Shown: positions 1 to 64,000 of the stretch, piece after piece
How the letters are laid out: each line of letters starts with the position of its first letter
Position numbering within the stretch: the first letter of the stretch is position 1
Source: Amoebophrya sp. A120
Taxonomy: Eukaryota; Protista; Dinoflagellata
Assembly (NCBI GenBank): GCA_905178155.1
Contig: CAJINV010000003.1
Span: 10,793,367 to 10,857,366 of the forward strand
Direction of reading: 5' to 3'
DNA: 64,000 nucleotides
Translations under genes and position numbers: made by a program
The notes under the pieces: generated by a model
Database searches by the model: none
What the model saw: the letters and a program-made list of their open reading frames with translations, nothing else
What the model was told of the DNA's origin: nothing

Positions 1-700
1 GCTGAGGCCTTTCGGGACAAGGTACTTACAAAATCACCCGGGGCGCGCTAGGGTACAGAATTGGGCAACCGGGCTAGGGCATAAAACTCGAGCAGGGCGC
101 AGAATTCGCCAAATCGGGCTAGGGTACAAAATTAGGCAAATCGAGATAGGCTACACAGTTTGGAGAGGGTACAGAATTAGCCAAATCGGGCGAGGGTACA
201 AAATTAGGCGTGTCGGGTGAGGGTATAAAATTAGGCGAATCGGTGTAGGGCACAAAGTTGGCTACTCCGCGCCGCCCTTGAAAGAGGAGCTTTGGCCCCC
301 GTGGTGCTGCTCTTCGCTAGACAAATATAAGCCCTGTCCGAGGGCGCAAGGTGAGGCCTTTCGGGGCAGGGTACGTACCTACAAAACTGCCCGGGGTGCG
401 CTAGGGTACAGAATTGGGCAGCCGTGAGAGGATACAAAATTCGAGCAGGGTGCAGAATTTGCCAAATCGGGCTAGGGTACAAAATTAGGGAAATCGGGAC
501 AGGGTACAAAATTCGGGGATGGTACAAAATTGGCCAAATCGGGGTAGGGTACAAAAGGAGCCGATTCGGGTGAGGGTATGAAATTAGGCGAATCGGGGTA
601 GGGTACCAAAGTGGCCAAACCGCGCAGCCTCCGACGGGAGGGCTTTGGCTCCCGCGGTTCTGCTCTTCCGACGCTAGACAAAAATAACCCCTGCGACCCC
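1..700. repeat. Degenerate ~30-bp tandem repeat (AGGGTACAAAATTAGGCAAATCGGGCT) organised as a ~350-bp higher-order repeat; truncated at window start
   Basis: Recurring AGGGTACAAAATT units; TGAGGCCTTTCGGG at 3 and 352; GCTTTGGC..CTGCTCTT..GCTAGACAAA at ~289 and ~642. Confidence 0.85.
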
Positions 701-903
701 ACCAAACCCCTGCTTTATATATATTTTTGCCGCAGTCATGATAGATGTCCTCCGCTCAGCCCTGCGATCACAACGTCAGTGCTGTTTTGAATCAGACAAA
801 AAGTAAGAACAACCGTGTCAAGCATGCTTTTGATCTGTCATGGATGTTGTTGATCTTGCACATCTTCGACTACGTAAAGTTCGCACCGACATTGTTAATA
901 CAG

Positions 904-1216
904 GAAGCAGAACAGCATGCTGTGCGCCAAGATCGTGGAGGCCGAACAGAGGCGCCGAGTGAATTGTACCGAGGAGGAGTACATTCGCAGCGCCATGGCG
1001 AAGGAATTTTCTGGCTCAATCAAGCACGAGTTGGTGGAGGCTCATGAGTTGATGGAGCGAGGCGTGAACCAACGGGGGGCTAAACTGGCAATGGACCAAG
1101 AGAAGCGTGAGCGCTGTTTGGACTCTAACTTCGCGGCTCCTGAACTGCAAAAGCAGAAGGCTGCTGTGAATGCCGAAATCACCAGATCAGTACGCAAGAG
1201 CCAGAGCGTGAATTGA
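904..1216 (+). CDS. Terminal exon of a hypothetical (helical) protein
   Basis: CAG acceptor ending at 903, then an open GC3-rich frame KQNSMLCAKIVEAEQRRR...SQSVN*; upstream exons not resolved. Confidence 0.5.
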
Positions 1217-4200
1217 GGAAAAACATATTAAGCACCACCGTTTTATTCTATTGGAGTTGTCCAAAATATCAATATGCACTCCGGAACATTTTCAAGAAAT
1301 TGCATTCCTATTTCATTCGCATAGCAGAGCAGCGCGGGCGGGAGACCAACAAGACGAAATAGAACTAAACTACTGGACACTTCCGGCACCCTCAGCTTTG
1401 AGGTTTCTAGTTCTTCGGTAGTCACCGCATTTGCATTAATAATAATATTTTAACCTGACACATTATGTAGAAGTAATCGCGTTTACTTACGTTCATAACT
1501 TGTTTAACTTTATTGTTCATCCGCATCGCATAGTTCTAAACCTGGTGGGGCTACTGTCTACACTAAATTCTTTCCTTTGGTTTCGTCCTAATATTAATTT
1601 TCTTTCTCTGATCAGATCCATCAAAAACGCACTCATAGGGGTGAATCGTCTATCCTTGAAATTGAGAAGCTGCAGCATCCTCGTTCCGAGTGTTGTCCTA
1701 GCAGTATCAAATGTGTCACCCGAGTCGTCCTGAATTCTTCTCGACACTCAAAAGTTTTGTCAAACGTGCCGAACCCACGGTACCATAAGGAACTAAAGTA
1801 AAATATTCACTCGACAGATGATGAAATTTGTAGTGCAAGACCAAAATCTTGTGGTAGTTTCTTGGGAATTAAACGTTTGTAGACGTAGTGCAGCTTTACA
1901 TCAGAGAAATAAAAAGTGCTCTTGCAGTAGAGTATGATCCTCTTTGATTTTTGGCTGTTGGTGGATAAGAACGGGGCACACCACAAAAACTATACTGTTG
2001 CTTATGCTTGTGCACAAAGGGCAATGCCAAAATCAGGGCTGCGGGTCTCTGGTGTAGAGCTAGAGTTTAATCAGTGGCATCTTAGCGGCATTTCTGGTGC
2101 AAAGCCAAGCTGCCGAGGAGCGCTGATTTCTTACTTTTTTTCTCTTGTTAGCACCCACTGATTTTGATTTTCGCTACATTGATTTCTTATTCTTTCATTT
2201 TGCGCTTCGACGTAATCTTGTGTTTCATATTTGTAGCTTTATGTAAGATTTCCAATTCCGTTCTTCTTCTTTCTGGGAAGTTGAATAGACAATCAGCGCA
2301 CGCAGAGCCAGACCCTAGGTGGATGTTCCGTATCCCTTTACATTTCATTGCTACTGAGTTCGCTCCTCCTCGTCGTCGTTGTCGTAGTTCATTAGAGTGT
2401 CATAGTTTTCTTGAGGCGGGTGTGGACGGTGAGTGTGAGTAGTGCAACATACATCAGGTTTTGAGGGAGCGAGTGGAATCCTTGCCTTGTATGGTTTGTT
2501 CCCAAGAGAGGCATCGTCCTTGCCGTCGTGATTGAGTCAGAGAACAAAGCATACGTCGTTGTGGAGGCATCGTGGTGAAAAGCAGTCGCTGTATCTCTTT
2601 CGACTACGTTTGTTCTTCGTTTCTGTGTGAATGTGTTGAAAGCAGACCTGTCGCCAAATCCGCGTCGACTTCGCGAGTTCATCTCCCGCATCGCGAAAGG
2701 AAGTACAAAAAAACTTATCGCAATGAAAGGAAGTGCACCGATGCTAAAAGTTGTCAATTTGATATCGAAGTACGCTGCCAAACGACCCAATTTTCTATTT
2801 TTCTGTCACCTCATTCTCATACTCATTCGACTGGCATGCTTCTAGTCAAGTTGTTTTACGAGTACTACTTGTCAGATGCTTCGTGGTTTGGACCACATCT
2901 TCAAGTAGAAGAGACGACAACCTCCACGACGGCAAACTAGAACTCGGAACCCTAATGCGTTAAAAAAAGGGCGTAGTGTCGTGGCTCCTGCTTTTATTAA
3001 TGCGAGCATGACGCAACAGAAGCCTTGCAGTAGCGAGTTTTTCCATTGCACAAGGAAAAGTGAAAAATAGATACGTCGCGAGAGAAGTGGAGAGTAGTGT
3101 AGTACAGTGTGCACGCCCAACATCCGGACAGCACTAGTTCGGCCCTATTTCACGCCTGAGCACGAGCAGTAGCAGCGCAAGTAGAAGAGAAGGAGAACCA
3201 ACCACCTACGGATACGGTCGCTCCCGCTCGCGAAAGAACAACAAAATTGACATCGTCGAGGTTATTCTGGAACAATAATTGGAAGCAACAGTAGAAGTAG
3301 ACCCGGCTCCTGAATTATAATTCCTCCGCCACGCTGCAACACTGACACTGAGGGCTCCTCAGCACACACGACGAAACGGGCTCCAAAGCACATACACGTC
3401 TTCTTCTTCACCATCCCCATCCGACATCGAAACGACCCTCCAAGAAGTCTGTTTTCAACCCGGCATTGTCGCGCGCTCGTCATCGAGAACTACAGCGGGG
3501 CAGCAAGATAGTAGGAAGCGAAGGACCGTTGTTTTCATTTTCTCCGCGGCGCAGCTTTTGGATTCAACAGCTTGCGGCGGGAACGACCAACCAGATCCTG
3601 TGCTGTCGAAGAAACAAGAATGGGGCAAGTCTTCGGCAGCAAGAAAAAAGCAGCAAGAATCGCTGCACTCGATGGCGAAATTTGCGAAACGAAGAAGGGA
3701 CCCAAGAGCAGGAGCAAGATGGAGAGGGAAGGGAGCAGCGGTTCCCTCGGAGCAGATGCGGCAGGGAGCACCGGAAAGGGAATCTCATATCACACAGAAA
3801 AAAGCCGGCAGGCCATGTTCGTAAGTATCAGGATGCACAGAAAAGAATAAAACCGCACAGGATCAGGAACATCTGTCATGATGGGCAAGCTCATGGCATG
3901 CTGAGTCTTGTATGCAAGAAGAGGTGGAAGAGACACATTTTTCTGTGACTGGTGACTTTCTTGCAGTTGTATGCGAACAATCACTGCCGGCTTTATTTTG
4001 TGGGATATCTCATCCGCAAAAATCAGTACGTCAAGTTCGTCTTCGACAGCCAACGTGACAACCGCACTTTGCTAAAAAATACAAACGTGTCTGGGTCTGG
4101 TGGGTTGCTGCGCGCATTTTTCAAGCATCTTTTGGATCACACCGATGGTGATGGTCTGAAATGCGCGGAGAAATGTTACACTTTTTGAGCATCGTCTTGA

Positions 4201-6889
4201 AGTCCGTCCAGAGACAGAGATTCGCTCGTCGCGTAGTGACCACAAATGCGCAAGTTTATGCAACTAAAGTTTCATTTTTATTTCGCTTTTGCGTGATATA
4301 ATATCGAGAGTCTAGCTAGCTGTTCGCGCCTGCTTGTTTCCAGACCCCGACATATTTTCACTGCATATCTGCGAATCATCAGCCACTAGCTTGACCTCGC
4401 ATATCACGGGAAAAGCATGTTTCAGTTACTTACAAATGAGTTGCCAATGAATTCAGAAAGAGCAAGACAAAACAATTTTCTCTGCATGAAAGAGAAAGCT
4501 TGCAGTGCAGGGATCATCCGGGAAAACACGTATGAAACGAGGCTCGAAAGCGTTTCGCGCATGACCAAGATTGTCTGTCGTGCCGGTTCTGCAGCACACA
4601 CTTTTTCCATTGCATATTGCTGCGCGGAGAGATAGTAGATACGTTCGGCGAATCCATCGCGAATCAAATGCTCTCGCCGAAGTGGGATAACAGAGAAGTA
4701 TAGAAAGCAGATTTTCTCCTTTCCCACTTGGTTTATTGATGAAGAACATATTTCTATTTTATTTATACAGAAATCATTCTGGACGTCAGTGGAAACACAA
4801 ACACGAACATCTGGTCCTAGTACCCCTAAGTTTTTTCAAGCATGTTGTACGTCAAAGTCTTACCACGTGCGCTGATTGCATGCCTTCCAGTTCTTTCTTC
4901 GTTCTGACGATTTGTTTTCCTGCTGTTGTCGGAGCACGAATCGAGCAGCTCTAACGCGTTGAAGAGCTGCATCATGTTGCTATCCATAATCCTGCTTCAT
5001 GATCCTTCCTCTGCAAGAGCATCACGCTCGGCCTCGGACGTATAGACTCGCACGACATACTCGTAATGACCCGGATTTCCTTTTTTGCACCCCGCATCTA
5101 CATGCTGCCTTTGCAACGCAACTAATTCTCCATGTGGTAAAATTTTGCACGCAAAAACTTTTTCTACTTCTACAAGCATTAGTATGTATACTTCTTTTGC
5201 ATTAAAAATTCATACTCCCTTGACAGACGGCCTTGCGACGAATTGCAAGTGCTGTCTCGGCGACCAACGCGCTTCTGACGTGCGGAATTCTGGAAAACAT
5301 ATCATTTGCAAATATGTTATCTGGGACTGGGTTCTGACGAAGAAATGACTTCACGTTTGATATTATCCCGGCATGCGAGATAAGCGGTTGTATGCCGATG
5401 CGGCACTTTGCCGTCCACATGCATCTCAGATCCGAGGAAACCCCGGGGCATGAAAGTGTAGTTATGTTGTGACAAGCTTCTTCAGTATTCCAGACACTCT
5501 AGAGAAGATATTTGCAGTGGATAGAACAGTATCCTGTGCAAAAGTATCGCGCTCGTGCTAATTGCAGTTGCAATCACACCCACGCATCATGACAAATCTC
5601 TTAGTAAGGTAGGTCAGCACTTCAAATCTCGCTTTTCAGCTATTAAAAATGATTTTGATGAAATTTGCACTAGAAGTGCGACACTTTTGCTAAGCATAAA
5701 CAGCTGTAACGACAAGGTTTTCAGTGTTATCCTCGCCAGTCACGAGTGCTTCCTGCGAGTCTTGCAGTTGCAAGTGGTACATCATGCTTACAATTACTGT
5801 CTGTTGCAGTTGGGTACGTCATCATCATCATACTGTCTGTGTTGTGTTGATGTTCCTTCCCGGGGAGAGTTTCTTGATCTTGTGCACTGCCTCAGCTAAT
5901 AGCAGTTTTCTTCATTTTATTGCTATAGCGGAGAAATGAAGTCATTCTTTTTGTTTTTTGTATATCAAATGAAGGTAGTGTTGACCACTTTATTTTTATA
6001 TACTTCAGGAGCGAGCGCGCTGCTTGGATTTGGTCATAAGTTCGATCTTGCCGAAAAGTTGGGTCCAAGCGCCCAAGGTAGCGAAGTCAGCGAAGCTTGT
6101 GGCTATGGGAGTGTCAGGCTCGTAGAAATCGACCGGTAGTTTGGCGCGAAATTTGAATTTGGAAGTGGCGCATGAAAATGCTTGGAAGGACGAGGGCCTG
6201 AATCCGATGAATGCGTCACCCTGTTTTGGAGAAAGCAGACTGCTTTATTTGTCACGCTCCGTCACGGGTCTATCACTTCACCATCTCTGACCCTAGAGGA
6301 GGAAATGCATACAATCGGCCTCACTTGTCTGCTCCTCAATACAGGCAACCTTCTATTGTGCCATGTACTTTAAACTCAAGAATTGTGCGAATGCATATTT
6401 CAACTTTGTCGATTTCAAGCCTGACGCTTCGACAGTGGTCCGGTATTTCGTAGAGAATTTTCCGGATGCGACCTCGGACCTCATATCCACAAAAAGGAAC
6501 CATCCCCATTCACTTTGTCTTCACGCAAAGCATCTATTGAAGCCTGTGTTTGTGATGCAAAACTTGGATGGGGGTGAGGTGTTTTTGTTCTGGATATCTC
6601 ATCAAAGAGCTCTACAACCAAGCCGAAGACGTGTCAAGGCGCGCTATATGCGTTGCAAATTTGTCCGGGTCTCGAAACATGTGACTTTGAATTACGCATA
6701 TAAAAAAAGCACCTTTACTTGCTGCGGCCGAGCATGGAAAGTTTTTACAGCACTCTGCTCTGCACGCAGTACTGTCCCTAGAACTCCTTCGATCGAAGCT
6801 GCTTGCGACGATGGCGCAATACTTTTGCTGTGAGTGGCAGTGGTGCAGTCGGGTGTGCATGACAAATTGTATTTCATTTGCATGATGTT

Positions 6890-8478
6890 GAAGATGAGCA
6901 GCGAGGCATCGCCTTTACTGGTCACGCAACACAGAAGATGCCGCAGGCGTGTAAGACACACGCGAGAGGCTGCAAACTTCCAGACCTAGACATTTTTGCA
7001 GTGTATACGCCACCGTGTACTACAAGTGAAGCTCGTCTTACTTTCATATACCTATATGATACGTTTTATTTCTACAGAAGCAAGTGCAGCTCCTACGCTT
7101 TTACTTTCATTTCCCCTACTTCGTATTATTTTCTCACGCCACAGCATACGGACATGCGTTTTTTCCCAGTGATGTTGTACATGGGTCGTCTCGCTGCTGA
7201 TTGATGAAAGACTTGTTAAGAGTGTGGCGTATTATGATTTTGTTTATTGCGTCGGTCTACAGGTGCCTGGGTGCGTTGGAAGTTTTGGACTTGGTTCTGC
7301 AAGGAGACAAGGTCGCAAAGAAGTTTGAGGACGCAAAAGAGGCCTGTATCGACTTGCTCCGACTAGGGTTTCAGGACGGTCTCGGGCCAAAGATCCGGTT
7401 TCGTGCCACGACAGTGGTCAACAGGATACGAGACGTCGTGCATGAAGATGTACTACAAGTGGTGTTTTTTCATTTTACTTATTTCGTGTCATACTCATAC
7501 GTCGTGAAACTCATCATTCTTGAATGATCTCGGCACTACGATCATGAACGAAGTCCAAGCTACTTATATTTCTAAAACTTCCTCTCTGCTTTAAAGTTTA
7601 TGCATTGTGCTGACCTGCTCCTGCATATTTTTCGCATTCATTTACATGATCCTCATTCGATCTTTCCATCACAGGAGTTGGAGCCATTGTTTCGGGACCT
7701 GCGGCCGGCAGTCGTGAGTCAAATAAATCGCGCCCGAAGCTCCCAGGCAGAGCCGGAGAGTCAGCAGCAGGCTCATCTCTCCGTAACCAATGCGCACCAT
7801 GTGGTGGTCGGCGTAAAACAGGCCATGAATGGAAAAAACAAGAACAACATCAAGTACCTGGCTGACATAGACGGAGACGAACTTCTGATGGTACTAGTTT
7901 AAACTTTGTTTCTTTCTGTTTTGCGTTCCTATTTTCCGCGGAACACAAAAAAGGGCCGAAGTAGAAGGTGTGAGCATATTAGTAACTCTAACTTCGTCAA
8001 CAACCTCCTGGTCCCTCGCTGGAGGAATGAATCCTCGTTATCGCAGGAGAAAAAGATGATGAGAAAGAGATTTATACGCCAGAACATCACAAGCAAGTAA
8101 TGACTCTGACACACTCACCCAAAATCATGACTCGTAGGACGCGATTCTGGACGAGGCCGGCATTGTGTTTCAAAAGAGCCTATCCCTTGCAAGAGCATAG
8201 CACGATGAGTAATTCATGAAGATTTTTGAATTACACGAGTGTTGTTGCTCAGCATGCAAACCTGACTCTGCAGCCTAAAGACAAGAAAATATCATATCAT
8301 GTTGAGTCTTGTCATGCAGTACAACTACAACGAACTACAACTACACTAAGAATCACTACACGTACGGTACTTTTGCGGAGGATAGAGCGATCGCGTCTCT
8401 GGGGATGATTCGTCGACCTCCGTTGGTGGAAGCACGCGTGACTCCTTTGGCCTGCGCTCGGCGGACCTGCTTACGTAA
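6890..8478 (+). CDS. HEAT/TOG-repeat-like protein, 3' exons (5' end unresolved, may extend to ~6200)
   Basis: In-frame GT-AG introns 7003-7262, 7459-7674 and 7891-8385; FAVCLGALEVLD and IRFRATTVV..LEPLFRDLRPAVVSQI resemble TOG/HEAT helices. Confidence 0.45.
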
Positions 8479-11400
8479 ATTTCTCCAACAGCATGGAGAC
8501 GGCAGGGAGTGATAATTCAAATTTGCACACCACTCTTCCTAACTACGTACTACAAGGGAAAGGGTCGATTTTTATGTCAGTGTTGCTCCGGGCCCGGTCG
8601 CTCCCATATGCGACTGTGAGTCTGCAGTGGGACAAACCTCCACGCCATGCCGCCTGCCAGCGACTTAAAGAAAACTGGGGCAAATACAAAAAGAAACTGT
8701 AGCTATTATGTATTACTATCTTATTCGGCTGCTGAAACCACTCTACTACGATATACAATTAAGCAAGTTCATCAAATTCAAATTAATTTAGCAACGGGAT
8801 GATTCCGTTAAGTATAACATGTAACAAAATTTCAAAAAATAAAAAATATCTACGCTTCGCCGCGCTACTACCCACCCCGCGCGCCCTCGCTGTTGAATAG
8901 TTTTTCACACGATGTCCGTAATTTGTATCAACTCCCTCATTAAAAGAAGACCAAGAGCACACCGAAGACCATTCGACCATTCCTCCCCTTGACACGCTTC
9001 TCCTCGACCTAGAGTGAGAGCTTTACCCGACGGGCCCAAGAATTTGAATCGTGCCAGTGTAAGGAAATCAACGTCCGCCCAACTACAGGGAGTATACGCA
9101 GTATACATATGTAGGAAATCAAACCTATGTAGTGAATAAATTTTTACGCGCACAATCAGGCCCAGGCGTCAACGTAGACTGTCGTGCCCATACTTACTTA
9201 GTGCCCCAACCCCAGGGCCATCTGAGCTCCGCATCAAAACGATTTTCTAGACCAGCCAATTATAAAAGTCGCGCTGGCAATAGCAAAGTGCACATCGGGA
9301 ATACAGTCGCAATTACAATTGATGAGTTTTTCGCTTCGTAACGTAACCACAAAAATATAGATATCTATGAAACCAGCAAACGAATCTTCAAACTAGCAGT
9401 ACAGAGCTGTAGTTTCGTCATCCTCATCGTCCAGTTGTTTACTATGTGTATGTTTCCTCTATTATGATGTATCGTCTACGTTTTAGCAATGAATGATTGA
9501 AGTTGTCACCAGAATGTCGCCCCTCCGGGAATTCCCTTTGTACTTGATAAGTTACTGGAAGAGGCGTACTGGGTGGAGAACTACGTTTCGAGAGCTATGT
9601 AACCGCCCCACGATGGCTACAGAAGTGCTGCTTATTGCCCTTTTGCAGGTGATGCCTCTAAGTTCAGTCTTCGCACTTCTTCATCCGGTCATAGACACGA
9701 CCAACATCGATCGACAAACACTAGCTACGCCGCCACGTTCTGAGGATTGATGAGAGATTCGGTATTGAAAACTCGCTATTGCTTGGGTGAAAGACGTGCT
9801 TTTCAATTGTGTCAGTCGTCGAAGTCCATATTGGAGTCCGCACGATCGGCGTCGTTTGGGAAAGGATCTTTGTCGTGATTTTGACACCTAAAGTTTTGTC
9901 TCTACGCATATCCCGAAATGTTAGTGTCCTCGAGTACTAGTGTGGTCGAGCTTAGGGCTATAATTGTTTTCCCGTCGGTGTTGCATCTGTCAGTATTAGC
10001 GATTATGTATCGTCGAGGTGGAGAGATCGACAAGAATAGACAGAGTATGATCATTTTTTACGATTCCCATTTCGACTCGCCAATAATCTTATTCCCGATA
10101 GTACAGCAGCTTTTTTTTGGGGCTATACCAACCAAGGGAGGAGAAAATGTATAAATTATGCAGGTGCCGTTTGTAAATGAAATAGCAATTACGTACGCAC
10201 CACAACAACGCCTGAGTTTCACCTTCATCACAGACTCACCAAGAGGGGCTGAGTGTTATTCCTCTACGTGAGCCCAGCAAGACCAAGAAATAGAAGACGA
10301 AGACGAACTACGGGCGAGTTGCCCTATTTGTTAACTTTTATCCAATCATGACGGCCAGCTCGCCGAGCACGGCTTCCGGTGGGCAATGCCGTGTATACAA
10401 CCGCGCAATCGTCTATGGGAGTGTCGGGCGTGATGAAATCGACAAAGTTGCAACGAGACGAAATGCATAAAATTGTAATTGATCCCAGGAATCAGGTCCC
10501 CACTCATTCTTGGGCGGCGCATGGCATTTCTTTTTTTCGGGCATCTAAATCCAGTCCGCGATCCTGCTCTTCGGTCCAAATGACTGTTGAGCGGCTACTC
10601 ATGACATGCTCTTTGGAAACACCATTCTTGCTGCCAAAACAAAATATTAGGTTTGCACTTGGCATGATTTATCTGCCCTCCAATACAGGCATAGTTTCCA
10701 TTTTGTGTGTTCTTGCAATTTGCAACTTCCCCGGTGGGTATTTCTATTTTGAGTGGTCTTCAAGTTCTTTCGCCAGCAGTCGGTTTGGCATCACAAACGA
10801 GTTTAACTCTGTCGATTTCGACTTGGAGCCTGACACTCCCATAGTGATGCGGACATGGTGGCAGACGGACAGATGGACGATATTGTGAGGAAAAGTCCCC
10901 CCTACCCGTACTGAAGAGATATGCTTCCGAAAATTTGCGATGCTGAATTGTGGCTACAGATCGTCTCTGTCTTGCAACAAGAAGATGAAGGCAATTCGAC
11001 AGAGGTCGCCGCATTATTCCGGCGGTTCGATGTAATGCAAATGCTAATAGAGCCCACACCGCAGGCGTCTCTCGTACTGACTGCTTACGTGAAAACATCC
11101 CGAGCCTTGTTGCAGATCTGGTCGTGCCTGCAGTCCCCTTCTGCAAGACTACAAGGCTGACTCGTGTACACGAATCCCGCGTCACAGGTTTCCGCTATAT
11201 TGATATGGGAAGGGGGGACTTTTTATCTTGATAGACGAGCTGCCACCCCCACCACCGCGAACTGCTCCCCAAAAAAAGCAGGACTCAACGCGGTCTTCCA
11301 AGCACAAGGAGCTGCTGAACCGAGTGCACGAGCAGAGAAAAAAAGACCAGACGCAAATAAAGAAAAATGTACAGGAGTCCCCTCATTTTTTTCAAACGAG

Positions 11401-12626
11401 TTTGTAGCAGCTGTGTAAAGATGATGAATGCGTGACTTTTTTTTGTTTCCACTTACTAGGAAAGCAGATGCTACTTGTTTCACGCATGAAATAATCATCA
11501 ACATGATCTTCAACATGGTGCACTTGCTATAGGAGCAATACCCGGTCTTCGTGATAGAAGAGTATAATTTCACCTGCCCTACTAGCTCTTGTTATCAGCG
11601 TCCGTCTCGTCGTTGTCTCTCAGCGCATTGTTTGATACCTCCCACGTGCTTGCAATATCTCCAGGTTGAGCGCAACAAGGAGGTGCGAGAGCGTCGGTTT
11701 GAGCGCTTGTTAAATTCCTGTGTGTATGCATTGCGAATATGATGTCTGGGTCTCCTGGTGGAAAGATGCAAACTTGTACTTGTGATGCCGATGCGGATTC
11801 TAGAACAGGCAAAAATCTGCGTTGCCGACTCACCAAAAGATCATACGTGCTTTTGTCTCGAATCCGAAAAGAGCGTTTCTCATGCAGACTAGGCATGGAG
11901 TAGGAGTTGGAAAACGACAACGAACACGAAAGAAGCCTTGTTCGCAAAATTTGCAATACCGTGTCGGCACTTATGACCTTCTCTCAGATGCGAAAACTGC
12001 AGGACAAGTGACTGCTCTCTGCCGGACCCAGATGACACATTTGCATTTGATAGTGTGGGCAGTGACGAGGTGATCCTCCGCGGACAGGTGACCGAGATGC
12101 TGCGGCAGCATATCATGTGTAAAAACGTGCCCACCCCAGGTTTGGCTGTCGGGCCTGTGAAGTTTCGCTCTCTAGTGTAGTTGTGGCTGGGAGCGGGTGA
12201 AAGAAGTTGCATCACGTCCAATGTCTCTCCTTTTCCTGGTTACTTAGGGCATGGCGAAGCTCAGGATACTGTGACTGAGAAAATGCTACCCAAAAACATG
12301 GGGCTCCTGCACATGAGATACGATCTGGGCAGTTGCGTCGTACGCATGACAAGTTTCAAAGTGTGTCGCATTTTGTTTAGCGTGACAAGTCCGGGGTGGG
12401 CGTGCGGCTTTTACTCAGGATACAGCAGCACAACATGGTAGCGCGCAAAGTGGGTACGCAGTTCCAGGAGTGGAACGAGAAGGTTTTCGAGAATATTCAT
12501 TGCAAAAGTATCGTACTTAAATCTACCATGAATCGCATTACATTTTTTTCTTGTTTTCAGAAACAAAAATGCTAAATTTCAAATGCTATTTGTTCAGGTG
12601 GAAAATTTGATTTGTGAGCGTGACGC

Positions 12627-15054
12627 ATGACTGCAACTTTTACTATGTTAAGCACGGCACCTTTGCAATTGATAGAGAATGTGCAGCAGCAGCTCGACAC
12701 AATCATGAATCCTCCTTCGCGAGAGCTCATCCAGACGTTCCAGGGAATGAAGAACGTGGATTTTACGTTACCGGAGGAGAAACGGAAGGTGAAGAGCAGC
12801 AGCTTTCGCATCAGCCCCTGCTACAAGGACTTGGTGAAGCTCGCCGACGAGAACAGCTTCCGCTACAACATGGACGTCGCCACGGAGACCGCGCTCAAGC
12901 ACAGCGCAAAGAACTCAATGGACGTGGCCAGGGCGCAGTACCAGGGAAGTCTGAAATATCTTCTTGCAAAAACACCACCAAAAACACCTTTGCCGCACAC
13001 CATCAATTTGCTATTCATACAAAAACAAAAAAAAATCACGACGCGTAATAATGCGAATGCCCCTATTTCACAGTCAAAATTTTACTGATTATTTTTTTCT
13101 GCAATACAACCTCAGCCAGAACTTGAACTACAAGAAAAAGAATTACCCTTCAAGTTTCTGTTTCTCATCTTGCCAAATTTGCAACATACTTAAGTGTGAC
13201 TGTGCTGGTGTTTTTTTTTTCTTGCATAAGAAACCGGTGGTGGCTAAGTCCTCCTCCAGCTCCTCGCTTCCAACGAACAAGCACTCCGCCGAGCGCCAGG
13301 CTATGTACGCCGAGGCCCTGTCCGCCGGTGTGGACACAAAACTGCTGCATGCCACTCACTATCCTCTGGAACAAGAGTTGCACTTCAAGTACCGTGCCGC
13401 TCGGAGTCATAAATTTCAATGCTAATAATTCATTGCATTTTTCCTGCGTCGTCATCTTCATTTTGATTTTTACGCTATTGTTGCAGCGCTCATAAACCAA
13501 ACAACTCGTCTTTGCTCAGCCAGAAAAAAACATCGCAGTCGTAAAACCGTTGTCATGTTTAACCGCCATTGATACTTGTGGCGCTACTTTTGCAATTCAT
13601 AGCCGACCGCTGAAGCCGGGCATGGGCAGCTGTATGAGAGTGCATAAGAACTCCCCCTCATCCCCCTCATTGTCATTTTTTGGAGCGCATTTCTAGCAAT
13701 CAAGACCACCTCACAAAAGAGGATCGTGGTGTCGCTTGGACTATGCGGCGGCCCTATGCGAATACGACCAAAAAGCCCACTTCGTGGCCACAGAGTTTGC
13801 ATTTTTTGGGCATTTTGCGTCACGAGCAATATAGGGAAGAAGAGATTGGAATCGGGCACCTCCACTCTCATAAGCTCTCCCGAGGTGCCAAAATACGACT
13901 TGGACGCCCGGTTTCGAAACCAGGCCATCCCGCTCTCGGCGGACGTCGCCTACCGAGTTAGCAACAACGCTCCGGACAAGCACAACCCGGACCTGCACAT
14001 CCACGGCATTGACTACGACCCGTACCTGCACTACTTGGACATGCTCGACCCGAACAAGGTGGGCTACAACGCCGACGAACCGCGGCAGGTAACCGACCCC
14101 TTGTTGGCGCGGTCCAAGCCGGTGCTGGAGCCCAATCTGTGGGGCCAGCTGGCCATCCAGTCCACCCCGTACGGGCACTTTGCGCAGGTGTGCGCCCAGG
14201 GCGCCGACTACAAAAAGGACCGCAACTTTGTCCCGGACGAGTCTGACAACGTGCCTGCGGCCGGGAAGCGCAAGACGCTACGCATAGCAAATACTGATGA
14301 ATCTCGGTCCTCTACTGAGTGAAGATAGACTCCCAGGCTACTTTTCATGGACACTTTGCATGACCTCCCGTGTTCATGTGCTTGACGTTTGTGAAGATGT
14401 ATGCCCTAGCATGATCAGAGACTTCCTGAGGGCTCCTTTTTTTTACCTATAGTCCCGCAGGAGGAATGCCATCTCCGCGTAGCAAAAACTGGATCTCTTG
14501 GTGCTCACGCAATACAGGTTCATTCTTTACAAACAGAATCCAAAGTAGCCGCGACCAGCAACGCACCATTCAGTCACAATCTTCAATACCCCGTCGACGA
14601 GGACATCATATTTGTTTTTGCAATGGATACACACGGTTCACGCGCAATGATGTGGGGATCCTGAAAGGCGAGGTGGCCAAGCGCGGTGAATCCATTCTGA
14701 ACAAGACCGACGTCGTATGAAAGTGCACAACTCCCCTTCCCCTCTGTCATGCAAAATCCCAAATCCACTCTTTGCCTGTTAGCACTGTTTGCATGACAGA
14801 TTCCGGAATCCAAAACACCACTACAACAATTCTCTAGGAATTTGCCATGCAAAAGCTGCATCTTTGCCAGCGCTATTGTCTTGCTGTTCATGCTCAATGA
14901 GTGAATGAATGAGGGGAGAGGGAGTTGCGCACTCTCATACGTCGGGGCCAGCAACGCAGCACCAAACCAGGACCACTTCACATACGAAAAAGGAACGCGG
15001 GTGGTGGATGGCGAATTCCCCCTCGGTAAAATGATGCTGCCGCACAAACACTAA
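12627..15054 (+). CDS. Hypothetical protein, 6 exons, all 5 introns non-canonical (start may be ATG 12705)
   Basis: Strongly GC3-biased exons join in frame across introns 12956-13232, 13407-13605, 13632-13876, 14278-14633 and 14715-14943: QGSLKPVVAK / AARRPLKPGMGSSPEVPK / GKRKTRFTRNDVG / KTDVGASNAAPNQDHFTYEKG...HKH*. Confidence 0.7.
12956..13232 (+). other. Non-canonical stem intron (A-TAT...ATA-AGAA), 277 nt
   Basis: DR GAAA; in-frame join SLK|PVV; IR TGCAA..AAAAACACC / GGTGTTTTT..TTGCA. Confidence 0.7.
13632..13876 (+). other. Non-canonical stem intron, introner family member, 245 nt
   Basis: G-TATGAGAGTG...CACTCTCATA-AGCT; DR AGCT; in-frame join. Confidence 0.75.
14278..14633 (+). other. 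Non-canonical stem intron (C-TAC...ATA-CACA), 356 nt
   Basis: IR GCATAGCAAATACTGATG / CATCATATTTGTTTTTGC; join KRKT|RFTRND. Confidence 0.6.
14715..14943 (+). other. Non-canonical stem intron, introner family member, 229 nt
   Basis: ~30-bp TIR GTATGAAAGTGCACAACTCCCCTTCCCCTC / GAGGGGAGAGGGAGTTGCGCACTCTCATAC; DR ACGTCG. Confidence 0.85.
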
Positions 15055-17373
15055 CGAAATGCGCGACAAATAAGTATGATTTAAGTAAGTACTTCTACTA
15101 CGCTGTTGATAAAAGGTAAAGGAGAAAGAACGTCGACCTCAGCTTGAACTTGTTGCGGTGATGTGGCCGCAGAGTCAACGCTTTTCACCTCGAACCTGAG
15201 ACGTTCAACCTATCAACGATAAATGAGTTGAGATAATGCATTCAAATAAAGGACGCAGCTGTAGTTCGCAAATAAAATGGGAGGAGATCCACGACCCAAA
15301 TGAGACCTCTATCCTAGAGCCTCTGTGATGCAACCTTCAAAACCTTACCTAGAGTACCTTTGATTTTACAGAATTAAATGCTCGCCGCAGATATGCTAAT
15401 TTAGTTTAACATACACTTTTGATATTACGCTTGGTAATATGAAGATTACGACGATAAAGAAAATCAGGCGCGTCCTCGAGACCGACGTTCTTGTGCAAGT
15501 ACTTAGAGCTACCGCTAGCGCTCGCAGCTTGTATGCCATTCTCTCTGGCAACGCGTGCTGAAATGATCGAAAAGGACGGACGAAAGATAAAATTTCGTTC
15601 GCAGATGCACCACGAAAGATCAGACGCAAGCGCGATTGATATGTATACTACGAGCACAAAACTCCTGGTGCTGAGAATTCGATGGTAAATCTGGACGGAG
15701 AAGAAGGAAGAGGCGACGGAGCTTCTCTGCTCGTGATCGTGTTCAGTTTGGCTTTTTTTGTTCGTGCTCGCCTCGAGAATGAGAAACGAAAGACACAAAC
15801 GAAGAGGCGGTACAGAAGAACAAGCCAAATGCTACAGCGTAAAGGTAAATTTAGAAAATGCACTACTTACAAATACAATTTCGATTTTTACAAATGAAGG
15901 ATGAAAACGGACGAGAGATGACGATCTCAACACTCGTGCGCATTTGTACTGCACGTAAACTACGGTGCAGTGAAGTCGAAAAAAATAGTACTCGTGATCG
16001 ATTCTCGGAACTACTCGATGAGCATCTTCATCTCTCTGAGCAGTAGAAAGCCACACCCGAAGTAAATCAATGCGCAGCCTGCTCCTGGCGTGTATGTTGC
16101 AAGTGTCTAGCTCGTTTTGATATCCAGCGATTGTCGCCTGCTGAGAAACCAGTCGCCAGCTACGGAAGACGAAGATTAGATAGTACGTTAGGCATTACCT
16201 CGCTCGCCTTGAGTTGAAGGAGCGGCCGCCGACTGATTAAATATTCAGTAGCGATACCTTTCGTCGCAAAGACATCAGGCAAGAACAAGAAGTTGAATGC
16301 TTTCCCCGAAAATGCAACAGCGACCTCCAAGCTTTTGCTCGCGCGACAAAATAAATACACTACTTTACAAAACGATTTTTCTGATCAATTTTAACAAGGA
16401 AGTGCTACTAGTTTCATCCAGAGCTGCTTTTCTCGTTTCAGTCATTCACCCATCTGTACCTGTTTAAACTTTGATCTCTCGCCATAGTTGTCTATGATGT
16501 TTCTTGACAAATATCGGCAACTGGAGCTGTGGCTGTCTAATGAGTGTATGTTCAGAAAAAAGACGGCCAGTATTTACCATGTTCGCACTCCCAAAGCTGA
16601 ATTTTTTTCATAGGATAGTATAAAAGCAAAGAAGTGCAAAAGTCAAGAGATCTCTATACACTTGCGTGATGAATCCTGATCACAGTAATTGTCAATGAAA
16701 CAGAAGTATCAACATGGCAAAAATGAAATTTGGCGACAAGGACGATTGCCGAGCCGCAAAGAATAGCAGGTGACGACTCCCGGCAGCACCTTCCCAGTCG
16801 ACAAAGCAAGGCATTCTTGAGTCAGAAGTTCTGTTTCATTCATAACCTCCTGCAAAGCAACTGCCCAAGTAGTTTAATCACAACCGCTCGACTAGTTTTT
16901 TTAATGGAGATGCATAGTCGGAGAGAAGAAGAAAAGTAGCATCCAGCCTTTCGCAACAACAGCAGAAACTACCAAGAAACTCAAAGTGAACAACTCCAAC
17001 AAATTACAAGCAGCAGGCCTGCAACGTCCTTGGCTGAGGGTGTGGTGGCTGAACTTTCAAGGAACCACAGGAGCGTCTAATTCCTACCCCAGTCTTGAAG
17101 CGAACTCCAGCTTTTTGGTCGTCCACTTTCCTTTTCATCCGCCACCGCATGACTTTGACTGTAGCAAGCCCGAGGACGACTACAGCACCACGACATCAGC
17201 ACTAGTAGAAACAACAGAAAAGTAAACACCAGGCGACCAGCACCACGACCGCTTCTTTACGTGGTACAAGAAGCAACAAGAAGACCACAACCACGACGTG
17301 AAGTTTTTCGACTTCGTCCACTCGTAGCTCGCTGGAATCTACAACAGCCAAGAAAAGAAAAGCTTTTGACAAC

Positions 17374-19047
17374 ATGAATGTGACAGAGCTTGATCGGCAG
17401 ATCGAGCAACTGAGGCGATGCGAGTACATCCGGGAGGCGGAAGTGAAGATCTTGTGCACGAAGGCGCGCGAGATTTTGGTAGAGGAGTCGAACGTCCAAC
17501 GCATCGAGGCACCCGTGACCATATGTGGAGACATACATGGACAGTTTTACGACCTCCTGGAGCTGCTCCGCGTGGGTGGAAACTGCCCCGAAACCAGCTA
17601 TCTCTTCATGGGCGACTTCGTAGACAGGGGGTATAAATAAGAGGACTGCTTTTGTTTATAGTTATACATTGTATTTTTAACCTCCGAAAAAGTTTTTACA
17701 GCGTTGTAGATGCTTCATGCAATGCTAGTACTACGCAGAAGCTTGTCTTTCGGCCCTTTATGGTCATAATGGCTTGGAGAACGACGACGATCACGAAAGA
17801 CAAAAATGCCACTGTTGGATGTTGTTGATATCGGAAAAGTAGGTAATCATTCCTCCTGCTTAACAATAACATTCTTAGTATAGAAATATCTTCGACAGAT
17901 TCATGTTGTACTTGTATCTGAGTCAGATCTTGTTCAAGTTCATCAAGATATGACTCATCAGGTTTTATTCGGTTGAAACGTTCCTACTTCTCCTGGCCCT
18001 GAAGGTCAGGTATCCGGAGCGAATGTTTCTAATCCGGGGCAATCATGAATCGCGACAGATTACACAAGTGTTACGCGAGTGGACATCGATTCTTTTGCCC
18101 GTCCCCCTTGGTTCTTGAATCGCAAGATCATGAGTAGCAGCGAAAATAACGACCTGATAAATGATCATGCAGGCTCTGCATGAGAAGTCCATGTACGGAA
18201 TGTAGATAGTGCGATTTCCTCACCTTTTCGAATTCTATCAATATCTGTTTTTGTAATGCAGGCGCTGCCACATCCAAGTGCAAGAGCGGTATTTCCATTT
18301 TATATGTTGATCTTCGGCAAAGGACAAAATGAAAATGAGAGGAGGACCACGGGGTGGGGTAGTTTTGCAGTCGCATACGCGTACGGCTTCTACGATGAGT
18401 GCTTGCGAAAGTACGGCTCCGTGAACGTATGGCGGTACTGCACGGAGATTTTCGACTACCTCGCGCTCTCCGCCCTGATCGAGGACAAGGTGTTCTGCGT
18501 GCACGGTGGTCTGTCGCCCCTGATCTCCAACCTGGACGAGATCCGTGCCATCGACCGTAAATGCGAGGTGCCGCACGAAGGGGCGATGTGCGACCTTCTG
18601 TGGTCCGACCCCGAGGACTGCAACGGGTGGGGCCTGAGTCCCCGAGGGGCCGGCTACCTCTTCGGCGGCGACGTCGTCCGGCAATTTAACCAGGTAAACG
18701 ACATCCAGCTGATTGCAAGGGCCCACCAACTCGTTATGGAGGGGTACAAATGGATGTTCACCGGACCGCTCCCCGTGATGAACAAAAATAAAAGCAGCAA
18801 CAACGACGAAAAGGAAAACGACGGCGACGACAAAATGAACGGCATCGCGCCCCCCGCGGCGAGTGAGAACAAGAGCGGCCTCGTCACAGTATGGTCCGCT
18901 CCCAATTACTGCTACCGCTGCGGGAATATCGCGAGTATTCTGGAGTTCGACGAGTCTTTGAATCAAACCTTCAAGACCTTCGACGCAGCGCCAGCAGAAT
19001 CTCGCGGCGTCCCAGCGAAAAAAATTGCCCCTGAGTACTTCTTGTGA
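17374..19047 (+). CDS. PPP4C: Serine/threonine protein phosphatase 4 catalytic subunit (PPP family)
   Basis: [48 protein letters not shown] and C-terminal EYFL; introns 17631-17961 (GT-AG) and 18071-18381 (non-canonical). Confidence 0.93.
18071..18381 (+). other. Non-canonical stem intron in PP4 (T-TACGCGA...TCGCATA-CGCG), 311 nt
   Basis: Required to restore the conserved ITQV|YGFYDE; no in-frame GT-AG solution; C-rich 5' tract pairs with G-rich 3' tract. Confidence 0.85.
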
Positions 19048-21526
19048 GCTACCCGTAATGAAGTAGAAGAGAAGCTGGCCGCCTCTCCGCATCTTGTGCT
19101 AGCTTCATTCATACGACCGACGTGTGTTGCAAGTAGTATTTAAATAATATGAATTAAATTGATAGATATTAGATAAATCCTTGAGAACCAAGACACAGCG
19201 GAAGTAGGATGGCTGGCAAGACGTGCACTGTAGGCCTCGCCTGCGGCCGCACTAAAATTTTTTTTTTGCTCCCTCTCTAGCTCCCTGACCAAATAAACGA
19301 AAAGCTCGTAGCCTTGAATGTTATTACCCCCCGAAAGCAAGAGGTGGCTGTTGGCGACAAGATAAAAAATATGATATCGTACTGACACTGAGTACGCGAA
19401 CACGCACAAAAAAAAGCCCACCAAGTAGCACCATTGTTCCTGCTGATGATAGTTGCAAATACGGAAACGCAAAGGCAAAAATGTACATAGAGGAACCTGG
19501 TAGAGGTACGAAGTACTCGCTGTCGTAGCACTAGCTTCTGCGTCGCAATACTTACAAGAAGAACATAAAGAAACTCGCTGGGGCCCGGACGTGATAGATA
19601 AGTACGCAACTACTAGTACGAGTAGGGATCTTCACGTAAAGATGACGCTACCAATGCAACAGGAGGGAGCCGCAGCGATATGACTGCAACGTACATCACC
19701 CGTCCAGGAGCTCAGGCATGTCCACTAGCGGTACCGATGGACCCCCCCGGCTAAAATGAAACGCACCTACTTGCTACTTGTAGCTCTATGATCATCAGCA
19801 AAAATATAAAGGGCAAAGACCGTCGGCGCCAGTGTTGCATCCCAGCCTGGGTAGCAAGCCGAGTTGATGTCGTGGTCAAGTTCTAGTTGCTGGGAGAAAG
19901 ATCTTCTTCCGACGTACTGACACTGACAGCAAGTGCTGTTCTCGAAGGAATGCGATTGCAAACGTGAACTGACCAGCCAGATGGATTGCAGGTCGGTCCA
20001 CCAGGTGGTACCTTTTTTTTACCAAATGATATATCCTCCTTGGTCTGTATGTGTATCGCCATCGGTTTTTTCTTTCGTGTCCTTGTGCTTAGTAGAGTTT
20101 CTCCTTTTTTGCTGCGAGTGACTTCTGACGTTGCCCGGCAGTGGAAGGACCGGGTCGAGGAGCTACAAAAGTAAAGAGAGCAAAAAAAACCATTTGAACC
20201 AAGAAAGCGTAAATGGGGTCGAGACCCGTCTGCATAGTCTTTGACTTTGTGGAATAGTCTTTGTGGAATAGTCTTTGCTTGAGCTTGTTTATTTTGGAAC
20301 TTCACTTCACTATTTTTTATATTTACCTCGACGTAGCACGAGCCATAAAAGGCTTGCCGGTACTACATATAGGATTGAGTTGGTGCTTACTTCTTTTCTT
20401 TCATGCGTCTTATTGTTATAATTCACAGGTTGTAGATGTAGTTATACGAGCCACGTATGCTCCGCCTGTGTAAGTGTGAAACAAAGTAGTTCAATTGTTC
20501 CGCTAGACCGAAGAACAAAAAAAGAGCCAGATGGACAGGAGCTCAAAAATAAAAAACGAAAAGCCAGGGACAGAAGCAGCTCCGCCCCGTTTGCAGTTGT
20601 GGTTGTAAGCAGATCTTGATTGCGATCGCAAGCAGTTTTTGCGGTTGTGAGGCGTATGCGCGCCTGTGCTAACAACTGTGAGCAGTTGTTGTGGCTGGAG
20701 TGGTTTTTGCGCCACTTTTCTGCATACCGCGGCTGTCATTCTTCGTGCCAAACTATAGGTAGGTCTCCACAGGCGAGAAGAGTCCCTTGCTTTTCCACCC
20801 GATGCAGGCACTGAGTGCCGAGATCGTTACGCTTAGGCTTGTTTGCTTCCCGCCAGCTCTTCAAGACTTTGAAAACCTGGGGCGTCGTTCTTCCTTCCAG
20901 CGCCGCGCGCGCTTTTTTCAGCCAGCTTTGACGACCCTGCCTCCTATTTTTGTTGACTGTCGAATTCAAAAGGTTTGCAAGTTCTGCTGTTGGCCCTCAT
21001 CTTCAAGCTTTGCCTCTTCTTTTGCTTTCAACTTTCATTTTTTCGCTTTAGCCTTTACGTTTAGCTTTTACCCGTAGCTTAGTTTTTAGCTTCTACTTTT
21101 GGTTTTACCTTTTAGATTTCTTTTTTAGTTTTTCCTTTTAGTTTTTACTTTTTTTTTTGGCTTTTGCCATTGCCTCGAAGTTGCGGAGTAATTGTTTGGC
21201 CATCACGACTTTAGTGTTAGCAAGGGATAGATTGTTGCAACTCTCTTGATGGTAAGAGGCCAGCACCGCCGCCGCGCCATGAAATGAAATGAAATGCACG
21301 TAGCCACTTTGGATCAAGCTTCGGCGGCGCCGTGGTAGCCGCGTGCTCGAGGGTGGTGGTGCGATTCTGCGTCTGTAAGAATATCTTTTGCAGTGGCAAG
21401 CGTACGACTTTTCCATGAAGATCCTCTTTAGTAGTTGCATTTCTGGCACTGCCGCGGCGCACCTGGGCGGTCTGCATTCGTCTAAGGGAGATCGCGGCGC
21501 GACGGGTGCAACTCGTTTAGACCGCC

Positions 21527-23037
21527 ATGCAGGCTGGACGCGGTCGGGCGCGGAGGTCGAGGCCGCGGCGAAGTTTTTCTTTGTCACACGGTTCAGCAAT
21601 TTTTTTTGGAGCACCGAGGAATTTCCTACGACCCTCGGCTGGAAAGTCCCAATTCCTGGCAGAACTGGAAAGTTGTGATCTCGCCGAGCCGCCCGGGGGT
21701 TTTAAGGAAAATCCTCCTTTGGCCCCCCTCTCCGCGGCCGACTGCGTGCGGACGCCCCAACTCCGGCATCTCTTCCAGGAGAGCCTGATTTCCCAGCCCC
21801 GGACCGTCGTGGACTTCACATATTTCGGGGCGGCGAGTCGCGACGCGTTGGAGATTCGGATGCAGGAGTTGAAGGACCAGGTCGATCTTTTTGTGATCGT
21901 CGAGGCCGACGTCGACCACCGAGGGATGCAGGTCCGGAATGACATCTGGCCGGAGGTTTTGTCCAAACAAGCGGCTTTTCGGGAGTTTTCTGATCGCGTG
22001 CTGCATCTACCGCTGCACTACACGGGGTCCCGTCTGAACGGCACAGACAACGCGACCCAGTTAGACAGCGCGCCGGTCAGTTTTGCGATCGAGGCTTGGA
22101 TGGCGCAAGAGGGCTCCCGCCAATTGCACACAAAGCTGCAGAAGCGGTTTTTTTCTTCCCCAGTCCGTGAGAACAGCGAGGGCAGCGCCCTCCAAGATGC
22201 TTCTGAAGAGACAAAATCAGATTCGGAAAGAGAAACTGTCCAAAAGTTGCAATTTGTTTCAAACAATACAAGAACATTGCTGCCACCGCAGCAGCCAACT
22301 GTGGACTCGCGGGCGCTGCTGGTGCTGACTGCGCACACTGACGAGACCCCAAGTCGCGAGGTGGTGCAATTGGTGCGCAATTGCAAATTTCGGGGGGAGA
22401 AGCTTGAAGAACATTTTCCGTTGCACACTGCGTCACTCATGGTCCAGAATTTGGTCGACCAAGCCTTTCGTACCGATTTTCCTGCCAATCCGGCATTCCC
22501 CTACGAATATTCGCAGCCTACTTTTGCGCTTTTTCACCCTGCTAAAATCGAGGACGCGGGCGGGGCCACAGAAACTCCTACAGCACCAAGCGGGCCGTCT
22601 GAGCGCAAAGCCGAGCTTGATACGTTCGGACGCGTCGCGAATGTGCCCCCGGAAAAAACCATTTACGGGGGGGCGCATATGACCGGCTACCCTTTTCCCG
22701 CGGCTTTTTTTCTGAAAATGTTGCAGTGCACCGAGTGCAGGGGGGGCGCCCATGGCGTGATCTGCACGAGGCGATTCGCCAGGGCTGCGCCAGTGGAAGT
22801 CGTATTACGAGGGTTGCGGAAGCAATCAAGACCGAACTGACCGCGAAGCAGGTGGCCTCAGCGGGTTGGGAGACGCGGTTTGCGGATCCGGCGGAATTGG
22901 TGCAATCCGACCAGAGTAAAACCTACGAAGAGATGTTTCACCTGCCGGAGTACTTTACTGCGAACAAGAAGCGGTTCCCCGCGTGGTTCGGAAAACACCA
23001 GGACCGTCGTGCGTTCATTGCGTGCCCACTAGTCTGA
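21527..23037 (+). CDS. Glycosyltransferase family 17 (MGAT3-like); intronless, with one apparent frameshift at the G7 run ~22740
   Basis: LEIRMQELKDQVDLFVIVEA, HTDETP (D-DE motif), GAHMT, and LPEYFTANKKRF in the shifted frame 22726-23037. Confidence 0.7.
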
Positions 23038-23495
23038 GAATCAGATCAGGATTGACACCAAGAGACTTCTAGCGCAACAAAGCGCTATCAATTACGAGCC
23101 AAATGCCACGGGTCCCATCACACCATTCACGGGTCCGGCAGTGCCCCCACGATGATTGACGAGGCGTTGCTGCACCAGATGTTTTTTTATGGGGTGAAGC
23201 CAACATGCGTGCGAATGCGAAACCACAAAGAAGAATCCGAAACATGTTTCTTGAGTCAATTTCAAACCGTAACCCTAACCGATACCAGCATGTTCCTTCC
23301 TCCTGCACTAAAATTACAACGTCCATAATGGGCGATGTGAAACAAGACTGGAGCTTGACAGAGCTTCGGGCCGAATAAACAAAAGTGCTCTTCAAGAGCA
23401 CTTTTGTTTATTCGGCTACTCGCAAGACTTGCGAGTAGAAAAAGCGAAAGCGATTTTCGAGGCTTTCTTTTCATTATCCACAAAATGAACCTCAG

Positions 23496-23570
23496 GAGGT
23501 GCGTGCTTATTTTTTGGAGGTGCGTGCTTATTTTCGAAGAAATTTTGGAGGTGCGTGCTTATTTTCGAAG
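23496..23570. repeat. 3x tandem GGAGGTGCGTGCTTATTTT
   Basis: Directly visible copies at ~23496, ~23517 and ~23546. Confidence 0.8.
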
Positions 23571-24393
23571 AAAAACCATGGCGTCGCAACCTTCTTGAAA
23601 CAAAATGCACTTTAGGCTTTTCCTTTTTCAGTGCCTGCGGAAAGATACGAACTTAAGGAACTAAATCACGACGCGCATCTTACTTGTGATTTATTTGTTG
23701 TTCGTCTCAGGGTCAGGTGGTCGGTCACGGTCTGTGTTGTATCTTCGTTCCTTGCGCCAAGTTTGTAACAATGCAGCAATCCGGGGGGACCTCTATCTTG
23801 GCACCCCTCGAGAGCTGTTAGCACGACCTGACGCTCGATTCAGATAGAGCGAGGTCATTGCGGGCCATTATTTTCCCTGAAAAAGTTAAAAAGTAAAAAC
23901 CCGCAGTGCTACGGGTTAGTTTTACTAGCGCCACCCGTTGCGCCGGGCGAGTAGTGTAGCTCATAAACGCACGGCGAAAACGGAAAAGGGATGCTTGTCT
24001 CTATGCCCAAAAAGGCTTAAAATAGTCCATCCCTCACGCTGCTGCTGTGCCGGTGGTTGTGGCGTTCGGGTGGAGGTTCGCCGGTGTGCCGGTCGTGCAC
24101 TACTAGAAAGCTGTGCGTAATAGTTCCGTGGCCCTCCCTATGTGGTGCCTGTTCGTGTGCATAGCATCCCGCGGAGCGCCCTCCCATAGAGTAGGTTTTG
24201 CATGAAAATAGCGACACCCGTGCGGATCAGGTGCAGGAGAGTTGCTCGGCATGTACCGCGACCGGGGGAGTAGTTTGGGTAGTTAAGTAGTAATAGGATG
24301 AAAAAGGTGCAATAGCTTACCGACCCGCTGTTTTTGTTTACCAAAAACTAAGGTGGGACCTAGTAGCACGTAGTTCGAAAAAAGAAAAGAAGA

Positions 24394-24504
24394 CGGTCCG
24401 TTGCTAGGCATCGTCGACCGACGTCTTTCTTCTTATTTGTGTCTCATTTTTCGGTCCGTTGCTAGGCATCGTCGACCGACGTTTTTCTTCTTATTTGCGG
24501 TCTC
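24394..24504. repeat. 58-bp tandem duplication
   Basis: CGGTCCGTTGCTAGGCATCGTCGACCGACGT at 24394 and 24452. Confidence 0.85.
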
Positions 24505-24853
24505 AGGCTGTGCAACAAGAAGACTCGTGTACGTATGGACTGTACAAATAGAAGTACAGGAAAAGAAATATAGTTATATTATTATTATTATTATCGAAGA
24601 GAAATATAGTTATAGACATGATTGCACCACATAGTAGAGCGATATGCGGAAAAAGTCTCGCATCATGAGCGACATCATGATCACCAGTATCACAATCGCA
24701 TGCATTCCCTTGTATTGTTAGTTTATCCATATTCTATTTCCTGTAGTATCTGTAAGGGTTGCATAAAGAGAACGTAGTACCAACATGTCCGAGTGTTGAT
24801 GATATTGCGCTGTCAAACAAGTTTGCGAAGAAAATTCGCCGTCGAAAGCAAAA

Positions 24854-26164
24854 ATGCCGTCTTTCATCGAGCCGTCATCTGATCAGACCGTCGGATCAGC
24901 AGGGGCCACGACCGCAGCTGCAGCTGGTGTTGATGAACATGAAAATAGTACGACTCCGGGCACGGGCGACGGACAGGAGGCACAGCTGTTGACTCCATCA
25001 TCAACGTCGTCAACCAACAAGTTTAATCAAGGACTCCTGGAGGAGCACCAGCGAGCGAATGGTCTTCTCAAGAAGGAGGAGAATCTTCTTCAGGTGAAAA
25101 AAAGTCCAACCTTTCCCCAAGGACCGGTCTGGCGCGCGCAGATACCCAACATGTGCACGTGCGTCGTGATTCTGTGCGGTTGCTGTTTGATGATCAAGCC
25201 AACACCACTGCCGTATAGTTCTGACTTTCGCCAATGAGTTAGAATTTTGACAGTGTTGACATACTTTGACTTACTTTACAACCCAGCTGCTGCAATGAAG
25301 ACTCGTCCTGGGTAGAAGGGAAAAGAAAGTACATGTACCATCTAGCAATGGGTTGGCTTTATACAACGGCCCTGGTCGAAAAAATAATGAATGACTTACT
25401 TCTCAGGCTAGGCCTGGCGCTCCTCGTTGCTCTTGTTGCCGTTGTCGCGGATATGATGGACGGTTTGCTGGCCCGGTACCTCGATGCCTGTTCCCAATTT
25501 GGGGCAGCTTTTGACCAGCTCGCGGATCTGGCGTGTTTCGGAATCAGCATTGGTGTGTATTTCGTTCAGCACCTAGCACGCGTCGGCAAGGACCCGGAGG
25601 GGCTTCTTTTGCCCATGGCTGGATATATCTACGTCGTCTGTGCCTGTGCCCGCATTGCACGGGAACTGGTCGTCCACAAAATCGCCAAGCCACTTTTTTT
25701 CGTCGGTAAATAAGATGTTTTACAACTATATATCCCGATTACATTTACTTTTACGAAACGAATGCACGCAGCATTTCCGCAGACTAATGTTTTGACGAAG
25801 CACATGCACACGTGGGTTGGTTACGACGAGCACAGGTTGATATATCATTTACGTAGATATTTACAATTTTTATTTTTTCAATTTATTGCTCACGATCACG
25901 ATGAAAAACGTCTTTTTTGCATTTTTAGCATGACCTACTACGAAAGGTATCCCGACGAATCTTGCGGGTCCCCTTGTGATATCCATGTTAATCGTTGACG
26001 AAAGCATGGCTTCGCTTCCTGTCGGCGTCATTGCGACGACAATGGTGGCTTTGTCATGGTTGATGGTGATGCCGATAGAAATACCGAAAGACCTTGGAAC
26101 GGGGGTACTGGGGACGCAAATTCCACGGTTTCCGGTAAAAAAACGAAGCAAAAACTGGTCATGA
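24854..26164 (+). CDS. CDP-alcohol phosphatidyltransferase (PssA-like)
   Basis: IPNMCT; motif DMMDGLLAR..G..FDQLAD; FFVGIPT; GT-AG introns 25213-25406 and 25706-25946. Confidence 0.85.
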
Positions 26165-27219
26165 GGTGCGGAACACAGAGGACAGTGACGCGGTTTCGAA
26201 CACCGCGTCATACAGCGAAGCGCAACACAACCGGAGACAAGAAAAAACTACACAGGCGCACCTTCTCGAAACCGACCACTGCTGGGTCTTTGCTGGACGC
26301 GGCGAATCCTCGGAGCGCGGCTACTTACTTCAATCATATGTTCTTTCGGATGACTCTAGAAGAAGTAACTTTTACCATACTACTAGTCCTCTAACGAAGA
26401 CTTCAAAAAGCCGTCGGGTTCTTTCGATTGACTCATCTTCACCGACGATGGGACGCGGCAAAAAAGTGCACGCATTCTTATTCTGTTTCAGTCAAACTCA
26501 AAGGCGAAACACTGTGGCTAGCGCGTCTCCGCGTTCTACATTTTTTTGTGGTAGAGATTTTACCTTGTCTGCACCCAATCTCTCCTGCACGTGACGCAAC
26601 GGCGCCTCCTGCAGATTTTCAATGGAGCAGTAGACTAGTAGAGTACGCTTCGGCATATTATTGATGAACAATGTCTAATGTGAGAAGTGGGAACGTGTAC
26701 AAAACGCGGTGTGAGAAGTGGGAAACTCACACTGCACAAGTGCCGACTGCTACTGCATCTTACTCGAAACTATTTCGACATGTTGCCATATCGGAGCACT
26801 ATTGCGTTTTTGATTGGAAAGAAGAACTACGGAGCCTAGAATCAAAAAGTCAACTCCACAAATTCGTCTGGAATGGGATGAAATACAATTGTGAACCATC
26901 ATCGGAAGTCGGAGTAAAGGACGACACGACGAATCATTGGAAACATTTGTAGTACGAGTGACAAAGTGAACTTGGCATCATGCACTATGTGAGAAAACTT
27001 GCTGCAGTATTGATCTGTATATTTATGCTTTTGTTGCTGCATGATTTTCGCAGCACTTTCCGGCACCAATGCAACCATGATCATCGACTCAGTTCTTGTT
27101 TTAACCGCTATGATAAATACCCTTCTGCAAAAATGGTGTTCGCAGTTGTTTTCCTCATCTCTCAAAGTGTCGCGATAGTGCGCGTCTTAAGCACAGCGCT
27201 TCAAGTTCAAGTGTTACTT

Positions 27220-27441
27220 GAGTGAGGTAACAAATTCATTCCTTAAGTTACCGGGTAACTTAGCATCCGGCCGGCCGCCGGACACTAGGTTACCCGGTTC
27301 CAGCCGCCAGCCTCCGGGATCCCGGGAGCGGTCCGATCCGCTGGAACGGGCTGGCGGCTGGAATCGGGTAACTTAGCGTCCGGCGGCCGGCCGGATACTA
27401 AGTTACCCGGTAACTTAAGGAATTAATTTGTTACCTCACTC
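27220..27441. mobile_element. 222-bp palindromic MITE-like hairpin
   Basis: Arms GAGTGAGGTAACAAATT...AATTTGTTACCTCACTC, ~90 bp each with few mismatches; no clear TSD. Confidence 0.7.
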
Positions 27442-28030
27442 CGGTTTATTTTTGTTTCACATTGACATCATTCCTTCTGATGGGGATTTCCGGAAAGAAA
27501 GTTATGATAATCGTGGTCGTGTTCATCTCGCGTCGTCGCTCGTTCGTTCGAATCAATCGTCAACTAGAAATGTCTTCGGCATGTTTGTAAAAGTCATTGC
27601 ATGTTTGTAAAAGCCGACGCTATTGCTGGGTGGGTAATCGATACTTATAAGAATAATAATGGATAACTTGTAGAACTAGCCGACTTGTTGTTCTTATGTG
27701 ATACCGCATCGCATTCTCATCTCAACAAAGCAAGATGAATCAAAATCCATTATAGCTAGTTTGTGTCTGTTTCGTGTTTATTGGCAGGAAGTTTATGATG
27801 TTTAAGTTGCAGCTCGATTGATGCTTGCGAGCACTTTTCGTTTTTATCTTCAAGGACAAGGAAAATAAAAAAACATGAAACAAGAGGCCCTGTATGGGTC
27901 TCTCCTTTCCGGTAGTAATGACCTCCAGGTGGAGCACGCCGCCAATTCTTCCTCTTTCATGATCTACATGCAGCTTCATCGACGACGAGGAGCAAAAACA
28001 AGAATCACTTCTTTTTGGCCTATCAAGTGC

Positions 28031-30453
28031 ATGGATCCCGCGGAAACCGAGGTGAAAGATATGAAGACCGCAGAAATGGAGAAGGCGACGGAAGAGTGCC
28101 CTGTCACCGGGCGCGAGCCGGACAATCCAACAAAGTATGAGGTCGACTTGTACGCAAAGCGGGAAGTCGAGAAGGCCGAGGACGAGCTTCACGGCCTGCG
28201 TGAAAAGAGCCGGCATTTCGCCGGTGACAACCGCTTACAGCGCATTGAAACGGCTGCGAAACAGGCCCGGGAGAATGCTATGGCGAAAAACGCAGGGGAG
28301 AAGAAGTTTCGAGAGTCGGATTTTACGGTGGAAAAATTCGTGCGGGGAATTCCGCCCTGGTTGCAGAGCAAGCCCGGAATGATGAAAAAAGACGAGACAA
28401 CTCCGATGCCGGACCACTGCAAGAACAAAATGAGACTGTATGACGCGGAATCAAAGGTTTCAAGAAATCAAAACAAATGTTTTCATTTTTTGAATAACGA
28501 GACAAAATGCTAACTCTAACATCATGATGTAACCAGCCAATAAGTGCGACCACACCAGCACGTCATTCGTTCCTGCTGAAGGAGTGGAAGTATTGTGGTC
28601 TACCAGTAGACCATTAACAGTATGTCCCATCGCGTGACAATTATCCTATCCAGCAGGTGTATTGAAGATTGTCGTTCCATGTCGTCGCGATTCGCCCTGA
28701 CACAACTGAACTGAAGACGCCAAATCAATCTAGAACAAGCAAAGTAAAAGTTGAAACACAAAAAATCAATCACAGGTGACCTCGCGCCAATCTCTGAATG
28801 ATATGAGAGTGCACAAGAACTCAACAAACTCATTCGACGTGTGGCATTACTTAACATAAAAAAGCGCATGAAATAGAAATTGTGGACTGGGCATGAGAAG
28901 TTGACTTAGAACGAGGGGGAGTTGTGCACTCGCATAAACGATGCTGACCCGGTAGACCTCGAGCTGCGCATGACGGACATGGCAACACACGCCTACTACA
29001 TGTGGGTATGGAAGCGTCAGGATCGAAGTTGACAAGTGTGGAAATAGAACTTGCGATACCAATAGTTTGGCCCCCGTCAATTTCTAAGAACAAGCGCATC
29101 ACAACCAAAACCCAGTTTGACATACTGTCTGGGACAAAGAAGACTGGTCTTGTCATGCTCCGTCGCAGCTCTAATATTAGTAATATGTATAACCCTAGGC
29201 AGTCTTCCACTTGGCCTAGTTTGCCTGCTCTCTATCTGTGTCTTGCGCTTTATGCATATCACTTTTTTTTCTTTTTCAGCTATGTCGATCTTGATCCTGA
29301 TGGTTCCATAGTGGGGCCAGGCCAAATACCTCCTTTCCCTGGTAGCCATGCACTATGCCATGCAAAGATGTCTTGTGGAAGGTCGGAGACGGACGAGACA
29401 TGAAAAACCATGCATGGCCAGGAGCGTTGATTGATATTTGGTCATGGTCTCGTGACAATGGCACTATTCCTGTAAAGAACATTTCCGATGTCGAAGTTTC
29501 CCCCGAAATGCTGCGCTATAATTTTTCGCTCTCTGTCATGCGGGGGCAGTGCAGCTTGTCATGCGTACGAAGACGAAGAAACAAAGAACAAGAACACGCG
29601 CAACAAGGCGTACAGCTGGTCGCTCGAAAAATCCTCGTGCACATTGCCAGTCGCTGCGCACTAGTATACATCGCTTTATGTCGAAGTGTATCTGTTCTTG
29701 CGGTCCTTCTTCTTGTTGCACCTATGTATGATAATTTTTTTTATTCGTCAATCTTCAGCTTTCGGTTTTGCCACACAGACCAACATACAGGCAGATTTGC
29801 AATGGAATCGCGCTCTCCACAAGCGAAAATGGCTCGGAACCTGGAAAATGTCGCGCACGACGTATCCCGAGAAAGGACCTCATCCCTATCCAAATTCGTT
29901 ATCACAAACATGAAGTACCAGATGCTGGCTTCGGTCAACATGCAAAACATCAGCTCCCCGTTGAGTGGATCCTCAGGATAGCATATGGCGCAGGTGCTCC
30001 TGGGAGATGAAAAAGGCCATTCCATGATGATCGTGATAAGGATGCAAAAATGCATAAGGGCGGGCTTTTCTTTTTTTTTTCTGTGGATACGCAGCCTACG
30101 AGTCCTCCATCAGGGTGATAAAGGCCGCCGGTATTCCCCGGATGAAGACGAGCCCGTATCTGCCACTGTACGAAACGGGCGTCAAAAAAGCCGGCTTTCT
30201 CGACACGGCAAACCCAACAATCGCGGAAGCTGTACTACAGCTAGCGACTTGTAGGCGCGGCACGACAGAAAAAATTGACGGCACAGGAGATGAGGACGAG
30301 CGCAGCAGGAGAATGAATCAGAGCAAAACAGCACTCAGTGTCTTCATTTCTACACAGTATCACTCATCCTCGCCACAAGAAGCTCTTCATGGAAAGCTAC
30401 AGGAAGAGAGAGGCCTATCGCTATCTGGTTTCGAGGTCGGCGTTTTTTTCTAA
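28031..30453 (+). CDS. Hypothetical multi-exon protein (middle exons uncertain, possible frameshifts)
   Basis: Exon 28031-28456, GT-AG intron 28457-28775, micro-exon VTSRQSLND, non-canonical intron 28801-28940, exon ADPVDLELRMTDMATHAYYM; probable GT-AG intron 29994-30094. Confidence 0.55.
28801..28940 (+). other. Non-canonical stem intron, introner family member, 140 nt
   Basis: A-TATGAGAGTGCACAA...TTGTGCACTCGCATA-AACG; DR GAT; in-frame join. Confidence 0.75.
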
Positions 30454-31689
30454 GTACATAGATACGTATCAAACAGGATGAGGCTCCCTTTTCGATTCGA
30501 ATTATAATTCTGCGCATTTCTATTTCTCTACAACCGGAAAAGCTTGTGTATGGTGCACAAAGTGATTGTAAATAGAAGTACTTGATTTACCTTCAATATG
30601 TGGACGCCGGTGCAGCCCGTGTGCGCAGTCCCTGCTGCGCAATCGCCAATGTCCTGTCGCAGCGAAACTAGGTGTGAAGCAAAAAATACGTCATGGCTTG
30701 TTGATGTGTTTCAATAAAATAAGCCGTACTAGTACTTGAGAGAGGAGCACCTTCTTTGGCAACCTGCTTCTTGTTCGTTGATTCCGCTTACGTTCCCGTA
30801 GTTTTGACTTTAAGTAGATTTTGAATTCACAATAAAAAAACGCGAGGGGTTCTGTAGTCGCTTGCTGTGGTAGATTTGCAAGGCGTATTAACATCGGCAC
30901 GGCGACCCATGTGTAAGCATAAGCTTCACAAATGTGTGACCAAAATTCGTTGAAGTAAAATAATTTCGTAGACGTTCGAGAGAGAGAGTAAACCCGTTGC
31001 ACTCGCTGCATTAAACAACATCCTTTTTTTGGCCGCATCTACTACCTCTAACTATGCTTTCCGAGAGTCCAGCATTGATCGTAGCTTTTCTTCGCCGTGA
31101 TCGTCGGGATGAGTTATTAGAAGGGGGCACTTCGTATCCTTTAACCTGTTGCTGAACTCTGCTGACATGTCGTGATGCGCAGTTGTCTTTTTTCTTGGCC
31201 GTGCAGTCCTTCTCGTAGTGGTAGCAATGCCGCTTTAAAAAGCTGGAGGCAGGAGAACCAGGCACGTAGCACGTCCGTGGCCCCGTTGTCCCACACAAAA
31301 GGATTTCTTCGAGCGCACGATAAGAATATCTTGAAAAACTACCAGGATTTTTTTTGCTAATCGGGGAAGGGGATATTACTCAAGTAGAGCAGTTGTAGAA
31401 CAAAAGAACAGGGGTGATACACAGGAATAGTCGACTTCAGAGGCATCGCACTTCTCGTCACTAGAAGTTAAAGCTTGAAAACAACATGCGCGCTCCAACA
31501 AACCCACGCGCCAGCTCATTCGACGCACAGCGCTATTACTCGAATGGCGGAGCCGCGCGGGCGTCGATGCCCGGGGGACTCGGGGCTGCCGTTTCTTCGA
31601 GTACTTCGCCTTTACTTTCATCCCGAGTTTCGAATAATGTTATGTAGTGAGGTCACGAACGTTCTAATCTAGCGATCTTTTTGACAGGC

Positions 31690-32420
31690 AGTGCGCAAAA
31701 CGACCGGCAGTTTTCAAGCGGCCGGAAGTGTTTTTGGACAAAAAAAATTTTCAATTATCAAGCGGCCGTGGCTTTGCCAACAAACAAGCCCGGGCGGATT
31801 CTATCGGTTCGCACTGGATAAAACGACGCAGGGGAGCCGGCAAAAGGGACGCCCTTCCGAGGCGGCTAGCGCACCTATTTCCGCCGATTTAGGGCGCCCA
31901 AAAAGGGGCGCCCAAAAATTGGCGGCGGGAAAAAGAAAGCGAAGCCGCGTGCTATGGGCACCATTTTTGCCCATTTTTCGAGGCCGCAGAGCCGGCCACC
32001 AAAGTCGGGCACTTGTAAGGCGGGGGGCAGTCCAAAAGTTGCCACTTTTCAACAAAAAAAAACAAAAAGCGGAAAGCTCGCCAAAAGCTAAAAGCTCACC
32101 CGCATGCTATGGGCCCGATTTTGGGGGCCCATGGGGGTGGGCCTCGTGGAGGCCCTGGGGTGGCTATAGCAGGCGGGAAAGCGTTTCGATTCAGGGAAGC
32201 GCTTCAGCAAAAAAAAGCCAAAGGACGCAAATCCCGCCAAAAGCAGCAAGCCAATCCGCATGCTATGGGCCCGATTTGGGGGGCCCACAGGGCCGACCCT
32301 GGCGGAGGCCCTTGTGGGGCCATAGCGTGCGGGAAAGCGTTTCGCCTCTGAAAAGAGCGAAAAGACCCGGCGCCGTCCAGTCAAAAAGACCCTGCGTGAC
32401 CTCACTACCCCCGCCTCGGC
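31690..32420. repeat. GC-rich/A-tract segment with two tandem ~157-bp units, each a self-complementary hairpin; probable non-autonomous element
   Basis: CCGCATGCTATGGGCCC...ATAGC(A/G)(G/T)GCGGG at ~32099-32177 and ~32257-32333; abrupt composition change relative to the flanks. Confidence 0.6.
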
Positions 32421-32596
32421 GGCTATATTTGGCAACGTTAATCTTAATTTCCATTTTGCTTTTCATCCTCACGTCTGTCAGCACTAGTAGAAGTTCGTTT
32501 CTTTTTACAACTTGCAGTACTCCTAATTGTAGTAGGCATTAAATACTAACCTTGTGTTGTCGCTAAATAAAGCTATGTCAGCTAGTACGACACACC

Positions 32597-34099
32597 ATGA
32601 TGAAGCAGAAACATCAAGAAATCATTGGTGCAGGTCCGTCGCAAGTTCAGCGATCAAGTATGGGCCTTTCGCGCTCTGGTAGCATGGCCGGTTTATCCCC
32701 ATCAAAAGCCGCAAACCGTCCGAATGCCTATGGTGGGGCAATGACACACTCCCAGCGGAAGGAAAACGCACGGAAGGCCAACATGTCCAACTCCCAGGCG
32801 TTCAAGCAGCAACAGGAGGAGCGAGAGAAGAAACCCAAGATCGTGTTTCTTGACGTGGACGGAGTATATTTTTAATGCCGTTCTTCTTTCTACATTGAAG
32901 ACATTGTTCACTTCTTTCCAACGTCAAAGACTACAACTGCTTTCATTGCACATGATTTTTGAGTCTGCATTTTTTGTTGGCGTCTGTATTCGATTTTGTG
33001 CATTTAATGTTTCCGCACACCGAAGGCAAGAACGCAGGGAAAGTTGCAAATCAGGTAAGGCGCAGCTGCGGATGATCCACCACATTCGCATGAAGGTCTT
33101 CTGCTACTTACATACACTTGTTACACAGTCACTGTCAAGGGGAAAAATATTAAAGCAAATGAAAACCAGGTTCTCCACTCAATTCGCGTGACGCGACAAG
33201 AGCAGCTATTCAACGCACAGAAGATGGGCCTGCTTCGCAGAATACTCCAAGCGTCCGGCGCGTCAATCGTTCTCTCGTCCGCTTGGCGAAGAACTCCGCC
33301 AACGCTACGCATGGCATACCAAATGTTGGCCAAACACGGCATAGAAACGCCGATCGACATTACGCCGGATTTTGGTATCTGCGGGAAACGGTCCGCGGAG
33401 ATCCTAACTTGGGTGGATAAATATCAAATCAAAGGTACCTACGTACCGCTACTTATGCTTTTTCTTCAGGGTAATCTTCATCTTGTTCATGAGTTTTTTT
33501 AGAGGTGGAGCCTTCATCTTTCTACCATCTACGGTGTGACGATAAAAAAATTGCGCGAATTGATTCGATGACGCAAGTTGTACAGAGCAAGAAGGAGGAG
33601 CATGCAATACATAATTTCAGATTGGATCGCCATTGACGATATGGATCTGAACGCCGGCGAGCCGCGCATGCGACCGCATTTCATCAAGTGCAATCCGCTG
33701 GTTGGTCTGACGAGCGACCTCGTTGAGCAGTCTATCAACATTCTGAACAGAAACGATTGCGCTGTCGAGATCCCTACCGGAACGAGCATCTTGACTAACG
33801 CGGTGAGCAGCACCAGCCTCGTCGGCGGCCCAGGAGCAGCTTCTCAGGCCGAGGACGGAGCGAGCGGGGCGCCGCCGAGCGGTCTCCCGAACGGCGCCAG
33901 TCGACGCGTGGTTAGCCCTTCTCTGAACTCTTCCGTCGCGAACGGGGGCGCAGCGTCGTCTCCTGCGAAGCAGCAGCATCTCCGTGCTGGGATTCATCAT
34001 CTGCCGACGACGGGAACTGGCGGGTCGTCCGGCAAACTCAAATCCTCTTCTTTTGCGGACCTCAAGCACACCGCGAAGCCACTCATGGCTCGCGTGTAA
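32597..34099 (+). CDS. HAD-family protein (Swiss Army Knife RNA-repair-like HAD domain)
   Basis: IVFLDVDGVL, IVLSSAWR, RSAEI, WIAIDD, VGLT; GT-AG introns 32864-33169 and 33435-33620. Confidence 0.85.
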
Positions 34100-36157
34100 C
34101 AAGGCCCGCGCCCGTTGTGGTTAAGGTTATGCTTATGTTGCGAGATGACTAATAAATAGGACTGAACAATTTTTTGATGGCGGTAGGACGCTACAACTAG
34201 AACTCCTGCCTGCTGATGGGATTTTTTCGCGTTTGTCATCGCAAACATGATGTTGTCGCTGCTTGCATCCTTGTCTAGCATGATCAAGATGTTGATGTTG
34301 AAACGCTATCTCAAACCGGGGATCTCGCCAAGAAATAATTTGCTTCTCAGATGCGTACTGTTCATCTTCTGATTTACAATTTTTACTTTAAGGAGAACTC
34401 TTCCGCTCGTCATGACTCAAAAAGACGAGAGTAGGGCCATCTTTCTTCGACTTTGTATTTATTGGTTACTTGTAGTTTCACATTGTTTCGTATTTCCAAA
34501 AACAAATAAGAACTCTGTAGTTGTTGTATGCATAGCTTCTGAAGGATTACTAGTCTATTTATGATAACATGGTCAAAAATGTATACCACTTTTTATTTGG
34601 ATGCGGAAAACAGTTCTTGCTACTTTACCAAAACCTCAACTGTATATATGCATTTCTTCACCCGATTTCGCTAAGATTTTCAATCAAAGCAGCGCTCTCT
34701 TCGCTTCTTTATTACCGGGATATCATCGACCTTTTTTCGACATCGGCTCGAGGATGAAGTGGTTGCGCTATAGTGCGTAATTTCAACGACGTGACGACTC
34801 GCCTTCTGTCTGACGTCAAGAACCTCAACAACAAGAGCACTGCCACTTTGTTTCTACCCTTGTTTCGTAAACCCTGTAAAATTTTGGTTCTGGGAACATT
34901 TCACTCCGACTCTATCCGAGCGTTAGTGCCCGTATTCACCCTTGCCGTTTTGTCGAAAAAGTAAGACACAGCTTGTCGCTTGCGAGCGGTGGCATCAGCG
35001 CTAGCCCGACAGCTACATGATGCGGTCCTGATGTACTTCAATATCTTTATCTTATTGTGATGTTCTAAATGTATCGCCATCGTATACACAGTGTAGTGAA
35101 AGAATTGAGATTGACTTGCAAACAAAAGATACAACTTTCGATCTGCCTGAGCAAGTCGATGAGTCGGTTTCGTAGCGTGTATGTCATGTAGCGTCGGTTG
35201 TCATCGATGTAGCATTGTGAAAGTGCCCAGATCATCATGTAGAGAGAATTCATTACGCCATCGATTCGGTCTATCGTATCCCTATCAACATCGGTTTCCG
35301 TCATCTCGCGAGCTCGTTCGATTCGCACTTGAGAGAAAGCGTGAGCTCAAGAAGGCCTCCTGGCCTTTCGTTGATCTTCGTCCTTTTACGGGCCTACAGC
35401 TCGTCCTAACTTTCTCGGTCGTCTGATGCAATCTCGTTCTGAGTGACAACTCCGTGCGTCGTCATCGTCCTGCTCCGTGCACTAATCGAGGTGCCGGCTT
35501 CCCTTGCAAAAAACCAAGACCTCAGCGATTACCACTTGGCTTCAAAAGTAATGAGATTGAAATTATGAAGCTGAAAACTCACTCAGTTTTTTCTGTAACA
35601 CCCACCAAATCGAATACATTACTCCTTCTGCCCCCAGAGCATCAAATTGCTTTCTTAAGTACTCAAATAAAAAGATGTGACTTCTCCCGATTTTATTCTG
35701 ATATTGGTCAAAGGTGGTACGCGAGATTGACGCATTGAAATAAGAATAAGTACCAGTGTGTATTGCAGGACGAGGCGAAGTGTAACGTTAATAATTGTAC
35801 TTACAATTTACAACCTCTAGCTGCAACCATTACTCGAGCGACGGATCTGCTTGAGCGAAAGTATTCCGTTGCTTGAGCGAAAGGTATTCCGAGGCAACCA
35901 CCAAGCTAGTTGCTTGGCCTTCAGCCTATTTCTTATTTTCACGATTTCTACACCGCGCATCAGTTCTGTTGTTTTCGTTTTGTCAGACCGACGCATTGAC
36001 AAACACGCTGCACCAGAACAGTTTTGATGTTCGAGAGAGAATATTAAGGCAACTTACTTCTTCCGACGAGCACCAGCAGCTAGGACCAGTCAGTTTCATT
36101 GATCTTCTAGGAAAAGGACGCATAGTATTCGTTTGTTTCTAGTTCTGCGAAGCCAGC

Positions 36158-39100
36158 ATGCCTTCCCCAACTAATGCGACACCACGAAGTGCGCGGGACC
36201 AGCACGAGCGCGAGAAGATGTTAAGCTCGCGCGCCGATGCGAGTATCGCGGCGGGTCGGCGGCACAGCATGCGGTGGCGCGTCCTGGCGATGACCTGTGT
36301 GGGCCTCTTATGGCTTTCTCAAACGCTACGCTGATCGCTGTTACATAGTTTTTCTGTTTTTGTCGCACAGAAAAACTAAAATACACTAGCCCACTGCCAC
36401 TTCAAACGGACACGAAGATAAACATAAAGCATCGTGCTTGCATGACATCAAGGCCCTCGCGAGGACTTGCTCAACAGTATTGAAGAAATCTTATCTAAAC
36501 ACAAAAAAAATGTACCGGAAGACGCAAAAAACTCTCGGCAGTTTCGCTTTTCCTTTGCATGACGTCGTGACAGCGATTCATGTAAAAACGGTTGAGAACG
36601 CTATATCTGTTTGGGCAATTTTATGCGTACGACAATCCGTCCACGCTATTCAACGCCATGAAACAACGCTTCGGGCACGACGAGCACTTTGACATCCACT
36701 TCAGCATGCTCTACTCGCTCTACAGCTTCCCCAACATTGTGCTCCCGCTCGTCTGCGGCATCCTCATTGACCGAGTTGGCATTAAGGTAAAAAGTACAAC
36801 ATCTTCCACTTTTATTTCGTTGTTTGCGTATGACGAAAATAGAAATACTAATTTCATCAAAGATTGTTTGCTTGGTGCTTTGTCAGAGCAAAGCGGATGC
36901 TGAGCTGTCATTCAGCTACGGCTCACTCATGATTCGAGGACGACCTCGACTTGCTCACAACTATTTATCGAACACAAGAAAAAGAATGAAGCGTGATCGT
37001 GAAGATCGTGAAGGAGTGACAAAGACGTTTATATTTCAGTAGCATGCAGCGACGACGATGGATGACGATCACCATCTGCATCTCATCACGATTATTCTCT
37101 TTAGAAGAGGACTCAGACTCCTGACAGGAGAAAGACACAAACATATTGAATAATGTGACACTTTTTCTACAACAGGTGAGCGTGCTTGCGCTAGCTACGT
37201 GTGTAGTCACGGGTGCGGGACTGGTAGCTTTGGGCTGCAGGGCAAACTCTTGGACACTGATGCTATGCGGCCGCGCGCTATTCGGAATCGGTGGTGAAAG
37301 TCTGCAAGTGGCACAGAACGCACTCCTCTTCTCGTACTACAGTTGATTTCAGACTATTTCCATGCTGTTGCATTTCTTTTGGTTTGTTTCCTCGCTGCAA
37401 CTCTCTCCATGTGGTCGATTCGGCGCAGAGGAATACGAATATGACGATAGTGATATTAGATCAGAGGAAATAACGACGAGAAAGTCCCAGTGTTTTCAAA
37501 TCTGTCCTCTACCAGCATATGTACTATTCATCTTGCGTTCTTTGTGAAAATGAGGTGAAAAAGCCAACGGCCTTGTCGTCTTCTCTCTAGGTACTTCGAG
37601 GGGGCTGAAATCGCGTTGGCGCTGGGCTTGAATTTGAGCATTGCACGCATGGGAAGCTCGGTGAACGCCATTGTGACTCCCTGGATTGCCACACTGACCA
37701 ACAACGACCCTGTGATTCCGTTCTTGGTGGGGTTTGTGCTGTGTGCCATTTCCGGTCTCGCAAACTTCGGGTCCGTCTGGGGCGAGAAGCTGACGAAGGC
37801 GGCCGATGATGATGAAGAGGTGTCGCTGGGAATGATCACCAGGCTACCCAGGCACTTCTGGTACCTGTGCGCCCTGTGCGTGCTCATGTACGGGGCAATT
37901 CTTCCCTTCAACAACATCGCTCAACCGCTGTTCGTGGCAACGTACTCCTTGTTATCTTCTTTCTCTTTGCAGTATCAGATTCAGAAGGCAGCATGTCGAT
38001 AGGATAGTTGATTGTCATTTTGGTTTTTCAACGCTTCGCAGGAATGTTTCTCATGCACAGGGTTCCATCTTCTGTTTGGTTTTCGTGGATGCATTGTGCA
38101 CAATAAGCGTCACGAAAGAACAACTCCCTCAAGGCTCATAAATACTAAAATCACAGGACCTACAGCAATGAAGAAGTTGCAGTTGGAAGCGCCCACGCTT
38201 CTCGTGCGGCCGCGTGGATGTTTATCATCAGCGCTTTCGCGACCCCAATTTTCGGGCATTTCGTTGACAAGTTCGGGCAGAGAACGATTCTGCTTGCTGC
38301 GAGCGCGACCATTTTGGCGTTTACTCACGGCATGATGCTGATGCTAAGCCCCTACATGGCCAGCTTTCAGCTCGGCTCCGTCTACACCGTTTTCGCTGCG
38401 GCGCTGTGGCCGAGCATTGCTCTCACGGTCGCGAAGAACTGCCTCGGCACCGCATATGGCGTTACGGTCTCACTGCAAAACATCGGCTTGGCTCTGATTC
38501 CCTTGCTGGTCGGAGACCTACAGCAGCGAACGGTATAGCTATTGCAATTAGATAAGTTTTTAGTTTAAGAAAAAAAATGGGATAACTAATGGTCGGCATC
38601 TGTTCGCTTCCCTTGTCTTAGTTTGCTCTTCTTGCTGCACATATAATGCTTTATGCTCTTCTTGCTGCCTTTGGCTGTGCATTTTGGTCTTCATTTGATC
38701 ATGTTGCACGAATTGCTAGTTGAAAGCAAGAGCAAGGAACTGCTTACCCTTTTCATTTTCTCAGAGTCAGTGTGTGGATGAAAGTTTGTCTTGGTTTCTC
38801 GAACCTGAAGGACAAGATCAAGAAACACTACAAAGGTCCACAAATGAGGTACACGATGTCAACATGGTCATCTTATATAACATGGGCAATATGATCCTGA
38901 TCATCAATTTTGTCCTCTCACTTGTTCCCATTTCCTTATCTTGCGTTATGAATGGCATAAAACAGGAGGGGCCAAGCGTGACAGAAGAGCAGAAGCTTGC
39001 GGGGTACGGAGAAATCGAGAAATTTTTCACGTTTATCGGCCTCGTCTCTACTGGTATTGCGTGGGCGCTGCACTTCGAGGCTGGGCCGCTGAGCCCGCTC

Positions 39101-39310
39101 GTTCTCCCAAGCGGCGCTGCTGTCAAGGGCGCGTCCCCGAGAAGTAGGAAGCAAGAACATGACGACGTGGAGGACGACAGCACTCTAGGAACGGAGATCA
39201 GACCAATACTAACTCCGAAGAGTGCGACTAAAAACGCCATGATGAAGCAGGGGAACAAATACGGTGCCGACAGTACCACAGCATCAGACTATGGGAGTTC
39301 GAGCTCTTGA
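36158..39310 (+). CDS. MFS transporter, MFSD1-like, 6 exons
   Basis: RW.VL..TC..LFGQFYAYDNP, LYSLYSFPNIVLP, GRALFGIGGESL; introns 36308-36609 (non-canonical) and 36787-37175, 37334-37590, 37942-38156, 38533-38965 (GT-AG). Confidence 0.9.
36308..36609 (+). other. Non-canonical stem intron in the MFS gene (T-TAT...ATA-TCTG), 302 nt
   Basis: Restores CVGL|FGQFYAYDNP; IR TATGGCTTTCTCAAACG / CGGTTGAGAACGCTATA plus an inner helix. Confidence 0.8.
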
Positions 39311-41015
39311 ATACCGGCCGGAGCAGGCGTCTTCAGTCAGCCGCGCCACCGGGATAGTTACCATGTTCACGAGCAAGGTGGCGACTCCTCTTCCTACTTC
39401 CCAGGGGAAGAGCGTTGGCGCCTGCTCGACGACATTGCGTGATAAAAACTTGTTCATCACCTGCGACTCACTTTGATGTCCTGCTCCTCCGTCCCCGCTC
39501 GGCGTCCGGCAAGTTTTTTCGCCATCATTTTCTTTTCCATAGGCAAGAGCGACAGCCTATTCAGCGTTGTGTTCACCAATCAAACTAGACACAGCACTTT
39601 GTTCTATTGTGTAGTACCATATCAGCGAACAGGTTGTTGCAGTAGCTGCCCGCCTCGTGGTCGTTGCTATGATTTTTGAATATAAATGTGTTGTTGAAGA
39701 TTTCCTCCCGCGACTCTCAGGCTGTTGCTGCTGACATTGAGGATTCCCTCCTCCCGCTCGGAACTGTGAAATAATCTTGTAGCCTTAAAAAAATAACTTT
39801 AACCACAATGAATCTGAATGAAAGCAATCTTGTAATTTCAGTTGTATTTTACTCTGTAGCTGTGCACTTTAATGCAGCCCGTCAGTTTATGGATATGAAG
39901 ATGGACACGCCGGAAGCGGACCCGGATAATTCCCTCAACCTCTTTCCTCAGCCTGGGGCAGTTTACTATAGCCGAGCTAATTCTCCGAAGTTGTTCAAGT
40001 TTACTATTTTCGCAGCACGTGGCACAAGAAGAAGGAGATACTGGTACTGCACTAACGAAGAACCCTAGGTAGAGTACTTAGGAGACCTGGACCGCACAGC
40101 AGTTTTGCACAGATTTGCTGCGAGTTTGTACATACCTTGTGCCAGCCTGCGCTGGTACAATGGCACTTGCTCCAGCCGAAGTTTGCAATGATTGCCTTCT
40201 CCTGGTCGTAGAAGTACTACCCGAGAAAGAGATACGGCATGCTGGTTGAAGGACAGGAGGTACCACTGGAACTACGGCACGTTGCTGAACGACACAAAAC
40301 TTTTCCAATGATACGAAAAAATCCCTACGCACATGATCAGTGGCCGTTTTCGTGTTCAATTTTCCCGGTTGAAAAAATGGAACTCCCGAAGAGGCACGAA
40401 ATGCATGGTACAATATGAAGAACCCCAAGAACCCTGTCGAAGAGCAGATATCTTTGTTGCACGCAATCTCTTTCTCTCTGGTCGTGATCATGCTGAAAAA
40501 TAAAGCGCAGTACCAAGAATAACTGATCTATGGATAGTACATGCCGGCGATCGCAATGACCACGAAGAATGAAAATCGTGATCACCTATTTTATTGAGAA
40601 AAGGTACTCATACTCTCGACTAGAAGATCGCAAAATGCCATCGTCCGTCGTGTTTGGCCACCACGACTACGTGAAAATAAAGCTGTGTCTATGTGTAACT
40701 CTAACTATGCTGGGTCGCAGTTGAGCGAGTGGTGTACTGCTATGGTCCATTTGGTATCTCGAGGCAGTTTATAAATTGATTTGCATCTTCGTCAGGCGTA
40801 GGTACCAGCGGATTTGTTTGTTTAATAGTTGCATTTATGTTGTTGTGGTGCAGCTTGAACGTTTTTACTAGCAAACGCTCCTACTACGTGCCTGTATTGT
40901 GGCGCGTGTCCTTGGTCTCGTCGTCCCACGCAGTTCGACCCATTAAGTACATTTTTTCGATTTCGACTAGTACTAGTAGCATTAAAACAAAATAAAAAAG
41001 ACTCGTTTGTAAACC

Positions 41016-41861
41016 ATGACAGACGGCGCTGCGCCAGCTTCCAGTGAAGATAATGTCGGGCCGCAGGACATCGAAGTGCGGAAAGAGGACCAAAACAAAA
41101 TCAACCGGTTTTCCAGGCTAAACACCGAATACACCGAGCTCTCAGAGGAGATCGAAGTGGTACTACCTCAACTTCTGCGAGGAACTGCTCTGTTTTTGTT
41201 ACATTGGGCTTGAACAAGAACAAGCTGGAACTGGATCTGCATCTGGAATTGGCAAAGGAAACATAAAATTGAAATAACCGCCCCCGTGGCCCGTGCCGTA
41301 ACTGCGTGAAGATGAAGAAATGACAACCATGATCGTGAATTATAATTAAGGAGCCCAGACACACGACAACTATTTCTACTGTATATTGAAAGTTGCTGCA
41401 CCATATGCAATCTGGTCTACATTTTTAAAGAAAGCACGAGAAGCCACGCTCAAGCTCAGCGTCGTCTTGCTTGTGCTTCAAGCGAAGCTTGTGGGCCTGT
41501 TTTCTTGTTCTGTGTTGCATTGGAGGACTTAGGTACTTTACATCTTCGCGAACTGTATGTTGTATGTATGACGTGACGCATTCTGACTCTTCAGGTGAAA
41601 AAGGAGCTGCAAATGCTAACAGACGCAGAAGAAGAAGTGCAGTGCTGCCTGGAAGCGGATGGCCTGATGTATAAATTTGGGGACTGTTTCCTGCCCGTCG
41701 ACGATATGGAAGCATCGGAAAGATTAGAGAAGCAGAAGACCGCTACCGAGCAGAAGCTGGCTGCTATGACCGACAAAATCGAAACTGTGAAAACCGAAAT
41801 GGACACGGCGAAGAAGGAACTCTACGACAAATTCGGAACCAGTATCAACCTCGAAAACTGA
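41016..41861 (+). CDS. PFDN4: Prefoldin subunit 4
   Basis: EVRKEDQNKINRFSRLN, YKFGDCF, LYDKFGTSINLE; GT-AG intron 41157-41594. Confidence 0.9.
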
Positions 41862-42903
41862 GCTTCACGTGCCCCCTGCTGCACGACACGATTTCCAGTT
41901 CTAAGGTAGACGTCAAAATACATCAATAACTGATGTGAACAGGAAGGCGAAGGAATGCGCTCCAACCGCACCGACCCTTTTCTATCATGTTGTACAAGCG
42001 ACAGCGACAAGTCTGAAAGGCTTCTGTAAGGAGCATGAAGATGCGACAAGTTGAAGTTCTTTGATGGTTTATTTTTTAAACAAGAACTCAGCTGCGGAAT
42101 CCATCAGTTTCAATGTCAAAGAGAAAATAAACTAACGCGACGCGTTGCGGTCGTGCGGAGCAGCCATTGGCTCCCCTTAATATTTCCATTTTGGCCTCGC
42201 GGTTCCGATTGCAGTGGCTGCTGCAGCTGTTCTTTCAAATTTGAATGAGTTTTCTTTTGGTGTAAGCGGACAACCCGGGTGCTGCATTCGACGCACCGGC
42301 GACGTCCCTTCTACATGACAGCAAAGAACTGTGTCTCGAAGTAGAAAAAAAGTTGAAGATTGCATTTGCTGCACTTAGCGAATCTTGTTCTTGTTGAGGG
42401 ACCTTCTTGTTGTGGGACACGTTTCGTCTGTGCTTGTTTTGTGTTTCGGAGGATGGTTGTTGATTTGTGGTAGACATTGGCAGTATGTTCTTTGAATGAG
42501 ACCTGCACCTGCTGCACGTCCTCGTGCTGTGTTGTGATACTCTATAACTGTACTAAGAACATCAACATCACGATCACGAGAAACAGCACCGAAAGATGCA
42601 CTTCGCAGCTCTGAGGAAGCAAAGAACCCCGCGAAGGAGCACAGAGATCACATCGTGGGATCAATTAGTCCACCACTTCCCGGCTGTAAAAAGTAGAATT
42701 TGTGTCAATCGCAAAAATAAAAATAATAGAAAACTAGTTTTGAGGTCATTGATCTCGTCGAGGCAATTGGTGTGTCAACGTGGCACGCCGCCCGCGCCCG
42801 ACGCCCTGCTCTACAAGGCGGACAACAAGGACAACATCAACATGGCACGAAGGTAACAAGCAGTACGCTTGTGCTGTAGTTGCGGGGAACTGGCAGCAGC
42901 GCC

Positions 42904-45900
42904 ATGGCTCTTCTTGAGACAGGGCGCATCCTGTACAATGACACGATATCCGTCAAGCTCAAGTCAGCCGACAAGGACGAGTCTGTGGCCACCCTGAATG
43001 TCAAAATACGGTAAGACCAAGTAGAGACTTGCTTCATCTAAATCTTCTACACGATGTCATCATGTAGAATCAGACAAAAATACTCACGACCACAGATGTG
43101 TATTGGTTTGAATTATATAATATATATAAATATCAATATGATCATGCTCCTCGTGGTGCCCCCCGCTGCCCGCTGTGGGTCTGCTTCTTCGTGAGTTGGC
43201 TACCACGGATACCTATGCGAACTTGAGCTTCCTTGAATAAAGCATAAATATTAGGATTAAGGCCCAAGAGCGTATTTTCTGCCAGTTTTATGTATCTCAA
43301 AGAAACCCAAACTACACGTACACAATGGAGCAGCCTTGGTAGAGCAAGGTTGTGAAGCTGTAGCTGCAGCGCCATGCAGTCAAAGTAAGTACTGCTGGTG
43401 TGCTGGGTTTATTTTCCGGTGGCATGATACTTTTATTGCTGATGTCTCATTCCTCCAGGTTGGACCTTACGCCGTCGCACCATCAGGTGCTTCTTTGCGA
43501 CCTCACCGACACAAGCGATCCATTTTTTCTGTACTCGTTGGTGCTGGGGGAGAGCGACTTCCACGCACTGAAGAATGAGCAGAGGTTACTTGTGGACTTC
43601 CAACAGTTTCCGTCCCAGCTTGTCAAGCTGCTCGATGAGACCAAGCGCGGCCCACCCCCGTCGCCACACCGTATATTTATATTACTAAAATTTTTGCGCC
43701 AGATCTTGATAGTTTGTTCACTTTTCTTCAATCTACAAGCCACTTGTACTGCGCTACGACGTTGACTTGCTAAATTCTTGATTCCGGGGAGGACGGTATC
43801 CATTTTCTGCGCTTTCCGTTTCCATGAAGTTGAAGAGAAATAGAATGTCGCACGCGGTTTTCCAAAATAAAAGGCTGACTGTACAACCGAGGAGATGATA
43901 GAAAATATTTCTTTGTCCACCACAGATAACCAAAGCTTTGTTTCCTCGCCGGGGACGCTTGGAGGCTCGATAGCGGGTGGCGGTCCGGGGGCGATTTTTG
44001 CGGTATTGAACATCGTCTCCGGACATGAAGCGCTCTTTTCCATTACGGAATCCAATCAGTTCCGCGAGCTCCAGCACCTGTCGCTTCATTTCCGCAAGGG
44101 CAACGACGCGGCGGTCAAAGAATATCTGGCCGCAAAACTGCCTATGAGAGTACACAACCACTCTTCGCCCGCAGTTCTTGATGCAGTGATCGATGAATGT
44201 ACTTAGTACCTGCAGCAACGCGAGTGGGAGGAAATAAAGCAACAGCTCAGCCACCACGAGGTCCACGACGGAGCCTTGGGATTGTAGTACTGTTTCGGCT
44301 GCCGAGGATTTTTCTTGGTCACGCTGGAACAGCCGATGAAACAGGAAGTGGAACGAAGGAAAAAATAAAATAAGAACCTGACTCGACATTTTGCATGACA
44401 ACAAATTAAAAAGAAGGGCCGGGGGGGGGGGGTTGTGCGCTGTCATGATGTACGACTACATGGGACAATGCCAAGATCTGCAGACGCGAATAGGCATCGC
44501 GGACAGCGACAACGCGCGGCTGCGCGACCAGGAAGCGAGCGCACGACAACAGGCGGAGCAAATGAAAATGGAACTCTTCACCACAAAAGAAGCTATGTCC
44601 GCATCGTTCAGCAAGGAGCTTGCTGACGTGAAGGAAACACACGCGCACGCGGTTTCTTCCATTCAACAAAAGTTGAACACAGAAAAAAGCAGTTTGGAGA
44701 AATCATTGCGCGACGAACTTACAGCAAAGGTAAACGAGTTTTTTTTCATAGGCATTGTAAGACCAAAATAGACAGTAAGTAGATCAATATCATCAATTAT
44801 CGTTCGATCAAGCATGTAATTTTTTTACGCATGTTATTCATGGCGGCAGCGCAGCCGGAAGACGGCGTAGCGCCTAGGGTATGTGCGGCTGTGAGCCTGG
44901 TGTCTCATGTCTCATGTCTTGGAGCCGTGTCATGACATGAGGACACGAACATGGACATGACACGGCCGTTTTCATGTCCATGTCTTCATGTCCCGACACG
45001 TACCGGCCCTGGGTCGGAGGAACATGATCTGCTCATGTCCCATGTCTCATGTCTTGGTGGACCCGAAAGTCAGGACATGAGACATGAGACATGGGCATCC
45101 GCGACACTTTCTGGCTGAGGCTGTAGGACACAAGACATGAGACATGGGACATGACATCGCCGTGTCCCATGTCCCATGTCTCGTGTCTCAGGACATGAGA
45201 CATGAGACACGGGACATGACATCGCCGTGTCCCATGTCCCGTGTCCCAGGACATGAGACATGAGACACGGGACATGACATCGCCGTGTCCCATGTCCCAT
45301 GTCTCGTGTCTCAGGACATGAGACATGACATCGCCGTGTCCGTGTCCCATGTCTCGTGTCTCGTGTCCCAGGACATGAGACATGAGACACGACTTCGCCG
45401 TGTCCGTGTCCCATGTCTCGTGTCCCAGGACATGAGACATGAGACACGGGACATGGCATCTCCATGTCCCAAGACATGAGACATGGGGCATGACATCGCC
45501 GTGTGTCCGTGTCCGTGTCCCATGTCTCGTGTCCCAGGACACGAGACATGGGACACGGGACATGGCATCTCCATGTCCCGTGTCTCGTGCCCTAGGACAC
45601 GAGACACGAGACATGGCGCATGACATCTCATGAGACGGGCCAGTGGCGGCTCGGGTCAGCGGCGGCACGCGTCAGCGGCGGCACGAGGCCCTCGGCTCGG
45701 GTCAGCGGCGGCACGCGGTCAGCGCAGACATGAGACATGAGACGAGCCAGTGGCGGCTCGGGTCAGCGGCGGCACGAGGCCCCCCCTCGGTCTAGCGGCG
45801 GCTTCCGAGTCAGGGGCGGTCAGACAGACGAGCCAGCGGCGGCCCACGATGCGCCAGCGGCTCAGGCCAGCGGCGGCACGAGCCGTCGGGCCAGGGGCGG

Positions 45901-48900
45901 CCAGACGAGCCAGCGGCGGCTCGGTTCCGTCAGCGGCGGCACGAGGCCCTCGGGTTAGCGGCGGCCTCCGAGTCAGGGGCGGTCAGACGAGCCAGCGGCG
46001 GCCCACGATGCGCCAGCGGCTCGGGCCAGCGGCGGCACGAGCCGTCGGGTCAGGGGCGGCCAGACGAGCCAGCGGCGGCTCGGGTCAGCGGCGGCACGAG
46101 GCCCTCGGGTTGGCGGCGGCCTCCGAGTCAGGGGCGGTCAGACGAGCCAGCGGCGGCCCACGATGCGCCAGCGGCTCGGGCCAGCGGCGGCACGGGCCGT
46201 CGGGTCAGGGGCGGCCAGACGAGCCAGCGGCGGCTCGGGTCAGCGGCGGCACGAGGCCCTCGGGCTGGCGGCGGCCTCCGAGTCAGGGGCGGTCAGACGA
46301 GCCAGCGGCGGCCCACGATGCGCCAGCGGCTCGGGCCAGCGGCGGCACGAGCCGTCGGGTCAGGGGCGGCCAGACGAGCCAGCGGCGGCTCGGGTCAGCG
46401 GCGGCGCGAGGCCCTCGGGCTAGCGGCGGCCTCCGAGTCAGGGGCGGCCAGACGAGCCAGAGGCGGCTCGGGCCAGCAGCGGCACGAGTCGTCTGGTCAG
46501 GGGCGGCCAGAGGAGCCAGCTGCAGCTTGGGGCAGCATCGGTCGCTCGCGGCCGGATGGTCTGGTGGCGACACTTCGCGTGGGTTGGTTGAGGTTTGGTT
46601 GGGTTGGTTGGTGAAATGGGTGTCCCATTCCCGACATCCCAGGACGAAACATGGGAACGCCATGTCCCATGTCTCATGTCTTCCGGCCTGAACCAGAGTC
46701 GGCCGCGGGCGGTCGTGTCCCATGTCTCATGTCTTGGGACACGAGACACAAGACATGCGACATAGGAACACCATGTCCCATGTCTCATGTCTTCCGGCCT
46801 GGACCAGAGTCAGCCGCGGATGCCCATGTCTCATGTCTTGTGTCTTGAGACACGAGACATGAGACGCGAGAACATCATGTCCCATGTCTCATGTCTCATG
46901 TCTTCCGGCCTGGACCAGAGTCGGCCGCGGGCGGTCATGTCTCATGTCGCATGTCTCATGTCTTGTGTCTTGGGACACGAGACATGAGACATGGGGACGC
47001 CATGTCCCATGTCTCATGTCTCATGTCTTCCGGCCTTAGCCAGAGTCGGCCGCGGATGGCCATGTCCCATGTCTCATGTCTTGGGACACGAGACACAAGA
47101 CATGAGACATGAGAACGCCATGTCCCGTGTCTCATGTCTCATGTCTTCCGGTCTGGACCAGAGTCGGCCGCGGATGGCCATGTCTCATGTCTCATGTCTT
47201 GGGACACGAGACATGAGACATGAGAACGCCGTGTCCCATGTCTCATGTCTTCCGGTCTGGACCAGAGTCGGCCGCGGATGGCCATGTCTCATGTCTCATG
47301 TCTTGGGACACGAGACATGAGACATGAGAACGCCATGTCCCATGTCTCATGTCTCATGTCTTCCGGTCTGGACCAGAGTCGGCCGCGGATGGCCATGTCT
47401 CATGTCTCATGTCTTGGGACACGAGACATGAGACATGAGAACGCCATGTCCCATGTCTCATGTCTCATGTCTTCCGGTCTGGACCAGAGTCGGCCGCGGA
47501 TGGCCATGTCTCATGTCTCATGTCTTGGGACATGAGACATGAGAACGCCATGTCCCATGTCTCATGTCTCATGTCTTCCGGTCTGGACCAGAGTCAGCCG
47601 CGGATGGCCATGTCTCATGTCTCATGTCTTGGGACACGAGACATGAGACATGAGAACGCCATGTCCCATGTCTCATGTCTTCCGGTCTGGACCAGAGTCG
47701 GCCGCGGATGGCCATGTCTCATGTCTCGTGTCGCGGACATGGGACATGAGCATGAACATTGGCCATGTCTCATGTCTCATGTCTCATGTCTCATGTCCTG
47801 GTTTGGGATGTCGGGACATGAAGACATGGACATGAAAACGGCCGTGTCATGTCCATGTTCGTGTCCTCATGTCATGACACGGCTCCAAGACATGAGACAT
47901 GAGACACCAGGCTCACAGCCGCACATGTTTAGCGCCTACCTTTTGTAGCCTTCACGCATAGTTGCTTTTTCTGGCTCATATTCTTGGTAGGTTTTTGGGT
48001 TTTCTGACCTCTAGACGGATGAATTTCAAAAAGGCTGTTACCAAGTTCTGGCACTTGAAGATATCAATCAATGCAGATTTCTATTCTCTTCAGATATATA
48101 TCAGCCTGCGACTATTTGTAGTAATAACCCAACGCACGTACAACGAACTTTTGCAGGCCCGAGCACTGGAAGTTTCTGATGCAAAATGTGCTGACCTTGC
48201 GGAGAAGCTTTACAAAATGGAGCTGACGTTGAAGCAGACGTCTGAGAGGCTCGAGCTAACCGACAAGGGCCGAAAAGAGGACGCTGTCCTGATCGAGGAG
48301 TTGCGCGGCACTTGCAGAAGCCTCGAGATATCCTCAATAACGACCCCCCCACCGCAGATTTGTGAAGCAAAACTGCAAGCCCAGATGCAGAACATGTGCG
48401 TCTCTCAATGATGATGAATATTGATGCACATCATCAGCCCGCCCGTGAGATGTCGCCCGCAGTTGTGTTTAGGAATTTCTCATGCTCAAAAATCAGGATG
48501 TATGAGCAGGTCGGTTAGCGTTACTAGATAGTCATGCGGCGCCGTGAGCTGAGCACAGGCACAGCTATGCGGTGGCCTAAAGAACTTGTCATGCGCATTT
48601 CCCTAAGCTCCACGATTTGTCTTGGGAATTTTTTATCTTTGCTATGGGGTGGGGACGTTTTTCCACTAGATACGAGAAAGTGAAATTTCAGCAGGAGAAA
48701 GATCTGAACGAGCAGGGAAGTAAAATTCTGACGCTGGAGGAACGCGTGTCTGGACGAGAGTTGAACTACAACAACCAAATCGAAATCACGAAACAGATCG
48801 AGGAAAAGCAGAAGCATTTTGAGGAAGCACGTATTGAACTACGACGATGCTACTTTGCGCACGTAATAGGCGCGCATACAATTTTTACAAATGGCGCGTA

Positions 48901-51900
48901 TCGTAGTTCTAGTTTCGCAGATTTCAATTCCACGCAAATAAAAAAGTGCTACACGAGGAGAAAAAGTTTCCGCACGACGGTATTATGGACTTGAGTATTC
49001 TGCGTTCTGTATTTCGTCGGGCATAATGTTATGCACGACTTGTAGATCATTGTGATTATAATCATAGTGATTCAGGTGGTTTGATATTGAAGATAGATAT
49101 GAAGAATATAGGAGAAGTACTCCTGCCGTGCACAGCTAGAGAACTTGAGCTAAGAAGTACCACTTCTCAAGGAGGTGGTCCACTGCAGCCTCCGAAAGTG
49201 CGGAAAGCATGTAAAAAAACTTTTACTACAGTGAGCGAGAATAAGGCGCATTGCCAGGAGTTGGAAGAGAGATGCGCGGAGTCGGTTGCGGAAATTAACA
49301 AGGGCAACAGCATTATCCTCAAGTTGCAGACGCAGGTGAAAAATCTGAAGTCGAAGCTTCGCGTCAAGGCGGTGGCACTGCAGCAGCAGGAGAAGACCAT
49401 AAGTGACCTGTATCAAATTGAAAAATGCCCCGAACCCCAGAAAATTCAAATATTCGCGTTGCAAAGTTTCCAAATAGAAACTTGGGCCTTTTTGCAACAC
49501 AAAGTTTTGCTCTTCTTGTATGAAAACTCGTGACGCTGATACAAGCGAGGTGGAAAGTGTTTCCATAGGGAGCTTTTGCAACGCAAACACTCACGCCGAG
49601 GCATTTTTCATTTTGATAACCTGGAACGAGACAGGCACGCGATGAGTAAAACGGAGGACGTGCGGAAAACGGAAATAACTGACGGTCGCGATCTATGGGA
49701 TTGTCAGGATTGAAATCGACAAGCTTGAAAAATATTGTAACGCATGAATCGCCATGCCGTTGCCGAAACTGGAAGGCGCGGCAGCAGGGGCACTTGTGAG
49801 CCTGTTTTGGGGTGGAAAGTGAGCTGCTAAAGTCGCGCGACAGACACAGAGGACGCCACTTTTGCCCAAACAGCATGACGAACAGGATTCCTGTGCTTGG
49901 AAAATTTGTCATGCACTCCTTGGAAATTGGCATTGGGCTTCCAACTGGCATCGATTTCGTGCATAGCAAATTCTGCAACTTTGTCGATTCCGATCCTGAC
50001 GCTTCCATACAATCGCGAAGCACGTAATACCAGTGTTTGTTATAAGAGCGAAATAAAAGCTGATACCGCTACTGGGTAGCCGTACTATCTTGAAGCTTTT
50101 TCGCTCACGTTACTGCGACTTCTTTGCTGCAGCTTTTGCATTACCGCAGATGAAATGCTGTACTCTCGTATCAGGCATCAATGCTGCAGCATGTCTTAAA
50201 GTACGTTCTGACATACTTTTTGAGGAATCAAATGCACTACATTCTCGCTGCGTTATGAGTACTACAAACTGTCCACCACTTCTCCTTGTCAGCTACTCTT
50301 TTTGATTTATAGTCGCTGTGCTCTGAGTACTTCGTGTACGAAAGAGATACGATGCCTTTGCGTCAGGCTTCTGTGCTGCGGATGTTGGTTTAAAATAAAT
50401 GTTCATTATCTTCGAACGGCTGGCGAGCCTGTGAGTCCAGGCAGAGAGAAGATAAGGGTAGGTAATTTGATAGGTATGCGAGGGTCGGGCCCCTTCTCCT
50501 CATTGCTCTACTATGTATCTGCTTGGCTAAAAATGGGCAAGCGCCCCGTCCCGGCTAGACGCCGCCCGATTCGATCGCGCGATCGAAATTTGCGCTTCTT
50601 CCTCTTGACGTTTTCAGCAAGCGCTGAACAGAGTCAGGGGAGCGCAGTAGCAATTAGAAAAGCCAAGTGCTGGCGGGTACTGCCGCGGCCAGCTTGCATC
50701 CGCTTTCCGAACTGGGGAGCGAGTGCAGATCCTCGATCGGGGACTGAGCACGAGGTGTGCGACTGCAGATCCCTGCGCGAGGCGTAACGCCCAGAAATCT
50801 ACGTAGCTGCATCGCAGCTCCTTCTGCCGACAAGAGTCGGCGCCCGCGTACTCGCGACGCCCGGGGCCGGGGGTCGCTCGCCCGTGAATCATCGCGCGCG
50901 CGCATGTTCCGGGAGAAAATGCACCGCGTGCTTCTGGTTGAATGAAGCACCGCTTGGACGGGCTGAGTGGCCCTCGCTTTCAGTAAGAGCAGCGCACAGC
51001 GCAGCCGTGGAGCCAGCCTCGCTCCAGCGCGCCCGGCGGCAAGCGTAGACGCTAAAAGGCCGGGGCCGCCGCGCCTGCTCTAGGTAGGAAAGAGGCCAGG
51101 CGGCCGATTCTATGGGGAGCTTGCCTGACTACAGGCGGAGGCATCACGTCGGTCGCTGCGCAAATGCTTTGTTGCGCGCTGCAGGGGCTTGTGTTGCCGA
51201 AGCCAGGCCCCACTCAAGGCCAAGCGCCGAATACGACGAGGGACCGCGCGCGAGGCCGCTAGCTACTCCGGCCGGAGGGTGCTTCCATCCAGAGGCGCGC
51301 GCCTCTCGTAACCCGCGAAAACGCGGCGCAAGTACATCACGCAGTGGCACGCCACTACAAAAGCCCTCATGTGGCTAACCTCTACGGAATGGGCGCCCCC
51401 GCATTGGGGGGCCGCCCGGCAGTCGCCTGCCTGCGAATTCGGACAGACTCGCTGCGCGATGAGAACCGCGCTCGGGGTCTTGTCGCCGCACTCATGAGTG
51501 CGGGCGAGCGCCCCACCCCCATTCACCCTCCCTTATCTAGTATTGGGCCTCAGAAGGGAAAACCCTCCGGCGGAGTGGGGGGGCATGCTCCCTCGTTCAG
51601 GACGCAGCTTGGTCCGTGTTGGCAATGGGGACAAGTGATGTGCACGACCCTTCCTGCGATGGGAGTGGTATCAGGATCGTGCATACTCGCTGGTAGGCTT
51701 TGCCTACCCTCTTCCCCATCGCTGTCAGAGTATGCGCCCTGCCGCCATGACAGGACGGCGCGAGACATGTGATACAAATTACGTACTATTGATGATCATG
51801 ATGTGAAAAGCAAAAAAACACGATCAGGACTGCAAACGGAAGTGGATCAGTACCGAGAAAAACTGAACGAGGCCCACTCCCTGATCGCTATCCACTGCAA

Positions 51901-53029
51901 AACTAGTATCGTACTTGTACTTACAAATTTCCATTGCAAGTGGTAGTCTAATATAATGCATGACAAGTTTGTATGTGTTAGCGTTTTCATACATAAATAA
52001 AAAAAGTCAGCACTTTATTTGCAATTTTCAGTTTATTTCTTTTCCAACTTGAGAAAATGCCTAATGGCCAATGCAGTCTCTACTAGTACGATACTTTTAG
52101 AATGCATAATGGCTTCGAATCAGCAAGTCATCGAATACCTGAACAAACAGCTTACGGAACGAGATCTGAAAACTTTCGCGCCACTAAGTATCTAGTTTGT
52201 TGCAGGCTCGATATTGGTGACCTATTGCACGCTCCCCCCCAGTGCAGTTTGATGATGAAACTGATGGTAGTGAGAGCGTGATGCGTTACCGCTTGTGCGG
52301 CTCGGCCAAAATATAAAATTGTGAATTGATCTGCAGGTACTGTTATCTACCGTACACATTTTCCTGCACACGTACCGATGCAACAAGTAAAATTTCAGCA
52401 TACCATTCTTTTTTCAACCCTGGTGCTGCTCGGCATCTAACTTTGTGATGCATTTTGTCCGTGCGCAGGAAATTTGTACTGCATAACTCTTAGCCTGCCC
52501 ATAAGAGACACACGGAGTACTCGCGGTGCTATCGAAACTGCGTCTCAAGCTTCCGCAGCCCCACCAATGAGTATCCCAAGGAAAAACGTCCTCACCTTAT
52601 ATTTTTATATTGTCATGTAGATCTTCATGATCATGCCTACTAGGCATGAAGATCGTGCTGGTTCATCTGGCATGACGAACTCCCAGACCGCGTCAGAATA
52701 TGCTCCTGATGGGGCTACTTATCTTACGGCAGTGTATGAATGTAGGCCGGCTGCACTAGTAGCTAAAAATGGCTACACTGCGAGCCCAAGCTTGCCACGT
52801 GCATGCACTTGATGCGCAGTCTCAGTCTGTTTATGTCCTGAGCAACAGCCGAAAACTAACCTTGGTGACACTCCCAGCTTCCCTTGACTCTGGGATGGGG
52901 ACGTTTTTACTCACGACAGTGAGCACTGTGGCACTAGTCCAGCCGTCTCCAGGAGCTGCCTCGACAGCCGTACCGGGCACCACGCAATCTGAGGCTATGC
53001 AGTGCAGGCATTTCTGGGTCTGGGAATAA
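42904..53029 (+). CDS. SASS6: Centriolar cartwheel protein SAS-6, ~13 exons (C-terminal end approximate)
   Basis: LTDTSDPFFLY..EQRLLVDFQQFP, ESNQFRELQHLSLHF..GND, EINKGNSIILKLQ..QQQEK, SNQQVIEYLNKQL; GT-AG introns 43011-43458, 43671-43925, 44730-48156, 48831-49231, plus non-canonical introns. Confidence 0.9.
44142..44451 (+). other. Non-canonical stem intron in SAS-6, introner family member, 310 nt
   Basis: C-TATGAGAGTACACAACC...GGTTGTGCGCTGTCATG-ATGT; joins the head domain to the coiled coil in frame. Confidence 0.75.
44877..47929. mobile_element. Non-autonomous foldback/Mutator-like DNA element inside SAS-6 intron 4
   Basis: Perfect 118-bp TIRs 44881-44998 / 47809-47926; 9-bp TSD TAGCGCCTA at 44868 and 47930; interior of CATGAGA/CATGTCT 7-mers with ~155-bp and ~104-111-bp tandem arrays. 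Confidence 0.9.
48328..48676 (+). other. Non-canonical stem intron in SAS-6 (A-TATC...GATA-CGAG), 349 nt
   Basis: DR CGAGA; join RSLE|KVKFQQEK; IR AACGACCCCCCCA / TGGGGTGGGGACGTT. Confidence 0.8.
49410..49622 (+). other. Non-canonical stem intron in SAS-6 (G-TATC...GATA-ACCT), 213 nt
   Basis: 18/19 TIR TATCAAATTGAAAAATGCC / GGCATTTTTCATTTTGATA; inner GCGTTGCAAA / TTTGCAACGC; DR ACCTG. Confidence 0.8.
50462..51782. mobile_element. Probable GC-rich insertion enlarging a SAS-6 intron
   Basis: Composition shift; short IR GTAATTTG...CAAATTAC at the ends; this intron is ~2 kb versus 130-500 nt for most others. Confidence 0.35.
51888..52112 (+). other. Non-canonical stem intron in SAS-6 (C-TAT...ATA-ATGG), 225 nt
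   Basis: Restores EAHSLIA|SNQQVIEYLNK; DR GCT; IR AGTATCGTACT / AGTACGATACT. Confidence 0.8.
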
Positions 53030-54348
53030 GTTGCAACTTGTGGCGCTTCTATCGCTTTCCTGTAATGCATAATCTTATCAATATCAATAGCTCAGTGCAA
53101 AAGCGCAGCTTCCTGTTCATGCGAATAAAAGGCAGGAGTTTGTCCTGCCCGCTAGAAACGCGACGATAGGTTTGCAAATACTTGTCATGTTGCTTGGCTG
53201 CACAAGCACATCGAAAAGCTGCAATCTCTTCCAATACAGCCTCACAAGGTTCCAGACCCAAACGCATTTGTAGTTGATTGCGGCTGAGGCGCGTCAGAAG
53301 CGCATTGAAGCACTACTCCAATCACGGGGAGTGCCGCTCGTCGGCCCTGTGCGCTACCAACGCCCGGAAAACTGATAAAAGTGATGTTTAGCACCGGACT
53401 GCACTACTACTTGCTGTATTGTGGCCAAGCAGATGGTTCTACTTTGGCTGTAGCAAAGTCTACGCCGAAAACGAGAGCTATGCTCGATGACACAAGTACC
53501 TGTTTAATGTTTGAATTATATATTATCAGAACCTACGCGTACCCACTAACCATGGGAACAAAGAGTAGACAAACCACAAATCTGTCGATGTTTACAATCA
53601 GTCAATTTCTATCTCAACCTAGTACAACAGCCGAAGAAGTAGGTTCTACTCTATGGAAAATATCGTTTGGGAAATAGATTACAAGCTTCGTCGTGTTTCT
53701 TTGGCATTCGTGACCGTTGCGGTGGTGTTAAGTAGTGAAGCTGGTTTAGACCTCCAACCAATATGATTGAAAGAACCTGCGCACTCCGCGACAGGAAACT
53801 TGTGTGCCTGCGGTCAATGGTTTCGGCGCACCGAGCACAACGTGTTAGTATTGGTTTTTCTCGATAAACCTAAGTGTTGGCCTAAGTGAGTCCTAAGTAA
53901 AACCGAAGTAATCCCTAAGTCTTTTCCCGGACTCGTGGCCGACGCAGAACCGCGGGAAAGTGGACCGGAAGAGGGTTCCAGCGGAAAGGAAAATCCCGCG
54001 GAAGCAAAACAAGTTGGGGCGTATCGGCGCGGTGCAGGTACGTTCCGGCGGGCAAGATTAGTGGGACCGGCTTAGAGGGAAAAAATGACCAGCGGCGTCC
54101 TGTTTGGCCGCGCAAAGCAGGGAAAAATGCCGCGGGGACATAAAAAGAAAGAGCCAGGGCACGAAAAAACTCGCGAAACTAGCCAAAAACCAAAAGGCGC
54201 GCGCAGCGTGGAGGGTGCTCCGCCCGGCTTTGCGGGCGACCGTCGGAGCTTGTGGATGCGCCGCGCGCTGCCCCGCCGGCGCCCCCGGCGCTTTCCGCCT
54301 GGAAGCCATTCTGTGGCGCTTTTTTGTGTCGAAAATAGCAAAAAAGGT

Positions 54349-54495
54349 CGCAAACTAAAGAAAAAAGCTCGCAAACTGAAGAAAAAAGGACGCAAACTGA
54401 AGAAAAAAAGTCGCAAACTGAAGAAGAAAAGCCACAAATTGCAGAAAAAATGTCGCAAATTGAAGAAAAAAGGTCGCAAACTGAAGAAAAAAAGG
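54349..54495. repeat. 7x 21-bp tandem repeat CGCAAACTGAAGAAAAAAGGT
   Basis: Copies at 54349, 54370, 54391, 54412, 54433, 54454 and 54475. Confidence 0.9.
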
Positions 54496-55353
54496 CGGTA
54501 GCGGATGGGCGCAAGGTGCGGGGGCGCTTGCCGGGCGGCCTCGACAAGAGCCCGCGGACGCCGGGAGCCGTTTGACCCGCGGACGCCGGGAGCCCGCGGA
54601 CGCCGGGAGCCGTTCGACAAGAGCCCGCGGACGCCCGGCGCGGCGGGCGTCGCGGGAGGGGCGGGCAGCCGTTTGACCGTCCGGGGCCCCGGTGGGCTAG
54701 GTTTTGCATGTGGCCAGTTGCTTTGTTTTCTTTTTTTTGTTTTGCGATTTTTTTTCGCGTTTTGTCGCTTTTTTTGCCGTGTTTGGCATATTTTCTTCGT
54801 GTTTTTCCGGTTTTCATTCGAGCTGGCCTCCCCCTCAGCCAATGTATGTATGGCAGGCGAACTTGTTCTCCAACAATTGGCGGGAGAAAACTCGACCGGG
54901 AACCGGGAGAACACAAAAAAAAAAAGCAGCAAAACGCGAAAAAAAGCGGCAAAACGCAAAAAAAGGCAAATGCCCAGGGCCGGGCTTTCTCTCAGCACGC
55001 AGTTGCGACGGGGCCGCTTCTGTTTTTCTTCCGCGAACGGGCCCTGGAGCCTTTCCAACTTTCCCAAGCAAGAGGAAAAGTCGCAAAAGCTTCAGCTTCC
55101 GTTCGTGGGGGAAAGAACAAAATGGCTGCGGCCGTAGTGCCAACTTGTAAGCGCTGGGTGCCACACGACGGCACTACGTGGGCAGCCATTTTGTTCTTTC
55201 TCCCGCAAGGAGGGGCTGGGGCTTTTGCAAATTTTCCAAAAGCAAGAGTAGCAAACGGCCCCGCTCTTCTCTAGTGCAAACGCCGCGCAAAGAATCGCAT
55301 CGATCGCGCGGCGTCTCTTTTCGTTCTTTGCCCCGCTATGTCGCTATGTCGCT

Positions 55354-57464
55354 AAATCATCGAACTCAACATATTATGTTTTACAAAGTAGTGAGGCCGT
55401 CGCGCCGAAAAAAGAATTCAGTAAAACTCTCTAGACAATTTAAGCGAAAAGAGAGGGCAGGAGAGGCTCATCCTAATATACGTCGCGCCGTGCGCAGCAC
55501 GTTGTGCTCGGTGCGCCGAAACCATTGACCGCGAGAATGACAGCTGCCTCCCCATTGCCAGCGACCGGACCCCGGGGGCCCGGCGCAAAAACGGCAAACG
55601 CCCAAAATCGGGCGTGCCTGCGAAAGTGTATGCTTACGAAACGCCGCGGCAATTTGGAGTAAGCATTGACTGCACGAGGGCCCGCGCGGCCCCGTGGTTT
55701 CATGCGGGAAAAGGGGCACCGGCACCGCGGGACCGGCCGCTTGGTTGGGGCGGTCCGCGGAAGAGTTGTGTTTCCACCCTACACCACAACGCTTCCCGGA
55801 ATCCGGTCGCGTTTGAGGGTAAAAAGGTAAAAAGAAGCTGCACAACGGCCAAGGATCTGGCAGAAAAAAGACAACCCACTGGTCGTGCGTAACCTAATGC
55901 AGCATGGTATGGCTGCGAGGGAAATTCGCACGCAGCGATACCATGCAGCATAACCTCACGCCCGATGTTATCGGGAGTGCGGATATTGCTGCTTGGGGAT
56001 AGCATCGCGCAAAAGGTTACGCCCGACGGTGTGCAGCGGCTGCGGCAGCCGCTTGTGGCGAAAGAGGGGATTTGTAATGCGGAGAAGAGCCCGGGTTGCG
56101 GAGAACCCGAGGCTCCGCGCTTTCCCCTTTCCCCATTTTACCCACAACCCGAGCCCCGAGCTCTGGGGAGCCCCGCACTCCGCATTTGTAATGCGGAGAG
56201 CCCGACCTTTCCGCCCATTGCATTTGTAATGCGGAGAGCCCGGCCTTTGAAAGGTCGGGCTCTCCGCATTACAAATGCAATGGCTATGGGCACCTTTCCG
56301 CACTTGCAATGCGGAAAGTTCACCTTTCCGCATTTGTAATGCGGAGAACAAAATTGGAAAACCAGCCGGATGCAGATGCAGCTTTTCTCCCCGCAGGAGA
56401 AAAGCCGCATCACAAATTCGCAAACTCCGCTTCCTCCGGTTGGAGAAAGTGAAAGACCGCACCTCCGGTTCTCCGCATTACAAATGCGGAAAGGTGAACT
56501 TTCCGCATTGCAAGTGCGGAAAGGTGCCCATAGCCATTGCATTTGTAATGCGGAGAGCCCGACCTTTCAAAGGCCGGGCTCTCCGCATTACAAATGCAAT
56601 GGGCGGAAAGGTCGGGCTCTCCGCATTACAAATGCGGAGTGCGGGGCTCCCCAGAGCTCGGGGCTCGGGTTGTGGGTAAAATGGGGAAAGGGGAAAGCGC
56701 GGAGCCTCGGGTTCTCCGCAACCCGGGCTCTTCTCCGCATTACAAATCCCCTCTTTCGCCACAAGCGGCTGCCGCAGCCGCTGCACACCGTCGGGCGTAA
56801 CCTTTTGCGCGATGCTATCCCCAAGCAGCAATATCCGCACTCCCGATAACATCGGGCGTGAGGTTATGCTGCATGGTATCGCTGCGTGCGAATTTCCCTC
56901 GCAGCCATACCATGCTGCATTAGGTTACGCACGACCAGTGGGTTGTCTTTTTTCTGCCAGATCCTTGGCCGTTGTGCAGCTTCTTTTTACCTTTTTACCC
57001 TCAAACGCGACCGGATTCCGGGAAGCGTTGTGGTGTAGGGTGGAAACACAACTCTTCCGCGGACCGCCCCAACCAAGCGGCCGGTCCCGCGGTGCCGGTG
57101 CCCCTTTTCCCGCATGAAACCACGGGGCCGCGCGGGCCCTCGTGCAGTCAATGCTTACTCCAAATTGCCGCGGCGTTTCGTAAGCATACACTTTCGCAGG
57201 CACGCCCGATTTTGGGCGTTTGCCGTTTTTGCGCCGGGCCCCCGGGGTCCGGTCGCTGGCAATGGGGAGGCAGCTGTCATTCTCGCGGTCAATGGTTTCG
57301 GCGCACCGAGCACAACGTGCTGCGCACGGCGCGACGTATATTAGGATGAGCCTCTCCTGCCCTCTCTTTTCGCTTAAATTGTCTAGAGAGTTTTACTGAA
57401 TTCTTTTTTCGGCGCGACGGCCTCACTACTTTTGTAAAACATAATATGTTGAGTTCGATGATTT
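55354..57464. repeat. 2.1-kb near-perfect inverted repeat (arms ~996 bp, 118-nt spacer 56350-56467)
   Basis: Mirror-image ORF pairs (e.g. 55965-56339 + / 56478-56852 -); only one single-base indel seen between the arms. Confidence 0.95.
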
Positions 57465-58338
57465 TTTAGTTTATTGAAGTCCTGGTGACTTATCCTTTTT
57501 CTATCACTATTTCATTTTCAACGACCATCTATTTCGTGTCTATGCGGGCTTTCAGTCTCAGGACAGTCTGCTACAGGCACCTCGGGGCACTATGGCACGC
57601 TCATTCCAAAGAGGAGCGGAGTCACTTTGTCGCCGTGTGTCGGTTTTATTTCAGATTGATTCGGTGTTGGTTGTAATGAGGGCCAGGATATCACTTGCAC
57701 CTGACTTCGTACTTCTTTACCCTTTCGCGGCCAAAGCGTCTGGGAATCGCTACCGCTACTTGAATAGCAAGGAAACAGCAACTGACGATGCATTGATTTC
57801 GTACTTCGCCCTCGATGATTTTTTTGGTTTTATTTGTTTTACGAGTTGTACTGCAGATGAAAGCGATCATTTCATTCTCTCCATGTCCATCGACCCCCCC
57901 CCGAATATCGTGCGTATGATGCGGAGCTACAGGAGAAAATTATTTCCTGGGGGGTTGAGTACTTGAAACATAGTACATTGTGTCGATCATCCAGCATTTG
58001 GCGGGTCCTCACAAGGGCCGCTTCACGGGTTGTTCCACCTTGATGCAAATTTTCCATTGAGAATTCAAATCAGCTCATCTTCAGAGCTCGTGGTCAAAAA
58101 GAAAGCATTTGCCAAGGTAGGAGACACGAGCGGCTCGGGAAATAGTACGAGTGAACCGCAGAGAGCACCAGTCCCTGCGACTTCTACGTGACACAGCGAG
58201 CACACTATCAATCGTCAAATGCTGGAGCGTAGCAGTGCCTACTAGTGTAAAAATAAATATAAAGAACTCTCCTATAAACAAGGAAAAGAAAGACATTTCT
58301 TCATCTGTTTCTTTCACTCCATCGAGGCCAAATAGAGT

Positions 58339-59232
58339 ATGACAGTGGATAAGGGATTTGCTCTGGATCAGGGTGGTGCTGCGCGGCAGCAAGTGCTCTC
58401 CGGGACGAGTGGATCTGAAATACTTGTGGCGAAGAGCAAGAGCAATCGTCAGGCCGAGGATACGGATTCCCGTTCTTTCATCAGCAGCAGCAGCGGGACG
58501 CGCGAAGCAACAAGTACTATACGGCGTCAGAGCAAGAACCTGGAGACACACATCGAAATAAATGGAAAAGACATGCCAGAAAAAACACCAAAACAGGACG
58601 AGGATGATGAGGAAGAAGTTTTCATGCCGTGGGCCAATCCAGAGCAGCTGGAGAGAAACTTTGAGGATCAGTTTACCAATGTCCGACCCGGAGAGGATGT
58701 ATCCATCACGATCATACGCGAGGGAGACGTGGAAACGACGTACGTCTGGTCTCTTGATTTTTCAAATTTTCCTGCGCTTCGCACGAGAGAGTGCCCTTTT
58801 GTTCTTCAGTTTTGAAGAAATAGGAAGTACTTATATCAATATCTTTTCTTCTGTGATGACACGAACACCTTCGCGGTTCTTTCCGACATATGTCCATGTG
58901 CCTAAAAGCTCTCTTTCATACATTATTAGTACGTAGCCTGTTGTTCTTCCCACCGACCAACTTACGTGAACGGCAGGTACCAAGTCCTCGTACCTCCCTG
59001 CGTGAGCGTGCGGGAGTTGAAGCTCGCGGTTACTGCTGAAACGGGTGGTGTAGTTCCTTTCGAGTCACAGGACTTTTTTCGCACGCAAGGGCAAGCGCAC
59101 CCGCTACCAGACGAAGAAGTGTTACGCTTCTCCGAAAACGACTTGTTGGTGCTTCGAACACGAATCATCGACGCCTCCGAACTCGCTACAATCGCGAAAA
59201 AGAAAAAGACCGCAAAGTGCTCCATCATGTGA
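58339..59232 (+). CDS. Ubiquitin-like domain protein with polybasic CaaX tail
   Basis: GT-AG intron 58740-58976 gives VSITIIREGDVETTYQVLVPPCVSVRELKLAV..PFESQDFF; ends KKKKTAKCSIM*. Confidence 0.7.
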
Positions 59233-60464
59233 TCATACTGGCTTCTGCAGCATCCTGCAACCATCTCAACAAATTTTCATGGCGGCCATCCATCTTCATA
59301 ATTTTGTTTGTGCGGCTCGCGGTTTTCGTTTTTGTTTCAACGTCGAACATGGACTACACTGTATGCAAATCATATGAAGTCGGCTTCTCGTTGTACTAAC
59401 TTTACAGAGTAGAAACAAGATTTGAAATAAAGAAGAAACCGCACTGCGCTTCCAGCTTTGTGATTGAGCCGCGGAACAAAGCAGCCTAATTTTGCTAAAC
59501 ACTGATGAGTTCGTGTTCTTCAAGAGCCTCTATATGAATGACCTTGCGCCAGCAGCCACACGACTGCAAGAAATATGCCCGTAGTAAACAAGCACTAGCA
59601 CTTCTACTTCCCTGCAATATTATTTCGGAAAAAAGAGGGAAGCTCTGTCTCTGCTGCATGTGTTATTTCGGTTGCGCATAATTCTTGTCATTCTGATGTT
59701 TCACACCTTGCCCATTGTACCTCAAGAAGTCGAGTCAATTTCTCATTTTAACAAAACCCGTAGTACGAATCGAGCTACGTTCATGTCTCTGCAGCAAGTA
59801 CTTATCGTATCGGTGATGAACATGGCGTCCACCTGGAACCCCTCACACTCGTTGTAGATGAGCTTTTCCCGCCGAAAAAAAACATCAGCACCACAGCACC
59901 CCAACCAAGACAAGTTATTTTCAACCTTTCCTCGTGTGCCCGAACAAGTTTTTCTATATTGAACGAACGGCGCAAGCTGAAAAAAATGCTAGACATTGGT
60001 TGTAAGACAACTGCTGCTACCCTGTTTATCTTCTGAAACTGTTGATACGTTGTAAACTGCATATCATGTTTCTGCGTCCCCCTCCATATTACGCTTGGAG
60101 CCTGTATTTGCTACCTCGTCACCTTAGTCATACACTGTAGAAGAAGCGACTTTCATCTTTCATCACGAAATCAGTCGTAGATGCCCTAGAAAGTTCAGTC
60201 GGTGTTGCAGTCGAAAATGCCCCAGAGTCTCCCCTGATAATGTGGTGCTGAGTCCTCTACAACTTAGCGTCGAATTTATTATTCCGACGAACTCCTGCAG
60301 CCCCCAGCAGAGCAACGTGCAGTAGCATAGGGACCACTATTGCATAGCTGCGGCCGCCACGGAAAGCGAAAGACCAAGCGGAGTTACTTATACGTATTTT
60401 TACCAGTGGTGAGAATAAATAATACCAATATCCTCCCGGCGGCGCGGCTCTGCATTGATTCCTG

Positions 60465-63400
60465 ATGCAGACCACAATCGAGCCCATCCAGGGGATCCAC
60501 CGGGCCGCTCAACATCAGGAGTCGGATACAGACTCCTGCGAGAACGATGTGTCGCCACACTGGAAAAGCCGCAACAACGCCGGGTACAATCCCAATGACC
60601 TCCTACGGAACAGCTACAACAGAAATAATGTCGGGTTCGGCGCAGAGGTACTTCTACTTGCTTATGTCCTTAGAGGAACGAGTTTGATATTGACAGACTG
60701 CAAAGATGAAAGTATCAAAGCACCACAACTCTCGTGGGACGAGATAGTTGTGATGTGCTGCGCAAAAACAAAACTTTCTGCCTTGGTGGAGGTTTGAATG
60801 AGCAGGGTCGTTGCATCAGTCTGCGTGTTTATATACACAATTGAAAATACTAGAGCATGATGAATATTTTTTAGTCTGATCAGGGTGCTAGTACGACGCG
60901 CAACTACAGGACTCTCCGAAAGCTGACCCGGTGTTTCAGCGGCCCAAGGACAACGGGGCAGAGCCGCGCTTCGTGAAGCGGTCCTTCAAAGCCCCAGCTG
61001 GGGATATCGCACGAAAAAACTGTTTCAGTGTGAACTTGTGATGAAGAGAATGCCACACACACATGTTTGTCTTCGCTAGAAATGCAAGACCATAGATTTT
61101 GATTTTATGGAGGTTTCTCTCGGAAAGCGCGCATGGCAAACTTTCTGTGACAGACTTCCAGCAAAATTATCATGATGAAATAGTTTTTCTTTTTTTCGTG
61201 GGATAGGGGACACGTCGGAGGCGCCAAGGACAAGTTTAAATCAGGATGCACTGCAGCCAGGAGCAAGCATACCTCCAAAGCCAACCATGCCCGGGAAACG
61301 AAATATCCGCTCCCTACGTGCAGACGCGGAGCGGCGTGCGTCGGGCATGTTGGACAACAGTGGCATGATACAGGCAAACCCCGTGGCGCTGGGAAGTCTA
61401 CCACCCTCTATAGGCAGTGAGCAGCACCACGGGGCGGTAATGGGGCACGATTCGCAAATCGCCCACTCAAGAGTACGCAGGTACGACCTTTTATGCTTCT
61501 TGCCAGGAGTGATTGCAAATACGTGTAGCTATAACAGTTTGCATTTTCTACGTATAAATACGTGACTTCTGTTACTGTTTATGTTTTGACAAGAGCCTGC
61601 ATGTGGCCGCTCGTGCTTTTTTATTCACCAGATGTATCGTTGTAATTCAGCTCGGCAGCTACCTGACAAACACAAATGATGAAAAACATAATGACTACAG
61701 TTTGTACGAAGAGGAGCCCCCCGCCCACACAATGGACCAGCTGCAGCCGTCGGGGCCATCAGATCAAGTAATACCCGTCGTGGTAGCGAACAATCCACAG
61801 CACCAGCAGATGAGCAACGTGCATTCAGGTTCTTGGAACCCGCCGTCCCCTTCCCCACCGGCCCGACCAAACTTCGGTGGTCCGGTGCCGATGTCAAGCT
61901 ATGGCAGCACTCAACCGCAGCAGCAGGGCGGATATCCCTGGCAAATTGGTGCGCTGGCTCTGGAAATAAACAAGTGCACCAAACTTGTGACGCGGCGTCC
62001 TGCCGCTCAAACTAAATTGCAATGAAGATCAATCTGCTTTGCAGCATGAATATATACAAGATGTTGCCCACTACTTTCGGCCATGCTGAGAAGGACTTTT
62101 CATGCAAAAGATGCACGACAGTCAAGGCCTTGCAGAACGTGTTAGGCCGCTAAGCCCTGCGGCGCTCCAGCAGATTTTGAGAGGCCTGAAAAAGCTGCAT
62201 GACAACACCATTCCAGACCCAGAGGCATTTTCGCATTTGATACTGGCTTGGGTTCCACGATTGTGGAAGCGGACATGCGCGTGGTTTCAGAGAGCAGCTC
62301 AGAGGAAGACGAAGAGGAGCGGCGGCAGATGGAGCAACACATGCAAAACAGCCCCATCATGCAGGGCCAGCAGGTCAATTTGCAAATGGGCACGAACGGG
62401 CAGCTGATGGGGCTTGAGCCGCGCGTGGAGCCCATCGCGGAAGACGGCTCGGTGATCCAAATGGAGCATCAAAGCCCCCAAGAGGTGGTCGTGATCAATC
62501 AGGATAACCAGGAAATCAACAGTGCCGAGTATGTGATGCGCACTTCGCAGCCGGCGCCAAACCAGGTAGTGTTTCGAAACGGAAAAAAAGTACCGTCTTT
62601 GCACGCCGCCCGGCCCCTCCACTTACCTCCGGAGAGGTTCGGCACCAGCGTGCAGCTTAGAAAAGATTTCGTCACCCAACCTCTACCCTTCGCGGATCGA
62701 AGTCACACATTACAGGTAATTTGCTCGTAGTGAGCTTTTTATTTGTGGTTGACGTCAATAATTCAAAAACTCATCAAATGTCTACATCCGTAGTGCTGTC
62801 TGCCGGTAAAAAATTCCAAGACCTCTAAAAGATCCTCAGAATGTTCCTTCTCCTCGATCATTCGATGATGACGGAGGAGGAAAAGAGTGGAATTCTTTGC
62901 GTTCATGTTTCATCTTTACCATCCGGTGCAATGCGAACAGGCGCGCGTTGTCCGAGTACGCGAGGGATTGAGCGGTAAGCTATTTCCCACTTACCATCTC
63001 TGCATTCGGAATGGTCCCGGGGCCGATGAGACCATCCTTCTGGCCGCCCAGAAGCAAACCGGAAAACGCAGCTTCAGCAGCTACTACCTGATAACTCTGG
63101 ACCCACGCTGTTTTCAAAAGGGAGCGTCCACCTACGTCGCAAAACTGCGCGCAAACTGGGCAGGAACAGAGTACTTTTCATTGTATGCCTGTTTTACACC
63201 TAGTTTCGCAGTTATTTTCCCAGCAAACAGCAACGACAACAGCGTCTTTCGACGCTCTCAGACTTTGGTACAGCTCGGGACCTCAGCTGCGCACGTAGAA
63301 CTAGCGCTCGCACGAAAAAACGACGAAGGTACACTTTATTTTCGGATGGCGATAACCCGAAAAAGACAAAGCGGCTCCGCGGGTCAGACAACGCTCTCTT

Positions 63401-64000
63401 CGACCCGAGCGCCGCGGTTCGAGAAGAAATGCTTGCTATCAAGTTTTCGAAGCCCGGCAACGCACCGAGAAGAATGGTGTGCATAATACCAGGTACAGTA
63501 GGCAGCTACATCAAAATGATGTGATCAACGTACCACCTTTTCGAATTTTTTGAATAGGAACAATTTGTCTTGCTCCCTGCTGCTTCGTTTGAAGATGATT
63601 TTTGGAGAAGGTGTAGGGCCCAAGCGATTGAACGACCACCATTAAGAACATTGAGTAAATACGACCGTGATCTGCAACTGACTCAGGGACGATGCCGGGC
63701 AACCCCTATGAGAGGCAAATTTTCCGTTCGAAGCCGTACACTAGTCTGATCAACTACGCAACGGGCAAGGAGGTAGTGACCGAGGGCGAGGGGATTGATT
63801 TTTTGAAGTTTAGCAACAAGATCCCAGTCTGGGACGCACGCAGACAGACTTTCACGATAAATTTCTACGGTCGCGTCCGCTTACCGTCGAGCAAAAACTT
63901 CCAATTGGTGGAAAGCGACGGCGAGGATGCACCGCCAGTTGTGCAATTTGGCCGTTGGTTCGAGGACGTCTTCCACCTGGACGGAATGTGGCCGTTTTCT
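60465..64000 (+). CDS. Tubby-like protein (C-terminal Tub domain), runs off the window end
   Basis: FPTYHL, LLAAQK, YVAKLRANWAGTEY, NKIPVWD..FTINFYGRVRLPSSKNFQLV, QFGR; GT-AG introns 60648-60891, 61481-61700, 62716-62940, 63171-63328, 63493-63686; non-canonical 61004-61209 and 61932-62246. Confidence 0.9.
61004..61209 (+). other. Non-canonical stem intron in the Tubby-like gene (A-TATC...GATA-GGGG), 206 nt
   Basis: 14/15 TIR TATCGCACGAAAAAA / TTTTTTCGTGGGATA; DR GGGGA; in frame. Confidence 0.75.
61932..62246 (+). other. Probable non-canonical stem intron in the Tubby-like gene, 315 nt
   Basis: A-TATC...GATA-CTGG; IR CTGGCTCTGGAA / TTCCAGACCCAG; in frame, but placed using the rule. Confidence 0.55.

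Follow-up and report, generated by a model that had tools for sequence, protein, structure and literature searches.

What sets the cut positions in introns that lack GT-AG ends is the question raised by a 64,000-nt stretch of the Amoebophrya sp. A120 genome (the window). Non-canonical introns exceed 60% in A120 and A25, and the genome paper (Farhat et al. 2021, PMC7789003, cited here and below for part of its text) leaves their signal and mechanism unexplained in that part. A sequence-only reading of the window had proposed that 16 introns share a fixed geometry, with TAT opening and ATA closing a terminal stem and 5 nt left outside it. The rule holds, as do 14 of the 16 coordinate pairs, six of them supported by spliced RNA, five by an annotated protein and three by an open frame only; the other two are wrong. 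We found 18 further introns obeying the rule in the window, which gives 34 with the corrected first set, all on the forward (+) strand.

The RNA evidence consists of contigs of runs X3 and X6, supports the region 12.5-32.4 kb of the window and, as the same contigs also skip four GT-AG introns, represents spliced cDNA. Within the sliding permitted by direct repeats, RNA joints agree with the introns 12956..13232, 13632..13876, 14278..14633 (opening with TAC), 14715..14943 (a young member of a multi-copy family), 18071..18381 (also TAC; in a phosphatase gene with a Metallophos match, presumably of the PP2A family) and 28801..28940, and they reveal three new ones, 29006..29314, 29353..29812 (3' end AAT) and 29862..30093. 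A loose RNA end at 12675 that corresponds to the upstream exon supports the new intron 12493..12678. The intron earlier placed at 13407-13605 is corrected by the RNA joint 13358>13606 (two runs, 22-nt short side) to 13359..13605, C-TAT...ATA-GCCG, and with this correction the supposed CAT variant of the intron start disappears. By the A120 introner criterion, RNA-confirmed introns without GT-AG ends thus comprise ten joints and one loose end. Among the joints listed, 10 of 11 non-GT-AG joints fit the rule; the remaining one, 31719>31817, lacks TAT, comes from a single run and lies in a high-copy region; it is probably a repeat artefact and was excluded from the tallies.

Elsewhere the junctions are defined by annotated proteins. 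In the SAS-6 gene, removal of 44142..44451 (3' end ATG; the only single-intron solution that gives P0001), 48328..48676, 49410..49622, 51888..52112 and 52571..52922 (3' end ACA) reproduces the A120 protein P0001 letter for letter, as does removal of the newly found 49693..50013 (predicted by the scan prior to the protein comparison) and 52995..53283 (3' end ATT). The single intron formerly drawn at 52188-52489 has no basis against P0001; 64 two-intron solutions fit, the simplest being an ordinary GT-AG intron (52188..52336), a 6-nt exon (52337..52342), whose additional residues are also conserved in the orthologues (P0002, P0003) from AT5 and A25, and a TAT-class intron (52343..52489). Both corrected introns, 13359..13605 and 52343..52489, still obey the TAT/ATA rule. 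In a CEP104-like TOG gene (Pfam), P0008 is reproduced by nine new introns: 3787..4011, 4072..4371 (5' end C-TAA), 4401..4620, 5299..5527, 5529..5702, 6103..6438 (3' end ACA), 6483..6600, 6646..7011 and 8180..8388. The elements at 5299..5527 and 5529..5702 abut, and the 1+4 rule would leave a 1-nt exon (5528..5528) between them, while a single cut of 403 nt, made at 1+3 or 0+4, would yield identical mRNA. In the two genes fully enumerated from annotated proteins, 17/17 non-GT-AG introns are on the rule, beside 11 GT-AG introns. For 36308..36609, in an MFS-like transporter gene (weak MFS_1 match), the sole support is an open frame, and totals of 2, 5 and 8 nt outside the stem each give a stop-free one. 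The same kind of support applies to 61004..61209 and 61932..62246 in a Tubby-family gene, where the flanking exons match P0007, and to three new introns from the scan, each with a perfect 5-bp repeat (10880..11237, 11724..12056 and 12110..12426).

The TAT-class introns are likely derived from miniature inverted-repeat DNA transposons. A search with the element at 14715 retrieved relatives 68-84% identical to it (L002-L047), and among the distinct same-family copies on other contigs 27/41 are bordered by a perfect 5-bp target-site duplication (28/42 elements overall), the mean identity of the border repeat being 0.91 at 5 bp vs 0.14-0.31 at lengths of 1-4 and 6-9. The duplication thus has the fixed length expected of MITE/TIR elements, and a 5-bp border repeat with at least 4/5 matches is found in 24/34 window introns, within the 3-5 nt direct repeats described for A120. 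What the sequence-only reading overlooked is that its 5 nt are this duplication. The mRNA lacks the element and one duplicate, therefore the host exon is restored. No related SAS-6 locus, which might have revealed an empty site, was found. The TAT-type introners of A120 are already known from the part of the genome paper cited (PMC7789003), and a transposon origin is not new for them either; of the novelty suggested earlier, the intron class and the TAT repeats with direct repeats fall away, and the 1+4 register remains new relative to that part of the text. The window belongs to the same organism, splicing exactly to the A120 proteins P0001 and P0008, and shares TAT followed by seven bases and an A-run, the direct repeats, the hairpin and the absence of GT-AG with the published elements. 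In that text, however, splice sites (with respect to the hairpin) and direct repeats are described as variable, whereas here we find 5 bp, 1+4 and three invariant bases.

A cut one base before TAT and four after ATA is allowed at every testable junction. Two junctions are exact, 13359 (RNA) and 44142 (protein), and permit 1+4 alone; an offset of at least 1 is forced at 13632, 4401, 6103 and 8180, and one of at most 1 at 14278, 29353, 29862 and 52343, so that the 5' cut, earlier put at 1 or possibly 2 nt before TAT, is narrowed to 1. Offset 1 falls inside each of the 11 RNA-supported intervals (P = 0.001 if the offset were uniform on 0-5). Five unpaired nucleotides are the best ungapped stem register in 29/34 introns and tied best in two more (17 registers scanned). 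In this window the register is fixed at 1+4, which leaves the initial base and the final four bases of the intron free, and the element plus one duplicate is missing from the mRNA; our confidence in both statements is high. The 5-bp duplication by itself does not determine how the 5 nt are split.

Two readings would deny such a register. One is that the total of five reflects the duplication, which alone accounts for it, while the splice sites slide inside it, in keeping with the variable sites of the published description; it is contradicted in this window by the junctions with decayed repeats, which bound the offset to 1 from both sides, and by the probability given above, and we consider it very improbable. 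Contigs lose rare splice variants, therefore some wobble of the sites is still allowed. The other reading takes the joints for artefacts of reverse-transcriptase template switching, a known effect of hairpins with direct repeats, or of DNA-level excision. It is hardly credible, as the junction at 13359 has neither a direct repeat nor a predicted end stem, the frames restored by the joints are conserved in AT5 and A25 proteins, and run X7 crosses the 28801 element unskipped (piece 28488-29103).

The base composition of the ends points to what may be read. T+2, A+3 and A-7 are each present in 34/34 introns, the invariance of T+2 and A+3 being partly built in by the use of TA as the search anchor. 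Their pairing partners at -5, -6 and +4 are each conserved in 31/34 with no compensatory change, so that terminal pairs break in 9/102 cells, never compensated and always on the same side, an asymmetry that rests on nine variant events. TAT starts 31/34 introns, and A is frequent at +12 (23/34), +13 (28/34) and +14 (23/34); conservation is also seen in a T-rich block (-15 to -18, 23-29/34), and around A-7 the 34 introns reveal no branch-site consensus except (G/C)ATA. The terminal dinucleotide pairs are of 25 different kinds, with GT first in 8/34, AG last in 1/34 and the two together in 0/34, which bears out the earlier statement that GT-AG is not required. The next base after the intron is A in 13, C in 8, G in 8 and T in 5, with no exon purine rule. 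Complementary ends were rightly reported for nearly all introns: mean end-to-end pairing exceeds 0.4 in 28/34, and duplex z-scores range from -1.0 to -10.5 vs -1.3 to +1.2 in 15 canonical introns. Nonetheless, pairing of TAT with ATA is predicted in just 17-19/34, and for 13359, the intron exact by RNA, no pairing of the two ends is predicted (TAT/ATA pairing probability ~0). The uncompensated breaks, together with terminal pairs predicted in about half of the introns, suggest that the cut probably follows base identity and not the stem end; a ruler measuring from the stem end, as previously envisaged, is not the best reading. In the cited part of PMC7789003 (Table S4) the nine predominant A120 motifs all start with N-T and the nine predominant A25 motifs with TT, while A25 repeats start with TTA; therefore the A25 stem appears to begin at +1, with T+2 and A+3 kept.

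We propose that these transposon-derived introns are removed with a 1+4 cut by a modified major spliceosome, which would read N-UA and branch at A-7; as a whole explanation we rate this slightly above even. The canonical donors of the window carry GTA in 14/15 cases, with T, C or A at +4, and the 5' end N-UA(U/C/A) would be the usual GUA(U/C/A) donor of this organism with the first G released; a U2-type donor core, T+2 and A+3, is seen in 34/34 introns, partly through anchoring. Branching would occur at the invariant A-7, and distance, not AG, would place the 3' cut 6 nt downstream of it. The end-to-end stem would join the correct ends, perhaps replacing the U1 snRNA, undetected in this genus, and then unwind. 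The 1+4 register matches the duplication in length and the ends are symmetric, so that an insertion would be silent whichever way it points, and the elements could spread through exons. According to the part of PMC7789003 cited, A120 has most spliceosomal proteins and U2, U4, U5 and U6, with U1 undetected; non-GT-AG transposon introns are removed by the U2 spliceosome in Fritillaria (bioRxiv 2025.08.15.670264), and a fixed spacing of branch and AG is known in Yarrowia, Trichomonas and Giardia (PMC2483917), where the branch A would lie, by our count, at -6 and -8. It is conceivable, if still less than an even bet, that for most introns the A120 major spliceosome dispenses with U1 as well as with the initial G and the closing AG, and that nothing is required but U+2/A+3, a branch A placed exactly seven bases before the intron end, and the intron-end stem, a code that would fit, base by base, the 5-bp duplication of the transposon from which the introns arise. 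Against the spliceosome, it normally requires that the first base of an intron form a non-Watson-Crick pair with the last (bioRxiv 2025.08.15.670264), and here +1 and -1 look unconstrained, farther from the norm than in Fritillaria.

Both a relaxed spliceosome and an endonuclease/ligase system had been entertained from the outset; of these two candidate mechanisms the former fits better. A non-spliceosomal endonuclease and ligase that recognises the TAT/ATA stem end and severs the RNA 1 and 4 nt beyond it, as suspected in Euglena, would explain why both terminal bases are free, why end-to-end pairing is so common and the z-scores are set apart from those of canonical introns, and why U1 is undetected in A120 (PMC7789003, in part); the Euglena code, N3-CDG...CH'G-N5-6, has the same layout (PMC12501133). 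Moreover, an outer-end 1+4 cut of the abutting pair 5299-5702 shifts the frame (11 stops); the correct ends therefore have to find each other, and a stem could serve for this. However, the one-sided, uncompensated breaks, the unpaired TAT and ATA of 13359, a 5' motif equal to the canonical donor minus G and the A25 stem that seems to begin at +1 and not +2 (same partial source) speak against it, and this main rival appears less likely, weakened rather than refuted since a protein could read bases asymmetrically. Less likely again is spliceosomal removal in which the stem or a divergent acceptor factor sets the 3' cut and the branch lies elsewhere than at A-7. In Fritillaria such a role falls to divergent U2AF paralogues (bioRxiv 2025.08.15.670264), an extended branch consensus is absent, and the T-rich block could bind a factor; that block, however, mirrors the A-rich stretch between +12 and +16 and may therefore be merely the transposon end, and A-7 is invariant in 34/34 while its partner +4 varies. 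The critical A is variable in four elements of other contigs (L014, L025, L029, L041), of which three are antisense to the host gene by open-frame length, as the A-7 rule allows; L029 is sense by this measure and appears to carry T at -7 in gene orientation, against the rule. A codon score, trained in part on one out-of-frame exon set, agrees on L014 and L029, is neutral on L025 and disagrees on L041, and the two methods conflict at several other loci.

For an intron class that is known yet unexplained, the fixed register offers a splicing code that can be tested. The N|TA...A-7 code with the 1+4 register makes single-base predictions (the branch position, splice-blocking mutations, the A25 pattern), would also account for the free spread of these transposons and let annotators correct tens of thousands of slid junctions. 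If the spliceosome is responsible, it would be cutting introns unconstrained at either terminal base, which goes further than in Fritillaria; if not, A120 represents a second, independent Euglena-like system of mRNA splicing.

Among known systems, the nonconventional introns of Euglena (PMC12501133), an unrelated lineage, are likewise a majority class, probably MITE-derived, in which a short paired motif keeps a constant distance to each cut, and both their code and the present register were found by removing slidable introns. There the CDG/CH'G motifs lie 3 and 5-6 nt from the cuts, a purine follows and complementarity is part of the code; the window introns differ in having TAT/ATA at 1 and 4 nt, no purine rule and tolerated mismatches, and are not of this type. 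In Fritillaria borealis (bioRxiv 2025.08.15.670264) introner inverted repeats also supply the splice signals, and a U2-type spliceosome with modified recognition removes the introns; there the repeat ends themselves form the termini (mostly AG/AC and AG/AT) and U1 is kept, whereas in A120 the termini lie within a random target duplication and U1 is undetected. Yarrowia, Trichomonas and Giardia (PMC2483917) show the constant short distance from branch to 3' site proposed here, but retain GT, AG and a strong branch consensus. With 0/34 GT-AG, the window introns do not have the standard U2-type GT/GC...AG ends, nor are they U12-type (AT-AC in 1/34; minor snRNAs reported absent in the cited part of PMC7789003).

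The bulge-helix-bulge of tRNA introns has a 4-bp helix between two 3-nt bulges, which corresponds to 1+6 nt outside the intron stem; here 5 nt in all lie outside the stem, and the flanking sequences, being direct repeats, cannot pair. As for the transposons, an integrase-like A120 introner family has been reported (PMC12130899). The window termini are TAT and not the TGTNR of Ginger elements, which carry a Gypsy-like integrase; the Ginger2/Tdd members TDD-4 and TDD-5 (PMC2836005) also make 5-bp duplications and have TGT termini one base from TAT, a relation we offer as a lead only.

The introns of the window that lack GT-AG ends, start 1 nt before TAT and end 4 nt after ATA (the 1+4 register; TAT-class introns) are real and have the fixed geometry proposed by the sequence-only reading; they are a known intron class, and the total of five nucleotides has an ordinary explanation. 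Apparently undescribed before are the fixed register and a three-base code, T+2, A+3 and A-7 (the two bases after the first intron base, +1, and the first A of ATA, seventh from the intron end), which together make the open splicing mechanism testable. In the Amoebophrya/Syndiniales intron literature, as covered by a search thin on subscription papers, we found no statement of the 1+4 rule; the Fig. 3 logos and Figs S19-S23 of the A120/A25 genome paper (Farhat 2021, PMC7789003) may show part of it.

The working set comprises 34 introns, placed by RNA (11), protein (17) or frame (6). RNA evidence spans 12.5-32.4 kb only, and annotated proteins stand in elsewhere in the window; these are the output of a BLAT/transcript pipeline built for non-canonical borders and thus are not independent of sequencing runs X3 and X6. 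The contigs of X3 and X6 exhibit zero differences from the window exons in the pieces listed and skip the GT-AG introns, which identifies them as cDNA; run X7 behaved as genomic, and the raw reads of X12 are without the genes. X12 yielded a short match at 19885-19956, where the loose ends look poly(A)-like, and one more near 31.7 kb, probably repeats common to the window and another organism in that run. Among the 15 of 24 RNA joints listed, 4 are GT-AG introns, 10 are non-canonical gene introns and 1 fits nothing; the latter (31719>31817), a 97-nt skip in a high-copy region seen in one run, follows neither GT-AG nor the TAT rule, contains no TAT and was excluded from the tallies. Six introns of the sequence-only reading match joints of X3/X6, five more reproduce the annotated A120 SAS-6 protein (P0001), and 36308, 61004 and 61932 have the frame as their sole support. 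Its intron 13407-13605 ends correctly and starts too late, RNA placing it at 13359-13605; both starts keep the frame, so RNA alone could decide. Joints at 29006, 29353 and 29862 are new, and an RNA loose end supports intron 12493. A motif-plus-stem scan, trained on ends of which one was misplaced by a single base, was noisy (several true introns were missed or mis-paired) and served for leads only. The search of Rfam gave no match anywhere in the window.

In-silico removal of 8 rule-placed non-canonical and 6 GT-AG introns from the SAS-6 gene (42904-53375) yields exactly P0001, and removal of 9 non-canonical and 5 GT-AG introns from the CEP104-like gene (3620-8478) yields exactly its annotated A120 protein P0008; the window therefore belongs to Amoebophrya sp. 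A120 or to some genome encoding identical proteins. The stretch 52188-52489, previously taken for one non-canonical intron, holds a GT-AG intron and an intron obeying the rule, separated by a 6-nt exon (52337-52342). This is the simplest among 64 formal solutions, and the extra residues are conserved in AT5 and A25. Very short exons adjoining TAT-class introns also occur at 50014-50023 (10 nt, SAS-6) and 7012-7016 (5 nt, CEP104-like gene). Two SAS-6 GT-AG introns are unusually long (44730-48156, 3.4 kb, packed with short tandem repeats; 50024-51827, 1.8 kb). No related SAS-6 locus was confirmed among 594 pattern matches in metagenome contigs, and the Tubby search returned one 53% relative, too divergent around the junctions for setting the register.

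The total of five was traced with a 21-letter pattern from the end of one family (relatives of element 14715), which retrieved 47 loci from metagenome contigs. A clear partner could be assigned in 42 of them, 41 distinct, and counts refer to these. L001, L026 and L044 lacked a good partner end, L006 and L045 were excluded for want of room, and L012 is a duplicate. The five bases 5' of TAT equal the five 3' of ATA in 28/42 elements (27/41 distinct), with a mean flank identity of 0.91 at length 5 and 0.14-0.31 at all other lengths from 1 to 9; hence the 'stem span plus 5' is the element plus one 5-bp target-site duplication. The open frame across these junctions is kept in 36/41 for each of +2, +5 and +8, which are indistinguishable, and in 29-32 for other lengths; its length is a poor guide to orientation. 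CATGACA occurs on either strand inside 17/34 non-canonical versus 0/13 canonical introns, and its sharing by elements with mostly unrelated bodies suggests one common transposase system, for which it is possibly a binding site used by several families. In the 21 of 58 A120 rows considered from supplement file 8 of PMC12130899, most introner families are classed as TIR DNA elements, and in the column taken as duplication length, 3 rows give 5, 11 rows give 2-4 and 7 rows give none. The combination of TAT...ATA ends and a 5-bp duplication recalls the integrase-type Ginger/Tdd transposons (PMC2836005), whose termini, TGT...ACA, differ by one base. Two window elements have ACA as the 3' end, as in Ginger/Tdd.

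A perfect duplication hides the cut sites and a decayed one reveals them; in the window introns decay is uneven, from 5/5 matches down to 1/5. Only 1+4 is possible at 13359 (RNA) and 44142 (protein), an offset of at least 1 is required at 13632, 4401, 6103 and 8180, at most 1 at 14278, 29353, 29862 and 52343, and offset 1 is compatible with 34/34 introns (P = 0.001 for the 11 RNA cases under a true offset uniform on 0-5). The A120 table in PMC7789003 agrees, as far as its predominant motifs go: 9/9 start N-T, with variable 3' ends. Base +1 (A13, C10, G8, T3) and the last four intron bases look free, and the 34 introns have 25 terminal dinucleotide pairs.

T+2, A+3 and A-7 never vary in the 34 introns, while their pairing partners -5, -6 and +4 have three variants each, breaking the pair every time. 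Measurement from the stem end would predict two-sided decay or compensation, and one-sided variation is seen instead; by our own arithmetic, with few events and TA used as anchor, all three pairs would be one-sided by chance in 1 of 64 cases. In predicted folds, TAT pairs with ATA in 17-19 of the 34 introns (not at all in 13359) and some end-to-end pairing is present in 28, while in canonical introns such pairing is not above shuffles. Of 15 canonical donors in the window, 14 read GTA with T, C or A as the next base, and the non-canonical 5' end thus appears to be the same donor without its G. According to the repeat and motif data of PMC7789003, A25 repeats start with TTA and 9/9 top A25 motifs with TT, which points to a stem offset altered relative to A120 with T+2/A+3 unchanged. 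Four metagenome elements vary at the critical A: by frame length three fit and L029 appears not to, and a codon score disagreed with frame length at L041. The element L029:696-926, of the same family and apparently sense, ends in TTA instead of ATA; its T at -7 is the sole counter-example to an invariant A-7.

On balance we lean, with little more than even confidence, towards removal of TAT-class introns by the major spliceosome. Donor recognition would be relaxed, A-7 would serve as the branch nucleotide, the 3' cut would be set by distance from it, and the stem would bring the correct intron ends together. A120 is reported to keep U2, U4, U5, U6 and most spliceosomal proteins, with U1 undetected (PMC7789003); fixed short branch-to-acceptor spacing has precedent (PMC2483917), and in Fritillaria, according to bioRxiv 2025.08.15.670264, the U2 spliceosome handles transposon-derived non-GT-AG introns. 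Against this reading counts the usual pair of first and last intron bases described in that preprint, of which the 34 introns carry no trace. A nuclease/ligase system of the kind suspected in Euglena is the main rival, at lower probability: the code of Euglena nonconventional introns (PMC12501133) has the same layout, with different bases and distances. Two further types were rejected, the bulge-helix-bulge intron on account of the 5 nt outside the stem and flanking direct repeats unable to pair, and the U12-type intron on account of a single AT-AC case in 34 and minor snRNAs reported absent from A120 in PMC7789003.

Whichever machinery acts at 5299-5702, it meets two abutting elements (5299-5527 and 5529-5702), the second sitting in the duplication of the first. 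Under the 1+4 rule, position 5528 would stay behind as a 1-nt exon. One continuous 403-nt cut would produce an identical mRNA, and the outer 1+4 cut of the pair would lead to a frameshift. Finally, the intergenic segment 55385-57432 is a perfect inverted repeat of 965 nt with a 118-nt spacer, which could reflect either a fold-back element or misassembly.
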